Source of the DNA: Bdellovibrionales bacterium
GTDB taxonomy: Bacteria > Bdellovibrionota > Bdellovibrionia > Bdellovibrionales > JAUICD01
Length of the DNA: 64,000 nt
Assembly: GCA_965203275.1 (NCBI GenBank)
Contig: OZ241865.1
Location: 1,056,001 to 1,120,000 of the forward strand
Reading direction: 5' to 3'
The position numbers and the translations under genes are program-made. Within the stretch, counting starts at the first letter, position 1, and the number at the start of each line of letters is the position of its first letter. Below, piece after piece: positions 1 to 64,000 of the stretch. The notes under the pieces were generated by a model. The model had not been told where the DNA came from and ran no database searches. It worked only from the letters and a program-made list of their open reading frames with translations.

Positions 1-1
1 C

Positions 2-1147
2 TTAGGAATCAATGTTTATCAAGTGAATGAACAAAATAGAAATTTCCCTCAAGACTTTGAAGACCTTGTAGCGTCAGCTTGTCTCATACATGATATAGGA
101 CACCCTCCCTTTGGTCATATAGGAGAGGAGGCTCTTAATAATGCCCTTAAATATTTAAAAGAAAGCAAGAGGCTAAATCCACATTTTTTTGAATCCAATA
201 AGCAAAATATCAGACTCTTGTTAGGTTCAGGATTAGGGAGACCTTATAGTGTAACTTACTCTCTTGTAGATGCTGTGATGAAATACAAAGATGATACATA
301 CAAAAATAACCTTAAAAAATATCCCGGTTACTATGATGAAGAAAAAGACAAAGTCCAAGAGATTTTAAAAGAAACAACCCTAGAGCATGTCAAACATCCT
401 GCCTGTTATCTTATGGAGGCTGCTGATGATATTTCCTACCTTTGTGGAGATATAGAGGATGCTATCAAACTCAAGCAAATAAACAAAGACACCCTTATTG
501 CTAAGCTTGAAGATCTTCCATTTGATGAAGAGATAAATAAAGAAAAGTGGACAGTTTGTATTAAAGATCATTTTGAGAACACACCCAATGAAATCACAAA
601 CCACGTGATGAAAGCCCTTGTGCAACACTGTTGTCAAGTTCTTGAATCATTGGATTTAAAAAATACTTTTTACAATGAAGAATCTCATAGATTCCCCTTG
701 AGGCTAAAAGACAAAATAAAACACATACAACATCCAAAAGAAAAGCTTAATCTTTTATACTGCACTGATCAAAATGATCAAGATCAAATAAGAGAAAAGA
801 TTAAAGAAATTAAAAACTGGATTTACAAAGGAGAAGGCAGTATTTTAAAGTCCCCTACACTTGTAGAAGATCTTTTTATTGCCCAACAAAGGATAGAGAG
901 TTTATATAAAAAATTATATAACTATTGTGTGCAATGCAAGAGTTTTAAAGACCCTTCTCAGCTTGAAGAATCTCCTGTATTTTTAATGTTGCCATCTCAT
1001 ATTCAGAGAAAAATTAAAGCCAATGCAGGTGATCATATAGAAGAAAATCTCATTGCTCGATGGGTTTGTGATTATATCTCTGGCATGACAGATTCTTTTG
1101 CTACGTCTTTGTGGAAGAAGTACTGCACTTTAAAAGCTTGTCAGTAA
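2..1147 (+). CDS. dgt: dGTP triphosphohydrolase (HD domain), 5'-truncated by the window edge
   Basis: HDIGHPPFGH, EAADDISY and DYISGMTD motifs; the frame is open back to position 2; 47-bp convergent overlap with proS. Confidence 0.88.
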   Translation, partial: LGINVYQVNEQNRNFPQDFEDLVASACLIHDIGHPPFGHIGEEALNNALKYLKESKRLNPHFFESNKQNIRLLLGSGLGRPYSVTYSLVDAVMKYKDDTYKNNLKKYPGYYDEEKDKVQEILKETTLEHVKHPACYLMEAADDISYLCGDIEDAIKLKQINKDTLIAKLEDLPFDEEINKEKWTVCIKDHFENTPNEITNHVMKALVQHCCQVLESLDLKNTFYNEESHRFPLRLKDKIKHIQHPKEKLNLLYCTDQNDQDQIREKIKEIKNWIYKGEGSILKSPTLVEDLFIAQQRIESLYKKLYNYCVQCKSFKDPSQLEESPVFLMLPSHIQRKIKANAGDHIEENLIARWVCDYISGMTDSFATSLWKKYCTLKACQ

Positions 1148-2867
1148 GATGATTGATGGTTGATTGAACATTAAGCTTCTGCACTTGTGATAAATGGCTT
1201 CTTTCTACTAATTCTATTGTTTGATCTTCTAAAGGGTTAGCCTCAATTAAGTTGCGTTTACCTACAGTGATGCGAAAAGGGAACCCTAAAAGATCAGCAT
1301 CTTTAAATTTAACGCCAGGTCTTTCATCTCTATCATCTATAAAAACATCTATTTTTAATTTTTCTAATTTCTTCTCTAGCATATCCACAACTTGACATGC
1401 TTTAGAATTGTGAATATCTAAATGACAAATATGTACATGGTAAGGAGCAATTGCAAGAGACCATTGAATGCCATGTTTGTCGTATTTTTGTTCAATCATA
1501 GCTTGTAAACTGCGAGAGACACCAAGTCCATAGCAACCCATTTCTATAGATTGTCTTTTGCCTTGAGAGTCTAAATAAGTGGCATTCATGGCTTTTGAAT
1601 ATTTAAGACCTAAGTAAAAAATATGCCCTACTTCAATACCACGTAATTTTTTATATTTAGATAGACATTGTGGGCAGTCATCTTGATCTGAAGCTAAATG
1701 AAAATCTCCAAAAGCTTTTATTTTAAAATCTCTGTTAGGGTTTACATTCTTAAGGTGGAATCCATCTTTGTTTGCTCCTACTATGTAATTGTTGCTATGG
1801 CAAAGGGCATGATCTGCAAAGATATCACAGTGTAATCCTACAGGGCCACAACTGCCAGGGTTGGCTCCTGTCAATTGAAGTACTTCGGCATTTGATAGCA
1901 TTTCTGGCGGTGTTGTCCAATGAAAGTAGTTTTTTAATTTTATGGGAGCTACTTCATTAGAGCCTTTTAAAAGAACACAAAAAGGTTGTTCATTTTCTTG
2001 TTCTTGTTTGAAAAAAAGTGTTTTTACTAAATTGTCCTTAGTAAGACCTGTCAATTTTGCAAGTTGTTTGATAGTTTTCACTTGAGGTGTTGCAAATTTT
2101 TCCATTGCAGGTAAAGATGAGTCGGCTTTTGTTTTGTTTATTGCTGGTTTGTTAGTAGGAGCTATTTCAAGATTGTAAGCTTGTTGGCATTGACAAACCA
2201 TAAGAGCATCCTCTCCGTGATCTGCTAATATATGAAATTCTTCTGAATAATTGCCTCCGATATTGCCAGAGTCAGCTTGCACCACTTTATAATCTAGTTG
2301 CAATTCATCAAAAATAGCAATGTAAGCTTCTTTCATTTTTTGATAACTTTGAATAGCTGTTTTTTCATTCAGGTCAAAGCTATAAGCATCTTTCATAATA
2401 AATTCTCGCCCACGCAATAAACCAAAGCGAGGTCTGATTTCATCTCGATATTTTGTTTGTATTTGATAAAGGTTTTTAGGAAGGTCCTTATAGCTTTTAA
2501 GATCATGCCTTACAAGATCAGTGATGACTTCTTCATGGGTAGGAGCAAGGCAAAACTCTTGTTTATTTCTATTTTGAAATTTCAGTAGGCCCTCTCCCAT
2601 ATCTTTCCAGCGATTTGTTTCATCCCATAAAGAACGAGGATGCACCATAGGCATTAAGATTTCAATACAATCTTTGCTGTTGAGATGCTTTCTAATAATG
2701 TTTTTGAGTTTTTGAAGAGCTTTTAATGTGATATGATGGTAGGTGTAGATACCTGGAGCGACTTTTTTAATAAGACCAGCTTTCATCATAAGCTTATAGC
2801 TTGGAATCTCATCTGCTTTTTCAGAAATTTCTCTTAATGTAAAAGCATAACTTTTAGACCATCTCAT
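1101..2867 (-). CDS. proS: Proline--tRNA ligase (bacterial type with INS editing domain)
   Basis: PTHEE, KYRDEIRPRFGLLRGREFIMKDAYSF, GIEVGHIF, MGCYGLG, KFKDADLLG motifs. Confidence 0.98.
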   Translation of the reverse strand: MRWSKSYAFTLREISEKADEIPSYKLMMKAGLIKKVAPGIYTYHHITLKALQKLKNIIRKHLNSKDCIEILMPMVHPRSLWDETNRWKDMGEGLLKFQNRNKQEFCLAPTHEEVITDLVRHDLKSYKDLPKNLYQIQTKYRDEIRPRFGLLRGREFIMKDAYSFDLNEKTAIQSYQKMKEAYIAIFDELQLDYKVVQADSGNIGGNYSEEFHILADHGEDALMVCQCQQAYNLEIAPTNKPAINKTKADSSLPAMEKFATPQVKTIKQLAKLTGLTKDNLVKTLFFKQEQENEQPFCVLLKGSNEVAPIKLKNYFHWTTPPEMLSNAEVLQLTGANPGSCGPVGLHCDIFADHALCHSNNYIVGANKDGFHLKNVNPNRDFKIKAFGDFHLASDQDDCPQCLSKYKKLRGIEVGHIFYLGLKYSKAMNATYLDSQGKRQSIEMGCYGLGVSRSLQAMIEQKYDKHGIQWSLAIAPYHVHICHLDIHNSKACQVVDMLEKKLEKLKIDVFIDDRDERPGVKFKDADLLGFPFRITVGKRNLIEANPLEDQTIELVERSHLSQVQKLNVQSTINHLTDKLLKCSTSSTKT

Positions 2868-3331
2868 TGTGTTACCCTTTGTTTATATGCCTTGTGTTTA
2901 TACTTCGTGTTTACAGGCTTTGTGTTTATTATAATATGTCTTATGTTTAATACGTATATGTTAAATTACCTTAATTTTGTCTAAAAAAGCTTATTTGACT
3001 TTATAATGATAGTGACCAGCTTTTATTACATCTTTATAACATATAAGCCTATCTCATTTAGATACTTACTTTTCATTTGTACACACTTTTAAGGATACAA
3101 ACACATCTATAATATAACACAACTTTTTTTATTATGATATAAATTTTATTTTTCAACATAGAATATAATGAATCCATTCGTTTTCATTAAGATAGAGAAA
3201 TTAGGTTTAAAGAGGATGCGGTTACTCCTTTGGATCTAGCAAAACTTGACCTGATCACACATATCGCATATATGGCATTGAGGTACTTAATACTTTAACT
3301 GTTAGATCATTTAGAAGAATCAAAAAAAGAT

Positions 3332-4501
3332 TTAAGGTTTTCTTGATTTGTAAGCATCTTTTACTATACCAATGACTTCTTTAAGAGCTTGAGTAATATT
3401 CTTCATTTCAAATCTTAAACCTTCTTGATTCTCTTTCATTTCTTTTTGATTCTCTTTTAACATGTTAATTTGTATATCTTGATTCTCTTTCATTTCTTTT
3501 TGATTTTCTTTCAACATGTTAATTTGTACATTTTGATTCTCTTTCATTTCTTTTTGACTCTTTTGCAACATGTTAATTTGTACATCTTGCTTCTCTTTTG
3601 TTTCTTTTTGATTTTCTTTCAACATGTTAATTTGTATATCTTGCTTCTCTTTCATTTCTTTTTGATTTTCTTTCAACATGTTAATTTGTATATCTTGCTT
3701 CTCTTTCATTTCTTTTTGATTTTTTTGCAACATGTTAATTTGTACATCTTGCTTCTCTTTTATTTCTTTTTGATTTTTTTGCAACATGTTAATTTGTACA
3801 TCTTGCTTCTCTTTTATTTCTTTTTGATTTTTTTGCAACATGTTAATTTGTACATCTTGCTTCTCTTTTATTTCTTTTTGATTTTTTTGCAACATGTTAA
3901 TTTGTATATCTTGCTTCTCTTTTATTTCTTTTTGATTCTCTTTTATTTCTTTTTGATTCTCCTTCAACATGTTAATTTGTATATCTTGATTTTCTTTCAT
4001 TTCTTTTTGACTCTTTTGCAACATGTTAATTTGTATATCTTGCTTCTCTTTTATTTCTTTCTGATTTTCTTTCATTTCTTTTTGATTCTCTTTCAACATA
4101 TTAATTTGTACATTTTGATTCTCTTTCATTTCTTTTTGATTTTCTTTCATTTCTTTTTGATTCTCTTTCAACATGTTAATTTGTACATTTTGATTTTCTT
4201 TCATTTCTTTTTGACTCTTTTGCAACATGTTAATTTGTACATTTTGATTTTCTTTTAATGCATTAATTTGTATGTTTTGATTCTTTTCTAGCAATTTGAT
4301 TTGTGTAGGAATATGATTGTTTACTTGATCTTTAATTGGAGCAATCAAATCTTTTTGATCTTCTTTCAGTGCTTTGATTTGTTCTTTTAATTCTTTAAAT
4401 TGCTCTTTATTTGGAGACATTAAAAACTTTGCAATAATGATTAAGGCTGCACCAGAACTAAGTATTGCAAATATTATTTTAAAGATGTCGTACATATCCA
4501 T
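3332..4501 (-). CDS. Membrane-anchored coiled-coil tandem-repeat protein
   Basis: N-terminal TM helix, QVNNHIPT motif, then 18-aa (KEKQDVQINMLQKNQKEI) and 7-aa (KENQKEM) units; AGGAGG upstream. Confidence 0.8.
   Translation of the reverse strand: MDMYDIFKIIFAILSSGAALIIIAKFLMSPNKEQFKELKEQIKALKEDQKDLIAPIKDQVNNHIPTQIKLLEKNQNIQINALKENQNVQINMLQKSQKEMKENQNVQINMLKENQKEMKENQKEMKENQNVQINMLKENQKEMKENQKEIKEKQDIQINMLQKSQKEMKENQDIQINMLKENQKEIKENQKEIKEKQDIQINMLQKNQKEIKEKQDVQINMLQKNQKEIKEKQDVQINMLQKNQKEIKEKQDVQINMLQKNQKEMKEKQDIQINMLKENQKEMKEKQDIQINMLKENQKETKEKQDVQINMLQKSQKEMKENQNVQINMLKENQKEMKENQDIQINMLKENQKEMKENQEGLRFEMKNITQALKEVIGIVKDAYKSRKP
3430..4290. repeat. Coding tandem repeat of 54-bp and 21-bp units
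   Basis: CATGTTAATTTG recurs at 3731, 3785, 3839, 3893 (period 54) with interspersed 21-bp units. Confidence 0.95.
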
Positions 4502-4591
4502 ATTTTAGTACCTCCTTGCTTATATACACATTATACACTTATTAATATATACATTGCAAATATATTTTAAAAGAGTCATTTCCAAGTGAAT

Positions 4592-6082
4592 TTAGTGAAA
4601 TAAACTGCTTCTCATCTTACTGTTATAAGACATTACTTTAAGAGCTTCATTGCAAAACCTTGCAACACAAACAGAAATCAGTTCTTCATCTTGAAACGTA
4701 TCGAAAACAGGGGTCAAACTATGACCTTCTTTACTGTGAAAATAAATTTTTAAAAAATCTTCTTTAGAACTTGCTTGTTTCGATAAGTCAATTTCAAAGC
4801 CAATAAGTTCATAAAAATCATAATTATGTGGCACTTCCTCTGTCATAGTTTTCATCACAAGAACCCTTCTCACAGATGAATAAGCAGGTATTTCAATTGC
4901 ATAGTGGTGGCCACCTAAAGCTTTAATCAAATCAGTATTTTCTTCTGAAGATAGGTCACTAGCTAATTTTTCAAAATGTATAGCAATATTTTTTTGTGTT
5001 TTGATTTCTTCTTTTGTACTGCTGTCTTTGGTAGATACCTGATAAAAGATATGAGATGATAAATTGTGATGATGATCTTTGTTTAAATGCATCACAATAG
5101 ATTGATCAAAAGGATTATTGATCTCTAATACACCTAATCTTATCCAAGAATTTCTTGTATTGCTATTGCGATTGATTCGAAGGTATCTTTGAGGGTGACT
5201 GATTGTCCCTAAATCAAATTGCAAATCAAACATACTAGCAAAAGCATCCTTAAAAAATAATTGAAAAGACCTTGACCAAGACCAATGGCGATCTCCAAAT
5301 TTGCCATAAGTGATATGACATACTTGTAAAGGGTTAGCCATTAATATTTTATAATAATTTTCTAAATTAAAAAGCAAAGTAAGGCTTTTAAAAGCCTCTG
5401 TCTGAAAGTTAAAAGGGATGCTTGCTTGAAAGCCAGAACAGTTAAGTCCTAGTTTTGTATTATCTACAGAATGGAAAACATTGAGATAATAATCTCTTAA
5501 ATCTGATGTTGTTAGCTGTGTTTTCTCTATCAAACTTGTTTTGTCCCGGCTATTTCTGTGGTGGATGGCTATGCCACCCCTTGGTCTAGTTGGAATTGTC
5601 ACTTTGATATTCTGAACAGATTTTGTAGAGCCTGTCTTAGTAATACCTGTAAATAAAAAATCACACTGATAAGCTTGACTGGTATCTTTATCAGAATAGT
5701 TATCTTTTCTGGAATCTCTGCGGGCATTACTTTTAGGATAGAACTGCAAGTCTTCTAATGATAAAATAGCATGAAGTGGAAAGTTATTAGCTGATATAAT
5801 TTTCTCTATCTTGAAAGAATTGTTGTATTTTTGTCCGTAACAATCCCCTATAACCTGTACTGCTTGGACCTGCTGATAGGGTTCGTCTCTGTTTTGCCTA
5901 CTGGCAAATATCACCCGATCCTCTATCGAATAAGGGGCTAGTTGTTCTGCCTTTACTGTTCTTTTAATAGAAAATACAATGTTATTGATAATATGTGTAT
6001 CAGCTAAGTTTTGACCCGATGAGTCATTTGACCCTCCACAAGAGGAAAAAATCAAGTAAAATACGACAATGCCGGATTTCAT
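4592..6082 (-). CDS. Hypothetical lipoprotein
   Basis: Long ORF; probable start MKSGIVVFYLIFSSC gives a lipobox-like Cys. Confidence 0.65.
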   Translation of the reverse strand: MKSGIVVFYLIFSSCGGSNDSSGQNLADTHIINNIVFSIKRTVKAEQLAPYSIEDRVIFASRQNRDEPYQQVQAVQVIGDCYGQKYNNSFKIEKIISANNFPLHAILSLEDLQFYPKSNARRDSRKDNYSDKDTSQAYQCDFLFTGITKTGSTKSVQNIKVTIPTRPRGGIAIHHRNSRDKTSLIEKTQLTTSDLRDYYLNVFHSVDNTKLGLNCSGFQASIPFNFQTEAFKSLTLLFNLENYYKILMANPLQVCHITYGKFGDRHWSWSRSFQLFFKDAFASMFDLQFDLGTISHPQRYLRINRNSNTRNSWIRLGVLEINNPFDQSIVMHLNKDHHHNLSSHIFYQVSTKDSSTKEEIKTQKNIAIHFEKLASDLSSEENTDLIKALGGHHYAIEIPAYSSVRRVLVMKTMTEEVPHNYDFYELIGFEIDLSKQASSKEDFLKIYFHSKEGHSLTPVFDTFQDEELISVCVARFCNEALKVMSYNSKMRSSLFH

Positions 6083-6550
6083 ACAAATATTTCTTAATAA
6101 AATATACATAATGAGTACCTCCGTCTTAATGCTTTGAAAAAGAAGCAATTTATGTGCCAAGTCCAAGTCAAAAGTAACATAATCTATAATTTTTGAATTT
6201 GCTTTTTATACTTATGGATAAATTCATTTCACAAAACATAAAAAGTTATTTGCCTTTTAGAGGTCATTTAATCCATAATAAGATTAGGGATAAGAAAAGT
6301 GCTTTTTATAAGTGATTATAATAACTTAAGTTTATAAACACTTGATAAGAGTATCAAAACATACAAAAATCTTGCGTCACAGAGTGTTCTTAGGGGCAAC
6401 ATTTATGAAGAGATTGACAGTATTTCATTATTTAACAAATAGACCTTTATTAAAGATTTTTTGTGTCATACGGCATTACTTTATTTGCACTGATCTTATG
6501 TGGTTAAGGGGTTGTTTCAAAATATTATTTAACTTTCTAGGAGGTTTAAC

Positions 6551-7075
6551 TTGTTATCACTTCAAAAAAAATCAACAACAAAAAAATCATCTCAGAGTAA
6601 AGCAACACATAATTCTGATCTTAATTTCTTGTGTTTTCAAAGGGTGGGAGTTTTTATTGATGCAGAGAACATTGAGATGTCAGGTTTAAAACACCATGAG
6701 GGGCGGACAGATTATAGAAAAATTTTAGATCAAATGGGAGATAGAGAGATTTTACGTATTCTCTATTACAAGCCTATCTATAAAGATGTCAGTGAAACCT
6801 TTAAAAACTTTTTAACTTCTATGGGAGCAGAGGTAAGGCAGCCTCAAAAAAATGCTGATAGTTTTTTAATTATAGATGCTGTCACTCTTGCTGATAAAAT
6901 AGATGTTGCAGTGATCCTTGGAGGTGATAAGGATTTTTTGCCTTTGATTTGGTATTTGAAAACACGAGGTTGTCGTGTGGAGATATGGTCGTGGCCAGAA
7001 ACTACATCAGACGATCTTAAAGAAGCTGCTGATTTTTATTTCCCTATTACTAAAGATTATGTCATGAAAGATTAA
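6551..7075 (+). CDS. NYN domain protein (LabA/DUF88, PIN-like)
   Basis: VFIDAENI, GGDKDFLPL, G-x-x-V-E and LKEAADFY motifs. Confidence 0.9.
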   Translation: MLSLQKKSTTKKSSQSKATHNSDLNFLCFQRVGVFIDAENIEMSGLKHHEGRTDYRKILDQMGDREILRILYYKPIYKDVSETFKNFLTSMGAEVRQPQKNADSFLIIDAVTLADKIDVAVILGGDKDFLPLIWYLKTRGCRVEIWSWPETTSDDLKEAADFYFPITKDYVMKD

Positions 7076-7200
7076 AGTTTGTTGGAATTTTGTTTTTCCC
7101 GGTGTACTTTTCTTTTGTCTTTTAATTCTGCTATTCTACTTAAGTTTTAAAATAGGGTGAGCTATATAATTATTGACGTCAAAAAATAGGTGCTTAAATT

Positions 7201-7962
7201 ATGATGACTATTTTAGATAAATCAGAAATACCTAAAATGGCTAAATCTTGTCAAATAGCAGCAGCTACACTCAATCACATATCATCTTATATTGAGCCGG
7301 GTATTACCACTAATGAAATTAATCGCATAGCCCATGATTTTATGGTTAGTCATCATGCTATTCCTGCTACTCTGAACTATCGTGGATTTCCTAAATCTTG
7401 TTGTACATCTATTAATTCTGTGATTTGTCATGGTGTACCAGATCAAACTGTTCTCAAAGAAGGTGATATTGTGAATGTCGATGTGACAACAATTTTAGAT
7501 GGATTTCATGGGGATACATCTAGAACTTTTTTTGTGGGTAATGTATCTTCAGAAGCAAAAAGATTAACTCAAATAGCTCAAGTAGCTATGCATAAAGGTA
7601 TAGAAGCTATCACTCCCCATGGTACTGTAGGAGATATTGGTTTTGCTATTAATAGGTACTCTACAAGGCAAGGTTTTTTTGTTGTGCAAATACTTGGAGG
7701 ACACGGTATTGGTCGGCAGTTCCATGAAGATCCTTTTGTGCCATCGTTTGGCAAAAAAGGTAAAGGAGCAAAGCTAATCCCTTATCACTGTATCACAGTA
7801 GAACCTATGATTAATATGACAAGTGCGGAGATTAAACATTATCCTATTAAAGGATCAGAGCATTTTTGGTTTGAAGCTGCTGATAAGTGCTTGTCGGCTC
7901 AATTTGAACATACTATCTTGATCACAGATACAGGCTATGAAATTTTAACTTTATCTTCTTAA
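7201..7962 (+). CDS. map: Type I methionine aminopeptidase
   Basis: SINSVICHGVP, GFHGDTSRTF, GHGIG, EPMIN, SAQFEHT motifs. Confidence 0.97.
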   Translation: MMTILDKSEIPKMAKSCQIAAATLNHISSYIEPGITTNEINRIAHDFMVSHHAIPATLNYRGFPKSCCTSINSVICHGVPDQTVLKEGDIVNVDVTTILDGFHGDTSRTFFVGNVSSEAKRLTQIAQVAMHKGIEAITPHGTVGDIGFAINRYSTRQGFFVVQILGGHGIGRQFHEDPFVPSFGKKGKGAKLIPYHCITVEPMINMTSAEIKHYPIKGSEHFWFEAADKCLSAQFEHTILITDTGYEILTLSS

Positions 7963-8173
7963 AATTATTTTATTTTGAGTTCATAGATTTTAGAGTTTGT
8001 AGTTATCATCAATGATTTAGACTGACTTTGATACTTTAATTAGTCATTTCTCTCTTGCTTCTATAGCGGATTTGTTTTAATGTGATACTTGTGTTGCTGT
8101 GATGCTTGTGATATTGTGATGCTATTAAGTAATAGAATATCAATAATTTATGAATTTATGAGGAGGAAGACCG

Positions 8174-9181
8174 ATGTCAAAAAGTGATTTTAGAATTCAG
8201 CATGATCAAATAGCAAGGATGGGTCTTAAACACCCTAAAAGATTTAAAGATTTTATCAAGTTCTCATTGGCTAAGGATCAGTTTAATGCTTTTGAGTTTA
8301 ATCGATTGGAATTTATTAAGACAGACTTTTTAGATCAAAAATTAGGTGGACGGATTGAGGAGTGTCGGTCTGATGTCATAGCTAAAGTAGGTGTCAAAGG
8401 TATGAAGATGCAGGGCTTAGTCGGTGTCATTATAGAGCATAAAAGCTTCAAGCAGTCTCAGAAGCAACTTTTTTTAAATGTTTTAGATTACAACGTGGCA
8501 CTTTTAAAGTCAGGTACTTACCCTGTTATGACGATTTTTTTGTTACACAATGATGCTTCGTCTCATACAGCTTCTGATTTGCAAGGGGCATTTAATTGGA
8601 CACCAGAAATGAGGAAGGTTTTTGGTGATTTGGGGTTGAATTTTGGTGTGATTGTGATAGACTTAAATAAGATATCGGAGGATGACATTTGGAATAAAGC
8701 AGGTTCAATAGCAGCTTTATGTTATGCTCTGAAGTTTGCTAAGAATATGACTAAGGATAAAATAAGGTCTATACTAAAGCTTTGTCGTCGAGATAGTGAA
8801 GATGTGATTAGTTATCGAGAGTATGCAGGTTTTTTGAGTGAGTATATGTTTCAGACCGCAGATTATCCTAAAGAGATATTATATAAGATAGAACAAGAAA
8901 TTATAACAAATAAGGAGGAAATAATTATGCCAAGTACTTATTCAAGAGCCATACAAGAAGGTATGGAAAAGGGTATGGAAAAAGGTAGAGAAGAAGGTAT
9001 GGAAAAAGGTATGGAAAGAGGTATGGAAAAAGGTATGGAAAGAGGTATGGAAAAGGGTCGACAAGAAGGGTTAAAAGAAGTTGCTTTAAATCTTCTTAAG
9101 TCGGGTCATGTAGATATTCAAGCTATTTGCAAAGCTACAGGACTTTCCAAACAAGAAGTATCAGACCTTCAAAAGGCCTAG
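8174..9181 (+). CDS. Rpn/YhgA-like PD-(D/E)XK nuclease (putative transposase family)
   Basis: N-terminal HD, RSDV...IIEHKS catalytic pattern, C-terminal EKGM repeats and TGLS tail; GGAGGA SD. Confidence 0.85.
   Translation: MSKSDFRIQHDQIARMGLKHPKRFKDFIKFSLAKDQFNAFEFNRLEFIKTDFLDQKLGGRIEECRSDVIAKVGVKGMKMQGLVGVIIEHKSFKQSQKQLFLNVLDYNVALLKSGTYPVMTIFLLHNDASSHTASDLQGAFNWTPEMRKVFGDLGLNFGVIVIDLNKISEDDIWNKAGSIAALCYALKFAKNMTKDKIRSILKLCRRDSEDVISYREYAGFLSEYMFQTADYPKEILYKIEQEIITNKEEIIMPSTYSRAIQEGMEKGMEKGREEGMEKGMERGMEKGMERGMEKGRQEGLKEVALNLLKSGHVDIQAICKATGLSKQEVSDLQKA
8927..9181 (+). CDS. Putative intragenic small Rpn product (RpnS-like), 84 aa, in frame
   Basis: TAAGGAGG at 8911-8918 precedes in-frame ATG 8927 (MPSTYSRAIQEG...). 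Confidence 0.6.
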   Translation: MPSTYSRAIQEGMEKGMEKGREEGMEKGMERGMEKGMERGMEKGRQEGLKEVALNLLKSGHVDIQAICKATGLSKQEVSDLQKA

Positions 9182-9189
9182 GATGAGTT

Positions 9190-9388
9190 GTTTCACTCAA
9201 AATGCATCATGCCTCTGGTTCACTAAAAGTAAACTAGCCTCTGGCTACTTTTGGACATTGCTCTGACAGCTTACGCTGTCCAAAAAGAGCAATGTCTCAA
9301 AAGTCCGTTTACTTTTAGTAAGGAGGATCTCTTCGTTTTTTGACACGATGTTAAGGAAAAAGTTCCTTTGGTTCACTCAAAATAAATC
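9190..9388. repeat. Structured repeat cluster 1: module A copy (9217-9366) flanked by two GTTTCACT/GGTTCACT-end fragments
   Basis: P1 ACTAAAAGTAAAC 9222-9234 pairs with 9307-9319; TAGCC-TCT-GGCTA hairpin; GACAGC-TTAC-GCTGTC hairpin; ATGTTAAGG at 9348. Confidence 0.92.
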
Positions 9389-9489
9389 CTGAGTTTGATA
9401 GCCAGCAAAAATAAAGTTGATTAAAATCAGTAGGTTATGAGTCGAACGGCATTATTTTTATCGGCAGAATCAGTGGGGAAAGTGTTTTT

Positions 9490-9783
9490 TTATTGACCTT
9501 TTTTATTATTATTAAGTAAATGATTAATGATCATATCTTGCCCATCTTTAACCTCTTTAATGTCTTCTTTAAGCTCTATCCTAAGCTCTTTAAGCCCTAT
9601 CTTAACTTCTTTAATGTCTTCTTTAAGCTCTATCTTCACCTCTTTAATCTCTGTAGGTAGATGATTACTTACTTGATAAGTTAAATACAAAAGTAAAATA
9701 AACATACATAGAACAATAAAAGTGATCATGCCATGCTGTTTAAAATATTTATCTATTTTCTCCCACAAAACTAAGTAACTCAT
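9490..9783 (-). CDS. Small membrane-anchored coiled-coil protein
   Basis: TM helix, QVSNHLPT motif, IKEVKIELKED repeats; resembles the 3332-4501 protein. Confidence 0.7.
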   Translation of the reverse strand: MSYLVLWEKIDKYFKQHGMITFIVLCMFILLLYLTYQVSNHLPTEIKEVKIELKEDIKEVKIGLKELRIELKEDIKEVKDGQDMIINHLLNNNKKGQ

Positions 9784-9889
9784 TTTTCCCCCGTGTGCTA
9801 ATTGTCCCTGAACTATATATCAGAATAAAAAGTTTTTCTTTATATATTATACTAGATTATTTTGTGGGATATGTCAAGAAAACTCAACT

Positions 9890-10543
9890 GTTTCACTAAA
9901 AGTAAACCAGCCTCTGGCTGTTTTTGGGCAATCAGCCTTTGATCGACGGCGAGAGCCGTCGGGCTAACTGCCAGAAAACATGCCAGAGGCATGATGCATT
10001 TTGAGTGAATTAGAGGCATATCTTGTTTCCTTAACATTGTGTAAAAAAACGAAGAGATCCTCTCTACTAAAAGTGGTCAGGCTTTTGAGGTGATGACCAT
10101 TTTATCGACGGCGAGAGCCGTCGTGGTCATCACCCAAAAGTGACCAGAGGTCAGACCACTTTTAGTGAGCCAACGCACTTATTTCTAAAAGAGGTTCCTA
10201 CGGGTAGACGAAGATCACCGAAATTAGACAATGAAAGGCCCAAAAAAAAATGATATGTACAACAAAATCAAGGTAAATACAAATTTTAGTAGTGAATTTC
10301 TAGCCGATCTCCTCAAAAAGGAACTTTTTCCCTAACATGTAGTCAAAAAACGAAGAGATCCTCTCTACTAAAAGTGGTCAGGCTTTTGAGGCAATGACCA
10401 TTTTGTCAAAGGCGAAAGCCTTTGCGGTCATTGCCCAAAAGTGACCAGAGGTCAGACCACTTTTAGTGAGCCAACGCACGTATTTCTAAAAGAGGTTCCT
10501 ACGGGTAGACGAAGATCACCGAAATTAGACAATGAAAGGTCCA
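9890..10543. repeat. Structured repeat cluster 2: fold-back chimera plus two module A copies with a duplicated 70-bp flank
   Basis: Copies at ~10020-10171 and ~10320-10472, each followed by a near-identical AACGCAC...AATGAAAGG segment. Confidence 0.92.
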
Positions 10544-10619
10544 TATAAAGTATTGAAACATTTATGCCGATAAGTTGAGTAGATAACAAAAAAAGAGACT
10601 GGATAAAGGGAATTTAGTT

Positions 10620-11513
10620 ATGTACTCTAAATTTAAAGTTTCAGAGAGGATTTTTGTCTATATTACTTTAGGGTTTATCATTTTGATTTTGCTTGCTGTC
10701 TTTCAGAACTGCGAATCAGGAACTATTATTATACCCTCTACTAGTACTACATCTATACCACCTGTACCCAAACCATTTCCAAGCCCGCGTGATCTCAATG
10801 ATATTTCTCCTTCATCTACCCCTTATCGCCCTTCTAGCACTTACACCAACAATCCATCACCTACTATTGCCACCCACCCCTCACCTAGCCCAACACCTGC
10901 TACACCTTGCACAGCAGAAGAGACAAGACAAGGATTTAAGATGAAAAATCATCGATGTCTTCCTTCCTGTGAGTATTTTCATCAAGAAGGTATGAACGCC
11001 CCTGGCGTGACTATGGGTAAAGATACCCAATGTGAAGAAACAAGTCGTTATCATATTCTACCAATCCAACATCCTGTCCATGATGCAGAAAAATGTTGCC
11101 GTAAGTCTAGTAGAATGAATTGTCCTTCAGGCTATCAAAAGCTAACTCGCAATGATGGCACTTATTGTTTCCCTAATTGCGGAACAGCCGCTAATTATGC
11201 AGGTTATGGTGGGCTAGGTCCTGATCGCCGACGAAACACACCTGACGATCCTCACATATTGTCTGTTGGAGCTTCTTGTAGCACTTTAACTGCCAATGGA
11301 CGAAGCGATTGGAGTGACTTTGAATTTTATGATCCTTATACTTTGTTGCCCGATTTGTCTAGTAGACAAGATGTATATGAAGTGATCAATCGTGGGTCAA
11401 ATAATGAAAATCTTGTGTGTTGTAAAAGAGGAACACAAACCAATTTATCTGTGGATTATAGAGAAGATGGAACACATCCAGGCGAAGATGAAGCTTTGGT
11501 TTTTGATGACTAA
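10620..11513 (+). CDS. Cys-rich putative lipoprotein with Pro/Ser/Thr linker
   Basis: Signal peptide ending VFQNC; P/S/T-rich stalk; Cys-rich region with GPDRRRNTPDD. Confidence 0.75.
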   Translation: MYSKFKVSERIFVYITLGFIILILLAVFQNCESGTIIIPSTSTTSIPPVPKPFPSPRDLNDISPSSTPYRPSSTYTNNPSPTIATHPSPSPTPATPCTAEETRQGFKMKNHRCLPSCEYFHQEGMNAPGVTMGKDTQCEETSRYHILPIQHPVHDAEKCCRKSSRMNCPSGYQKLTRNDGTYCFPNCGTAANYAGYGGLGPDRRRNTPDDPHILSVGASCSTLTANGRSDWSDFEFYDPYTLLPDLSSRQDVYEVINRGSNNENLVCCKRGTQTNLSVDYREDGTHPGEDEALVFDD

Positions 11514-11640
11514 GACTAAGCTTTCTTTTTGACAAATTAAGCATGAGAAAGGAGCTATGACCTTTATTATTGTCCTAAAATAGCTATTATTTAGAAAAAA
11601 CCTTAACTTTTCCCCTTAACTTTTCCGATGATCAATGAGA

Positions 11641-11949
11641 TCAGTCATCATAATATACAATTTTAAGATCTTTGTGTGAGGTGGGTTTAGCCTGACAAGT
11701 TAAAATATCTCCGCGAGCTATCTCTTCGTCTGTGAGAGCGTCATTATTTTCCATTATGACATCTCCGGATAAAAGTTTAGCTCTACAGGTTGTACACACT
11801 CCAGCCATACAAGAATAAGGAGCATCCAATCCTGCTTGCAGTGCTGATTCAAGAAGTGTCTCTCCTGGCTGTACTTTTACAGTCATACTTTCGTCTCCTA
11901 GGTTTACTTTCATATCAATGGGCTGAGTAATAAGCTGAGATGTTGACAT
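11641..11949 (-). CDS. 2Fe-2S ferredoxin
   Basis: PYSCMAGVCTTC...LTCQA plant-type ferredoxin motif. Confidence 0.93.
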   Translation of the reverse strand: MSTSQLITQPIDMKVNLGDESMTVKVQPGETLLESALQAGLDAPYSCMAGVCTTCRAKLLSGDVIMENNDALTDEEIARGDILTCQAKPTSHKDLKIVYYDD

Positions 11950-12092
11950 TAAAATCCTTTCATATTTATTATTGTGAGTATTTCTTATTCAATCAGGAAT
12001 CACAAGAGTTTTTATCAATCTATAATCAATCTCTATTTTATAGTCATAAGGCTATATTGACCTTTAGCTTTCTAATATTTTACAATATTTTT

Positions 12093-12992
12093 ATGTCTAG
12101 TCAAAAAGCACCATCTTACACTGATGATATTTATAGTTTAAAATATCAAATACAGCAAATGCAAAAGCAGATAGATCAAAAAGATAGAGATTTAAGAACC
12201 TATAAAGAAGAAATCAAACGTTTAAATGCACAGCTCAAGCCTTTAATTCGAAATATAGAAAACCAACTCAAAGCAGCATCTCAAATACAAAAATATTTGA
12301 TACCTACAGAGATTTTACAAATTTCTGGATTTGATTTTTCTACAAAATACATTTCAGGTCCTGCTTCTGGGGGGGATTACTTTGATATATTCAAGCTTAA
12401 AGACAAACACCGCTTTGCTGTTATTGTAGCTTCTTCTTCAGGCCATGCTATGGCAGCTTTATTTTTATCTGTACTCATTCAGTTATCTTCTCAAATAGAA
12501 GCTAAAAGAAACAGCTCTCCAGCAAAAGTTCTTAAATTTTTAAGTACAAAGCTATCTGAAGCAACACAGACAACTGATACATCGAGTGTATTTTTACTGA
12601 TCATCAATCGTCGGACTTTAGAAATGACTTATTGTAGTGCAGGTGATTTAATGGCATGGTTTCAACCATACAATCCTCTGCAAGCTGGTGGGGATAAACT
12701 CCAAGTTTTAACACCTTCTTCTCCTTCATTGGGATTAACACAGCATAAAGATCTCTCTGAATCTAAATTGTCTCTTAATGCAAAGGATCGTATTATGATC
12801 ATCACTCCAGGGATTATTTCTGCTCTAAATGCTCAAAACTATTCTATTGAGAATTTATTAGAACAAATGAAGACCAAAGAACCCCATGATTTAAGAAATG
12901 AAATCATTTATCAAGCTCAAAAACAAGGTGTCCAAAAGGATATGACAGCAGTTGTGATTGATGTCAAAAGCCGTATTTTAAAGCTAACTTGA
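12093..12992 (+). CDS. PP2C/SpoIIE-family phosphatase-like protein with N-terminal coiled coil
   Basis: ASQIQKYLIP, SGGDYFD, SGHAMAALF, YCSAG motifs; several metal-binding Asp positions look degenerate; start estimated. Confidence 0.8.
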   Translation: MSSQKAPSYTDDIYSLKYQIQQMQKQIDQKDRDLRTYKEEIKRLNAQLKPLIRNIENQLKAASQIQKYLIPTEILQISGFDFSTKYISGPASGGDYFDIFKLKDKHRFAVIVASSSGHAMAALFLSVLIQLSSQIEAKRNSSPAKVLKFLSTKLSEATQTTDTSSVFLLIINRRTLEMTYCSAGDLMAWFQPYNPLQAGGDKLQVLTPSSPSLGLTQHKDLSESKLSLNAKDRIMIITPGIISALNAQNYSIENLLEQMKTKEPHDLRNEIIYQAQKQGVQKDMTAVVIDVKSRILKLT

Positions 12993-12999
12993 AGTAAAA

Positions 13000-13800
13000 T
13001 TACACATTCCAATATTTTTCAAAATGAATATTCCCTGGTTGCCTTCGAGAATGAACAGAGAATCCAAGTTTTTCTAAAATAGCCACCATATCTTGAATCA
13101 TATAAGGGTTGCCACACAGCATGATATGTGTATTTTGAGGGGAGATCTGACATCCTAAACTTTGCTCAATAACTTTACTTTGCCATAAAAGCTGTACTCG
13201 CCCTACGGCTTTTTGACTTGCTTGCCACGTAGGATCAGGTCGACTCACAATAGGAAAATAAAAAAAATTCTTATTTTTTGTAGTCATTTCTATCAGTTCC
13301 GTTTCATAACCTAAGTCGTTTTTATAACGGACTCCATGCAAAAGAACCACTTTATAATCTAAGCGATCTCTTAAAATATGAGATCGAAGCATACTCACAA
13401 AAGGAGCAACACCCGTTCCTGTAGCAATCCAAATTAAATGTGTTTGATCGGGTATAGGATCAAGGGTAAAAAAACCAGCTGCTTTTTTAGCCATCCAAAG
13501 AATATCACCCTCTCTCAAATGAAACAGTCGATGAGTGAGAAGTCCTGATTTAACTTGAGTGATAAAATATTCCACGTGGTTTATTTCACTTTGTCCAGAA
13601 GCAATAGAATAAGATCGTCTTATCCAACGTTGTTTCAGAGGCTTATCCGAGCGATCTGTGATAGGTTGTAAGTCTTCTAAAAGTCCTAAAGTACCAAATT
13701 GACCAGGCTTAAATGGAGCCATAGAACCTTCTAAAAGCCTAATCTTTAAAATCATAAGATTTTTATGAATAAGCTTTTTAGAAATAATTTTTGCATTCAT
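13000..13800 (-). CDS. fpr: Ferredoxin--NADP+ reductase
   Basis: FKPGQF, RRSYSIAS, ATGTGVAPF, LCGNPYMI, C-terminal EKYW. Confidence 0.92.
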   Translation of the reverse strand: MNAKIISKKLIHKNLMILKIRLLEGSMAPFKPGQFGTLGLLEDLQPITDRSDKPLKQRWIRRSYSIASGQSEINHVEYFITQVKSGLLTHRLFHLREGDILWMAKKAAGFFTLDPIPDQTHLIWIATGTGVAPFVSMLRSHILRDRLDYKVVLLHGVRYKNDLGYETELIEMTTKNKNFFYFPIVSRPDPTWQASQKAVGRVQLLWQSKVIEQSLGCQISPQNTHIMLCGNPYMIQDMVAILEKLGFSVHSRRQPGNIHFEKYWNV

Positions 13801-13976
13801 TTTATTTCCTTTAAAGTAATAGGGTTATTTCATTGCTAAATAGCATTGCAATTACCCTCATTAGATATATTTTGATAAGGAAAAAAACAACTAAAAAGAG
13901 TATATTCCAGCACATTCATTGGCAAAACATAAATGATTATAGAATTCATATTAAAATACAGAACACTATAATGCTC

Positions 13977-14528
13977 TTAAGCTGCTTTGAATACATGAGA
14001 TAAAGAATGAAAAAGTTTTTCGATAGATGTCACTTCATGCACAAGAAGAAAATCTTCATGATCAATAAAACCTTCCTTCTGAATATACCTGAGGTGATTC
14101 ATTAACAAATCATAAAACCCTAAATGATTTAAAATAAAGATAGGCTCTTGATGATGATCTAACTTGCTCCAAGTGAGGACCTCAAACAACTCATCTAAAG
14201 TGCCAAAACCTCCAGGTAAAATCAGAAAGGCATCAGCTAGATCATACATTTTTTCTTTTCTTTCATGCATGGTATTGACAGAAATAAGCTCTGTAAGACC
14301 TGTATGAACTTTTTCTTTCCCAAGCATTTTTTGAGGAAACACACCATAGGCGTGACCGCCATGTTCTAAAACAGAATCAGCGACAGCTGTCATAATGCCT
14401 TCACAGGCTCCTCCATAGACAAGATCCCATGAATATTCGACTAACTTCTTCCCAAGCGATTTGCCCAAATCAATATAATCTTGTGTGGGAGAACGCATCC
14501 CACAGAAAACACAAAGTTTTTTATTCAT
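13977..14528 (-). CDS. LOG-family nucleotide phosphoribohydrolase
   Basis: LVYGG, MHERK, LPGGFGTLDELFE motifs. Confidence 0.93.
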   Translation of the reverse strand: MNKKLCVFCGMRSPTQDYIDLGKSLGKKLVEYSWDLVYGGACEGIMTAVADSVLEHGGHAYGVFPQKMLGKEKVHTGLTELISVNTMHERKEKMYDLADAFLILPGGFGTLDELFEVLTWSKLDHHQEPIFILNHLGFYDLLMNHLRYIQKEGFIDHEDFLLVHEVTSIEKLFHSLSHVFKAA

Positions 14529-14724
14529 AATTTCACCTCTATCACTTCTATACTTCTATCACTTCTATACTTCTATAACAAGTATTTTACAAGTTTGAAA
14601 CATCAAAATCAATGAAAATATCCATTTCATTTGACTTTTATACAGTTTAAAGTTACTTTAAAATTTTTTTATGTTTCAATCAGACTGGGATTAGACAATA
14701 ATAGATGTGTAAGAAGGAAGTACC

Positions 14725-15450
14725 ATGTTCATCACCTTACTTTTGAAGTCTTTTAGGCTCAAAGCATTATTATTCATATTTATCTTTTGTTTTCCAAGCC
14801 TTGCTCATACTAACTCCATGGATGTGATCCTCTATGGAGGTATGAAGCGATTTAATGGAACAAAAATCAGTGAACCTAGCTTAGGTCCTTACAAGGCTAG
14901 TTTTGAAAATCATGCTTGGATTTTTGGTATGGATGCTGTTTATAAATTTCCCATTCGTTTAAATATAGGCATAAGGTACCAACACCTTATATCTTCAGGT
15001 ATGTACAAGCACACTATAGAGGAATCTCAAACACAAGAAGATATTGAAAAGCTACAACCTTTTTATTTTAATTTTGATCGTATTTCTTTTTTAACTAGCT
15101 ACCAGTTTATTTCTCGTCCTGCTCCTGCAGGATTTTTTTTAGGACTTTTGTTGGCTATAGATATTTGGCACTATATGAAATTTGACATGCCTGAAACAAA
15201 CGATATGCCTTTTGATAAAAAACTAACCCATCAACAATGGTTATGGGAAAAGATCACAGGTCAAGCTGGATTAGAACTTGGTTTGAGATGGACTCATTTA
15301 TTTATAAAGACAGAGGTGGGGTATATTTTATCATCTTTTGATAATTTAATTTGTCAATCTAATACGAAGCAATGCGATAGCCATACATCAGAAGATATTT
15401 TTTCTTTAAGCTCTTTTTACGGTATTATAGGTATAGGTTATTCTTTCTAA
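14725..15450 (+). CDS. Hypothetical outer-membrane beta-barrel-like protein
   Basis: Signal peptide, amphipathic strands, C-terminal GIGYSF. Confidence 0.6.
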   Translation: MFITLLLKSFRLKALLFIFIFCFPSLAHTNSMDVILYGGMKRFNGTKISEPSLGPYKASFENHAWIFGMDAVYKFPIRLNIGIRYQHLISSGMYKHTIEESQTQEDIEKLQPFYFNFDRISFLTSYQFISRPAPAGFFLGLLLAIDIWHYMKFDMPETNDMPFDKKLTHQQWLWEKITGQAGLELGLRWTHLFIKTEVGYILSSFDNLICQSNTKQCDSHTSEDIFSLSSFYGIIGIGYSF

Positions 15451-15565
15451 TTTGATTTTCTTTACCATCATATCATTGAAAGCCTTTTTTAAATTCATCA
15501 CAAAGTGTTGAAATAACTAAGATAAGCCGACTTTTTTGTTTTTAGAGAATCATATATTTTAGAAA

Positions 15566-17125
15566 TTATGCAGTATCCATATCTTCATTTTCATCTTCAT
15601 CATCTTCATCTTCATCTTTAGAGAGATCAAATTTCTTATAAGAATAATAATAATCCAACTGGGTGGGTGTAACCATTTTTATAGAAGCTCTTGATGTCAA
15701 TACTTCTATTACAGTCCCCCTCATCATATCAAAGGCCATCATAGACATGAGTGCATTTTCACTTTTTTTAAGAGCTTTAATGCGCTTAAGTAAGTCTTCA
15801 TCTTCTAATTCTGACATTCTTTTCCTTACCTCTTGAGCTATGGGCAGAAAAATACCCCATTTTTTTGCAAGTGACTTAATCAAGAATATTTCAGCAATCG
15901 AACGACGAGTATGCAAATCAAAAAGCTTACTATCGCTCTCAGCAAGTTCCTTTTTATGTTTTAGAATAATCTGTTTTTGTTCCTCAAAAGTATCTGGCGA
16001 AATATAAAGAGGATTTTGTCTGATCAGTTCTGCCATAATGTTTTTTTGCAAAAGCCGGTCAATGCGTTCTTGTTCTAACTTTTTACTTTTCTTTTCTGCT
16101 TCCTTTTGCATATCCACTAAAGAAGAAAAACCTGCCTTTTGAGCTAATTGATCATCTAATGGGGGTAATATCTTTTTACATATCTGTCGCAGAGAAACTC
16201 CAAATTTTATATGTTTATCATCATCATTCCTTTTCCTTTTATTAGGCCACGTGACAGTAATAACTTTCTTTTCACCAATTTGCATATCAGCAATATTCAT
16301 TTCAAGTTGGTGAAAAACATAAGGATTACCAAGATAAGCACCATCCATAAGTTCTAAAGTCTTAGGCGTAGGCCTTAATTGAACTTGAGGAATTTCTGTA
16401 TGTTGCTTGGCATGATTGTTTAAAATATTACTTGAATCAGCAACAACAACATCAAATATAAGATTTTCTATCTCATTGATCTTTGTCTTAGGATCATAAC
16501 AATCAATATAAATGGTATCACTAATTTGTACTTGTTTGCGATCATCTATGGGTACAAGTTTCATAAAATTTTCTCTATATTTTTCAATAATGTGATGTAC
16601 ACCAATAGCCACATTATTTTTATTGAAATTTTCTTTTGAAATGTCTAAGTCTATAACAAATTCACCTTTTTCCAGACGAATAGAGTCATCTTCTTTGCTT
16701 TGCTGATCATTATTTTCTTCATTTTTATCCTCACCATCTTGATCACTTTCGTCATCCTCCTTAGCATAGCCATGAAGCCTCACTTCAAATATGAGGGATT
16801 TATCTTCTGACATTTGCTTAATATCGACACGGCTAGGTGCTGATGTTAAAGAAATTTTATGAGCATCGATCATCTTAGCAAGATACTTTTTGACTAAAAA
16901 ATCCGTCGCAGCATCCCGTGCTTCTTTTCGATACAATTGTTTGATTAAGGCTAGAGGAACTTTACCTTTACGAAAACCCTTTGCAGAGGATGTTTGTTGA
17001 AGTTTTTTATATTGATTATCAAATTCTCTCTGAACAACATCGGCTGCCACTTCTACAAAACAAGAATACTCTGTATCCGAGATCTTTTTAAGCTTAGACC
17101 TTGTAACATTAACTTCTACATCCAT
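15566..17125 (-). CDS. tig: Trigger factor, divergent, with acidic insertions
   Basis: GFRKGKVP ribosome-binding motif, LPPLDDQLAQ; D/E-rich insert and tail. Confidence 0.75.
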   Translation of the reverse strand: MDVEVNVTRSKLKKISDTEYSCFVEVAADVVQREFDNQYKKLQQTSSAKGFRKGKVPLALIKQLYRKEARDAATDFLVKKYLAKMIDAHKISLTSAPSRVDIKQMSEDKSLIFEVRLHGYAKEDDESDQDGEDKNEENNDQQSKEDDSIRLEKGEFVIDLDISKENFNKNNVAIGVHHIIEKYRENFMKLVPIDDRKQVQISDTIYIDCYDPKTKINEIENLIFDVVVADSSNILNNHAKQHTEIPQVQLRPTPKTLELMDGAYLGNPYVFHQLEMNIADMQIGEKKVITVTWPNKRKRNDDDKHIKFGVSLRQICKKILPPLDDQLAQKAGFSSLVDMQKEAEKKSKKLEQERIDRLLQKNIMAELIRQNPLYISPDTFEEQKQIILKHKKELAESDSKLFDLHTRRSIAEIFLIKSLAKKWGIFLPIAQEVRKRMSELEDEDLLKRIKALKKSENALMSMMAFDMMRGTVIEVLTSRASIKMVTPTQLDYYYSYKKFDLSKDEDEDDEDENEDMDTA

Positions 17126-17195
17126 AAAACCTCTTAAAAAGCATTAAATCAAGAAGGCTATTCATTGAAAATCAAAATTTACTCAATAAATACAA

Positions 17196-17225
17196 CAAAA
17201 TAGGCACTTTATTATGCCTATTTTG
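17196..17225 (-). terminator. Probable intrinsic terminator after the 17247-18248 gene
   Basis: CAAAATAGGCA / TGCCTATTTTG inverted repeat just past the stop. Confidence 0.5.
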
Positions 17226-17246
17226 CTTTTATGTCACTGTTTAAGA

Positions 17247-18248
17247 CTATGCTGCTGCTAGTGGAGTATTAAGAGTTCCGCACTTCACAGATGTCAAAGT
17301 GAGTAACCTTTGCATAGCACCAAGTACATTGTTTGTAGTTTGCTGTGCCATTTGCGACCCAGAATTAAATAATTGTTCCATTTTAGCAAGAATTTGATTT
17401 TTAGCATCTGTATAAGTTCGAGTACCTGGAGTTACAGCTAAGAAAATTCTTAATAAATTATTAACAGCAGGGTTTTTAGAAACATCCCATTTAGTCACAC
17501 ATTCTGAAGCTTTAGGACCTGGAATCATAAGATTATTTTCCAGCAAGCCACTGACACGAGATATTGCTGAAGGGATCAAACGAGCCATTTGAGTATCTCT
17601 TGTCTGTGTAGCTCTATTTGAAAGAGCTATTCTTAGATTTCCTATTGCCGCCGTAAAACGCCCCTTCATCTTTGCACTGAGACGTTCTACAGGAACTACA
17701 TCTGTATTGGTCACAAGAGGTGTTGCCACATCTCTTACTGAAATGCCATTAGCATTTATTGATTGAGAGAAGCGATTAAGTAATTCTGGCCGGCTCAACT
17801 CCTCAGTGATTGTTCTTTCAATAAGCTCTGGTGTAAAACTCTGTGAATTTTCAATGCGAGTGTTGAGCGTATTTAAAGCATTTATAAAAACTTCCGCTTG
17901 ACTTACAAATCGAGGATTTTGTGAAGTCTTTAATCCATTAACAACTGCTGTAAAGTGATTAAGCTTTGCCTGCCCTGTTGCACTTTCAAATTGAGTGACA
18001 AGAGCCTCTAATCCTGCAGCATTTCTAGCTGTGTTGAGAATAGCACGAGCAGCAGAAGAGTCGAGATAGCTTTCACTATGAACACCTCTTCCTTTTGTTA
18101 ATTCATCTGTTTTTTGCAAAGTATTCCTGGCACTATTCACAGCCTTCCGGGCTACTGTACCAATCCCCTTGTTAGCAATTCCATTGTTCATATTGATTCC
18201 TAAAACCAAAGTACTGACTAAACATGTAGTAAAAATATAAAACCTCAT
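17247..18248 (-). CDS. Hypothetical secreted protein
   Basis: 333-aa ORF, signal peptide, AAGGAG SD. Confidence 0.7.
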   Translation of the reverse strand: MRFYIFTTCLVSTLVLGINMNNGIANKGIGTVARKAVNSARNTLQKTDELTKGRGVHSESYLDSSAARAILNTARNAAGLEALVTQFESATGQAKLNHFTAVVNGLKTSQNPRFVSQAEVFINALNTLNTRIENSQSFTPELIERTITEELSRPELLNRFSQSINANGISVRDVATPLVTNTDVVPVERLSAKMKGRFTAAIGNLRIALSNRATQTRDTQMARLIPSAISRVSGLLENNLMIPGPKASECVTKWDVSKNPAVNNLLRIFLAVTPGTRTYTDAKNQILAKMEQLFNSGSQMAQQTTNNVLGAMQRLLTLTSVKCGTLNTPLAAA

Positions 18249-18719
18249 AACAAAATCTCCTTTTATTCTAAATAGCTAATTGTTGTTATTACTTATATCA
18301 TAATTTATCATAATTTAAGATAAATTAAACTTACAAAACTCTTTTAAGCAAAATCTTTAAATAAATCAAGAAAAAAATACAATTTTATAACTCTCTCGAT
18401 TTGACTTCAAAAATTTTAGCTCAAACTTAACTGTCCTTTCATATAACATTCTGCACATACAAAGTCAATACAAAATCAATATTTTTTAGAGATTTCAACC
18501 AAACATACTCTAAATACCTTATTTTTATATAAAAATTACAATTAACCCACTGCGTCATGGCCCTTTCTAGCCATTTTTGATGAGTTTTCATAAAAATCTA
18601 CATTCAGTCAGGCCTTGAGTATGTTTATTGTTTTAGGGGAAAATACTTAGAAAAATCAGCTACATCCTAGCGATGTTCAAGCAAGGTTCAATAAGATTCA
18701 AGATTATTGACGCAGGGTA

Positions 18720-18748
18720 TTGACTTAAAGCCAAAGCTATGGTATAAA
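18720..18748 (+). promoter_or_regulatory. Sigma70-like promoter
   Basis: TTGACT, 17-bp spacer, TATAAA with extended -10 TG, upstream of the 18799 ORF. Confidence 0.5.
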
Positions 18749-18798
18749 CTTAACTTTTAAGTCAAATAAGTCAAAAAAAGCAAAAAAAGAGCAAAAGG

Positions 18799-21700
18799 TT
18801 GTATTTTATGAGGTTATTTCAACTTAAACGCTATTTAATTATTTTAATTTGTCTTTCCTTAGGATTGACAAGTCCTGCTTTATCTCAGGAGGTTTCACTA
18901 ACAATCAGTGAAGGAACTCCCAATGAGGTCAATGAAGCAATACAGCCAGAAGATTCTCTCATAACAGAAATTAATACTCAAATCGATGAATTAAAAGAAG
19001 ATGTAAGACGACATGCTCAAGCAGCTTGTTGTACAGGTGTTCCTGGAGTTGAACTTGATTATACAAATTTAGATAACATTAACTTACTGACCATCAGGTA
19101 TATCAATCTCAAAAAAATAATTCAAGATTATAATTATATAAATGAAAATCCAGATAGGGAAAATATCACAAAGATCATCTGGGTTGCAGTGATGTTGACT
19201 ATTGCCTTTCAAATTATTACAGCACAAATGTACTTAGGACAACCTTTAAATGAAATAGACCTGTCTTTTTCTACATTTTCTTTATTAAAAGATGGATTAG
19301 TGGAAGTAATAGAACAATATAATAATCTGCCAATAGAGGGGAGATCAGGTATATTATTCTATCAAGAAGATCAAACTCATTTGCATATTCAGATACATCC
19401 CTCAGGATTGCAACAAATACAAATGGCTATTGAAATAGCACAAGATTCTAATAAAGCTTTAACTCAGTTGATATTTTATCCTATTTTACAAAATTACTAT
19501 AGTAGCATATTAAAAACACAAACTTTGAGAGGAATTGAAGAGATCACCTATCCTGATGTTAGGCATCTGATTGAAGATGGATATTTTTCATTTCATTTAA
19601 GTGAAGATGTTTGGAAAGAAATCCATAAAAAAAATATAGAAGAAAGATTTGAACAATCTCCACAATTTAAAGCCTTCAATGAGAAAGCGGAAGCCAGAGT
19701 AGCAAGATTTCAAACTATAATGAAAGATATAGAAGAAAGCTTTCAAACAGCGATTTTAAATGCTTTTCAAGAAGAGTTTTACATGAACAGTATGAACAGT
19801 GATGAACCTTCTGCTAAGCCTGCCACAGAAATAGCACATCTTAATTTTTTTATTAAGAAAGATTGGTTAAATATGACTCTTACTCCAGAACATCGCAATT
19901 GGATTTTACGGGTCATACCTCAAGGCATTCAAGATCTAGGAGGCATAACTTTTAATTCTTTGCACTTAGAGGAGTTTAAAAGTTTTGATGATAATGATAT
20001 GAAGGCTATACTGGAAATTGGATCTAATGATCATTTTGTGGCTATATGTTCAAACAATATTAATGACGATTGTAGACGTGTTTTTGCTTCAGTCTTTCTT
20101 TCAGCTAAATTATTTGCCATCAGACAGCATATATGTTCAGCCTATCTTAGTGTTGCTCCTAACTTCACTCATCTTTCAGAAGAAGAAAAAATCCAATTGG
20201 GAATTATAGACCATAATTGCAAAGACAATCAATATCATACAGACGCTTTAGATAATACATCAGAAAATATCATTTCTTCTCATTATTTCAATCGTCATCT
20301 TACCTCAGACTTTTTTTCAGAAAGTGAAAAAGAATCCATAGAAGAAGTTATAAACATGGATGAAACAAAAGTAAATTGTGAAAACACTTTGTCGATAACC
20401 TTTATTATCAATTGTATTCAAGAAGATTTACTTCAAACACGTTTAGAAAATTCAGCTTTAATAGATAGCTGGATTGAAAAAGCACTCACAGCATATCAAC
20501 AAAGACCTGAACAATCTTATACCATAGAAGATCTAGAGGCAGAAGGGGAACAGTTCAAAGTTCAAATACTTGAAGAATATAACCAATTATTAGAGCTTCA
20601 AGCACCAGCTTATGCTGCTCAAAATGCACACAATGAATATATGGATAAAGTCATACAAGATGTCATAGAAATTGTTAATTTAGATGCCACTATTGAACAT
20701 CAACCACCTATTCCAGTGTCTCTCTATGGAACGATCAAACTGCAAAAAGATTTTGAACTCTATCAAGAATCAGAAGTGATTATGTACGATGTTTTACGTA
20801 ATACTCAAGGATCAGAAAGTTACTTTAATGCAAGAGCAAAATTTAATGCTCAATTAAAAAACCAAGTCACTTCTCTAACAAATGTTGATGATATCTATCA
20901 CACAAATGATCGTATTTTTATTGATCCAGACAAAGTAAGGGTAGCTTTAAATCAACCACTATCAGAATCAATAGCCCTACAGTCAAGATGGGGGCAAGAG
21001 GCTTATCAACAAACTATTGCACATCAAAGGCAAGTCTTAGAAAATCTTGTAAATATAGGGCAGGATATGGGATTTTTTAAAGTTCCTTCTCATTTAGAGA
21101 GCCTGTCAAAAGAACACAAGAGTCAGTATATACCTTCAGTAAGGGATATTTTATCTCATTTGCAACCTCCGCAAGGCTTTTGGAATTCTATAGTTGATTG
21201 GTGGCAATCAGATTGGTTTCCTTGGTACTTGCAACAATATACAGAAAATCAAAAAAAAGAAATACTAAATAATCATCGTATTTTGCAAAAGCACTACGGG
21301 TCAGAAGAAGAAGATCGCCTCTTTTTTGAAGTCATTGCAGAGGAATGTAAAAATGACTTTTTTATTGACCAATATCAATATCAAGACCAGCATTGCAATA
21401 GAGAAAAAGTCTCTGGTCTTATAGTGGAAGCTTTAGCAACATTTGAAACAGAAATTACAGAGCAGTTTCATAATCTTATAGACTCATCTGACCCAGAGTC
21501 TCATCTTGAAAAGGCTCTTAATTTTATTTCTGGCGATAACCACATAACAGCAGTACTTTCTCAAGAACCTTACAATGCATCTTTTGATTTTCATGCAGAC
21601 AGATTACGTGATCTCAGAACACCTACAAAAAAAGAAGAGCTATTACTTAATCTTAGTATCATTTCAGAAAGACTTTCTCTTTTATTTCTATTGAGTATTG

Positions 21701-22482
21701 CTGGAGGTGGCTTGTCATTTGTTGGCAAACGATTCATCAATATGCCAGCATTAACTTCAACCATTCGATATTTTCAAGCTACAGAAGTGATACCTAATTG
21801 GTTCTTTTCAGGGTTAATGGGGTTATGGGTTTCCAATATGGGCTTGGATATGTACCACCATTACTCTGAAACAAAACCTCAATCTGAATCTATGCAACAG
21901 CTTTACTTTGCCAATGTAGAACATAACATATTTGTTGATGAAGCTCTTTGGGCTATAAGTCAGGACAGGTTAGCAGAGGGAGGAACGCAAATGTGGATTA
22001 ATGTGGCTATAATGGCTAGTCTTGTTACTATACCAGGTTTAAGAAAACTTTTTGAAAGTCGGATTTCAACAAAATTTGAAAAGATAAGAGGTCATGTCAG
22101 ATACCTAGGAGAGAATCCCAACGAATTTAATTGGCGTCAATTAGATGACCTTGAAGCGTTTGTAGCAAAAAAAAATCGGACAGTTGATGATGTTAATATT
22201 ATTCAAGAACTCTCTACTTTTTACCAAAAGCATAAGGTGTATGCCGAAAGAATAATAGCAACTCGAAGATCTATGGGATTAACGCGAGGGAATCAAAATG
22301 ATCCGACTAATGCTTGGATGAAAAACATAACTGGCATGCGTAACGAGAACTCAAGTAGCAAACCACTCGAAGAGATCGCTAACCGCATGAAAACATCATT
22401 AGATCAAGAACTCCCCTATATTTTTAGAAAAAAAGATCCAGATCTTTTAGCAAAGGCCCTTTTTGAGGCATTGTATAAATAA
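18799..22482 (+). CDS. Large hypothetical secreted/membrane protein
   Basis: 1227-aa ORF with signal peptide and C-terminal hydrophobic segments; ATG 18808 is an alternative start. Confidence 0.75.
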   Translation: MYFMRLFQLKRYLIILICLSLGLTSPALSQEVSLTISEGTPNEVNEAIQPEDSLITEINTQIDELKEDVRRHAQAACCTGVPGVELDYTNLDNINLLTIRYINLKKIIQDYNYINENPDRENITKIIWVAVMLTIAFQIITAQMYLGQPLNEIDLSFSTFSLLKDGLVEVIEQYNNLPIEGRSGILFYQEDQTHLHIQIHPSGLQQIQMAIEIAQDSNKALTQLIFYPILQNYYSSILKTQTLRGIEEITYPDVRHLIEDGYFSFHLSEDVWKEIHKKNIEERFEQSPQFKAFNEKAEARVARFQTIMKDIEESFQTAILNAFQEEFYMNSMNSDEPSAKPATEIAHLNFFIKKDWLNMTLTPEHRNWILRVIPQGIQDLGGITFNSLHLEEFKSFDDNDMKAILEIGSNDHFVAICSNNINDDCRRVFASVFLSAKLFAIRQHICSAYLSVAPNFTHLSEEEKIQLGIIDHNCKDNQYHTDALDNTSENIISSHYFNRHLTSDFFSESEKESIEEVINMDETKVNCENTLSITFIINCIQEDLLQTRLENSALIDSWIEKALTAYQQRPEQSYTIEDLEAEGEQFKVQILEEYNQLLELQAPAYAAQNAHNEYMDKVIQDVIEIVNLDATIEHQPPIPVSLYGTIKLQKDFELYQESEVIMYDVLRNTQGSESYFNARAKFNAQLKNQVTSLTNVDDIYHTNDRIFIDPDKVRVALNQPLSESIALQSRWGQEAYQQTIAHQRQVLENLVNIGQDMGFFKVPSHLESLSKEHKSQYIPSVRDILSHLQPPQGFWNSIVDWWQSDWFPWYLQQYTENQKKEILNNHRILQKHYGSEEEDRLFFEVIAEECKNDFFIDQYQYQDQHCNREKVSGLIVEALATFETEITEQFHNLIDSSDPESHLEKALNFISGDNHITAVLSQEPYNASFDFHADRLRDLRTPTKKEELLLNLSIISERLSLLFLLSIAGGGLSFVGKRFINMPALTSTIRYFQATEVIPNWFFSGLMGLWVSNMGLDMYHHYSETKPQSESMQQLYFANVEHNIFVDEALWAISQDRLAEGGTQMWINVAIMASLVTIPGLRKLFESRISTKFEKIRGHVRYLGENPNEFNWRQLDDLEAFVAKKNRTVDDVNIIQELSTFYQKHKVYAERIIATRRSMGLTRGNQNDPTNAWMKNITGMRNENSSSKPLEEIANRMKTSLDQELPYIFRKKDPDLLAKALFEALYK

Positions 22483-22505
22483 ACTATGTGAAAGGAGATA
22501 TAATT

Positions 22506-23705
22506 ATGAATGTATTGAAGTTTTTTTTATGGTTATTTTTAAGTTTAACTTCTATTGATTTTGTTTTAGGGCAGGAGCAAGGTGCTTCAGATCTAAATGT
22601 GGAATCTACTCATTTAACTGTAGAGCAAGAGTTCAATGGTTTTTTAAATGACTTGCCTACTATAGTTAGAAGTCAATCATCTCAAGAAGCCTCCGAAGGT
22701 TCTGTTCCAAGAGGATCAATAGATCAATCAATAAGAAACAACATGATCAACAGCGTAGCTAATAAAGTATGGAATATTTCTGATTCACAATATAACAGAT
22801 TAGTTATAGATGCTCTCCATGCTTATATAGATCCTTCTATTTTAGATCCAGATCCTTCTGTGCATTTTCCTATTAAAAAAGTTTTAATAGATTTCTTTAT
22901 GGTATTAGGCAACAAATATGAGGAAGAAAAGCTTGCAGAAACAATGCGATGGGGTCACACATTCGCAAACAGTGCCTACCTCACATTTGCAGTACATGGT
23001 CTCGTGAAGGTCTTTTTTGCAATGCGTTTGAGAGGCGTAATAAAGCTAGGAGGAGGAAAATTTAAAAATTTTATACCTACAAGATTCCATGAATATTTAC
23101 TTCTTTTAGGAGTACCAACCGCTGTTACAGTTGGTAGAGAACTTTATCATAGTTTTATAAATGGTCCAAGGATGAATTCTCTCATATTAATGGATCATAC
23201 TTTCAGAACAGAGATGCGGTATTTATCAACAACTGCTTGTGCTTTTTTAAGTCAAGAAGTTCAAAAACATGCAAACTTTTATAGTGATCCTAATAATTCA
23301 AGGGCAATAGCAAATTTGCAAGAAAGTTATGAAAAACTCGATAACATGTATAAATTGATGAATGAAAACCTTCCTAGATTTCACACAACTCAGGAATTTA
23401 TATCAGATGCATTAAATCAAAGTATGCAGGAAGAACTAGCTCGCTTAGATCCAGATCTAGATCAGGAAGATATACAAGAGATAAAACTCCAGTTATATCT
23501 GAGTATTCAAGACCAAAAAAGTCAGATAAGAGATTTTTCAGAACAGCACCTAGGACTACAGCAGTTTCCAAACGGAGTACCTTCCATTTGTAGAAAATCC
23601 AATGGAAACATGGGAATCACAAAAGAACACTTAGATGAAATAAAAAATTATTTATCGAGCTTTCAAGGAAGTTCTATTTTACAGCAAACCTCGCCTAATC
23701 TTTAA
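22506..23705 (+). CDS. Hypothetical secreted protein (paralogue 1)
   Basis: MNVLKFFLWLFL signal, AGGAG SD; highly similar to the next gene. Confidence 0.75.
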   Translation: MNVLKFFLWLFLSLTSIDFVLGQEQGASDLNVESTHLTVEQEFNGFLNDLPTIVRSQSSQEASEGSVPRGSIDQSIRNNMINSVANKVWNISDSQYNRLVIDALHAYIDPSILDPDPSVHFPIKKVLIDFFMVLGNKYEEEKLAETMRWGHTFANSAYLTFAVHGLVKVFFAMRLRGVIKLGGGKFKNFIPTRFHEYLLLLGVPTAVTVGRELYHSFINGPRMNSLILMDHTFRTEMRYLSTTACAFLSQEVQKHANFYSDPNNSRAIANLQESYEKLDNMYKLMNENLPRFHTTQEFISDALNQSMQEELARLDPDLDQEDIQEIKLQLYLSIQDQKSQIRDFSEQHLGLQQFPNGVPSICRKSNGNMGITKEHLDEIKNYLSSFQGSSILQQTSPNL

Positions 23706-23775
23706 TATAGATAACCTTATGAAGATTGTAAAGATAAACTATGTAAAGATAAACTATGTAAAAAGAGATATAATT

Positions 23776-24930
23776 ATGAATGTATTGAAGTTTTTTTCAT
23801 GGTTATTTTTAAGTTTACTTTCTATTGATTTTGTTTTAGGTCAAGAGCAAAGTGCTTCTGGTCTAAACATGGAATCTACTCATTTAACTTTAGAGCAAGA
23901 ATTCAATGGGTTTTTAAGTGACCTACCTACTATAGCTAGAGATCAATGGCATCCTCCATCTCAAGAAACCTCTGCAAGTTCTACGACAGAAGAATCAACA
24001 GATCAATTAATAAGAAACAACATGATCAACAGCGTAGTTAATAAAATATGGAATAGTACTAGTTCTGATCTACAATACAACAGATTAATTATAGATGCCC
24101 TCAATTCTTATATATATCCTTCTACTTTAGATCCAGATCCTTCTGTGCATTTTCCTATTAAAAAAATCTTAATAGATTTTTTCATGGTTTTAGGCAACAA
24201 ATACAAGGAAGAAACCCTTCCAGAAAAAAAGCAATGGGGTTACGAACAAGTAAAGGATCACATCATATCAGCAGTAGTTTTTACTTTATTAGAGAGTGTG
24301 GCTGGACAATTAAATCCTCTCATATTAATCAATCATACTTTCATTGTAGAGATGCATAATTTAGCAACAAATGCTTGTGTTTTAAGTCAAGAAGTTCAAA
24401 ACAATAAAGTCTATCGTAATCATTCCATAAAGTATCTGCAAAAAAGTTATGAAAAACTCAGCAACATGTATGAATTGATAAATGAAAATCTTCCTAGATT
24501 TCAAGCAACTCAAGAATTTATATCAAATAGATTAATTCAAAATAGGCAAGAAAAATTAACTTACTTATATCCAAATCAAGAAGATATACAAGAGATAAAA
24601 CTCCAGTTATATCTCCATACTCAAGAAAGATTACGTAAGATAAGAGATTTTTTAGGACAATACCTAGGACTACAGCGGGTTCAAGATGAAGTACCTCATA
24701 TTTGTAGAGGAATACATAGAAACATGGAAACCACAACAAGATACTTATCAGAAATAGAAAATTATTTATTAAGCTTTCAAAAAGATTCCATTTTACAGCA
24801 ACCCTATCCTAACCCTATCCTAACCCTAACCCTTAATAAAAACCATCTTAGTCGTTCAAGAAATATTTTGCTTGAACTGGCTGATATGCAAAAGTTCTTC
24901 ATAGATGCACTGCCATTTTATTTCTTGTAG
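23776..24930 (+). CDS. Hypothetical secreted protein (paralogue 2)
   Basis: Shares LDPDPSVHFPIKK, NENLPRF and QEDIQEIKLQLYL with paralogue 1; 3' end overlaps mfd. Confidence 0.72.
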   Translation: MNVLKFFSWLFLSLLSIDFVLGQEQSASGLNMESTHLTLEQEFNGFLSDLPTIARDQWHPPSQETSASSTTEESTDQLIRNNMINSVVNKIWNSTSSDLQYNRLIIDALNSYIYPSTLDPDPSVHFPIKKILIDFFMVLGNKYKEETLPEKKQWGYEQVKDHIISAVVFTLLESVAGQLNPLILINHTFIVEMHNLATNACVLSQEVQNNKVYRNHSIKYLQKSYEKLSNMYELINENLPRFQATQEFISNRLIQNRQEKLTYLYPNQEDIQEIKLQLYLHTQERLRKIRDFLGQYLGLQRVQDEVPHICRGIHRNMETTTRYLSEIENYLLSFQKDSILQQPYPNPILTLTLNKNHLSRSRNILLELADMQKFFIDALPFYFL

Positions 24931-27900
24931 CTTTATAATTAAGCGATGATGAGGAGTTATTTGGTATTTTTCTTTTTGTTGCATGGCAAGGGTGACAACT
25001 TTTTCTCTTGATAAAGGTGTTTTATCTGTAAAAGTGAGTGATAAATTTTTACGGCCTGCTTTCAGATCACAAATACCCAGTTGCTTACATAAAGATCGTA
25101 TCACCATCACGCCAAATAAATTTAAAACAGGATCAGGAGGTTCTCCAAATTGATCTCGTATGTCTTCTTCAATCAGATCTATCTCTTCCATACTTTTAAT
25201 TTTAGAAAGTTTTCGATAAAAAGCTAAACGTACTCTTATATCAGGCATATATTCACTAGGAATTAAGGCAGGTATAGGAATATGAATCTCTGGTTCAAGT
25301 TGCATTAAAGAAGGTTCTTCCCCTTTCACAGAAGCCATAGCCTCCTCTAAAAGTTCTAAGTACAAATCATAGCCCACCGCTTCAACATGTCCTGATTGAG
25401 CTTCTCCTAATAAATTCCCTGCCCCTCTCAGCTCTAAATCATAATGAGCAATTTGAAGTCCGCTCCCTAAATCAGAATGTTCTTGTAAAGTTTTAAGTCT
25501 TTCCTGTGCTATAGGTTCAATCTTTCCAGATTCTGGCAATAAAAGATAACAATAAGCTCTCTTATTTGAACGACCTATTCGCCCGCGTAGCTGGTATAGT
25601 TGTGAAAGTCCAAATTGATCAGCCCTGTTGATCATCATAGTGTTAGCTTGCGGAATATCTATACCGGATTCAATAATTGTTGTACACAAAAGCAAATCAA
25701 ACTTCTGATGTAAAAAATCTAACATAATTTTTTCAAGGTCTCTTTCTAAAATGCGTCCATGCCCTACTTTAATTTTCACGTTGGGTAAAAGTTTTTGAAG
25801 TTTGTCTCTTTCTTTATAAATAGATTCTATATGATTATGGACATAAAATATCTGCCCTCCTCTTTGAATTTCTGACAGAATGGCTTTTTTGATCATTTCT
25901 GCTTCAAACTGACAAATAAAAGTCCTAGAAGGAAGGCGATCTCGAGGGGCTGTATTAATTAAACTCAAATCTCTTAAGCCAGTTAAACTCATATTTAATG
26001 TGCGTGGAATCGGCGTTGCAGATAAGGTAAGAGTGTCTACACCCATCTTAAGCTGTCGGAGCTTTTCTTTTTGAGAAACTCCAAATCTCTGCTCTTCATC
26101 AATAATCAATAGCCCTAATTTTTTTGGCTTTACATTACGGCTAAGGAGCTTATGGGTACCTATCAAGATATTAACCTTATTATTTTCTAAATCTTCTAAA
26201 ATTTGTTTTGCTTCTTTTAGAGGAGTAAAACGGCTTAAGCTTTTAATAGTGATGGGCCACCTTTTAAATCGATGTTGAAAATTTTCATAATGTTGAAAGC
26301 ATAAAATAGTCGTTGGTACAAGAATGAGACATTGTTTTTTGTTGGTCACACAGTGGAAAGTAGCCCTCATAGCTACTTCTGTTTTACCAAACCCTACATC
26401 ACCACAAATCAATCTATCCATAGGTTTTGAGTTTGTCATATCAGCTATCACATCGGATATAGCCTTGAGCTGATCGGTTGTTTCTTGGTATGGGAAATAA
26501 GCTTCAAACTCTTTAAATGAAGATTTTGGTTCTGGTAAAGGGTCTTTGGTGTATTGAGATCTTTTAGCATAAAGCTGTAAGAGGTCATTGGCAATATCTC
26601 TTAAATGAGCTTTCACCTTGACAGTCACTTGTTTCCACCGATTACCTCCTAGTGCATCTAATATATTAGGTCCAGAATATTTTTGGATTTGATTAATCTT
26701 ATAAACAGGTAGATACAGTTTATTATTGTCTCTATATTTGATTTGTAAAAATTCAGCATCAATGCCTTGAATGTTCATGACATGAAGACCTTCATAAATT
26801 CCTACGCCGTGGTCAATATGCACAATCTTATGACCAGTATGTAGCTCTGCAAATGAAAAATGTGACCCTTGGAGAGCAGGTTGCTTACTAAAATGAGAGT
26901 GAGATGTTTTTTTCTTACCAAAAAAATCTTCTTCTCTTAAAAGAATAAATTTTTCATCAGGAAATATTAAACTTTCACTGACTGGATGAGGTATAATCCA
27001 AAGGGTTTGAGGTGGGATGGGATCATCTTTATCCATGCTCTCTGTAATTAAATGAGTACCTTCTTTAGTATGAAAGCTCTCAATAAATTGATAAATCCAG
27101 TGAGGTTTATTTTCTATAATTTGAGGTTTTGTTTCTTGAGTGTGTAGAAAACTTTGCAGTCTTTGAGCTTGTGTCATGGTATGTGTAGATATAATGATAT
27201 AATAATTTTCTTTTAGCCATTGTTTTATTTTATCGGATGCTTTTTCAAAGGCTACAGATGGCTCTTTGAATAATTTAGGTACAGGTGAAGTTTTAATGGC
27301 AATATCAAACTTTACAGATTGCAAAGTTTGAGGGTCTGTGGGTCTCAAGTTAGAAACTTCAAAGTATTTTTTGGCTAGTTCAAAGTTAATATCAGAAAAC
27401 TGTGCATAAAGATTATGGTCAAGGGTACCAGGGGTGATGTGTTCTTTTTGAAAGTCTTTTGTCTCATTTATTTTGTTTTGAATGAGAGTTATTTGTTTGG
27501 AAATCTCTATGGGATTGATTTTCCAAAAGGCAAAATGATCTTGGAAATAATCAATAGGTTGGTTTAATTGAGGGTAATAATACCACAACAGGTAATCTAT
27601 GCCGTGGAAGTATTTTTCCACAGCTACCTCGTGTAAAAGTGTCTTGGCTTGATTAATTAAGTGGTTTGCTTTCAGTGTGGATTTGATTTTTCTGCTAGCA
27701 AAATTTCTGTTTTCAGTGGAAATCAAAATTTCTCTGCAAGGGATCATATCGGCTTTTAAAATAGGCGAGATGGATCGCTGTGTTTTAGGATCAAATAAGC
27801 GAAGTGATTCAATATATTTACCAAAAAGCTCTATGCGGATAGGAGCATGACAAGATGGGGAAAAAACATCAATGATACCTCCTCTGATAGCATAATGTCC

Positions 27901-28389
27901 AATGTCTTCCACCATTGGAGTAGCAAAGTATCCCATGCGGGATAATTTTTTTTCAAGGTCTTGTGGAATTTGTATGTTTTTTTCTAAGTGAAGACAATGA
28001 GAAGAAAATATATCTAGAGGAAGTGTCTTTTGCAAGAAAGATTCTGCTGTAGCTAGATAAATGCCGTTATCTTTTTTAAAAGCATGGTAGAGCCATCTTA
28101 ATCTTTGAGCTATGACTTGTGAGTTAGGATACAAGCCTGATTCTGGACCTACATCAAAAGCTGGGAGAGAAAAAATGTTTTTATTGGAAAAACCAAAAAA
28201 AGTTAAATCTGTAATGATGTGTTTAATATCTTTAGAGGTTGGAAGTAAAATAAGGTGAGGGTGTTTGACTTGATGGAGAAGAGAGAGAAGCTTAGCAGTA
28301 GCTACTGTAGAGTTTGTTCTTGAGATAAAGATATTTTTGTCTTTTGCTTGGTATGCTTTTAAAAGGGTAGATTGTATTGTTTCCCTCAA
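24856..28389 (-). CDS. mfd: Transcription-repair coupling factor
   Basis: RGGIIDVF, VHIDHGVG, CGDVGFGKTEVA, DEEQRFG, QLRGRIGR motifs and TRCF C-terminus. Confidence 0.98.
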   Translation of the reverse strand: MRETIQSTLLKAYQAKDKNIFISRTNSTVATAKLLSLLHQVKHPHLILLPTSKDIKHIITDLTFFGFSNKNIFSLPAFDVGPESGLYPNSQVIAQRLRWLYHAFKKDNGIYLATAESFLQKTLPLDIFSSHCLHLEKNIQIPQDLEKKLSRMGYFATPMVEDIGHYAIRGGIIDVFSPSCHAPIRIELFGKYIESLRLFDPKTQRSISPILKADMIPCREILISTENRNFASRKIKSTLKANHLINQAKTLLHEVAVEKYFHGIDYLLWYYYPQLNQPIDYFQDHFAFWKINPIEISKQITLIQNKINETKDFQKEHITPGTLDHNLYAQFSDINFELAKKYFEVSNLRPTDPQTLQSVKFDIAIKTSPVPKLFKEPSVAFEKASDKIKQWLKENYYIIISTHTMTQAQRLQSFLHTQETKPQIIENKPHWIYQFIESFHTKEGTHLITESMDKDDPIPPQTLWIIPHPVSESLIFPDEKFILLREEDFFGKKKTSHSHFSKQPALQGSHFSFAELHTGHKIVHIDHGVGIYEGLHVMNIQGIDAEFLQIKYRDNNKLYLPVYKINQIQKYSGPNILDALGGNRWKQVTVKVKAHLRDIANDLLQLYAKRSQYTKDPLPEPKSSFKEFEAYFPYQETTDQLKAISDVIADMTNSKPMDRLICGDVGFGKTEVAMRATFHCVTNKKQCLILVPTTILCFQHYENFQHRFKRWPITIKSLSRFTPLKEAKQILEDLENNKVNILIGTHKLLSRNVKPKKLGLLIIDEEQRFGVSQKEKLRQLKMGVDTLTLSATPIPRTLNMSLTGLRDLSLINTAPRDRLPSRTFICQFEAEMIKKAILSEIQRGGQIFYVHNHIESIYKERDKLQKLLPNVKIKVGHGRILERDLEKIMLDFLHQKFDLLLCTTIIESGIDIPQANTMMINRADQFGLSQLYQLRGRIGRSNKRAYCYLLLPESGKIEPIAQERLKTLQEHSDLGSGLQIAHYDLELRGAGNLLGEAQSGHVEAVGYDLYLELLEEAMASVKGEEPSLMQLEPEIHIPIPALIPSEYMPDIRVRLAFYRKLSKIKSMEEIDLIEEDIRDQFGEPPDPVLNLFGVMVIRSLCKQLGICDLKAGRKNLSLTFTDKTPLSREKVVTLAMQQKEKYQITPHHRLIIKLQEIKWQCIYEELLHISQFKQNIS

Positions 28390-28401
28390 AATAAACCACT
28401 C

Positions 28402-29145
28402 CTAGAGGTGGCTACCGCCATCCACTGTCAATACAGAACCTGTCACCCACCTAGCCTGCATTAAATAATCAACCGCTTCTACAATATCTTGTGTTTCTCC
28501 CATACGACCTAAAGGAGAAATCGCATGACCTCGTTTGATCTGAGCTTGAGAGATAGCATCTGTTTTTTCATAAAAACTATGTATAGGTGTGTAGATTAAA
28601 CCTGGATTAATGGCATTGACGCAAATATGATGTTCTGCCCATTCAATAGCTAAAGACCTTGTCCAGTTATTCATAGCAGCTTTTGAAGCAGAATAAATGG
28701 CAGTGCTATTGACAGGGTTTTTAGCTAAGCTAGAAGATATATTGATCACACTTGCTGTCTTTGATCTCTTAAGTAGATGAAAAGCTTTTTGTGTGATGCG
28801 AAAAGCACCAAAAAGATTGGTTTGAAATTGCATGGACCAGCTTTCTTCAGTGGAGTCTAAAAAACATTCTCTTTGAATACGCCCTGCGTTGTTGATGAGC
28901 AGATCAAGTGTGTTGGTCCATTCTTGTAGCTTTGTAAAAGCTTCTTGTACATCAAGAGCTTTTGCAATATCTGTGACTAGAAGTAAATATGGTTGTGTGA
29001 AATCAGAAGCAACAGCTTGGAGTTTCTCTTGGCTACGTCCTAATGCAATGACTCGATAACCTTGATGATCTAGGTGTTTGGCAACATCTGCTCCAATGCC
29101 AGAGCTAGCACCTGTCACAAGTGCTGTTTTTTGTAAGGTGTTCAA
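28402..29145 (-). CDS. Short-chain dehydrogenase/reductase
   Basis: TGASSGIG, NNAG, YSASK motifs. Confidence 0.95.
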   Translation of the reverse strand: MNTLQKTALVTGASSGIGADVAKHLDHQGYRVIALGRSQEKLQAVASDFTQPYLLLVTDIAKALDVQEAFTKLQEWTNTLDLLINNAGRIQRECFLDSTEESWSMQFQTNLFGAFRITQKAFHLLKRSKTASVINISSSLAKNPVNSTAIYSASKAAMNNWTRSLAIEWAEHHICVNAINPGLIYTPIHSFYEKTDAISQAQIKRGHAISPLGRMGETQDIVEAVDYLMQARWVTGSVLTVDGGSHL

Positions 29146-29219
29146 ATCAACCTCCTGTGCTGGTTTATTTGTGATTTTTAAAGGATTCCACTGTTAAGGT
29201 AGGTCACTTCAAATTTTAT

Positions 29220-30014
29220 TTAAAGGATTTTTTCTTTATGTCTAAGTAGCTCAACAAGCTTCTGAGCTTGTTGAGCAGGTTCACCTTCTATCATCTGCAC
29301 AGGAGGACTCTCTGGTGGAAGCTTAAAATCAGTGTATTGATTTTCATTTATGTCTACTCCTATATCTTCAAGAGTTATTTCTGTTAAGGGTTTTCTTTTA
29401 GCTTTCATAATCCCTGGCAATGTTGCATAGCGAGGAGTATTCAGTCCTTTATTCACGCCTATAAGAACAGGTAGTTGTACTTCTACGACTTCTTTTGCTC
29501 CTGATTCAATATCTCGATAAGCTATCACACTTTCTTTTTGGTATTCCAATTGCGATACAACAGATACATGAGGAATCTTTAAAAGCCCTGCTAACATAGG
29601 TCCTACAGATGATTGATTATCATCAATTGCCGACCTACCTACAAAAATCAAATCAAAAGGGCCTGTTTTTTGAATACACTTAAATAATATTTTAGCTACT
29701 GTTAAATTTTCTATTAGACCATGATAGTCCTTATCGGCAGAATCAATGCAAATAGCTTGATTGATACCCATAGCCAATGCAGTCTTCAAAGCATCGGAGG
29801 TTCTTGCTTTTGGACCAAAACAAATAGCAGTTGTGGTATTTTCAGAGTTTTGAGATTGGATTTTAATGGCTTCTTCAATGCCATATTCATCATAAGGATT
29901 GATGATCCATTTAATGTTACGAAAATCTATGGCATTTTGAGAATGACCCTCTGCATTTAATTTAATTTTTGTTTCTGTATCAGGAACTTGTTTAATACAT
30001 ACTGCAACTTTCAT
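29220..30014 (-). CDS. etfB: Electron transfer flavoprotein beta subunit
   Basis: CIKQVPDT, INPYDEYGIEEA, PRYATLPGIMKAK. Confidence 0.95.
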   Translation of the reverse strand: MKVAVCIKQVPDTETKIKLNAEGHSQNAIDFRNIKWIINPYDEYGIEEAIKIQSQNSENTTTAICFGPKARTSDALKTALAMGINQAICIDSADKDYHGLIENLTVAKILFKCIQKTGPFDLIFVGRSAIDDNQSSVGPMLAGLLKIPHVSVVSQLEYQKESVIAYRDIESGAKEVVEVQLPVLIGVNKGLNTPRYATLPGIMKAKRKPLTEITLEDIGVDINENQYTDFKLPPESPPVQMIEGEPAQQAQKLVELLRHKEKIL

Positions 30015-30022
30015 AATATCCC

Positions 30023-30664
30023 TTAATATTTCGCTTCTTCGTTTTGTATTTGATCGGTTTGATTAGTTTGATCAGTTTGATTTGCTTGATCGGTTTGATC
30101 GGCTTGTGGATTGTTAGAATCATGGTTTTCTGACTGGTTTTTTGGCTCTTCTGGAGTTTGGTCTGGAGTTTGGTTTTGATGAGTTTTAACTGCTGTGCTT
30201 TTATGTTGGGGCTTTTCTGTTATTTGTCTTTCAACAGAGATCACAAGATGAGTTTTCATTTTTTCCCCTAGTGATACAGCAACATTATGTTGTCCAAGAG
30301 TTTTAATGGGGGTTTCTATAGAAATGTGCTTGCGATCAATGAAAAGCCCTTTTTTCTCTAAGGCAGAGGCAATATGAGCATTGGTGACAGTTCCAAAAAG
30401 CCTTTCTGATTTGCCTGTAGGAGCATGGATCACAAGATGAGCTTGTGCAATATCTTCTAATAATTTGTGTTGGCCTTTGAGGAGCTTTTTTTCTCGAATG
30501 CGGGCAGCTTCCATTAGATGGTTTAATTCTTTGATGCGTTTTTCAGTGGCTTCTTGTGCTAATTTGCGTGGGATGAGGTAGTTCCTTGCAAAGCCATTTT
30601 TGACTTTAACAATTTGTCCTGCCTTCCCTACATGTTGCACATCTGCTTTTAGAATCACTTTCAT
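30023..30664 (-). CDS. rplI: 50S ribosomal protein L9 with low-complexity C-terminal extension
   Basis: MKVIL...VKNGFARNYLIP, LFGTVT, PIKTLG; Q/T/D-rich tail. Confidence 0.95.
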   Translation of the reverse strand: MKVILKADVQHVGKAGQIVKVKNGFARNYLIPRKLAQEATEKRIKELNHLMEAARIREKKLLKGQHKLLEDIAQAHLVIHAPTGKSERLFGTVTNAHIASALEKKGLFIDRKHISIETPIKTLGQHNVAVSLGEKMKTHLVISVERQITEKPQHKSTAVKTHQNQTPDQTPEEPKNQSENHDSNNPQADQTDQANQTDQTNQTDQIQNEEAKY

Positions 30665-30683
30665 AAGATGTATCCTTTTTTAA

Positions 30684-31133
30684 TTAGTCTTCTTTGCTGT
30701 GTGAATGGCTTAATTTTTGTTGTGTTTCTCTTTCTTTTTTACGGTCTAGACGTTTGCGTTCTCTTTCTCTTTCTTTTAAAGCAGTAGCTTCTAGTTGCAA
30801 TCGGTAGCGTTCTAAATGTTTTTCTAAAGGCACTTTGTCTTCTAAACGGCTATGTAAAAATTTTAATACAGAGCTATTTATTCGCAGTAGCCTTTCTAAC
30901 TCTACAATCACATTTCCGCTAGCGTAAAAACTATAATGAAAGAAAATAGCCATTGAAATATTTTTAATAGGATTGGCAATTGGACGCTTCCCCCAAGTGT
31001 CACAATGGTGTAATTTCCCTTTATGTTCTTCAATGACCTTTTTGTTTTGTTTAAAAAGTGCTTTTTGGTCTTCTAAACTAGTGTCTGGATGAACGACTAA
31101 GACACCTTCATAACAACGTTGTCTTGTTTCCAC
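30684..31133 (-). CDS. rpsF: 30S ribosomal protein S6
   Basis: YEGVLVVHP, WGKRPIANPI, ELERLLRIN; upstream of rplI. Confidence 0.88.
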   Translation of the reverse strand: METRQRCYEGVLVVHPDTSLEDQKALFKQNKKVIEEHKGKLHHCDTWGKRPIANPIKNISMAIFFHYSFYASGNVIVELERLLRINSSVLKFLHSRLEDKVPLEKHLERYRLQLEATALKERERERKRLDRKKERETQQKLSHSHSKED

Positions 31134-31435
31134 AAAAATCTCCTTATTTGTTTAGTGTATTATGGATATATTATATTTTTATATGTTATATGAAGTTTTT
31201 ATATGAGTTTAGGATTTTAGGCAAGTATTTATTTTTTTTAATTTTCCTGTTTTCGCTAGGTTCTTGTTTTTGCCCTTCTCTTGCCCTTGCATTGGCAATA
31301 AATCTTTATTGTATCTTTGATTTTAAGGTCAAAAACATAAAGAAGCTACAAAAATGCCTTAATTTTTGTCAAATATGGGATAGAGCTGTTTATTTTGGTT
31401 ATGGGTGAGATTTCCATTGCTTTTTTAAAATATTT

Positions 31436-31975
31436 TTTCACTAAAAATAAACCAGCCTCTGGCTGTTTTTGGGCATTGCTCTGACAGCTTACGCTGTCTA
31501 AAAAGAGCAATGCCTCAAAAATCCGTTTATTTTTAGTAAAGAGGATCTCTTCGTTTTTTGACTACATGTTAAGGAAAAAGTTCATTTAGATGCCGGGTTG
31601 CCGGATCCCAGATCCTGGATAAATACCATGTTAAGGAAAAATTTCTTTTATTGCCTCAAGAGCAAGCAGTTTGCGAATAAAACTCTTTTTCCTTAACATT
31701 TCACTCAAAATGCATCATGCCTCTGGCTACTTTTGAGGGTTAGCCTTTGGTCGACGGTGATAGCCAAAAGGTGTAAAATAGGACTTTTTCCTTAACATGG
31801 AGTTAAGGGACGAAGGGATCCTCCCTACTAAAAGTGGTCAAGCTTTCTAGGCAATGACCATTTTGCCAATGGCGAAAGCCATTGCGGTCATTGCCAGAAA
31901 GTAGCCAGAGGCTAGACCACTTTTAGTGAGCCATTGCCCAAAAACAGCCAGAGGCTAGTTCAATTTTAGGGAAAC
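31436..31975. repeat. Structured repeat cluster 3: module A copies in both orientations, heptamer module C, fragments
   Basis: Copies at ~31436-31583 and ~31782-31932; heptamers ~31589-31620; terminal fragment overlaps the kinase stop codon. Confidence 0.92.
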
Positions 31976-33864
31976 AGTTCAAGAGGGAGAGTAATAATGA
32001 AAGTTGTGCCTTTGTTTTCTTCTGATGTAACTGTGATCTGGCCTCCATGTTTCTGCACTAGATTATAAGAGATACTCAGTCCTAAGCCTGTCCCTTGACC
32101 AACTGCTTTTGTGGTAAAGAAAGGATCAAAGACATGGTGAATGTGATCTGATGGAATCCCTCGACCGTTATCTTCAATGGTAATTTTGACCTGCTGATCA
32201 TGCTTTGTAGCTACAATTTTGATATGACCTTTATCTTCAATAGCATGAGCAGCATTGGAAATAATATTCATCAGTACTTGATTGATCTGACCTGCATTGC
32301 ATTGGATTTTAAGAGAATCCTCTATATCTAAATCTACTTGGATTCTAGTTTTGATTTCACCTGATAAAAGCTCTAATGTATTCTGTATGTTTTCTTTTAA
32401 ATGATAATCCTGCAACGTACTGTCATCTATGCGAGAAAAACTACGCAAAGAAACTACAATATCCATAACCCTCTTTGACCCGTCTTGACAAGATTTAATG
32501 AGCTTAGGTAAGTCTTTCACAAGGTAATCATAATCTATATCTTCTTTAAATTTTTCCACCTTTTGAGGATTATTTTGCATTAGCTGAATAAGTTGAATAA
32601 GATTTTTTGAATAGGCTTCCAGATGGGCCATATTAGAATCAATAAAACCAATAGGATTATTGAGTTCATGGGCAACTCCTGCCACTAGCTGACCTAAACT
32701 GACCATTTTAGCTGAATGTACAAGCTGTGCTTGTGTTTCTTGTAGCTCTTTATTGGCTTTTTCTAATTGCTGGTTAGCTTCTTCCAGTTGAGAGATAGAC
32801 TCAGCAATCCACAAAGACATATTATTAAAAGTTGCAATTAACTTATTGATCTCCCTTGAGTTAGAAGCCTTGATAGGGATTTGTGTTCCTAACTGGCCAT
32901 CTTCGATTTGTTTAGCAGCTTTGACCAAATCAGATACAGGGCGAATGATCATGACACGACTAACAACAATCAGTATACCAATCAAAAGAATAATCATCAC
33001 CACAACACCTGTAAAAAGGGCTTTTGAAATCCTCCTTACCAAAGTATTTTCTGTAGATGTTTGGACAGATGCCAAACCTAAAAAGATACGCATTCTATCA
33101 GGATCAATAGATTGAGTAAACAAACCGTATGGAGGGTTTGGATGAATAAGTTTAAAAAAAGGAGTGATTGCTTTAAGTAGCCATGTATTTTGCGGTACAA
33201 GTTCTTTTTGCTCTGATGTGGACACAATAGGCTGTTGTTCATGATCTAAAATCACAAGGTTTAAATTCAATCTTTGTTTAAAGTGATTTAAAATGGTTTT
33301 ATCAATATGGTAAACACCTTGAATAAACCCTTGTACTTGATCTTCAAGGACCACTTGAGAATAAGTTGTTAGCTCCATACGATTGTCAATTATATCACGG
33401 AAAGATTTATGAGAGGTGTTTTGAAGTTCATTTTGAAGATCTGATGGGAGATATAATGTTCCTGATGTTCTCTCTTGAATATTCTTATCCTCTTTGAAAA
33501 AAATAAATAAAGAAGCTCCTTGGTTGTCAAAAATAGCTATTTGAGAGATAGGAGAATCTTCTTGCATCCAGTTTTCAATCAAGCTTTTTATTTGTGTTGT
33601 GGATTTTTGTTGAAGTGCAGGAGCTAGCTGTAAATGACTGGCATACTGTTGAATATGTGTAGCAAGTTGATCTTCTAAAAGGTTTATTTCTGATGCAATT
33701 TCTTTAAAGTTGGCCTCTAATCGTTGGCGTTGTTCTCCGTAAAAAACAATTTGAAATTCTATTAAGCTATAGAAGGTCATTAAAAGCAAGGGTATGATTG
33801 AGAATATCAAAAACCAAAATATCAGTATATAGCGGAGGCTATAGCCATTTTGTTTTCTTGCCAT
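31966..33864 (-). CDS. Sensor histidine kinase (2 TM, HAMP, HisKA, HATPase)
   Basis: AGVAHELNNP, QVLMNIISNA, DNGRG, FDPFFTTK, GTGLGL. Confidence 0.95.
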   Translation of the reverse strand: MARKQNGYSLRYILIFWFLIFSIIPLLLMTFYSLIEFQIVFYGEQRQRLEANFKEIASEINLLEDQLATHIQQYASHLQLAPALQQKSTTQIKSLIENWMQEDSPISQIAIFDNQGASLFIFFKEDKNIQERTSGTLYLPSDLQNELQNTSHKSFRDIIDNRMELTTYSQVVLEDQVQGFIQGVYHIDKTILNHFKQRLNLNLVILDHEQQPIVSTSEQKELVPQNTWLLKAITPFFKLIHPNPPYGLFTQSIDPDRMRIFLGLASVQTSTENTLVRRISKALFTGVVVMIILLIGILIVVSRVMIIRPVSDLVKAAKQIEDGQLGTQIPIKASNSREINKLIATFNNMSLWIAESISQLEEANQQLEKANKELQETQAQLVHSAKMVSLGQLVAGVAHELNNPIGFIDSNMAHLEAYSKNLIQLIQLMQNNPQKVEKFKEDIDYDYLVKDLPKLIKSCQDGSKRVMDIVVSLRSFSRIDDSTLQDYHLKENIQNTLELLSGEIKTRIQVDLDIEDSLKIQCNAGQINQVLMNIISNAAHAIEDKGHIKIVATKHDQQVKITIEDNGRGIPSDHIHHVFDPFFTTKAVGQGTGLGLSISYNLVQKHGGQITVTSEENKGTTFIITLPLELFP

Positions 33865-33943
33865 GAATGCCTATTCTTAAAGGTTTTTAGAAATTACTGT
33901 TTTTTATAGTTTTGTCATCAAATGTTTATTTCATAGCTTTTTC

Positions 33944-34384
33944 TTAAGCTGTAGAATCAGTGTTACGGTCAGACATAAGATTTGTCTGCCGGAATATTGT
34001 AAGAGTGCTTGTCTTTGTAATATTTTTTATAGTGTTTTGCGTGAAAGAGCTAGAGAAAAATATAATAAGAATAAGTAAAATAACACCAATGATGAGACTT
34101 GCTATTCTCCATTTATATGTTTTAAGTAAATGTATACTATGACGTAGCAGAGATTTGTTAAGTAAAGCAGTTTCTATTAAGTCAGAAGGTACTTTTGTTT
34201 GAGATAGTTTTTGAGTGTAATCAAGTCCTTGTTTTAAAGCTTGAAATTCTGTTTCGAGATCTGGATAGTCTTTGATATAATGTTTCATAGCTTCTTTTCT
34301 GTCAGCATCTAGCTGTCCTGTGGCATAGTCATAGAGGAGTTCCCGACAAAGAAACTCACTTAATTGATAATGTTTGTGTCTCAT
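33944..34384 (-). CDS. Putative anti-sigma-like membrane protein
   Basis: CRELLYDYATGQLD N-terminus plus one TM helix, downstream of a sigma-like gene. Confidence 0.5.
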   Translation of the reverse strand: MRHKHYQLSEFLCRELLYDYATGQLDADRKEAMKHYIKDYPDLETEFQALKQGLDYTQKLSQTKVPSDLIETALLNKSLLRHSIHLLKTYKWRIASLIIGVILLILIIFFSSSFTQNTIKNITKTSTLTIFRQTNLMSDRNTDSTA

Positions 34385-34474
34385 AATAACCTCTAATAAC
34401 CTCTTTTAAACATATCATATCTTATTGTCTGGTATTATAAAAGCTTTTCTTTTTTACTGATAGTTTCCTTTAAA

Positions 34475-34930
34475 TTATAAAGGGGTGACGCATGGATAGG
34501 TGACATGGCCAAGTGATCGCAGACCATGAGCTAACCGATATCTCACAGTTCCCACAGATATATTCATTCCTTTAGCAATATCTTCATCTGAAAATAAAAG
34601 TATTTTTGAGAAGATCACAACACAAATCACTTCATTGTCTGTTTCTTGTAAAAAGTCACACCATGAACTTAAGTCAACTGGAGGTAGCATAAAGCCTTTT
34701 TTATGATGAAGGTCTCTTTTCAAAGCTAATTGGTCTTTATTATTTGCAAAGTTGTATTTTTGGTATTTTTGCCAAACTTGCATACAAGAAAGAATCAAAT
34801 TGGCTCTTTGATTTTGTGCTTGTAGAGGTTGTTTTTTTTGTTTTCTAAGAACTTTATATGTAGCTTTTAAAGTTACTTTTTCCTCTAAAAACATATAATA
34901 AAAAAATAAAATAATAGATCGAACATGCAT
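34475..34930 (-). CDS. Degenerate ECF sigma-like protein (region 4 HTH)
   Basis: EDIAKGMNISVGTVRYRL; region 2 not recognisable. Confidence 0.5.
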   Translation of the reverse strand: MHVRSIILFFYYMFLEEKVTLKATYKVLRKQKKQPLQAQNQRANLILSCMQVWQKYQKYNFANNKDQLALKRDLHHKKGFMLPPVDLSSWCDFLQETDNEVICVVIFSKILLFSDEDIAKGMNISVGTVRYRLAHGLRSLGHVTYPCVTPL

Positions 34931-35125
34931 TATTCTTTTTTCTACCTTTATTATTATGACTGTGCAAAGTTTAAATTAGTTTTATTAAATATGATTGTTG
35001 ATCATATTTCAAGCAGATTTAAGAAAATATAAATTCATTTTATTGCAATAGCCTTGACAATCATAATTTATAAAAGTTATATTATAAAGTTATGAAAATA
35101 AACCTTACAGCGATTTTAAGGAGAT

Positions 35126-37084
35126 TTGACTTTGGCATCAATAAATTCTTCTGGTCCTCTTGATGGCACTCATCTCTTATTTTGTCTTAATTCACATCGT
35201 CAAAATTTTCTTAATAGACATCTTATACCTTTTATCAAAAAACATCTACCCCAAGTACAGATTTCTTATGTATATGAATTTAAGCAAGCTCAACATAAGA
35301 TGGATCAGATCAACTTTGCAACAGTAATTGTTCAAGACACATCTCACAAAAAACAACATCTTTCGTCTCTTGATTTTTTAATTGATCTTAAAAAAAACTT
35401 TCCAGATACAAGTCGCATCCTCTATACTAAAAACCTCAAATTTCAAGAAATAATAAATTATATTAATCAAGCATACATTTTAGATATTTTCAGTCCTCAA
35501 TGGGAATTAAATAAAATCTTAATTCTTATCCAAAAATCAATAGATCAATATCGCATTTGCACAAACAGAATGAAGCTTGTAGAAGAAATCACTCATATCA
35601 ATAAAAAATTAGAAATCAATATGCAACAACTTGAAACCCACATTAAAGAAGGAACTCAATATATTAAAGAAGCACAGTTAGACGCTCAAAAAAAGAAACA
35701 CAAAGCAGAAAGATTAGTACATCTTGTACAAAAACTAGGTGAAATTACAGATTTTGAAGAATATTTAATAGCTCTTAAGATGGAATATAAAAGTTGGCAT
35801 TGTATTATAACTCCATTCTTAATCGTTCAGCATATCCAGGATCAGTTTATTTTTTATCAGTTACAAGGTAGGACAATCAAAAAACAACACTTACCCTGGC
35901 CACAAAAAAATATTTTACTTAATGCTTTTAGAAAAGAGCTAGCTAACTTGATAGGTCGACCTTTAGGACAACTCTTGCAAATTTCATTAGGAGAGAAGGG
36001 GGTTTTAATTTTTGAACATATATTTGAAAAAAAAGAGCTAGAGGATTTTAAAGAACACATTGAGTTAAACAGACAAGCTTTAGAGATTGCTTTTCAACGC
36101 ATACTTCAAGACAGTCAATTAGTAGAAGCTACTAAAGTTTGGCAAAAAACATTCGATGTGATCTCTGATCCTATTGCTATAGTGGATAACTCTCATCAAA
36201 TTTTAAGATGCAATCAGAGTTTTCATAAACATCAATTAAGTACTTATGATCTTAAGAGGTCTTCTTTAAATAGACATATCATTGCAAATAATAAATTATT
36301 TGAAGTCAGCTATTTTCCTATTGATATAAAGTCTCATAATACCCATACAGTATATATTTATAAAGATATTACCCATTCTAAAACACTTCATTTACAAATG
36401 ATACAAAATGAAAAAATGGCTGCTTTAGGTCATCTAGCTGGAAATATCACACATGAACTCAATAACCCTCTCACAGGGCTTAAGGCTTTAGCTCAAATCC
36501 TTGCTCAAGAAGTCAAAGATCAACCTCAGTTATATCAAGATATCATAGATATTAAAGAAGGTGTGCAACGTTCTCAAGATGTGATTAAAAATTTATTAGA
36601 ATTTACATCACCACATACTTCTTTAAATGTTTCTAAAATAGAAATAGACGATCTGGTCAAAAAAACTTTGCCATTTTTAAAGACAGCCACTCGGTTTCAC
36701 AAGCTTAATATTCATCTGCAATCAAAAGGTGCTTATATTAAGGCTGTTCCGCAACTTATTCAGCATGTTATTTTTAACTTGATCAATAATTCTTGCCAAG
36801 CTATTAAAAAACTAGGAGAAATTTCTATTATCACTGAAGTTCAAAACAATAAGGATAAGGATTTTGTAAAGCTGAAGATTAGCGATAATGGTCCAGGTAT
36901 TCCAGAAGAATTAAGAGAGCAAATTTTTCTTCCATTTGCTACAACAAAACAGAAAAATCAAGGGACAGGGTTGGGCTTACATCTTTGTAAGAATATTGTG
37001 GAAAAGTACCAAGGAGAGATTTTTTACAACAAAGAATTTAAACAAGGGGCAGAGTTTATTGTGCAGTTTCCTTGTGTATTTTAG
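35126..37084 (+). CDS. Cytoplasmic histidine kinase with degenerate receiver-like N-terminus
   Basis: THELNNPL, NLINNS, DNGPG, FLPFATTK, GTGLGL. Confidence 0.92.
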   Translation: MTLASINSSGPLDGTHLLFCLNSHRQNFLNRHLIPFIKKHLPQVQISYVYEFKQAQHKMDQINFATVIVQDTSHKKQHLSSLDFLIDLKKNFPDTSRILYTKNLKFQEIINYINQAYILDIFSPQWELNKILILIQKSIDQYRICTNRMKLVEEITHINKKLEINMQQLETHIKEGTQYIKEAQLDAQKKKHKAERLVHLVQKLGEITDFEEYLIALKMEYKSWHCIITPFLIVQHIQDQFIFYQLQGRTIKKQHLPWPQKNILLNAFRKELANLIGRPLGQLLQISLGEKGVLIFEHIFEKKELEDFKEHIELNRQALEIAFQRILQDSQLVEATKVWQKTFDVISDPIAIVDNSHQILRCNQSFHKHQLSTYDLKRSSLNRHIIANNKLFEVSYFPIDIKSHNTHTVYIYKDITHSKTLHLQMIQNEKMAALGHLAGNITHELNNPLTGLKALAQILAQEVKDQPQLYQDIIDIKEGVQRSQDVIKNLLEFTSPHTSLNVSKIEIDDLVKKTLPFLKTATRFHKLNIHLQSKGAYIKAVPQLIQHVIFNLINNSCQAIKKLGEISIITEVQNNKDKDFVKLKISDNGPGIPEELREQIFLPFATTKQKNQGTGLGLHLCKNIVEKYQGEIFYNKEFKQGAEFIVQFPCVF

Positions 37085-37093
37085 AGGTGGTCT

Positions 37094-37519
37094 TTGACAA
37101 AATGGTCAATAAAGGATTATGGTTTGAAAGTTTTAATTATAGAAGATGACAAAATTATAAGACATGCTTTAAATAGAGTTTTTACAGCGAGGGGGCATGA
37201 AGTCTTTTTAGCTAAAGATGGCAAAGAAGGTGTGGATACTTGGCAAAAGCAAAAGCCTCATTTGGTGTTATTGGATGTGATCATGCCTCATTTGACGGGA
37301 GTACAAATTTTAGAAATGAGAGAAGATTTACCAGAGGCTAAAGTTGTTGTTATGTCAGCTTATACTGGAGATCAATATAATTTTAAAACTTTAAAAAACT
37401 TATCTGATTTGATCATTTCTAAACCATTTGGAGATATTTTTCAATTAATCCAAAAACTAGAATCCATGACAAAATCTTGTGATGAACTTGACTTAGTAGA
37501 TATACAAGATGAGAGATAA
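37094..37519 (+). CDS. Single-domain response regulator
   Basis: VLIIEDD, LLDVIMP, MSA, KPF. Confidence 0.93.
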   Translation: MTKWSIKDYGLKVLIIEDDKIIRHALNRVFTARGHEVFLAKDGKEGVDTWQKQKPHLVLLDVIMPHLTGVQILEMREDLPEAKVVVMSAYTGDQYNFKTLKNLSDLIISKPFGDIFQLIQKLESMTKSCDELDLVDIQDER

Positions 37520-37539
37520 AAGCTTTTAAGGAGGGAGTT

Positions 37540-37900
37540 TTTTCTTAACACAGTGTTAATCCCGGGATCCCGGGATCCCTAACCCCACCCCCCACCCTTC
37601 GATTCTGCCTTTTCATTTTGTTTTTACTTGAGGATGGGGCAGTGTGAGCCTTCCGAAGTCCTCAATTGAGCTTGCTTTTAAAGAGCAAGCTCAATTTGCG
37701 GAAGATCTCCAGGCTCCCACTGCCCCATCCTCTTAATTAATTACTTTTTGTTTGAGATTTATGCAGAATCTAAAAGAGAATAAAAAAACAAAAAAACGAG
37801 CTTTTTCCTTAACATGGAGTTAAGGGACGAAGGGATCCTCCCTACTAAAAGTAAACGGACTTTTGAGGTAGCCAGAGGCTAGTTTACTTTTAGTGAAAAA
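37540..37900. repeat. Structured repeat cluster 4: long hairpin module B plus a module A copy lacking the long arm
   Basis: GAGGATGGGGCAGTG 37630-37644 pairs with 37718-37732; AATTGAGCTTGCT 37664-37676 pairs with 37684-37696. Confidence 0.9.
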
Positions 37901-37904
37901 CAAC

Positions 37905-38004
37905 TCAGGCAATATTAGATTTGGAATTTGTTGGTTGTATGGAATTAGCAAAACAAGCTGATAAATTAGGTGCTTTTTTATACAAATTATGTAAAAATAC
38001 TTAA
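37905..38004 (+). pseudogene. 3' remnant of a four-helix-bundle paralogue
   Basis: Encodes QAILDLEFVGCMELAKQADKLGAFLYKLCKNT*, 450 bp upstream of the matching end of the intact gene. Confidence 0.85.
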
Positions 38005-38148
38005 ATTCAAATTTGATCTTTTCTGGGATCTGGGATCCGGGATCTGGCATCCCGGCATCAGGTTCCAGAGCATTGATTGTAATGAATTTTTTCATCTAAA
38101 AAATTTCCTCCCAAGCCCTGGCGGGTTTTTAGAAAGGAGGAAATTTTT

Positions 38149-38454
38149 ATGACGATGAAAAAATTCAAAACTTACCAATTAGCTACTCAATTTTATCGTA
38201 ATTCTAAAAAATTACATCTGAAAGAGCCTCATAGAAGTCAGTTTCGAAGGGCTGTCTCAAGTATTGTACTTAACTTAGCTGAAGGATCTGCTAAACCTAC
38301 AGCAAAAGATCGTAGGAAGTTTTATTATATTAGTCTTGGTTCTTTAAGAGAGGTTCAAGCGATATTGGATCTAGAGTTTATTGGCTGTATGGAATTAGCA
38401 AAACAAGCTGATAAATTAGGAGCTTATTTATACAAACTGTGTAAAAATACTTAA
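38149..38454 (+). CDS. Four-helix-bundle protein (23S rRNA IVP / Avd-like family)
   Basis: QFRRAVSSIVLNLAEGS...RKFYYISLGSLREVQ family pattern; GGAGG SD. Confidence 0.9.
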   Translation: MTMKKFKTYQLATQFYRNSKKLHLKEPHRSQFRRAVSSIVLNLAEGSAKPTAKDRRKFYYISLGSLREVQAILDLEFIGCMELAKQADKLGAYLYKLCKNT

Positions 38455-38464
38455 ATTCAATTTT

Positions 38465-38728
38465 GATCTTTTCCGGGATCTGGGATCCGGGATCTGGCAG
38501 TCAGGCAGAGATGAAGCGAATAGCTTGTTTCCTTAACATCGTGTTAAAAAACGAAGGTTTCCTTCCTACTCAAAATAAATGAATTTTCTAAGCAGTTAGC
38601 CTTTGTCGACGACGAAAGTCGTCGGGCTAACTGCCAGAAAACATGCCAGAGGCATGATGCATTTTGAGTGAACCAAACGGCTAGACCACTTTTAGTGAAC
38701 CAGAGGTGTGGCTCATTTTGAGTGAAAC
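38465..38728. repeat. Structured repeat cluster 5: heptamers, module A copy, two end fragments
   Basis: CCGGGAT/CTGGGAT tract, TTTCCTTAACAT site, copy ~38521-38674 with GAAA loop. Confidence 0.9.
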
Positions 38729-38803
38729 AACAAGAAAGTTTTAAAGTCAAAAAGATACATCGGCTTAATGGATTCTTATTTTGAGACAAATATAGAATTG
38801 GTC

Positions 38804-39787
38804 TTATTCTGTAGCAACGCCCCCACAAGATATCATGATTGGGTTCGTCTGTAATAACAGTCTTACAATATCAGTATAACCTCTCGACCTTGCCAGTTCT
38901 AAAGCCGTCCATCCTGTTGTCTCTTGAAGATTAACGTTTGCTCCAGCATCTAGCAATAGCTTTACAACCTCAGTATGGCCTTCACGGCTAGCACTTATTA
39001 AAGCCGTAGAGCCATATTCGTTTTGAAAATTAACGTTTGCTCCGGCCGCTAGCAATAACCTTACAAACTCAGGTTGACTTGTTACAGACATTAAAGCTGT
39101 ATTGCCCCTGTCGTCTCGAAGATTGACGTCCGCCCCGGTAGCTAGCAACCCCTTGAAAATCTCAGGCTGGTTTGCGGCCCGCATTAAAGCAGTCACTCCA
39201 TATTTGGTTTGATGGTCAATGTCCGCTCCGGCATCTAGCAAAAGCTTTGCAGTATTAAATGATAGTACTTTATAGCGTATTGATAGTTTTTGAATATCCC
39301 TGTGTTTTTGCAGATTAGCGTTTCGACGACTCCAAAGAGTAAGACTGATACTTCCTAAAGTTGAAGCAAATTGTAAAGCCGTCCTGCCTCCTCGGTCTTG
39401 AACATTAACTTCTGCTCCAGCATCTAGCAATAGCCTTACAATATCTATATTGTGATCACTATCACTAGCCCACATTAAAGCCGTAAAGTCATTGTTGTCT
39501 TGATAGTCAACATCCGCTCCATTATTTAAGGCATCTCTTACCTTACTGATGTTTCCTTCTTTGACCGCTTGAATTAGTGACTGATTTATATCGGGATTTG
39601 GTGATGGGTTTATAGCTGGTGTTTCTCTTTTATCTGGAGTAGGGCTTGGTGGGCTTGTTTGTGTCATCTTAGAGTTAGATGTCTGGCTTTCCTTATCTTT
39701 ATAACAGTTGTTAAACCCGAATGCCAAACAAGACAAAGCAAGCAATAATAATAATAAATAAGCTTTCTTTTTCCCTGTTTTCTTCAT
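38804..39787 (-). CDS. Ankyrin-repeat putative lipoprotein
   Basis: FNNC signal end; repeated GxTALMxA...VRLLLDAGAxVN units. Confidence 0.93.
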   Translation of the reverse strand: MKKTGKKKAYLLLLLLALSCLAFGFNNCYKDKESQTSNSKMTQTSPPSPTPDKRETPAINPSPNPDINQSLIQAVKEGNISKVRDALNNGADVDYQDNNDFTALMWASDSDHNIDIVRLLLDAGAEVNVQDRGGRTALQFASTLGSISLTLWSRRNANLQKHRDIQKLSIRYKVLSFNTAKLLLDAGADIDHQTKYGVTALMRAANQPEIFKGLLATGADVNLRDDRGNTALMSVTSQPEFVRLLLAAGANVNFQNEYGSTALISASREGHTEVVKLLLDAGANVNLQETTGWTALELARSRGYTDIVRLLLQTNPIMISCGGVATE

Positions 39788-39824
39788 GATCCTTTTTCCT
39801 CAATATTTTGTTCATCCAATCAAT

Positions 39825-40090
39825 ATCCGGGATCTGGCAACCCGGCATCAGATCCCGGGATGCCTGATTGCCTGATCCCGGGAGTGGATATCTTGTTTCC
39901 TTAACATCGTGTAAAGAGACGAGAAGATCCTCCTCTACTCAAAATGCATAGATTTTTGAGGCAATGACCATTTTGCCAATGGCGAAAGCCATTGCGGTCA
40001 TTGCCCAAAAACATGCCAGAGGCATGATGCATTTTGAGTGAACCAAACGGCTAGACCACTTTTAGTGAAACAACTCATTTTGAGTGAAAA
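39825..40090. repeat. Structured repeat cluster 6: heptamer module C, module A copy, fragments
   Basis: P1 ACTCAAAATGCAT / ATGCATTTTGAGT; CAATGGC-GAAA-GCCATTG hairpin. Confidence 0.92.
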
Positions 40091-40098
40091 TCACAATT

Positions 40099-42546
40099 TT
40101 AATCGGTTATGTCGTCTGAGGATAACTCAGAAGGCCCTGGATGATTAATATTGCCAGTGCCACCACCACTTGCTTTTGGCCATTTACACTGGATCTCTCT
40201 TTTATTGCCACACTGGGTAAGTCTTGTATGTGGTTTGTTACGGCAAGTCCACCGATGGTGGGTGGCATTGTCTCCTGGATGTGGATGATGGACTCCTTCA
40301 GAACATTTATTATTTATGTTGCCACACACACCACAGACACTTCTGTCAGTCTTATCTCTACTACACCTGACCTCTCTTTTATTGCCACATTTAGCAAGTC
40401 TTGTATGTGGACGATTACGACAAGTCCACCGATGGTGGGTGGCATTAGCTCCTGGGTGTGGATGAACTACTCCAGCAGAACATGTATTAGCTTTTGAGCC
40501 ACAACGTCCGCAGACAGTATTGTCAGCTCTTTCTTTACTACACCTCACCTCTTTTTTATTACCACACTTAGCAATTTTTGTATGTGGACGATTACGACAA
40601 GTCCATCGATAGTGAGTGGTGTTATGACCAGGGTGCGGGTGACGTGTTCCGGACACACATGCATTGACTGTGTTGCCACACTCTCCACAGACACCATTGA
40701 CAGCATTCGGCTTACTACACCTAACCTCTCTTTTATTACCACACTGGGCAAGTCTTGTATGTGGTTTGTTACGGCAAGTCCAGCGATAGTGAGTGGCATT
40801 AGCTCCTGGGTGCGGGTGATGGCTTCCAGCAGAACATGTATTGGCTTTTGAACCACAACGTCCGCATTTCACCGATTTGCTGACAGGCTTTTTCTTACTA
40901 CACCTGATCTCTCTTTTATTGCTACACTGGGCAAGTCTTTTATGTGGCTTGTTACGGCAAGTCCACCGATAGTGGGTGGCATTAGCTCCTGGGTGCGGGT
41001 GATGGCTTCCAGCAGAACATGTATTTGGCTTTGAACCACAACGTCCGCATTTCACCGATTTGCTGACAGGCTTTTTCTTACTACACCTGATCTCTCTTTT
41101 ATTACTGCACTTGGCATTTTTGGTATGTGGCTTGTTACGGCAAGTCCATCGATAATGAGTGGCATTAGCTCCTGGATGTGGATGAACTACTCCAGCAGAA
41201 CATGTATTTGGCTTTGAACCACAACGTCCGCATTTCACCGATTTGCTGACAGGCTTTTTCTTACTACACCTGATCTCTCTTTTATTACTGCACTTGGCAT
41301 TTTTGGTATGTGGTTTGTTACGGCAAGTCCATCGATAATGAGTGGCATTAGCTCCTGGATGTGGATGAACTATTCCAGCAGAACATGTATTTGGCTTTGA
41401 ACCACAACGTCCGCATTTCACCGATTTGCTGACAGGCTTTTTCTTACTACACCTGATCTCTCTTTTATTACTGCACTTGGCATTTTTGGTATGTGGCTTG
41501 TTACGGCAAGTCCATCGATAATGAGTGGCATTAGCTCCTGGATGTGGATGAACTACTCCAGCAGAACATGTATTTGGCTTTGAACCACATTTTCCACAAG
41601 TCACTGGTTTGCTGACAGGCTTTTTCTTACTACACCTGATCTCTCTTTTATTACTGCACTTGGCATTTTTGGTATGTGGTTTGTTACGGCAAGTCCACCG
41701 ATGGTGAGTGGCATTGTCTCCTGGATGTGGATGAAGTGTTCCAACAGAACATGTATTGGGCTTTGAACCACATTTTCCACAAGCCACTGGTTTGCTGACA
41801 GGCTTTTTCTTACTACACCTGATCTCTCTTTTATTACTGCACTTGGCATTTTTGGTATGTGGTTTGTTACGGCAAGTCCACCGATGGTGAGTGGCATTGT
41901 CTCCTGGATGTGGATGAAGTGTTCCAACAGAACATGTATTGGGCTTTGAACCACATTTTCCACAAGCCACTGGTGTTGGGCTTTTTATTGGTGATGGACT
42001 TGGTCTTGGTGATTCTGCAACGTTAGCTATCGATCTAGAATGATAAATCCAAGTACCTTCTCTATCTGTTTGCACATTCCAGGTGAATTGAGGATTGCTG
42101 TTACAATTGTTAAGAATTTGTACAACACTGATCTCGCTACTTCCTTGACAGCCTGTGGCAATTCTCTTTTTACAGTAAGCAATATTAACTTTTGAAATTT
42201 GATTTGGGTTGGTAATACAATCTTGATCTATTGGACAGTAATATCCGTAACGCCAAGACCTGCTAGAATGACTGTGGTATCTTAAATCATCTATTACATC
42301 ATCTATAAAATCATAATTATTACAAGCATTCTCATCAGGTGGTAACATGCCAATAAATGGCTCTGGAGTGTCCTCTGGCACTGCTGGTGGTATATATTGG
42401 GAGGGGGTCACTATTTGAGGGGAAGCAGATGTAGAAACACTTTGAGTAGGATTATTTTTTGATTCACAATTGTTAAATTGTAAGCCAAGTAGAGCAAAAG
42501 ATATAATGATCACAATAAGAGAAAATTTTTTTCCTTTTATTTCCAT
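40099..42546 (-). CDS. Cys/His-rich tandem-repeat putative lipoprotein
   Basis: FNNC signal end; ten ~61-aa repeats CGxCG...C...HPHPG...RWTC...C...C with 183-bp DNA period. Confidence 0.88.
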   Translation of the reverse strand: MEIKGKKFSLIVIIISFALLGLQFNNCESKNNPTQSVSTSASPQIVTPSQYIPPAVPEDTPEPFIGMLPPDENACNNYDFIDDVIDDLRYHSHSSRSWRYGYYCPIDQDCITNPNQISKVNIAYCKKRIATGCQGSSEISVVQILNNCNSNPQFTWNVQTDREGTWIYHSRSIANVAESPRPSPSPIKSPTPVACGKCGSKPNTCSVGTLHPHPGDNATHHRWTCRNKPHTKNAKCSNKREIRCSKKKPVSKPVACGKCGSKPNTCSVGTLHPHPGDNATHHRWTCRNKPHTKNAKCSNKREIRCSKKKPVSKPVTCGKCGSKPNTCSAGVVHPHPGANATHYRWTCRNKPHTKNAKCSNKREIRCSKKKPVSKSVKCGRCGSKPNTCSAGIVHPHPGANATHYRWTCRNKPHTKNAKCSNKREIRCSKKKPVSKSVKCGRCGSKPNTCSAGVVHPHPGANATHYRWTCRNKPHTKNAKCSNKREIRCSKKKPVSKSVKCGRCGSKPNTCSAGSHHPHPGANATHYRWTCRNKPHKRLAQCSNKREIRCSKKKPVSKSVKCGRCGSKANTCSAGSHHPHPGANATHYRWTCRNKPHTRLAQCGNKREVRCSKPNAVNGVCGECGNTVNACVSGTRHPHPGHNTTHYRWTCRNRPHTKIAKCGNKKEVRCSKERADNTVCGRCGSKANTCSAGVVHPHPGANATHHRWTCRNRPHTRLAKCGNKREVRCSRDKTDRSVCGVCGNINNKCSEGVHHPHPGDNATHHRWTCRNKPHTRLTQCGNKREIQCKWPKASGGGTGNINHPGPSELSSDDITD

Positions 42547-43080
42547 CTTTTTTCAACCTTCAAATTTTATCCTTTCATCAAGCCAAAATCTTACCTATTT
42601 ACTTTATCGGCAAGTTTCTTGAAAATTTTTAATTTTTTAATTTAAAAAATTATTTTAATGCCTTAAAACACATCTCTATGAAATGATGAGAATTTTTCTG
42701 GAGGGAAAATGCTATCCTGAAAAGATGATGTTTGCTTCTTTATGTAATTTGGTATGATATTGATTTATGTGTCTTTCAGGCTTTTTTAAGACTAAAAACT
42801 GATAGGAATTAAGGTACTAGCACATCAATTGGATTTTCCTCTAAATAATGCTAGATAAAGGTATAATGATATAAAATAGAGGTATTAAAAGATGATTTCC
42901 TCAGGATGGTTTGAAATTTAGTTTTTTATTTGTGTTATATGGCTCTATAAACTCAGGATTTAATTTCTTGCATATAAATATAAAATTAGATTATTTATAG
43001 CATTTCTTATATTGTCTTCTTTGTATATGATGGGTCATAAACTATATCCCTTTGAAAAATTAAACAAATGGCAAAGACTA

Positions 43081-43809
43081 TTAAGAGAGGTATATGCCAC
43101 CAAAACGTCTTTTTCTCTTACGATAGGCATCGATTATATAACTTAAATCGCCTTCTGAAAAATCAGGCCATTGTTTTTTGGTAAAAAATAACTCTGCATA
43201 AGAAGCCTTCCAAAGCAAGAAATTAGAAAGCCGTTTTTCTCCACTGCTACGGATAATGATGTCTGGGTTTGGTAAAAAACTTGTTTCTAAGTGTTGATCT
43301 ATTAGGTTTTCTGTTATATCAGTCTGCTTGATTCGACCTGACAGAACATCTCTTACAATATCTTGCATCACAGATGCGATCTCCTGTTTGCCCCCATAAT
43401 TCAGGGCAAGGGTTAGAGTCATGCCTTTATTGTGACTTGTTGTTTCAATGCAATTTTTAAGTTTATTTTGTATGTGGATAGGTAATTTTTGAGTTTGTCC
43501 GATACTGCAAAGGCGGATGTTATTTTTCATCATTGTATAAATTTCACGATCTAGATATTTGTTAAGAAGCTTCATTAAGATATTGATTTCTTCTTGTGGT
43601 CGTTTCCAGTTTTCTGTACTCAATGCAAAAAGAGTTAAATATTTGATTTGTTTTTGAAAAGCAGCTTTCACTGTGGCTTTTACAGCCTTAGCTCCTCTAA
43701 CATGCCCATAAATACGAGGATAACCTCTTTTTTCAGCCCATCTTCCATTGCCATCCATAATTATTGCAATATGCTTAGGAATTTTCACGCCTTTAGCCTT
43801 CCTATTCAT
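43081..43809 (-). CDS. uppS: Undecaprenyl diphosphate synthase
   Basis: HIAIIMDGNGRWA, STENWKRP, RLSNFLLW. Confidence 0.97.
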   Translation of the reverse strand: MNRKAKGVKIPKHIAIIMDGNGRWAEKRGYPRIYGHVRGAKAVKATVKAAFQKQIKYLTLFALSTENWKRPQEEINILMKLLNKYLDREIYTMMKNNIRLCSIGQTQKLPIHIQNKLKNCIETTSHNKGMTLTLALNYGGKQEIASVMQDIVRDVLSGRIKQTDITENLIDQHLETSFLPNPDIIIRSSGEKRLSNFLLWKASYAELFFTKKQWPDFSEGDLSYIIDAYRKRKRRFGGIYLS

Positions 43810-43812
43810 TGG

Positions 43813-44755
43813 GTTGTTTCAGTTGTTTCACTCAAAGTGAACTGACCTCTGGTCACTTTCTGGCGATGACCACGATGGCTTTCGCCATCGATAAAATGGT
43901 CATCGCCTAGAAAGCCTGTTCACTTTGAGTAGGGAGGATATCCTCGTTTTTTTACTACATGTTAAGGGTTTGTTTCACTAAAAGTAAACCAACCTCTGGT
44001 TGCTTTTGGACATTGCTCTGACAGCTATCGCTGTCCAAAAAGAGCAATGTCGTTGGTTCACTAAAAGTGGTCTAGCCTCTGGCTACTTTCTGGCAATGAC
44101 CGCAATGGCTTTCGCCATTGGCAAAATGGTCATTGCCTAGAAAGCTTGACCACTTTTAGTAGGGAGGATCCCTTCGTCCCTTAACTTCATATTAAGGAAA
44201 AAGTCCTTTCTTACACCTTTTGACCACGATGGCTTTCGCCATCGATAAAATGGTCATCGCCTAGAAAGCCTGTTCACTTTGAGTAGGGAGGATATCCTCG
44301 TTTTTTTACTACATGTTAAGGGTTTGTTTCACTAAAAGTAAACCAACCTCTGGTTGCTTTTGGACATTGCTCTGACAGCTATCGCTGTCCAAAAAGAGCA
44401 ATGTCGTTGGTTCACTAAAAGTGGTCTAGCCTCTGGCTACTTTCTGGCAATGACCGCAATGGCTTTCGCCATTGGCAAAATGGTCATTGCCTAGAAAGCT
44501 TGACCACTTTTAGTAGGGAGGATCCCTTCGTCCCTTAACTTCATATTAAGGAAAAAGTCCTTTCTTACACCTTTTGACCACGATGGCTTTCGCCATCGGT
44601 AAAATGGTCATCGCCTAGAAAGCCTGTTCACTTTGAGTAGGAAGGATATCCTCGTTTTTTTACTACATGCTAAGGAAAAAGTTCCTTCTGTTGCCGGTTT
44701 GCCGGATGCCGGAAAAAAGACCTTTTTATTTCTTTATACCATGTTAATGAAAGTT
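43813..44755. repeat. Structured repeat cluster 7: module A array with 354-bp higher-order tandem repeat
   Basis: TGACCACGATGGC at 43867, 44221 and 44575. Confidence 0.93.
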
Positions 44756-44775
44756 CTCTACATCAAAGCATAGAA

Positions 44776-45450
44776 TTATTCGTGGCTTTCCATTGTTTTA
44801 AAAAGACTCTCAGCTAGCTCTTTTTTACTTTCTACTTTTTGAAAAAGTTTTTTATTTTTATAAATCTCAGCTTTATGTTTTTCACCTTTAATTTCTGATA
44901 GCCTATTGTGAACCACAATATCAACAGTGTCACAATATAGTATCTCTTTGATTTGATTTGTTTCTTCTTGAACATTATTGGTATCTGTTAATTTAAACCC
45001 CGCCACAAGAATACTTTTATTTTGAGAAAGAGCTTTTAATTGAGGTAAAAGTTTAGGGTTTTGTTTTAACTTTAAGGTCAAGCTTTGACAAGCTGTTATT
45101 TTTTTTACACTCTGCATACGTGTTATACGATGATCTTCCATCAAAATATCAGAGATACAATAATCTCCCACAGCAGCTAAATGAATGACTGCATCAAAAT
45201 GATTTAAAGAAAGCTGTGAGCTTAAAGCTCTTTGCAAATCTCTATAAGTTGTAAAAGGAATAACCACAGTAGATTCTTTGATCTCATCAGGGATAGACAC
45301 ATCAGAAGCTATTAATAAAGTCACTTTTTGATGAAACTGAACAAAAGCTTGAGCTAAAAAAAGCCCTGTTTGTCCTGTGCTGATATTGCTAATGTAGCGA
45401 ACAGAATCAATAAACTCTTTTGTGCTACCAGCTGTGATCAGAAGTTTCAT
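44776..45450 (-). CDS. coaB: Phosphopantothenate--cysteine ligase (CoaB/DFP C-terminal domain)
   Basis: LITAGSTKEFIDSVRYISNISTG, HLAAVGDY, GFKL. Confidence 0.8.
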   Translation of the reverse strand: MKLLITAGSTKEFIDSVRYISNISTGQTGLFLAQAFVQFHQKVTLLIASDVSIPDEIKESTVVIPFTTYRDLQRALSSQLSLNHFDAVIHLAAVGDYCISDILMEDHRITRMQSVKKITACQSLTLKLKQNPKLLPQLKALSQNKSILVAGFKLTDTNNVQEETNQIKEILYCDTVDIVVHNRLSEIKGEKHKAEIYKNKKLFQKVESKKELAESLFKTMESHE

Positions 45451-45454
45451 CGTT

Positions 45455-46357
45455 TCACCTACTTCTATTAACATTTAACTCTACAAGCTGAACTAGATGC
45501 GTTATATCGAGGTTCTCAGCTATAGGTTCTAAAGCTTTTATAGCATTAAGAGAATAATCTTGCAGTTTTTTTTTAGCTTTGTGAAACCCCCACCTTTGAA
45601 CACAATTTATAGATGGTACTGTATGGCTATCAGTAGAATCAAAATCCTCTAAATCATCTGCAATTTGAAAAGCTATACCTAAATTTTGTGCAAATTTTTC
45701 TAAATGAGTTACTACCAAAGTGCGAGCTTTTAATAAAGTAGCTGTTCCTACCACAGGGGCTAAAATCAAAGCTCCTGTTTTAAGAGTATAAAGCTTTTCT
45801 AAATCTAAATGAGCATGATTTTTAGCTTGTAGATCCATCATTTGACCAGAGATCATCCCCTGTCCACCTGCTGCTAAAGCTAGTAACTCTACCAAAGCCT
45901 TTGCATGGATAGGATAATAAGCGACTAATGAAAACGCTTCTGTCAAAAGAGTATCACCAACTAAAATAGCAGTCGCTTCATCAAAAGCTTTGTGTAATGA
46001 AAGGCGACCACGTCGTTGTGAGGCATTGTCCATAGCTGGCAAATCATCATGGACTAAAGAGTAGGTATGAATAAATTCCACCCCACAAGCAAAAGGTAAT
46101 ACAAAATGCATGTTTTCTTTTTGTATAGATTCTTTTGTCAGCAAGGATTTTGTATTCAAGGACTTTGCTACCGAAAGAGCTAATAATACACGAAATCTTT
46201 TACCGCCTTTAAGTGCATATTTAATGGCTTTAATCAATTGCTTATTTTCAGGAGGAATTTTTTGTTGATAGGTGTTGATCCAATCCTGAAGAAATTTATC
46301 AAAAAGAACCACCATCTCTTGAAAAGAAGTATTTTTAAGTAATGCAGGTTTAGACAT
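45455..46357 (-). CDS. ispA: Farnesyl diphosphate synthase (polyprenyl synthetase)
   Basis: GGKRFR, HTYSLVHDDLPAMD, KTGAL, FQIADD; follows xseB. Confidence 0.92.
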   Translation of the reverse strand: MSKPALLKNTSFQEMVVLFDKFLQDWINTYQQKIPPENKQLIKAIKYALKGGKRFRVLLALSVAKSLNTKSLLTKESIQKENMHFVLPFACGVEFIHTYSLVHDDLPAMDNASQRRGRLSLHKAFDEATAILVGDTLLTEAFSLVAYYPIHAKALVELLALAAGGQGMISGQMMDLQAKNHAHLDLEKLYTLKTGALILAPVVGTATLLKARTLVVTHLEKFAQNLGIAFQIADDLEDFDSTDSHTVPSINCVQRWGFHKAKKKLQDYSLNAIKALEPIAENLDITHLVQLVELNVNRSR

Positions 46358-46369
46358 TTTTGTACCTAT

Positions 46370-47780
46370 ATTCACTAAAAGTAAACTAGCCTCTGGCTAC
46401 TTTTGGGTTGCCAGCCCGACGGCTCTCGCCGTCGATCAAAGGCTGATTGCCTCAAAAATCCGTTTATTTTTAGTAGGAAGAATCCTCTTGTCTCTTTACA
46501 CGATGTTAAGGAAACAAGATATCCACTCCCGGGATCAGGCAATCAGGCATCCCGGGATCTGATGCCGGGTTGCCGGATCCCGGATCCCGGATAAATATCA
46601 TGTTAAGGAAAAAGTTCCTTCTGTTTCACTGTTTCACTAAAAGTAAACTAGCCTCTGTTTCACTCAAAGTGAACTGGCCTCTGGCCACTTTCTGGCGATG
46701 ACCACGATGGCTTACGCCGTTGACAAAATGGTCATCGCCTAGAAAGCCTGTTCACTTTGAGTAGGGAGGATCTCCTCGTTTTTTTACTACATGTTAAGGA
46801 AACAAGCTATTTGTTTCACTCAAAATAAATCATGCCTCTGGCATGTTTTCTGGCAGTTAGCCCGACGGCTCACGCCGTCGATCAAAGGCTAACTGCCTAG
46901 AAAATCCATTTATTTTTAGTAGGAAGAATCCTCTTGTCTCTTTACACGATGTTAAGGAAACAAGATATCCACTCCCGGGATCAGGCAATCAGGCATCCCG
47001 GGATCTGATGCCGGGTTGCCGGATCCCTGATCCCGGATCCCGGATAAATATCATGTTAAGGAAAAAGTTCCTTCTGTTTTACTGGTTCACTAAAAGTAAA
47101 CTAGCCTCTGGCTACTTTCTGGCAATGACCGCAATGGCTTTCGCCATTGGCAAAATGGTCATTGCCTAGAAAGCTTGACCACTTTTAGTAGGGAGGATCC
47201 CTTCGTCCCTTAACTTCATGTTAAGGAAAAAGTCCTTTCTTACACCTTTTGACCACGATGGCTTTCGCCATTGGCAAAATGGTCATCGCCTAGAAAGCCT
47301 GACCACTTTTAGTAGGGAGGACCTCCTCATCTCTTTACACGATGTTAAGGAAACAAGACATTCACTCCCGGTATCTTGGATCTGGCACTGGCATCCCGGG
47401 TTCCGGGACTTGATGCCGGTTTGCCGGATACCAGATCCCAGAAAAAGGATCCCTTTATGTCTTTATACCATGTTAAGGAAATAAACTATTTGTTTTTTTG
47501 TTTTTTTATTTTCTTTTAGATTCTGCGTAATTTTCAAAAAAGCATGAGTATTATGAGTGGGAGGCGGGGGCAGGCTGAAGATCTTCCGCAGACCCGCTTG
47601 CTCCCTAAAAACATTTTAGAAGCATATCTTGTTTCCCTAACATGGTGTAAGAAGCAAGGAGATCCTCCTCTACTCAAAATGAGCGGATTTTTTAGGTGTT
47701 GCCTATTTTGTCAAAGGCGTAAGCCTTTGCAGGCAACACCAAAAAACACACCAGAGGTGTGGCTCATTTTGAGTGAAAAA
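46370..47780. repeat. Structured repeat cluster 8: 1.4-kb array of modules A, C and partial B
   Basis: ATGTTAAGGAAA at about 46503, 46600, 46791, 46949, 47053, 47218, 47342, 47470; inverted A copy ~47625-47780. Confidence 0.93.
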
Positions 47781-47795
47781 AATAGATGTTCTCTG

Positions 47796-48020
47796 TTAAT
47801 TTTGAACCGAAGTTAAAGGCTCTGTTTGAGCCTGACCTGTTTCATCCACACTTAAAAGCATTTTGACTTTTTGTTCCGCTTGATGAAGCTTCTCATTGCA
47901 ATCTTTAGAAAGACGTACACCTTCTTCAAAAGCTTTTAAAGATTCATCTAACGACAAATCACCAGATTCTATTTTCTCTACAATGTCTTCTAATTTTTTT
48001 AAATTATTTTCAAAATCCAT
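47796..48020 (-). CDS. xseB: Exodeoxyribonuclease VII small subunit
   Basis: FENNLKKLEDIV...LSLDESLKAFEEG...AEQKV. Confidence 0.96.
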   Translation of the reverse strand: MDFENNLKKLEDIVEKIESGDLSLDESLKAFEEGVRLSKDCNEKLHQAEQKVKMLLSVDETGQAQTEPLTSVQN

Positions 48021-48051
48021 ACAACCTCCTCAGGTATTCAGTATAAAAAAC

Positions 48052-49401
48052 TTAATGATGTTTTTGTTTAATTTCTGCCTCTGCCTTCCCTTGAGCAAAG
48101 GTGATCTGCACTACATCGCCTAATTTTATATTTTGAACAGATGTGATAATCTTTGGTTCTTTAAGCAATTTCACAATAGAATAACCTCTGGTCATTACTT
48201 TTAATGGACTTAAGGAGTCTAAAAGTTCTGCTTGATTTTGTAAAGCGAGTTTTTTATTAGCTAAAAAATAATCCATGCCTTTTCTTAGGTTTTCAGATAA
48301 GGAGTTTAATTTCTGTGCCTCTATTTGCCACGTTTGATCTATACGGGTTAATTTTTCTCTATTATTGTTATACCTTTCCCTTAGGAGTCTTAAAGTGTAT
48401 TGAAAGGCTTTTTGCAATCTTTGAAGAAGCTCATCATTTCTTTGGAAAAGTTCTTGTAAAACTTTTTGAGGGTCTTTGAGCCTTTTTGATAACTGCAAAT
48501 ATTTTTGTTGATGTTTTGCAATATGGCTGTGCATGGCATTTGTGAATCGGCAAGTTAAGTGATGAATAGTTTCTTTTATTTCTGTTTTATCTGGTACAAG
48601 AATTTCGGCTGCTACAGAAGGAGTGGGGGCCCGTTGATCAGCCACAAAATCAGAAAGTGTGAAATCAACCTCATGCCCTATAGCTGATACGATAGGAATG
48701 CTAGAAAAGGCTATACATCTAGCCACATCTTCATTATTAAAGCACCAGAGATCTTCCATAGAACCTCCTCCTCTAGCTACAACCATCACATCAAAAGCAG
48801 GTCTGACTTGATGAGCTAAATCAATAGCTCTAATAATTTCAGGGACAGCAGCTTCCCCTTGAACAAGAGTAGGAATTAAAGTGATCTCTAAACCTTGAAA
48901 CCGTCGAGTGAGAACATTGAGCAGATCTTTAATCACAGCCCCTGTAGGAGATGTGACAAGAGCTATTCTTTGAGGATACTTAGGTAGAGGTTTTTTACGT
49001 TCTAGATCAAAGAGTCCTTCGGATTGCAATTTTTGTTTAACCTGTTCAAATTGAGCTTGCAAAGCCCCTTGACCAACTGGTTGCATTTGATAGCACAAAA
49101 GCTGGTACTCTCCCCTTTTAATAAAGGTACTCACAGAAGCTCTGACAAGGACCTCCATGCCATCTTCCGGTGAAAACTCAAGTTTCAGGTTATAACTCTT
49201 AAACATCACAGCCCTAATTTGAGATTTACTATCTTTAAGAGAGAAATAACAATGCCCAGAAGAATGCCTCTTAAAATTAGAAACCTCCCCTTGTACCCAT
49301 ATTCTAGGAAAGTGACCTTCAAGCTGGGATTTAATAACAGTGTTGATCTGCGTAACAGAATAAGTTGGTTGATCCTCATCAGTGGTGTGAAGTATTGTCA
49401 T
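48052..49401 (-). CDS. xseA: Exodeoxyribonuclease VII large subunit
   Basis: GEVSN...SGHCYFSLKD, ARGGGSMEDL, IGHEVDFT, APTPS. Confidence 0.97.
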   Translation of the reverse strand: MTILHTTDEDQPTYSVTQINTVIKSQLEGHFPRIWVQGEVSNFKRHSSGHCYFSLKDSKSQIRAVMFKSYNLKLEFSPEDGMEVLVRASVSTFIKRGEYQLLCYQMQPVGQGALQAQFEQVKQKLQSEGLFDLERKKPLPKYPQRIALVTSPTGAVIKDLLNVLTRRFQGLEITLIPTLVQGEAAVPEIIRAIDLAHQVRPAFDVMVVARGGGSMEDLWCFNNEDVARCIAFSSIPIVSAIGHEVDFTLSDFVADQRAPTPSVAAEILVPDKTEIKETIHHLTCRFTNAMHSHIAKHQQKYLQLSKRLKDPQKVLQELFQRNDELLQRLQKAFQYTLRLLRERYNNNREKLTRIDQTWQIEAQKLNSLSENLRKGMDYFLANKKLALQNQAELLDSLSPLKVMTRGYSIVKLLKEPKIITSVQNIKLGDVVQITFAQGKAEAEIKQKHH

Positions 49402-49763
49402 TGATATATCCCCTTTCTGGCTAGTTTGATTTCTTATCTCATAAGCTAAACTTATTTGTTTAATTTTCACGAATGTAGACTATCCGCAAGACAAGAATTT
49501 ATCAATAAAAAAAGCAATCCTTATGACGATCCTACCTAAGTATTGCTATCTTTTTATGATGAAATTTATGATGAAATCAATCATATTTTATTCCTAAGAC
49601 CATTCATAATTGTCTTGAATTATAGTTTTTTATAGTGTAAAATATAGTATATAACCAAGCTACGCTTTCAAGCTACGCTAAAAATTATTTAAACCGGTAG
49701 GCCATGACATGAATGCAGAAGTACTCACTCAATTTATTTTAATTTTATGAGGTTATTTATATT

Positions 49764-50180
49764 ATGAAAGTTATATTTATACTATGTACCTTATCTATAC
49801 TTTGCTTTTTCATATTGATAAATAGCAATAATCAATCAGTGGAACTCACATCTCAATCAATTACTCATGATAGTGAAGAGGTTGATTGTTACTGGCTAGA
49901 TAAAGAATATGATCGTATTGTCAGCTGGAATAATAAAAATGAGAGAGAGGTCACAGTCACGCCGGAAGGGCTTGTGATGACTGTTTTGACTGTAGTCACA
50001 CTACCTATTAGATGGATCGATGATTTTTTGAGCGAAGATGTTGAATATCATTTTTCTGATAATCCAGATGATGTCGTAGCAGCCGCAGAAAAAAAAGAAT
50101 GTTACGAGTTATTAGAAAAAATCAATCAAGATCGCATCAATGGTACTTACCCTCTTCCTCCAGAATCAAATCAGAAATAA
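49764..50180 (+). CDS. Hypothetical exported protein
   Basis: N-terminal hydrophobic segment, GAGG SD. Confidence 0.6.
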   Translation: MKVIFILCTLSILCFFILINSNNQSVELTSQSITHDSEEVDCYWLDKEYDRIVSWNNKNEREVTVTPEGLVMTVLTVVTLPIRWIDDFLSEDVEYHFSDNPDDVVAAAEKKECYELLEKINQDRINGTYPLPPESNQK

Positions 50181-50291
50181 CAAATATGTTTAATATTCTT
50201 TCTTCAAATAAAAGAGCAAATATTCATAAGGGGATTATAACTTAAGTTGAATAGAATAAACTAGAAGTTTATTTATGTTGCAAACATTCTC

Positions 50292-52562
50292 TTATCTATG
50301 TTGGCTAGTGATTTCATAAGATACAACAATATTTAAAGTAGCAAAAGTGCGAATATCAAAAGGATCATGATCTGCAAAAACGCTTTCATTGAGTTTTAAT
50401 TGAACGGCCTGATCATCAGATGAAATTTCCATCTCAAAGTCTTCTTGAGAAGCTAACTTTCCATTTAGCTCCACCTGAGCTGAAGTGATCAAAACTTCTT
50501 GTGTAGAAGGTTTATGATGTTGAGGATCACTTTGCAAAACCAATGGATGTCTCTGCACATTGTCTATTAAACGTCCTACTTCATATTCTATATAAATTTC
50601 AGAACCTCGATGGGGAGGTTGGTTAAAAACAATATAATTATCTTCTATAAAAAAATTATCCTCTAATTGACCATCAACAGTCACAAGATGAACTTGTATA
50701 GGTTGATTGCTTTCTAATAACCAATGTGATTGAAGCTCTGGCTTGCCACTAGACATATTTGAATCAATATCTTGCACCTCAATTTGTATATTTTTAAAAT
50801 AAGAGGTCAAAGAAATCTCTCTTTCATTTAAGTTTAGGAAAGGATTTAATGGAGATGACTCTTCTACAATATATTCTAACCTATAAAAAACATCGATTTG
50901 TTCTTTCACTTGATCAGTGATCTCTAAGATATTTGAACTGTTTAATGCTTTCAGATCAAACCATTGACCTGATGAAGCTTCTACAAGAGATGGATATTCA
51001 AAATAATTTTTAGAAAATCCATCATAATCATAAGTCAGAGCAAAAACTTGAATATTATTCTTTTCAAGTGCGTTTAGAACAGTAGGATAGTCTGGAGCTG
51101 TCAGAGCCTCTATCCCTCGATCAAATGGCTTAACCCAAAATAAAGCATCTGTGATTAAAATAACCATACGTTGACTATTAGGTTGCCAAGGAGCTTGCGT
51201 TGCGGTCAGTAGTCCTCCTAATGCATTTTCTTTATAACTGCCCCCTCCTCCTAAGTTTAAACCAGAAAGATCATCTAAAAAGCTTATAAAATTTTCATTC
51301 TCTGGTGTTAAAGGATGATCTTCAATAAATTTATTACATACTTTTTCGACTCTATCTCTAAAGGTGACAAGACAAAACTTTGCATCAATAGCATTTTCTT
51401 GCAGTATATCTACAAAATAAGCCATGTTTTCTTTAATTAAATGCATGTACCTTCGCATAGACCCCTGTGTATCAATAGCAAGTACCACTTCTAATGAAAG
51501 ATTTTTTTTCTCTGTATAAGACGACAAAGTATAATTTTGAATCTCTATTTGATTTTCTGTCACAGTTATATCTTCGTTTTGCAAATCTTTTATATTAAAA
51601 CCTCTCTCATTATATGCTTTAAACAAGACAGCTGTTGTATTTTGTATAGGCTGTTTAAATAAATGTTGACTCCATGTATAAGGAAACTGATCACGAAACT
51701 CATGTTGAGATTGCATTTGTATCAAAGGTGGGGGAGGTGGAGGTGGAGGCGGAGGCGGATGCAAAATAACTGGAGGTGGTATATCGGGTAAAGAAGGTGA
51801 AAGTATTCTAGGAGCTTGAGTTATATATTGAATGTTTTGACTTGCAGATAAAGGAGGCGGAGGTGGGATATTTTGACGACCTCCTATAATATTGGGAATA
51901 ACATCAGATGAAGGAATTAAAGAAAATAACAAAGGAGGGGGAGGTGGAGGCGGAACAACGGGAGGTGGTATATCAGGTAAAGAAGGTGAAAGTATTCTAG
52001 GAGCTTGAGTTATATATTGAACGTTTTGACTTGCAAATAAAGGAGGCGGAGGTGGGATATTTTGACGACCTCCTACAATATTGGGAATAACATCAGATGA
52101 GGGGATTGCAGAAAATAACAAAGGAGAGGGAGGTGGAGGTGGAGTCAGAACAACGGGAGGTGGTATATCGGGTAAAGAAGGTGAAAGTATTCTAGGAGCT
52201 TGAGTTATATATTGAATGTTTTGACTTGCAGATAAAGGAGGCGGAGGTGGGATATTTTGACGACCTCCTATAATATTGGGAATAACCTCTGATGAAGGAA
52301 TTAAAGAAAATAACAAAGGAGGTGGATGGATAGTGTGTTCTCCTCTAACTATATTATTTAATATTTGAGATGATTTTATGTTAAAAGGTTCTAAAGTGAT
52401 TGGATGTGGCTTCATCTCTTGAGATATAACAGGATAAGGTTGAGGTGGTGACATAGGTCGTGGTATCATTTCACTTTTTAAAGAAAAAGACACATTCTTG
52501 CCACATCCACAGCATAAGAAAAGAATACATAATAAAATGAGATTTTGCTTTTGTATATCCAT
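50292..52562 (-). CDS. vWA-domain putative lipoprotein with Pro-rich repeats
   Basis: Signal with Cys; three ~63-65-aa Pro-rich repeats; vWA motifs IDTQGSM, LVTFRD, ILITDA. Confidence 0.85.
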   Translation of the reverse strand: MDIQKQNLILLCILFLCCGCGKNVSFSLKSEMIPRPMSPPQPYPVISQEMKPHPITLEPFNIKSSQILNNIVRGEHTIHPPPLLFSLIPSSEVIPNIIGGRQNIPPPPPLSASQNIQYITQAPRILSPSLPDIPPPVVLTPPPPPSPLLFSAIPSSDVIPNIVGGRQNIPPPPPLFASQNVQYITQAPRILSPSLPDIPPPVVPPPPPPPLLFSLIPSSDVIPNIIGGRQNIPPPPPLSASQNIQYITQAPRILSPSLPDIPPPVILHPPPPPPPPPPPLIQMQSQHEFRDQFPYTWSQHLFKQPIQNTTAVLFKAYNERGFNIKDLQNEDITVTENQIEIQNYTLSSYTEKKNLSLEVVLAIDTQGSMRRYMHLIKENMAYFVDILQENAIDAKFCLVTFRDRVEKVCNKFIEDHPLTPENENFISFLDDLSGLNLGGGGSYKENALGGLLTATQAPWQPNSQRMVILITDALFWVKPFDRGIEALTAPDYPTVLNALEKNNIQVFALTYDYDGFSKNYFEYPSLVEASSGQWFDLKALNSSNILEITDQVKEQIDVFYRLEYIVEESSPLNPFLNLNEREISLTSYFKNIQIEVQDIDSNMSSGKPELQSHWLLESNQPIQVHLVTVDGQLEDNFFIEDNYIVFNQPPHRGSEIYIEYEVGRLIDNVQRHPLVLQSDPQHHKPSTQEVLITSAQVELNGKLASQEDFEMEISSDDQAVQLKLNESVFADHDPFDIRTFATLNIVVSYEITSQHR

Positions 52563-52642
52563 AATAGCCTAGTATGTTCTTGTGTTCTTTATTACATTAT
52601 TAATAAAAAGAACCTTAAAAGCTATTCTACAAAAGTCTCAAT

Positions 52643-53677
52643 TTTCACTAAAAGTAAACTGACCTCTGGTCACTTTTGGGCATTGGCTCACTAAAAGTGG
52701 TCTAGCCTCTGTTTCACTCAAAATGAGCCACATCTCTGGTGTGTTTTTGGGCATTGCTCTGACAGCTTACGCTGTCTAAAAAGAGCAATGTCTCAAAAGT
52801 CCGTTTACTTTTAGTAGGAAGGATCTCATCGTCTCTTAACCACATGTTAAGGGTTTGTTTCACTCAAAATGCATCATGCCTCTGTTTCCCTAAAATTGAA
52901 CTAGCCTCTGGCTACTTTTGGGCAGTTAGCCCGACGACTGTCGTCGTCGATCAAAGGCTAACTCCCTCAAAAGCTTGTTCAATTTTAGGAAGAAGGATCT
53001 CCTCGTCTCTTGACCACATGTTAAGGAAAATATCCTTTTAATACCAGTTAGCCCAACGGCTTATCGCCGTTGATCAAAGGCTAACTGCCTAGAAAATCCA
53101 TTTATTTTGAGTAGGGAAGGATCTTCTCGTCTCTTAACCACATGTTAAGGAAAAAGTTCTTTTTTTTTGTTTTTTTATTTTTTTAGATTCTGCGTAAAAC
53201 CTCAAACAAAAAGTAATTAGGTGGAGGATGGGGCAGTGGGAGACTGAAGATCTTCCGCAAATTGAGCTTGCTCTTTAAAAGCAAGCTCAATTGAGGACTT
53301 CGGAAGGCTCTCACTGCCCTATCCTCAAATAAAAATAAAATGGAAAAGCAGAATCGAAGGGCGGTGGGTGGGGTTAGGGATAATCCTTTTGTTGCCGGGG
53401 TCCCGGAGGGAGAATATCCGTATTTCACTATCAATGTGTATTATATTGATACAGAATCTTAGAAAAATTATATATTTTTTACTTTTTTCATTAAATTGTC
53501 GATAAGTCGTTTATAATGACTTTAAGGAGTTGGTTCACTAAAAGTAAACTAGCCTCTGGCTACTTTTGGACATTGCTCTGACAGCTATCGCTGTCCAAAA
53601 AGAGCAATGTCTCAAAAGTCCGTTTACTTTTAGTAGAAAGGATATCCTCATTTTTTAACACGATGTTAAGGAAAAAA
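52643..53677. repeat. Structured repeat cluster 9: module A copies and fragments plus module B
   Basis: A copies at ~52711, 52884, 53532; partial ~53045; module B ~53161-53400, inverted relative to the 37.6-kb copy. Confidence 0.92.
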
Positions 53678-53784
53678 ATGTATATATACAAAAAAATTAT
53701 TTATTTAGTTTGGTTTTATTTTTCATTTGTACAAATATTTGCACAAACACTTCTGCAAAAAAATTGCATAACGCAATTAGCCTA

Positions 53785-53801
53785 CCCCCCCCCCCCCCCC
53801 C
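53785..53801 (+). repeat. C17 homopolymer, candidate phase-variation tract
   Basis: 17 consecutive C in an AT-rich context, within the inferred prepilin leader. Confidence 0.85.
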
Positions 53802-53879
53802 TTAAGTCCAGGTTTTGATTATCTTAAAAAAAATCATTTTAAAAAGTGCAACCAGCCACAGCCAGAGTCACAGCTAGGG

Positions 53880-56800
53880 ATGGGCTTAGTAGAGATGTTG
53901 ATTGTGATGACCATGCTTGCCTTAATCAGTGTAGGTACAGCATATTACTTCACACAGAGCCAAACAGTGATGCGTTCATCTGCACAAGATTCAGATTGTC
54001 AAAGCATTGCTCAGTCAGCTTTAGATAGAGTTGTGTCGTTGGGAACTCGTCTTTACGGATATAGAGTAGGTCATACTGACTCTGATCTTAGATATAACCC
54101 TCTTTTTATCAAAAAAGGAACTCAAATAACAGGTAGTACTCCAGCGGCTTATCGGATTACAGATACAAGCTCTGGTAATAATTTAAGCCTTACAGATAAA
54201 TATAAGAATTTATACGAAGAATTAACAAATAACACCCCTCCTGCCCTGCTTGTGAATACAGGAGTTCCTTTAGTAAATCTTTCTGGTAGTGGCTTTATTA
54301 ATATAGGTACATCTGTGTTACTAGTTAATTCTGTAAATTTTTTGCAGTATATGTATAATTCTGACCCTGAATTTTTTAATGGTAATAGTGGCAAAGGTAA
54401 AGACTTTACTATTACAAGTAGTACCTCAACAAGTAATAATAAAGTGATAGCTTCTTTATGGAAGGACTATCTTAAAAAGTACAATCTTCAAAATGTGAAA
54501 TTCTACATCAGGATTAACCCTGTTGATCTGAAAAATCAAAAGGTGATAGAGAGTTATTCAGGTATTAAATGTTACTATACAAGATATAAGGGTTCAAAGT
54601 TTGTCTCAACAGAGATTCCTTGTCCGCGTCCATCTAGTCACCCATCACATAAATTAGTGTTGACTCATCCTAGGCTTTCTGTTGGGACTTCAACTTTAAG
54701 TAGTTCATCAAATTTACGCACCATAGGTAATCCTGATTTAGGATTTCAGGTGACAGTTAAGTTAAGTTATGAAAAGAATAATCAGGATTATTCTTGTAAG
54801 AGCATGCAACGATTTGCTCACCAAACTCGTTTATTGATGGAACAGACAACTCCAATTAATGTTTCAGTGACTTCCCTTAAGAATGGCCATAACAAAAACT
54901 TACTACCTAATGGTGGTCGTAAGCAGACTTCATGTGACACAGATGGTTCAAATTATAGAAACATCACCATGGAGTTAAATTTTGATAATACAGCCGGCAG
55001 AACAACTAAGGAGTTTGGAACATTATTTTTATGTCGTGGAGTACGTTGGAGGTATCCTGATAGAGATTGTAATACAAATAAAATAGAAAAAATATATGGA
55101 CCTTGGCGGAGATGCCATCAAGTGAAATTTCCAGATCAAAGAGGTAATACAGAGTCTGTTTTGTTAAATAGCAGTGGCCATAATATAAAGCTACGATTAA
55201 AATTTAATAACTTAAAGGAAGATAGAAGCTATGCTTTAGAGATTGCAGAAGTATCGCAATTAGGTATTTCTAAACCACCTTATCAGCGTATAACAAACAG
55301 TCGCTTTTATATAGATGCTACAAGACCTACATTAATTGCAAGTATAAATGACAGCGACGTAGGTTCACCAGACGATTTTGTAACGGCTCTTATTGATGCA
55401 AATTGGATAGATCATTTACCTAAGGTTCGATTTAAACATGGTAAGAATCATAAAAAAGGACCTGGTTTGCAGTGCAATTCAAATCCTGTCAGCTTTCATG
55501 GTTGCATCATCGATAAGTTTACTCATAATTTAGGAGACTGCACCGCAACAGGCCGTCGGAGAGATGGTAATGGCACCCAATCTATACCTGCTAGTTCGAT
55601 CAGTATAAGCACAAACTCACTTAGTTGTAGTGGCACATTAAGTTCGGTTCAACATGGTCGACAAAAATTGATGATCACTCCTAGTGATATTTGTGGCAGT
55701 GGTTCTAGTGATCAACTTGAATGGGATACAGACCTTCCAAGTACATTTGTAGCCAGACCTTTTTCTACAAACCCTTATTGGCTTCAAAATAAAAAGAAGA
55801 CAAAATATATAATTCAAACACTTGTACCAGCTTCAGGGGCGGGTACATTCCCGAAGCATTATGCAGTGACATGTTATGGAAAGGAATATTCAACCGCTAC
55901 AAGAACAGCTAGCAATGGAGGGAGCATTTCCTGTGAATTTAATGGCAGTAGAAATAGTGGATCTGGCGATCATGATGGGTGCAATTCTGCAAATTTCGGT
56001 GTGAAGTATCATCATATTTGTGGTGATTCTTCTAGTACGCAAGCAACACAATGGGGGGTGTGGGTGGCACATCCAGATCACGGTGGTGGAAGTTGTGAAA
56101 ATGTACCTTGTGAACCTAGATCTGATAGATATTCTAAAGATTTGATATGTTGCGATGGCTTTCGTAATGAGTGTGGTAATGCAGGGAGTACACCACATCG
56201 ATGTGCTAAGGATAATCATCCTCGTAGGAACGACTGTGGTAACCCTACAGGAGGAGGTAATAGTGAACAAGATACAACTTCTGATTGTCCACCATTGGGT
56301 CTCTATGACTGTAATTATACTTTGCCCTGTGAAGGAGATGCAGGAGAGCTGAAAAATAGAAGAGATAATGGTGATGCTTGTAAGAATAAGAGGCCGAGGC
56401 TTCGTAGAGGCGATAGATGTACTTTTAATAGACCTGGTCAGTGTAAAAATCGTTTTACAGACCAGGGATATAATGGATACTCTGAAATTGAAATTGAGAG
56501 TACACCCGGTGAATGTCACCTTAATGATAATTCAAAAGTATCGTGTACTGTTGAGGCACTGTGTAAGAAGAAATATAAATATGAAAATAGAAGTAACGCA
56601 CGTAAATGCAATGTGGTTAATGGGTCTGTCCCACCTGTAAAAGCAGATTGTAATATTCCTCATGACATAAATAGCGATTATGATATAGACGGTGAATGGA
56701 GTAGTGGAGAACTTGATGGTGATGGAAAGGGGAAGTGTGCTACTCCTCCAAATCAACCATGTGATTTGAAAGTTACAGAAGTAACAAATACAAATGACTG

Positions 56801-57818
56801 TAGAGCCAAGAATACGTCCTGTCCTTTGACATTCATAGGGACTTGTCAAGAACCGCAAGGCGATTGCGATCCAAAAGGTCGTGGTGGTGGTGGTTCAGGA
56901 GAGTCATGTACCGTACGACCACCGACAACTGGACCTCCTCCTACTACTATAACACGACGTTCCCCCGATCAATCATTTGGAGCATGTGCAAGAGGGACAT
57001 GCACCCCTCCCTTTTGTGCAGAAAACTGTGCATCAGTAGGCAGATGTCATGTCAAAGATGTAAATGGTACATGTCGTCCTTCTTGTGGACATGCAGCTCG
57101 ATTGATATTTAATAAAAGTGGCTTTGGACCTGATAGAAAACGTAATACTTCTGATGATCTGCATGTCTATCGTCGGTCAGCTACATCTTGTAGTGGAGTT
57201 TCTGTCACTTATTCTGATGGTGTTACAGTCAATAATTGGGTACAAAAGGCTTTTCATCAGGGTGTCACCCCATACGAAGTTGTACAGGGTGGTGGTGTTT
57301 GCTGTATGCGAGGATCTACCCCACCATCTACCCCTCCTACACCTGTATCCACACCTTCGGCATGTGAATTCGGAGATTTTGCTACTTGTAAAGCTGGAAT
57401 CCCAGTAGGAGCAAGAGCAGGAACAACGTGTCGTCCGCTAAGCGATGGATGCTATGACAGAATCTGCAAAGATGGATATAAAGAAGACGCCAACGGCAAC
57501 TGCATTCGGGATCCTATACCCCCTACCTGTTCTGGCAATCAATATGCCACTAAAGAGCTTTGCGAAAACGTCCGTGCAAACGACTTTTGTGTTCAAAATA
57601 GCAATAGTTGCTGGGTCCAAGGCCCTCCTATCCCCGGACAATGTGATTATAACTATGGTACCTGTGGTGCTTGTTTCATTGGAGAAGAAAAAAGGGAGGA
57701 CTATCCAGCATGTATAGAGTCAGGTGAAAGCACGTTTAGCTGTTTCTGGCAATGTGATGGAGAGAATGGAGGATCAGCTACTTCATGTGAGATAAGTCAG
57801 TTAACCTCATGCGACTAA
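53880..57818 (+). CDS. Large type IV pilin-like Cys-rich protein (putative adhesin); leader out of frame
   Basis: In-frame G codon then MGLVE plus hydrophobic helix matches the prepilin G|xxxxE motif; Cys-rich C-terminal half; next to pilMNOP. Confidence 0.8.
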   Translation: MGLVEMLIVMTMLALISVGTAYYFTQSQTVMRSSAQDSDCQSIAQSALDRVVSLGTRLYGYRVGHTDSDLRYNPLFIKKGTQITGSTPAAYRITDTSSGNNLSLTDKYKNLYEELTNNTPPALLVNTGVPLVNLSGSGFINIGTSVLLVNSVNFLQYMYNSDPEFFNGNSGKGKDFTITSSTSTSNNKVIASLWKDYLKKYNLQNVKFYIRINPVDLKNQKVIESYSGIKCYYTRYKGSKFVSTEIPCPRPSSHPSHKLVLTHPRLSVGTSTLSSSSNLRTIGNPDLGFQVTVKLSYEKNNQDYSCKSMQRFAHQTRLLMEQTTPINVSVTSLKNGHNKNLLPNGGRKQTSCDTDGSNYRNITMELNFDNTAGRTTKEFGTLFLCRGVRWRYPDRDCNTNKIEKIYGPWRRCHQVKFPDQRGNTESVLLNSSGHNIKLRLKFNNLKEDRSYALEIAEVSQLGISKPPYQRITNSRFYIDATRPTLIASINDSDVGSPDDFVTALIDANWIDHLPKVRFKHGKNHKKGPGLQCNSNPVSFHGCIIDKFTHNLGDCTATGRRRDGNGTQSIPASSISISTNSLSCSGTLSSVQHGRQKLMITPSDICGSGSSDQLEWDTDLPSTFVARPFSTNPYWLQNKKKTKYIIQTLVPASGAGTFPKHYAVTCYGKEYSTATRTASNGGSISCEFNGSRNSGSGDHDGCNSANFGVKYHHICGDSSSTQATQWGVWVAHPDHGGGSCENVPCEPRSDRYSKDLICCDGFRNECGNAGSTPHRCAKDNHPRRNDCGNPTGGGNSEQDTTSDCPPLGLYDCNYTLPCEGDAGELKNRRDNGDACKNKRPRLRRGDRCTFNRPGQCKNRFTDQGYNGYSEIEIESTPGECHLNDNSKVSCTVEALCKKKYKYENRSNARKCNVVNGSVPPVKADCNIPHDINSDYDIDGEWSSGELDGDGKGKCATPPNQPCDLKVTEVTNTNDCRAKNTSCPLTFIGTCQEPQGDCDPKGRGGGGSGESCTVRPPTTGPPPTTITRRSPDQSFGACARGTCTPPFCAENCASVGRCHVKDVNGTCRPSCGHAARLIFNKSGFGPDRKRNTSDDLHVYRRSATSCSGVSVTYSDGVTVNNWVQKAFHQGVTPYEVVQGGGVCCMRGSTPPSTPPTPVSTPSACEFGDFATCKAGIPVGARAGTTCRPLSDGCYDRICKDGYKEDANGNCIRDPIPPTCSGNQYATKELCENVRANDFCVQNSNSCWVQGPPIPGQCDYNYGTCGACFIGEEKREDYPACIESGESTFSCFWQCDGENGGSATSCEISQLTSCD

Positions 57819-57897
57819 TGCACTTTGAACCCCCATAGTTTTAATTCTCATCTGCAAAGACTTAACAAAACTTTAACTTTGATACACTCAACATATT

Positions 57898-58410
57898 TTA
57901 TTTTTTATTTTCTTGAAGAGTTAGCTTTTTTATATCATATAAAACCTTAGTGCCTTGTTTTTTTGGCTCTGCTATAATAATTTCCCCTTGGCGAATATCG
58001 GCAAGGTGTCCCTTATTAAGCCCTATGCGATCATTTTTTTTAATAATATGAGATTTATTATTAGGATCCATAACCAATGCTCTTGGTTCTTTTGTATCCC
58101 ATATAATACCAATAAGCTTAAATTTATTTATATCAAATTGTTCTAAGGGAAGATAGGGTCCAAGGGTGGTTTGATTGATTTCTTTATGAATACGAAGAGG
58201 GATAAAGGGATCACGCAAACCTGTTGGATCATATTTATAAGATTGAATGATTTCTTCTTGTACTTTTTTTGCTTTTTTATCTTCTCCTTCATTCACAGGA
58301 GAACCCTCAGGTGAGGGTTCTGTTTGTGCTTGCAAAGGTGTTACTTTAAAGCCATTGTAAATATCGTTACATAATAAAAAAAATAAAAACACAATCAATA
58401 TATATCTCAT
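57898..58410 (-). CDS. pilP: Type IV pilus assembly protein PilP
   Basis: YDPTGLRDPF, PLEQFDI..KLIGIIW, IGLNKG. Confidence 0.9.
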   Translation of the reverse strand: MRYILIVFLFFLLCNDIYNGFKVTPLQAQTEPSPEGSPVNEGEDKKAKKVQEEIIQSYKYDPTGLRDPFIPLRIHKEINQTTLGPYLPLEQFDINKFKLIGIIWDTKEPRALVMDPNNKSHIIKKNDRIGLNKGHLADIRQGEIIIAEPKKQGTKVLYDIKKLTLQENKK

Positions 58411-59087
58411 TGTTCCTCCTGAGGTGAGCTTGTTGTAGGTGCCTTATTGTTGTTGTTTGCTTCTGCCTTTTTCATCATTTCTTGTTTTTCATTTTCCATA
58501 ACCTGAGCATATAAAGTAATATTTCCATCTAAAGTAAGATTGGCTTTTTGTTCAGCTGTTTCATTAGGGTTGTGAATGCGGATTCTATCTATAGAAATCA
58601 ACTGTTGCACCTCTGTAAGGTGTGACATAAATAAAAGAAGCTGTGTATAACTTCCTTCAATTTTAATAGTTAAAGGTACAAGTTTATAAGTATCTACAAG
58701 CTCACCTAATAGATCAGTAGCAAATGTTTCTTCTTGTGATTCATGTCCATTGACTTTAACCCCTATGGCTTGAATGGAAGGCTCATTGATAAGTTTATCA
58801 AAGAATGTAGTCGAATTGTCTATGTAGTTCATATATTCAAAAAAAATATCGGCAGTTTTTTTGGTTGTTTCATATTCGTTTTTAAAATCAGAAAATCTCT
58901 CTATCAAAGTTTTAATATCCTCATATTCTTTTTGTTTTTCCTCAATATTGACTTTTGTTAAACTAATATTTTGTGTGACTGTATCTAAATAAGTGTCATT
59001 TTGTATAATGAAAATCCAATAAAGACCTAATACAAGCAAAGAAATCAAAAAAATATGAAACAAAGATAATTGGTTTAGTTTTTTCAT
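58407..59087 (-). CDS. pilO: Type IV pilus assembly protein PilO
   Basis: TM plus coiled coil, VPLTIKIEGSYTQLLLF; operon position. Confidence 0.85.
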   Translation of the reverse strand: MKKLNQLSLFHIFLISLLVLGLYWIFIIQNDTYLDTVTQNISLTKVNIEEKQKEYEDIKTLIERFSDFKNEYETTKKTADIFFEYMNYIDNSTTFFDKLINEPSIQAIGVKVNGHESQEETFATDLLGELVDTYKLVPLTIKIEGSYTQLLLFMSHLTEVQQLISIDRIRIHNPNETAEQKANLTLDGNITLYAQVMENEKQEMMKKAEANNNNKAPTTSSPQEEQ

Positions 59088-60073
59088 TGTGGCAATTCCT
59101 GATTTTTGTTTTCTGAGATATTCTCTTCTGGTTTTGAGTTGTTTGGCTCTGATGTGGTTTTTGTTTCACCAATTGGGACTTCTTCTATCTCCTCTGTTTG
59201 ATTGGCTGACACAGCTTTGTTCTGGTTATTTGGAGTAGATGTATCTTGAGCTGTAGGAGGTTCGGCCTCATTTTGACTAGGCTGATCGGGCTGGCCAGGT
59301 TGATCGGGCTGACTAGGTTGAACAGGTTGATTGGGCTGATCGGGCTGGCCAGGTTGATCGGGCTGACTAGGTTGAAATGGAGATTTATTGATAGAAGTTG
59401 GTGTCATATTGGATTTTATTTCACCTGCTACAACTTGATCTGTAGGCATTGTGATTTCTGAATCAGTGGTAGGTTGCAGTACTGAAGTTATTTGAAACTT
59501 TCTATATGGATCAGAATAACTTGATTGACTGCTTAAATCTAAAACTTGAATATCTTTAAAGTATCGAGATTGTTTTTTTAAATTACTTTCAAATATATTA
59601 ATTTCATTAGGTATAGATTCACCAGTAAAAGTCACCTCTCCATTTTTGCTGTCAATAGAAACCTCTGTCAACCAAGCATTATCCGGCACAACAAAATGCA
59701 AAGTATTTAAAGCTTCCAATGTTTTTATACGTTGACTTGTCACTTGAGAGAGGCTAGCAATTAAGTTATCAAGTTTAAGCTTCTCTTTTTTTAAGTTATT
59801 GATTTCATCTCGGCTTTGCTTTTGTGTTTCTAGTTTATTCATAACTTCTTGTTCTTGAGATTTTAGTTCATTGAGTATGGCTTCTTGGGATTGTTTCTCT
59901 ATAACTGTCCATCCAAAGATAGCTAAAGAAGGCATTAAAATAAAGCTCATTTTTAATATAATTTTTGTAAGTTCTTTTATATCTACAGGTGAAGATACTT
60001 CTTGAATACCTTGAAATGACTGAATATCTGTATCAGCAGTTTTAATATCATTAAGTAAATTTACAAATATCAT
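59084..60073 (-). CDS. pilN: Type IV pilus assembly protein PilN with Q/P-rich extension
   Basis: IFVNLL N-terminus, TM, VPDNAWLT; operon position. Confidence 0.85.
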   Translation of the reverse strand: MIFVNLLNDIKTADTDIQSFQGIQEVSSPVDIKELTKIILKMSFILMPSLAIFGWTVIEKQSQEAILNELKSQEQEVMNKLETQKQSRDEINNLKKEKLKLDNLIASLSQVTSQRIKTLEALNTLHFVVPDNAWLTEVSIDSKNGEVTFTGESIPNEINIFESNLKKQSRYFKDIQVLDLSSQSSYSDPYRKFQITSVLQPTTDSEITMPTDQVVAGEIKSNMTPTSINKSPFQPSQPDQPGQPDQPNQPVQPSQPDQPGQPDQPSQNEAEPPTAQDTSTPNNQNKAVSANQTEEIEEVPIGETKTTSEPNNSKPEENISENKNQELPQ

Positions 60074-61143
60074 TTGTCATCACCTACATATCTCATAGCT
60101 AATCCCATAGCCACAGAAGCATAAGGTGTAATTTGTGCAATGTACTCTGGACTGAAATTCCTTTGATCGTAAGAAACTAAAGAAAAAGGATTGATCACTT
60201 GAACTTCTAGTTGAAGTGCTTCCTGTAAAAATGGAATAAGATTTTTTGTAAGAGATGCTCCCCCTGTGATGAAGAGCTTTTGTATTTTTGTCTTATCAGA
60301 TCGAGCATGATAGAAGTCAAAGTTCTTTTTAATCTCTTCTGTAATGGCTTTATGAGTATTTTGAATAATACGATATGCATCAGGAGGAACAGCGTGATCA
60401 TTGGATGTGCTGATTTTAAGGCTTTCTGCTTCATCTTCTGATACTTGCATAGAATTAATTAAATTTTTATTGTAAAGGTCACCACCAAAAAACAAATCTT
60501 TAGCAAAGGTAATTTCTTTATTCTCTAAAACAACAAAATTAGTAATGGCAGACCCTAAATTAAGCAAAACCATTGTATCTCCTTCAATTTGAGGGTAGTT
60601 ATTTGTAAAACAATTCGAAAGGGCAAAACTAGCAATATCCACAATAGAACAGTTCATATCTAAATGATTGATGAGTTCTATAAATTTAAAAATGATGTCT
60701 TTTTGAGCTGATATGATAAGGGCTTTGGTCATATCCGGATGATCCTGGTTTTTTAAAATATGGTATTGGAGGTGAGCATTGTCTAAATTATGAGGGATGT
60801 ATTGTTCTGCTTCACCGCTGATGACTGTCGCTATGTGCTTTACATCTGTTACATGAGGCAATGCAATTTGTTTTACAATAATGTCTTCACCACAAAGACT
60901 GATAGAAACATTTTTGGTTTTTGTTTTCATTTGTTGTATTAAGTCAGAGATCACAGGAACAAGTGGTTGAATATTCATTAAACGGCCATGCTCAACAACT
61001 CCTTGGGGTGTTGCAGCATAATGAAAAGATATAAGCTTAAACTTATTTTTTGATGGTTTAAGTTCCATAGCTTTGATATAACTGGTTCCTATATCCAATC
61101 CTATGAGCTGTTGAGAAGAAAAAAGTGAATCTAAAAACGACAT
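60070..61143 (-). CDS. pilM: Type IV pilus assembly protein PilM
   Basis: IGLDIGTSYIK actin-like motif, ITGGAS, AMGLAMR. Confidence 0.95.
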   Translation of the reverse strand: MSFLDSLFSSQQLIGLDIGTSYIKAMELKPSKNKFKLISFHYAATPQGVVEHGRLMNIQPLVPVISDLIQQMKTKTKNVSISLCGEDIIVKQIALPHVTDVKHIATVISGEAEQYIPHNLDNAHLQYHILKNQDHPDMTKALIISAQKDIIFKFIELINHLDMNCSIVDIASFALSNCFTNNYPQIEGDTMVLLNLGSAITNFVVLENKEITFAKDLFFGGDLYNKNLINSMQVSEDEAESLKISTSNDHAVPPDAYRIIQNTHKAITEEIKKNFDFYHARSDKTKIQKLFITGGASLTKNLIPFLQEALQLEVQVINPFSLVSYDQRNFSPEYIAQITPYASVAMGLAMRYVGDDK

Positions 61144-61580
61144 ATTTTATCCTATTTTTTAGTATCTATTCGAAGGAACTAAGATGAATGACTGGTCTAA
61201 ATACTTATTGACCTAGAACAAAGTTAGGTCATCCCTCTTATTATTACACAATCTTTTAGGTAAAAAGTCAAAAAGACCAAAGTCTGGCATCTTAAAAGGT
61301 GTTCTATTATAAGACAGTTACGGCTTTGGCAGTTTGTGGTCATTATGATAGACATTATATAAGCGGAAGGACAATAAGTTATAAGAATTACTTATAAAAT
61401 TTGAAAATCATACCATCAAAATCAACATTGAAGGTGCATAACTTAATAGCACTTGGAAATAATGTTGATACTGTCTTTTTAAAATAGAGTTATTCAAAAG
61501 CATTATGTTAGAATAAAAATATCTAAGAATAAAATGAAAGCAAGCACTTAGAAAATAAATGAGATCATAATAGGTTCAAT

Positions 61581-62024
61581 ATGACAGCAACAACAATAAA
61601 AGATTCATTTAAATGTTCTGTAAATGATTTTTATAAAATTATTACAGATTATGAAAAATATCCTGAATTTTTATCTGAAATATCTATATGTCGCATTATT
61701 GAGGAAAAAGCTGAGCAAGGGCAAATTAAGAAGCTTGTAGAGTATCATATTCGTTTATTTAAATCTTTTATGTATCGACTTTGGATGATTGAGAACCATC
61801 AAGATTGTAGTTTAAATTGGGAATTTGCACAGGGTTCTATTTTTAAATCCAATCAAGGTTATTGGAAGCTAAAGGGTCAAAAAGACCAATGTGTTGCAAC
61901 TTTTTATATAGATTGTCAATTTAAAATTTTCATTCCTAGCACAGTGAGTAAAAAGTTGATTTCCATTCATCTTCCTAATATGATGAGATCATATCATCAG
62001 AGAGTAGGTGTACTTTATGGATAA
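61581..62024 (+). CDS. SRPBCC/START-like (Coq10/RatA-like) protein
   Basis: IITDYEKYPEFL, GYWKL. Confidence 0.85.
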   Translation: MTATTIKDSFKCSVNDFYKIITDYEKYPEFLSEISICRIIEEKAEQGQIKKLVEYHIRLFKSFMYRLWMIENHQDCSLNWEFAQGSIFKSNQGYWKLKGQKDQCVATFYIDCQFKIFIPSTVSKKLISIHLPNMMRSYHQRVGVLYG

Positions 62025-62379
62025 CAACCAAAAAACTCAACAAAACAAAGAAAAAGACCAAGACGAACACTCTAAAGGCAAAAGTGTTTCAGATGTGATC
62101 AAACGGCTTTTTGCAGTGGGGTCGACGGCTGCCTTTCTCACAGAAGAAAGCATCAAAACAGCCCTAGGTGATATTAAGTTGCCTAAGGAATTATTAAAAC
62201 CTCTCTTAGCAAGTGCCATGTCTTCTAAACAGCAAATTTTTCAACGTGTTAGTAAAGAAGTATCAAGCGAAATGATTAAAATACTTAATTCAGAAAAGTT
62301 TAAAGATGAAGTTTTTAAATTTTTAAGGACACATAAATTTAAAATCAATATAGAAATAGAAAGCAATAAGGATGCCTAG
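62017..62379 (+). CDS. Hypothetical protein
   Basis: Overlaps both flanking genes, consistent with an operon; AFLTEESI motif. Confidence 0.7.
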   Translation: MDNNQKTQQNKEKDQDEHSKGKSVSDVIKRLFAVGSTAAFLTEESIKTALGDIKLPKELLKPLLASAMSSKQQIFQRVSKEVSSEMIKILNSEKFKDEVFKFLRTHKFKINIEIESNKDA

Positions 62380-62713
62380 TATTTTCACTAAAATTCTTAA
62401 TAAAGAAATACCTGCGGATATTGTCTATGAAGACAATCATTGCCTTGCCTTTAAAGATATTAACCCCTTAGCTCCAGTCCATGTTTTGCTGATTCCTAAA
62501 AAAGAAATCACAACCCTACAAGATGTGCAGGCAAGTGATGCTCAACTTATGGGACTGATGATCACTAAAATCCCAGAGATTGCTCAAATTATGGGAATAG
62601 ATGAAAGAGGATACCGTGTGATTGTCAATTGCAAAGAAGGGCAAGAGGTTCCCCATTTACACTTTCACATTTTAGGAGGCAAGGCTTTTAAATCTGCTAC
62701 TACTAAAATGTGA
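62372..62713 (+). CDS. hinT: HIT-family nucleotide-binding protein
   Basis: SIFTKI, AFKDINPLAPVHVLLIPK, HLHFH triad. Confidence 0.93.
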   Translation: MPSIFTKILNKEIPADIVYEDNHCLAFKDINPLAPVHVLLIPKKEITTLQDVQASDAQLMGLMITKIPEIAQIMGIDERGYRVIVNCKEGQEVPHLHFHILGGKAFKSATTKM

Positions 62714-62825
62714 GGTCTTTTTGTTCTGTTCTTTTTAAAATAATCTATGATTTTAATGTTTTTATTTCGCCTGTTGTTACTTCATTTAACATTGTTGGTG
62801 CTTTTTATTTTGAATTTAAGAATAA

Positions 62826-62845
62826 ACCCTCTATAAATAGAGGGT
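62826..62845. terminator. Hairpin between convergent genes
   Basis: ACCCTCTAT-AA-ATAGAGGGT. Confidence 0.4.
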
Positions 62846-62898
62846 ATTCTTAGGGAGAGGTTAGGGGGTTAGGGGGTTAAGGGATTTATACATTTACT

Positions 62899-63405
62899 TT
62901 AAAGTATAATAAAAGAACTTAAAACATAAGGGGAGTAGAAGCCTCCAGGAATATGAATAAGCTCTTGGCTTTGTTTAAGATAGTTTATATAACTTGTCAC
63001 TTGCTGTGGTTTAAGATGTTGCCTTAAAACTTTGTTATAAAGCGAAGTGGTCTTTTTAAACTGAGTTTGTGCTTGGTGAAAATGACTTTGACTTTCTTGA
63101 TTACGCTTCCTTTTGTAAAGCATATTTGCAGCACTTGATATTTTGTATTCTGCAAGTATTTTTCTCTCAATATTTTGAATAGACTGAATGCTCTGATGAG
63201 AAGTCCCTGTTTGTGATAAATATTGAATTCTTGAGCGAGAATTTTTAACAGCCGTAGCAAGTTGCCTCTTAATATCTGCCACATTTGCCTGTTGTGATTG
63301 AGATGTTTCTTTTTTATTTGTTTGATGAGTAGAAACGCTTTTTGCTAAAGCTAACTCAGATACGAATAAAATAACTAAACTTAAAATAACTACTTGTTTT
63401 TTCAT
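62899..63405 (-). CDS. Hypothetical secreted protein
   Basis: MKKQ...ALA signal peptide, GGAG SD. Confidence 0.65.
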   Translation of the reverse strand: MKKQVVILSLVILFVSELALAKSVSTHQTNKKETSQSQQANVADIKRQLATAVKNSRSRIQYLSQTGTSHQSIQSIQNIERKILAEYKISSAANMLYKRKRNQESQSHFHQAQTQFKKTTSLYNKVLRQHLKPQQVTSYINYLKQSQELIHIPGGFYSPYVLSSFIIL

Positions 63406-63580
63406 AATTAATTGCTCCCTCTCTTATTCTTCTTAAATAAAATTTTTAAAACCCTTATATACTTTTTAAGTACAAAAACCATGCCAAACACATTAAGTAT
63501 CTGTTATCACTAATGTTTTCTGGTTATCTATGGATAGACCATAAAGACAGGCTATTAAAACTTAGGTTATATAATTTAAA

Positions 63581-63613
63581 ATAAAAACTGTTTCATTTTG
63601 AAACAGTTTTTAT
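63581..63613. promoter_or_regulatory. Perfect 15-bp inverted repeat (operator or terminator)
   Basis: ATAAAAACTGTTTCA-TTT-TGAAACAGTTTTTAT. Confidence 0.45.
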
Positions 63614-64000
63614 AACTTACTGAAAATATTGGATTTATTTATATTTTTGTGATGTTTTAAGAGGTGTTTTTGAAGACAAAAGAAAAGTGTTTAAAAATGA
63701 GACAGTGGTGACGTTTTGCGTCGTTTGTTTTCTGCTGTGCTTCATGTATTTGTAATACCATGTAATTTTGATCAATACCCCCCAAAAGAATTAGGCTATT
63801 AAAGTCATTTAAGAGGATGACTATATCAAACGAGACAAAAAAATAGTTTATATGGATAAATGTATAGAATTGCTTAAAACATTTAAGAAAATTTAATATG
63901 AATGCGAATAAGATAAGTAGAGAGGCTACAAAATGCAAAAACTTGTTTATAGTATAATATTGATTATTGGTATTATTGGAATATCACATAACATAGCTAA

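What the first reader, a model, noticed from the sequence alone, without database searches (positions are those of the whole stretch)
9190..53677. Dispersed ~150-bp three-way-junction element (module A) with extensive compensatory covariation within one genome
Seen: about 18 near-complete copies in nine intergenic clusters share one fold but differ in sequence. Example 10367-10468 (+): ACTAAAAGTGGTC-agg-CTTTTG-a-GGCAATGACC-atttt-G-t-CAAAGGC-gaaa-GCCTTTG-C-GGTCATTGCC-CAAAAG-TGACC-aga-GGTCA-GACCACTTTTAGT. The outer stem occurs as ACTAAAAGTAAAC, ACTAAAAGTGGTC, ACTCAAAGTGAAC, ACTAAAAATAAAC, ACTCAAAATGCAT, ACTCAAAATGAGC and CCTAAAATTGAAC, each with its matching complement. The small hairpin arm is TAGCC, CAGCC, TGACC, CAACC, TGGCC, CATGCC or CACACC around a near-invariant CC-AGA-GG. 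The long arm also covaries, while the bulged A, the T-rich bulge and the 3-purine linker are kept. Inference: selection acts on a single-stranded structure, so this is a structure-recognised mobile or recombination element, or a multicopy ncRNA. I do not recognise it as a known REP, MITE, attC or ribozyme.
Basis: partly seen in the sequence, partly recalled or inferred. Interest (0 to 1): 0.92.

Follow-up and report, generated by a model that had tools for sequence, protein, structure and literature searches.

The report
Self-nesting three-armed hairpin DNA repeat
A 150-base non-coding DNA unit that keeps a three-armed fold while its letters vary is scattered in hundreds of copies through this bacterial genome, and its insertion scars look more like those of RNA-copied animal repeats than of known bacterial jumping DNA, although the copying enzyme was not found.

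Summary
Observation confirmed: 18 near-full copies in nine clusters. Genome-wide there are 620 full copies (549 distinct), about 6.7% of the DNA. 436 of 549 have a perfect 13-bp outer stem (73 expected if the arms were independent), and nested stems reassort but stay paired. One strand is the folding one (G·T 117, A·C 32). The unit is longer than described: a 5' leader with two hairpins and a 9-nt A/C-rich 3' tail. The 3' joint is near-fixed with no target consensus; the 5' joint varies, carries upstream DNA along, and deletes or duplicates target. Copies land in older copies (34 of 72 remnant pairs match, 11 expected); mixed clusters point outward (142 of 164). No Rfam hit; no RAYT, Y1 transposase, IS110 or reverse transcriptase found in this genome. 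Found only in one genus of two genomes; hits in a third lie on contaminant contigs (two of three tested). Best reading: a selfish, non-autonomous repeat copied 3'-end first from a single-stranded, probably RNA, template; enzyme unknown; a four-helix-bundle (IVP) gene is the best partner lead. This scan noted the same family in five other windows of this genome.

The parts
10328..10346 (+). 5' leader TTCC[CT]TAACA and hairpin 1 (degenerate in this copy)
   Evidence: sequence; leader nearly invariant in 52 copies from two genomes plus contaminant contigs; 109 of 1398 3' ends join into this loop from the opposite strand
10354..10366 (+). hairpin 2 (weak, variable)
   Evidence: fold of this copy; not part of the consensus fold
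10367..10467 (+). three-way junction: P1 10367-79/10455-67; purine linker 10380-82; P2 10383-99/10426-41 with bulged A 10389; T-rich bulge 10400-06; P3 10407-13/10418-24 with GNNA loop; P4 10442-54 with AGA loop
10468..10476 (+). unpaired 3' tail (GAAA/GAAC/GAGC plus about 5 A/C-rich bases)
   Evidence: joint offset mode 9 nt after the stem in 473 distinct joints; composition returns to background after position 8-9 in 407 unique flanks
10027..10170 (+). full copy
   Evidence: CM 166 bits
9218..9358 (-). full copy, followed by a 26-nt 3' head (to about 9190), just downstream of an Rpn gene
   Evidence: CM 151 bits
9891..10010 (.). leaderless fusion with a 3' end at both sides, joined inside the P2 stem
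   Evidence: listed among 21 such matches genome-wide (some overlapping)
31436..31576 (-). full copy
   Evidence: CM 152 bits
31788..31974 (+). full copy plus 3' remnant of an older copy
   Evidence: CM 159 bits
37805..37898 (+). internally deleted copy whose 3' end joins a sense fragment of an IVP gene
   Evidence: CM 88 bits
38149..38454 (+). four-helix-bundle (23S_rRNA_IVP) gene, 101 aa, with upstream RBS hairpin and flanking 7-mer repeats
   Evidence: PF05635 E 6e-15; PDB 2GSC E 9e-4
38529..38727 (+). full copy plus two stacked 3' heads, downstream of the IVP gene
   Evidence: CM 130 bits
39897..40089 (+). full copy plus two stacked 3' heads
   Evidence: CM 147 bits
43826..44677 (-). three full copies and partial copies in a 354-bp tandem repeat
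46370..47480 (-). four full copies, truncated copies, 7-mer repeats
47633..47778 (+). full copy; makes the 46370-47783 cluster point outward
   Evidence: CM 136 bits
52641..53152 (-). two near-full copies (52712-52854, 52885-53028), heads and a 3'-truncated copy
53533..53673 (-). full copy
   Evidence: CM 149 bits
8174..9181 (+). Rpn/YhgA-like nuclease gene (neighbour; candidate break-maker, not part of the unit)
   Evidence: PF04754 E 1e-10

Best explanation
A selfish, non-autonomous repeat. The strand running leader -> three-way junction -> A/C-rich tail exists as a folded single strand, most likely RNA from read-through transcripts trimmed to about 9 nt beyond the outer stem (inferred). A protein supplied in trans recognises the fold (inferred). 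A free DNA 3' end at a nick or break, often in a hairpin loop of an older copy, primes copying from the tail, sometimes with 1-2 nt of pairing (joint pattern shown; chemistry inferred). Copying runs through the unit and a variable length of upstream DNA, and the new strand is joined to the other side of the target imprecisely, deleting or duplicating some target or recombining with an older copy (shown by joints). This gives nested copies, stacked 3' heads, mosaics and outward-pointing clusters. Only copies that keep the fold are copied again, which keeps the stems paired. The polymerase is unidentified; the co-located Avd-like IVP protein is the best lead for the binding partner, Rpn nucleases a possible source of breaks.
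For: Fold kept across alleles: 436 of 549 perfect outer stems vs 73 expected; inner arms reassort under one outer allele and stay paired. One folding strand: G·T 117 vs A·C 32, distinct single-mismatch stems 34 vs 8, p 7e-5; U·G at the stem base in 51 of 52. 3' joint: offset mode 9 (86 of 473 distinct joints; 187 at 8-10), tail A 840/C 464/G 198/T 173, tail matches replaced target at 356 of 1090 bases, no base above 0.44 at 16 target positions. 5' side variable: 452 of 1097 leader-started pieces stop early at scattered columns; 5' flanks shared with another locus in 337 of 338 (median 61 nt) but 3' flanks in 187 of 267 (median 19); eight identical copies differ just after the tail. Hand-read clean joints show 4-, 11- and 16-bp target deletions and a duplication of about 33 bp at a 5S rRNA end in the genus-mate. 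Nesting: 5' and 3' remnants match in 34 of 72, 10.8 expected, 0 of 5000 shuffles. Outward clusters 142 of 164, inward 4. Joints inside genes are mostly sense: IVP 21:0, Rpn 30:5; 21 of 28 sites after collapsing by eye, p 0.013. IVP tie: 25 of 26 IVP hits have a co-oriented leader within 300 bp downstream; 12 of 19 IVP loci in the genus-mate hold a copy, four of them inside the gene near codon 65, sense.
Against: No reverse transcriptase found in this genome (0 candidates; motif scan); the genus-mate's group II and retron RTs are not built around the element (one copy lies about 440 bp from the retron gene). No PolX or LigD polymerase in the genus. GNNA loops, 182 of 530 not GNRA, suit DNA as well as RNA (recalled). 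Both strands fold about equally by energy. Joint statistics use only the 777 of 1398 ends with a paralogous reference, so they lean to repeated targets; one search is noisy and its output was cut. A family member carries 19 IVP matches, mostly on its large contigs, which hold no element hit, and the IVP layout is not fixed in the genus-mate. 'Other' ORFs gave 20 sense and 25 antisense joints before I dropped repeat-derived ORFs. No expression or read data.
Confidence: 0.45

Rival explanations
1. REPIN-like ssDNA element moved by a HUH (Y1/Y2) transposase that is lost, unassembled or too divergent to detect; cutting near resident copies explains clustering and flank capture.
For: Bulged stems, a conserved TTTC before a stem on both strands, strand-specific fold, nesting, tandem arrays and captured flanks resemble REP/BIME biology, where TnpA-REP cuts near a resident REP and can capture neighbours (PMC3333891 passages). 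The genome is rated 90% complete.
Against: No Y1_Tnp or RAYT (both genus members; controls rang). The genus-mate's single Y1 gene has no copy within 1.5 kb. No GTAG; no C|T or other target consensus and the tail does not match the target; target deletions and duplications; no replichore bias (312 vs 308, weak GC skew). IS91 searches were blank but their controls did not ring.
Confidence: 0.23
2. No dedicated enzyme: breaks from Rpn nucleases or hairpin-opening nucleases are healed by host polymerase template switching onto resident DNA copies; gene conversion and palindrome correction shuffle and re-pair the stems.
For: 40 of 41 Rpn ORFs have an element within 300 bp vs 513 of 1613 other ORFs, both sides 25 of 41 vs 64 of 1613. 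E. coli RpnA is a non-specific endonuclease leaving 3'-OH ends proposed to feed template switching (PMC5350276 passages). Joints cluster at hairpin loops.
Against: A family member has 17 Rpn matches and no element; in the genus-mate only 2 of 12 Rpn loci examined hold a copy. A continuous DNA template does not explain a start fixed 9 nt past the stem. Palindrome correction would erase the kept bulges and the strand asymmetry.
Confidence: 0.2
3. A host-serving RNA element (transcript stabiliser, terminator or multicopy ncRNA) kept by host selection.
For: Stable fold, almost wholly intergenic (22 of 878 small hairpins inside long ORFs); some arms score as terminator-like (8 vs 1.2 expected).
Against: No orientation bias to flanking genes (76/74/65/54 of 269 single-orientation clusters), no tRNA enrichment (10 of 38 vs 317 of 1550); copies break genes and each other; restricted to one genus in the genomes searched. 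Host co-option of some copies is not excluded.
Confidence: 0.07
4. Assembly artefact or contamination.
For: Single metagenome-assembled contig; one relative does carry contaminant contigs with the element.
Against: 549 distinct sequences, even spread along the contig, and a diverged allele set in a second genome.
Confidence: 0.01

Closest known systems
REP / BIME / REPIN with RAYT (TnpA-REP). PMC3333891: passages seen; PMC3337134: abstract and outline seen; PMC3733652: search listing only
   Same: Hundreds of intergenic structured copies in clusters, one active strand, kept bulges, chimeras, tandem arrays, capture of flanks.
   Different: Branched 150-nt fold instead of 30-40-nt hairpins; no GTAG; no C|T or other cut consensus; fixed 3' tail and imprecise 5' joint; no RAYT found.
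bcr1 of the Bacillus cereus group (as reviewed in PMC3184786; passages seen)
   Same: About 155 bp, branched RNA-level fold kept by compensatory changes, lineage-restricted, mobile; no partner enzyme named in the passages seen.
   Different: bcr1 is cruciform-like and flanked by 5-bp direct repeats; here no consistent short duplication, plus self-nesting and module shuffling.
SINEs and template-switch chimeras of non-LTR retrotransposons (recalled, no call)
   Same: Fixed 3' end with A-rich tail, variable 5' end, no target motif, target deletion or duplication, sense-oriented chimeras.
   Different: Bacterial; no partner reverse transcriptase found; strong preference for its own hairpin loops; no RNA shown.
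IVP/Avd four-helix-bundle cassettes with 7-mer arms; DGR Avd (PMC6182149: abstract and outline seen)
   Same: Physically linked here; Avd binds a structured non-coding RNA and makes an RT processive.
   Different: IVP-Avd kinship is recalled (my PDB search matched only XCC0516); no RT; IVP genes occur without the element.
Small dispersed repeats of cyanobacteria (recalled; search did not return the paper)
   Same: Structure-conserved, self-nesting repeats associated with heptamer arrays.
   Different: Those are 21-27 nt by recall; this unit is about 150 nt.

Membership tests
REP/REPIN (RAYT) | GTAG tetranucleotide 5' of a short imperfect hairpin | tested here: not met
   consensus has TTCC/TTTC leaders and a three-way junction
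REP/REPIN (RAYT) | RAYT gene flanked by the repeats | tested here: not met
   NF047646 0 of 2 genus genomes; PF01797 0 in own genome; completeness 90-92%
REP/REPIN (RAYT) | joints at C|T | tested here: not met
   no target consensus in 399 joints with offset 3-14
REP/REPIN (RAYT) | high-copy intergenic clusters, strand-specific fold | tested here: met
IS200/IS605 MITE | precise ends, fixed 4-5-nt target, lagging-strand bias, Y1 TnpA | tested here: not met
   (replichore call weak)
IS91/ISCR rolling circle | ori end next to a target-derived tetranucleotide (recalled) | tested here: not met
   GAAN is element-derived, absent from reference targets
IS91/ISCR rolling circle | Y2 transposase | tested here: inconclusive
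   no hit, but controls did not ring
classical MITE | terminal inverted repeats with fixed-length target duplication | tested here: not met
   only a loose 7-11-nt end similarity; 128 copies: direct repeats of 5/6/7/8 nt 68/15/9/3 vs shuffled 56/19/6/2; duplication of 12 nt or more in 14 of 407 vs 24 at random places
integron attC | one site per cassette gene in a co-oriented array near an integron integrase | tested here: not met
   no orientation bias; two tyrosine recombinases, neither tested as IntI
IS110 bridge-RNA element | DEDD recombinase | tested here: not met
   PF01548 0 candidates in own genome, controls rang
Rfam family / ribozyme | match at gathering score | tested here: not met
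   0 in the window; best E-value hits far below gathering in 4.3 kb
retroposon (SINE-like) | fixed tailed 3' end, variable 5' end, no target motif | tested here: met
retroposon (SINE-like) | partner reverse transcriptase | tested here: not met
retroposon (SINE-like) | RNA intermediate | not testable with these tools
   no RNA data were at hand

The most novel reading that the evidence does not exclude
A bacterial SINE-like retroposon: a 150-nt structured RNA that is copied onto broken DNA ends by an unrecognised RNA-templated polymerase activity, recruited by the Avd-like IVP protein. It would be a parasite of the same hidden machinery that moves the transposase-less IVP-heptamer cassettes, and would heal breaks and shuffle neighbouring genes as it spreads.
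Probability: 0.22. Interest if true: 0.92.

Novelty: new variant of a known kind. Interest (0 to 1): 0.66.

Why it matters
Hundreds of natural variants of one fold in a single genome map which pairs, bulges and loops matter, and more than a thousand joints record how it moves. That record fits no characterised bacterial transposase I could test, so it is a handle on an unknown copying route, possibly the one behind the unexplained IVP genes. In practice the repeat fills about 6.7% of the genome, breaks and duplicates genes, and can mark contaminant contigs.

Tried and rejected
Enzyme searches without a hit in the own genome: Y1_Tnp, Y2_Tnp (12, control silent), RVT_1, IS110, RAYT (105), IS91 (106, control silent), PolX thumb, LigD Prim-Pol; the one TnpB-domain hit lies in a 1365-aa frame and was not pursued; Cas1 is present in genomes with and without the element. 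No whole-proteome annotation was run, so an unexpected enzyme family is not excluded. A search for a long, ORF-bearing parent found 31 gapped cases, none a convincing parent. An apparent perfect co-occurrence of element, IVP and Rpn in three genomes fell apart: that third genome's copies lie on contigs C1, C4, C11; rplN on C11 is 98% and recG on C1 96% identical to the genus-mate while second copies lie on large contigs; C4 not tested. My idea that stacked heads come only from jumping between free templates was weakened by the matching remnants. CM searches: 3 of 151 order genomes, 1 of 151 phylum genomes, counting the own genome; only 21 candidates per genome were scored. No read-level data were obtained, so empty alleles in strains and expression remain open. 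Literature: nothing relevant for 'four helix bundle protein + intervening sequence + repeats', 'Avd + intervening sequence protein + mobile', TIGR02436, 23S_rRNA_IVP + repeat, GxxExxY (48), small dispersed repeats, Bdellovibrionota + sponge + repeats; the library lacks most subscription papers, ISfinder was not available, and no supplements were read. Scripts had pattern bugs; alignment A1 (60) had two wrong rows and was not used.


Full report
Setting. The window lies in a 2,567,810-base single-contig genome, 35% G+C, rated 90% complete. A named record carrying the same element is titled a Bdellovibrionales MAG, which fits the gene content. The genome has many ankyrin, pilin-like, Rpn and four-helix-bundle paralogues.

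Observation. The example is real and folds as described. A covariance model from 52 copies finds 18 near-full copies in the window. Genome-wide there are 878 CC-AGA-GG hairpins with stems of 5 bp or more, 1097 leaders, 1398 3' ends in 419 clusters and 620 full copies, 549 distinct; element k-mers cover 171,406 bases, 6.7%. Median pairwise identity among 506 distinct copies of a first set was 73%, and the top mutual-information column pairs were Watson-Crick partners.

Anatomy. On the folding strand: leader TTCC[CT]TAACA opening hairpin 1; weak hairpin 2; outer stem P1 (13 bp); 3-purine linker; P2 with one bulged A; T-rich bulge; P3 with a GNNA loop; P4 with an AGA loop; then an unpaired tail. 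About 43% of copies (265 of 620; background 6%) also carry a short inverted copy of the leader start just upstream.

Selection on the fold. 436 of 549 outer stems are perfect against 73 expected. The changes fall into about ten alleles per stem, so they are few events copied many times; no tree correction was run. Stronger is the reassortment: the commonest outer allele encloses at least seven inner-arm alleles, yet each arm keeps its own partner. Mismatches are G·T rather than A·C on the leader strand (117 vs 32; 34 vs 8 among distinct single-mismatch stems), although P1 alone is nearly even when all copies are counted (28 vs 21). Bulges are kept, which argues against plain palindrome correction. 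Energy does not tell the strands, or RNA from DNA, apart.

Range. DNA search hit 3 of 41 genomes and the model 3 of 151 order genomes, own genome included; 1 of 151 in a phylum sample. The third genome's hits are on small contigs, two of which carry second, genus-mate-like copies of rplN and recG. So the element was found in one genus only. The genus-mate has at least 204 leaders and its own alleles.

How it moves, read from joints. For 777 of 1398 3' ends a paralogous stretch without the element defines the joint (473 distinct). The joint sits most often 9 nt after the stem; shorter joints often share 1-2 bases with the target. The tail is A/C-rich, does not match the replaced target (356 of 1090 bases) and the target shows no consensus. 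Long or short target duplications are not the rule; hand-read cases show deletions of 4-16 bp, and in the genus-mate duplications of about 33-70 bp that seeded tandem arrays at a 5S rRNA end, a tRNA and an intergenic repeat. The 5' side is open-ended: upstream DNA travels with the copy. Of 1398 ends, 319 join at the P4 loop of a same-strand copy, 109 in the hairpin-1 loop of an opposite-strand copy, 90 head-to-tail on a leader, 880 elsewhere. Upstream 5' pieces and downstream 3' remnants co-occur (odds 3.2) and share the outer allele in 34 of 72 cases against 10.8, so new copies replace the middle of old ones; heads share the allele of the copy before them in only 6 of 133 cases against 16. 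Mixed clusters point outward in 142 of 164. There is no bias to replichore or flanking genes, but joints inside genes are mostly sense (collapsed by eye, repeat-derived ORFs dropped).

Enzyme. None of the usual movers was found (see membership and tried lists). Two families are tied to the element. Rpn genes: 40 of 41 within 300 bp here, but 2 of 12 loci in the genus-mate and none in a relative with 17 Rpn matches. RpnA of E. coli cuts without sequence preference and leaves primable ends (PMC5350276, passages), so Rpn may supply breaks. IVP genes: 25 of 26 hits here and 12 of 19 loci in the genus-mate, with sense insertions near the same codon in both species; across the order they sit in inverted pairs or between 7-mer arms. 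A relative holds IVP genes without the element, so IVP is at most necessary. Avd of DGRs binds a non-coding RNA and makes its RT processive (PMC6182149, abstract); that IVP and Avd are kin is recalled.

Mechanism. Shown: fold conservation, strand asymmetry, near-fixed tailed 3' joint, variable 5' joint, nesting, outward polarity. Inferred: copying starts at the tail from a DNA 3' end; the template has a free 3' end, most simply an RNA trimmed to about 9 nt past a stem (exonuclease stalling distance recalled); a trans-acting protein reads the fold. I give 0.9 that it is a selfish repeat selected for its fold, about 0.7 for 3'-first copy-in, 0.45 for the whole RNA-templated reading; HUH-driven ssDNA 0.23; host repair alone 0.2.

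Comparison and verdict. It works like REPINs and bcr1 in ecology and like a SINE in its joints, and fails a defining test of each family (PMC3333891 passages; PMC3337134 abstract; PMC3184786 passages). It is in no Rfam family, and ten literature searches did not return it. Earlier scan notes describe the same family elsewhere in this genome; new here are the strand asymmetry, the tail and joint statistics, the remnant test, the polarity, and the contaminant correction. New variant of a known kind; interest 0.66.

Noticed in passing
G000:C1, e.g. 105019-105202; not in the window: A second, roughly 150-bp insert (22 full matches, often in tandem) sits in the element at one spot between P2 and P4, flanked by CA on both sides; a similar sequence interrupts IVP genes near their start in the genus-mate. 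Possibly a separate small mobile unit.
   Followed up: partly
window 38080-38150; loci L015, L018, L021: IVP genes start in a hairpin whose two arms each hold a ribosome site; in three order-level relatives both arms lead into a full IVP gene (head-to-head pair), here the left one is a stub.
   Followed up: partly
window 37559-37733 and 53160-53400: Another palindromic repeat with a long GC-rich stem; its marker occurs 64 times in the genome and is a frequent target of the element.
   Followed up: no
window 10171-10240 and 10472-10540: A further repeat module following two copies; marker found 21 times genome-wide.
   Followed up: no
G004 contigs C1, C11 (C4 untested): Contaminant contigs from a relative of the genus-mate: second rplN and recG copies.
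   Followed up: yes
L055 9670-16800; genus-mate 2843538 and 2850419: Partial duplicates of the ribosomal gene rplN a few kb apart, the first just after an element copy.
   Followed up: no
window 8174-9181 and 57 other ORFs: 58 Rpn-family ORFs and fragments in several subfamilies, many split by the element, with variable four-residue repeats near the C-terminus.
   Followed up: partly
window 3332-4501, 40099-42546, 50292-52562: Proteins built from tandem repeats (54-nt coiled-coil units; 183-nt Cys/His-rich units; proline-rich units before a VWA domain).
   Followed up: no
L029 1282-3054: 590-aa retron-type reverse transcriptase next to a tRNA in the genus-mate, with an element copy about 440 bp away; retron label from my reading of the sequence.
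   Followed up: partly

What the first reader, a model, noticed from the sequence alone, without database searches (positions are those of the whole stretch)
52643..52900. Polar truncation: fragments keep the GTTTCACT end and repeatedly break at the same CCTCT loop
Seen: five fragments run from G(T/G)(T/C)TCACT to exactly ...CCTCT and are fused directly to the start of another copy: 9190-9216, 46631-46656, 52685-52710, 52857-52883 and inverted 38702-38728. Other fusions occur after TAGCC (38679, 40049), GGGCATT/GGGCAAT (52684, 31933), CAATGTC (44051) and ATGTTAAGG (43967, 44321, 52852), often with GTT/GTTT stutters. Junctions have 1-2 nt of G microhomology at most. Inference: synthesis or strand transfer starts at one fixed end and restarts on a new template, as in RT template jumping or one-ended rolling-circle (HUH) transfer. 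The conserved loop may be a cleavage or stall site.
Basis: partly seen in the sequence, partly recalled or inferred. Interest (0 to 1): 0.75.

Follow-up and report, generated by a model that had tools for sequence, protein, structure and literature searches.

The report
Hairpin repeats nesting inside older copies
The short fragments are mostly the left halves of older copies of an abundant hairpin-shaped DNA repeat, split when a new copy landed in one small loop; this self-targeting habit is unusual and the enzyme behind it is unknown.

Summary
All listed junctions exist. Genome-wide, 268 of 436 fused fragments end at the CCTCT loop (24 expected). Strict polarity fails: 397 fragments keep the opposite TTAAGG end versus 594 keeping GTTTCACT. 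The two classes are halves of one event. In 77 distinct head+full+remainder triads, the head's stem arm exactly complements the remainder's in 27 (shuffled mean 10.2, maximum 24 in 20,000); the intervening copy does so in 9. So new copies insert into older ones in the same orientation (475 versus 3, plus 94 of one inverted junction word). The left joint is sharp and the right joint usually loses 5-19 target bases. Junction words travel with the incoming allele, so counts overstate independent events, but 17 of 58 junction types still lie in the loop. Most likely mechanism (0.4): a plus-strand 3' end in the loop primes copying of another element, then switches back by microhomology. No RT, Y1/RAYT, Rep, primase-polymerase or Ku was found in this genome. 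It works like REPIN/BIME elements but fails membership. This scan noted the same nesting on other windows of this genome.

The parts
52643..52684 (+). Left piece (columns 2-43) of a resident element; its P1 left arm is complementary to the P1 right arm inside 52711-52852
52685..52710 (+). Head, columns 1-26, ending in the P2 loop CCTCT
52711..52852 (+). Full-length but chimeric copy: its P1 arms disagree, and the right arm matches the 52643 piece
   Evidence: (row C1:1108711)
52853..52856 (+). GTTT leader between an end and the next start
52857..52883 (+). Head, columns 1-26, ending in CCTCT
52884..53026 (+). Intact 143-nt incoming copy (allele GTTTCCCT) folding into a three-way junction, DNA fold z = -8.5
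   Evidence: 52860-53045 recurs 100% identical at C1:997608
53027..53044 (+). Donor tail forming the right junction
53045..53150 (+). Remainder, columns 40-143. It differs from the 52857 head allele at 2 positions here; at C1:754943 the same unit has an exactly matching head
53151..53381 (+). Tail and a second hairpin repeat family (C) downstream
9190..9356 (+). Head (9190-9216) plus full copy, just after the stop codon of an Rpn/YhgA gene
46631..46799 (+). Head (46631-46656) plus full copy, preceded by an 8-nt head
38531..38728 (-). Stack: head 1-26/28 (38702-38728), head 1-23 (38679-38699), GTTT leader, full copy
43972..44321 (+). Piece 1-83, full copy, tail and remainder 43-143; repeated in tandem at 44326-44675
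47084..47350 (+). Full copy, tail and TTAAGG-keeping remainder (columns 43-143)
38149..38454 (+). Four-helix-bundle (PF05635/TIGR02436) gene between heptamer repeats, with antisense hairpin elements nearby; candidate accessory, not shown to act

Best explanation
The repeat is a non-autonomous 143-nt element (plus a short leader and an 8-25 nt tail) that folds as single-stranded DNA and is copied into new sites, very often into older copies of itself. SHOWN (about 0.9): heads and remainders are halves of split resident copies; insertion is in the same orientation; the left joint is sharp and concentrated in the P2 loop; the right joint removes a few target bases and carries donor tail; no fixed target duplication; composite units are spread between loci by recombination. 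INFERRED (about 0.45 of that): a free 3' end on the resident's plus strand at or just past CCTCT, made by a structure-specific nick or a polymerase stall, anneals through 1-3 nt to the end of another copy's minus strand. A DNA polymerase copies that element and its tail, then switches back to the resident strand at a microhomology or at a downstream homologous copy. Donors keep the few flank bases of their last landing, so CT-leader alleles return to CCTCT and the hotspot reinforces itself.
For: Head-remainder arm match 36 of 91 versus 11.8 expected and 27 of 77 after removing duplicates. Target loss lies between -6 and +20 nt in 85 of 130 triads versus 60.7 shuffled, maximum 77. Same-strand versus opposite-strand internal targets 475 versus 3. 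Filled versus empty paralogous sites show mostly 0-30 nt target loss, sometimes short overlaps, extra bases and ragged starts (53 loci, part of the output cut). Fold-back synthesis products exist: 32 copies whose right arm runs on into the complement of their own start versus 689 normal, and 12 fold-backs after P2. In the same-genus genome a fold-back insert begins exactly after CCTCT (L032, L043, L046, L047). Core helices are almost all Watson-Crick, with no general G-T excess over A-C (P1 29 versus 49, P2 10 versus 10, P3c 5 versus 5), as expected for DNA-level copying. Leader class depends on allele (chi-square 609, 112 df): 38 of 67 CCTAAAATTGAAC starts follow CT, versus 0 of 93 ACTCAAAATGCAT starts.
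Against: No nicking enzyme or dedicated polymerase was identified; primase-polymerase and Ku searches were empty. 50 of 77 triads do not match, so later shuffling must be invoked. My direct test of resolution by homology inside the copy failed: full copies after heads have discordant arms no more often (28 of 246) than others (51 of 444), and 7 of 28 match an upstream head versus 5.8 expected. The rank correlation of left and right breakpoints over 66 distinct pairs is nil (rho 0.06). 94 starts join the opposite strand at one word. One P3b pair and the weak 3' hairpin do favour plus-strand G-T. The larger P3 apical loop is hardly hit, so being single-stranded is not enough.
Confidence: 0.4

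Rival explanations
1. A HUH (TnpA-REP-like) nuclease, now lost or supplied in trans, cuts the folded plus strand at C|T both before the start and in the loop and joins the tyrosine-linked start to the target 3' end. Host replication resolves the other side.
For: TnpA-REP cleaves at C|T on either side of a REP and performs strand transfer (PMC8266576, passages). 45 of 71 starts in sampled G001 regions and 259 of 781 in G000 follow CT. Insertion is strand-specific. A GTAG-like word precedes a weak hairpin at columns 105-121.
Against: No Y1_Tnp, RAYT or Rep_trans in G000. The G001 Y1 gene has no repeat beside it. 269 of 445 left joints carry extra bases. In L039 the GCT leader is not from the duplicated target. 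Zero-leader joints use only columns 19 and 26, none of the other frequent CTG sites. No replichore bias, 167 versus 195, p = 0.16, though the GC skew is weak.
Confidence: 0.25
2. Target-primed reverse transcription: a minus-strand RNA ending at the element's start is copied from the nick by a borrowed group II intron-type RT, perhaps with the Avd-like four-helix-bundle protein as accessory.
For: Such RTs perform terminal transfer, snap-back synthesis and microhomology joining (10.1101/2022.03.14.484287, abstract and section headings), which fits the junctions. G001 encodes a group II intron-type RT and a retron-type RT (types judged by eye from recalled motifs). Leaders are T-rich, as A-rich RNA tails would give. 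4 of 36 tRNA/tmRNA genes have a start within 12 nt after CCA, about 0.15 expected.
Against: No RT in G000 or G004. No general G-U signature. Starts also pile up after stop codons (32 of 115 within 10 nt), which are not RNA ends. Four-helix-bundle genes occur without this repeat (13 G004 regions; other order members), and its orientation to the gene differs in G001 (L025).
Confidence: 0.2
3. A handful of accidental founder junctions were multiplied by gene conversion among about 1,850 segments, so the loop is not an active site today.
For: Identical junction words recur dozens of times (61, 57 and 17). Composite units are up to 100% identical at distant loci. Leader and allele are tightly linked.
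Against: 17 of 58 distinct junction types are in the loop (rough clustering). 157 direct fusions span 74 head-by-incomer allele pairs. The same left joint pairs with at least 12 different right breakpoints. The site is also used in G001.
Confidence: 0.1
4. One reading: synthesis aborts at the loop and jumps to a fresh template, so concatemers form before integration.
For: Many stacks (HF 60, HH 34, HHF 13) have no visible remainder, and 436 of 615 heads are fused to a start.
Against: Heads match distal remainders across the inserted copy. 233 of 373 remainders follow another copy's tail. Only 10 of 157 heads share the allele of the next copy.
Confidence: 0.05

Closest known systems
REP / BIME / REPIN elements with RAYT (TnpA-REP); PMC8266576, PMC3333891, PMC3116915 (passages seen)
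   Same: Hundreds of extragenic hairpin copies, compensatory stem changes, mosaic clusters, insertion into or next to existing copies, capture of flanking DNA, CT at many joints.
   Different: A 143-nt asymmetric three-way junction rather than 20-60 nt palindromes or an inverted doublet; no RAYT found; one dominant internal landing site; target loss and inherited leaders.
IS200/IS605 single-strand transposons (PMC3333891 passages; non-autonomous derivatives recalled)
   Same: No terminal inverted repeats, no fixed target duplication, strand-specific.
   Different: Joints here are imprecise, no lagging-strand bias was detected, and no TnpA is in the genome.
IS91/ISCR one-ended rolling-circle transposition (recalled; one sentence seen in PMC3333891)
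   Same: One sharper end, one variable end, read-through into donor flank.
   Different: No Y2 transposase found (control silent); no fixed tetranucleotide target; target deletions.
Group II intron-like RT microhomology end joining (10.1101/2022.03.14.484287, abstract and headings)
   Same: Snap-back products, microhomology, extra bases.
   Different: No RT in this genome; the repeat is not an intron remnant by Rfam.

Membership tests
REP/BIME/REPIN-RAYT | High-copy extragenic hairpin repeats in mosaic clusters | tested here: met
   1,854 segments in 546 loci; fold z from -7 to -11.6
REP/BIME/REPIN-RAYT | Cognate RAYT gene flanked by the repeats | tested here: not met
   NF047646 and PF01797 give 0 matches in G000 with ringing controls; genome 90% complete by markers, one contig
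REP/BIME/REPIN-RAYT | GTAG tetranucleotide at the foot of a conserved palindrome | tested here: inconclusive
   G-T-A-(G/A) at columns 105-108, but the following hairpin pairs poorly and shows little covariation
REP/BIME/REPIN-RAYT | Joints at a C|T cleavage dinucleotide | tested here: inconclusive
   CT before 259 of 781 starts in G000 and 45 of 71 in G001; most joints carry other leaders
REPIN | Unit is an inverted doublet of one REP | tested here: not met
   Asymmetric three-way junction with unlike ends
IS200/IS605 derivative | Precise insertion without loss or gain of bases | tested here: not met
   Filled versus empty sites and nested joints
IS200/IS605 derivative | Lagging-strand preference | tested here: inconclusive
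   281 versus 265 loci, p = 0.52; origin and terminus uncertain
IS91/ISCR | Y2 transposase | tested here: inconclusive
   0 of 5 genomes, control silent
MITE | Terminal inverted repeats and fixed target-site duplication | tested here: not met
Retroelement (group II intron, retron, SINE-like) | Reverse transcriptase in the host | tested here: not met
   0 in G000 and G004, 3 matches in G001
Retroelement (group II intron, retron, SINE-like) | RNA intermediate | not testable with these tools
   no RNA holder listed
Self-cleaving ribozyme | Match to a known family | tested here: not met
   Rfam gathering thresholds, 0 matches in the window
Self-cleaving ribozyme | In vitro self-cleavage at the loop | not testable with these tools
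   needs bench work

The most novel reading that the evidence does not exclude
A self-targeting 'homing' hairpin DNA that needs no transposase of its own: its fold creates a priming end in its own loop, each donor carries a few bases of its last landing site as a guide, and the widespread enzyme-less four-helix-bundle/heptamer cassettes move by the same undescribed pathway and supply the accessory protein.
Probability: 0.12. Interest if true: 0.85.

Novelty: new variant of a known kind. Interest (0 to 1): 0.5.

Why it matters
How REP/REPIN-type repeats spread in vivo is unresolved; PMC3333891 states that the exact mechanism is unknown. This genome holds hundreds of nested insertions whose target sequence is known, so both joints of each event can be read. 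It gives a defined substrate (the loop, the leader, the tail) for finding an unknown mobilising activity in a genome where about 7% of the DNA is this repeat and no standard enzyme was found.

Tried and rejected
Assembly artefact: rejected, because the junction types occur in unitigs of three runs and in relatives. A strict T|G target rule: 818 of 851 motif-defined starts follow T, but paralogous empty sites show that T can come with the element, and col 1 is G in only 45% of 349 unique-flank starts. Resolution by homology within the inserted copy as a general rule: not supported. Rpn/YhgA as mobiliser: 16 copies in G003, which lacks the repeat, and 1 in G004. G001 Y1 transposase: a lone gene with no repeat in its 3.4 kb locus. 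Loose HUH and RT motif scans of predicted proteins gave no convincing candidate by eye. An Xer/dif or integron link (motifs recalled): only two tyrosine recombinases, and the three dif-like hits are one identical repeated word. No RNA holder listed. Literature searches that found no description; subscription papers and bioRxiv supplements are not covered. The proteome was not scanned whole against Pfam (45 window proteins plus 11 targeted families), so a remote enzyme family could be missed.

Full report
Setting. The window is C1:1056001-1120000 of a single-contig 2.57 Mb genome with 35% G+C, 90% complete by markers. Earlier scan notes call it Bdellovibrio-like; I did not classify it myself. 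A 143-nt non-coding repeat covers about 179 kb by BLAST. It folds on either strand into a three-way junction: an outer stem P1 (columns 6-18 with 94-106), a small hairpin P2 with loop TCT (19-31) and a long arm P3. The alignment of 336 distinct full copies shows many alleles with complementary arms. Rfam has no match in the window. The repeat is also abundant in same-genus G001 and present in 6 end-motif copies on three small contigs of G004. It was not found in the other 38 of 40 relatives searched. The G004 copies may be misbinned, because none lay in the 13 regions I read from its large contigs.

Checking the observation. I parsed all 547 repeat regions with a profile that allows jumps and kept 1,854 segments scoring at least 24 bits in 546 loci: 679 full, 594 keeping the GTTTCACT end, 397 keeping the TTAAGG end and 184 internal. 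With a start tolerance of 5 columns there are 615 heads, of which 436 are fused to a same-strand start. 268 of those end in columns 23-29, against 24.4 expected. The hotspot is therefore real. Polarity is not one-sided: of 373 remainders, 233 directly follow the tail of another copy, and several lie in this window.

What the fragments are. If a new copy inserts into a resident, the left piece and the piece beyond the insert should carry complementary P1 arms. In 91 head+full+remainder chains the innermost head matches the remainder exactly in 36 (11.8 expected), while the intervening full copy matches in 10. After collapsing identical cases this is 27 of 77, with a permutation mean of 10.2 and a maximum of 24 in 20,000; the full copy matches in 9. 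Both loop heads (15 of 41) and other heads (12 of 36) show it. The 50 non-matching cases need later shuffling. That is plausible, since 79 of 690 full copies have discordant arms and composite units recur near-identically at distant loci. At the finding itself, the 52857 head differs by 2 nt from the 53045 remainder, whereas the same unit at C1:754943 matches exactly. The copy at 52711 carries the right arm of the piece at 52643. A matching triad also occurs in L070, a locus from the MAG record.

The two joints. Left joint: among 445 element-into-element joints, 166 overlap by 1-3 nt, 10 are flush and 269 have 1-12 extra bases. Zero-leader CT|G joints occur only at column 26 (162, counting the G/GG-shifted calls) and column 19 (16), and not at other common CTG sites. 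The leader class is tied to the incoming allele, and in L039 a GCT leader is not part of the duplicated target. Leaders are thus largely inherited, and raw counts overstate independent events. Even so, 17 of 58 roughly clustered junction types are in the loop, the direct CCTCT joint pairs with at least 12 right breakpoints, and it spans 74 allele pairs. G001 uses the same site (6 of 71 sampled starts by motif, one of them doubtful) and also carries a fold-back insert beginning exactly after CCTCT. Right joint: 8-25 nt of donor tail, then resumption in the target. Most matched cases lose 5-19 nt, with a range from -5 to 40. Paralogous filled and empty sites show the same: no fixed duplication, mostly 0-30 nt loss (53 loci, many within other repeats, part of the output cut). 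Orientation: 475 starts lie in same-strand copies and 3 in opposite-strand interiors, plus 94 at one inverted word.

Mechanism. Imprecise joints, microhomology, fold-back products (32 versus 689 normal, plus 12) and near-perfect Watson-Crick stems without a general G-T bias point to a polymerase extending a free 3' end across folded single strands. I therefore favour loop-primed copy-in with template switching (0.4), followed by conversion among copies. One prediction of it failed: copies behind heads are not more often chimeric (28 of 246 versus 51 of 444). Left and right breakpoints are closer than chance (85 of 130 versus 60.7) but not rank-correlated. A TnpA-REP-like HUH enzyme (0.25) fits the CT and the strand specificity (PMC8266576 passages; PMC3333891 passages) but not the ragged joints. 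An RT route (0.2) fits the joint chemistry (bioRxiv 2022.03.14.484287, abstract and headings) and the 4 of 36 tRNA/tmRNA genes with a start just after CCA. However, only G001 has RTs, and starts also crowd behind stop codons, which suggests erosion of flanks up to essential sequence (inference).

Enzyme search. G000 gave no match for RVT_1, Y1_Tnp, RAYT, Rep_trans, primase-polymerase or Ku with ringing controls, and none for Y2_Tnp or Rep_1 with silent controls. Rpn/YhgA does not track the repeat. Four-helix-bundle genes number 14, 19 and 19 in G000, G001 and G004 and 0 in G002 and G003. All 14 in G000 have the repeat within 700 nt, mostly antisense. But they also occur in many copies in order members lacking the repeat, so they are at most an accessory or a favoured target. 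Their likeness to Avd is recalled and echoed in earlier scan notes; I did not test it.

Comparison and verdict. The element works like REPIN/BIME repeats, where insertion into or next to existing copies is described (PMC3116915 passages). It fails membership on the cognate RAYT and the doublet structure, and fails IS200/IS605 and MITE tests on joint precision and ends. Six literature searches found no description. Earlier notes of this scan report the same nesting on other windows of this genome; they are unchecked AI notes and not independent support. Verdict: real feature, first interpretation half right, new variant of a known kind, interest 0.5.

Noticed in passing
window 38149-38454; 14 copies in G000: Four-helix-bundle gene between GATCCCG-type heptamer arrays, with its ribosome-binding site inside a conserved hairpin; in L021 and L024 two such genes diverge from one palindrome.
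   Followed up: partly
G000:C1:216535, 653183, 1867563, 2009843; L037:836: Repeat starts lie 0-9 nt after the CCA end of tRNA genes, on the same strand (4 of 36 genes in G000, about 0.15 expected; one flush joint in G001).
   Followed up: partly
window 53151-53381, about 55 loci: A second structured repeat family (C) with a long hairpin; also a target of the main repeat and present in G001 and G004.
   Followed up: partly
window 46540-46610, 46980-47060: Heptamer family B copies end in the same ATGTTAAGG word as the main repeat (99 of 1,224 end motifs).
   Followed up: partly
G000:C1:893180, 908254, 1707820, 2025618: One repeat insertion inside or between Rpn-like coding sequence, just before a ribosome-binding site, was later duplicated with the gene; an empty paralogue is at C1:2096830.
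   Followed up: partly
window 8174-9181: Rpn/YhgA-like gene, one of 16 in the genome; the family was found only in 4 of 41 genomes searched, all in this family.
   Followed up: yes
G004 contigs C1, C4, C11: All six end-motif copies and the only Rpn gene of G004 lie on small contigs; possible misbinning.
   Followed up: partly
G000:C1:467235-467388, 2552135-2552922: A recurrent ~150-nt foreign segment sits between a head (column ~37-42) and a remainder (column 36) in about 15 loci, sometimes in tandem; possibly another element nested in this one.
   Followed up: no
G000:C1:78855-78943 and about 12 other loci: A palindromic ~35-nt insert between columns 86 and 90 defines a long allele of the repeat.
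   Followed up: no
G000:C1:1884929 and two other places: Three 105-aa copies of a small HNH-like protein (motif judged by eye).
   Followed up: no
window 22472-24812: Two adjacent ~400-aa genes without curated Pfam match share about 500-nt duplicated blocks.
   Followed up: no
L026, L029, L030 (G001): A group II intron-type RT, an internally deleted copy of it and a 603-aa retron-like RT; one repeat copy lies in L029.
   Followed up: partly
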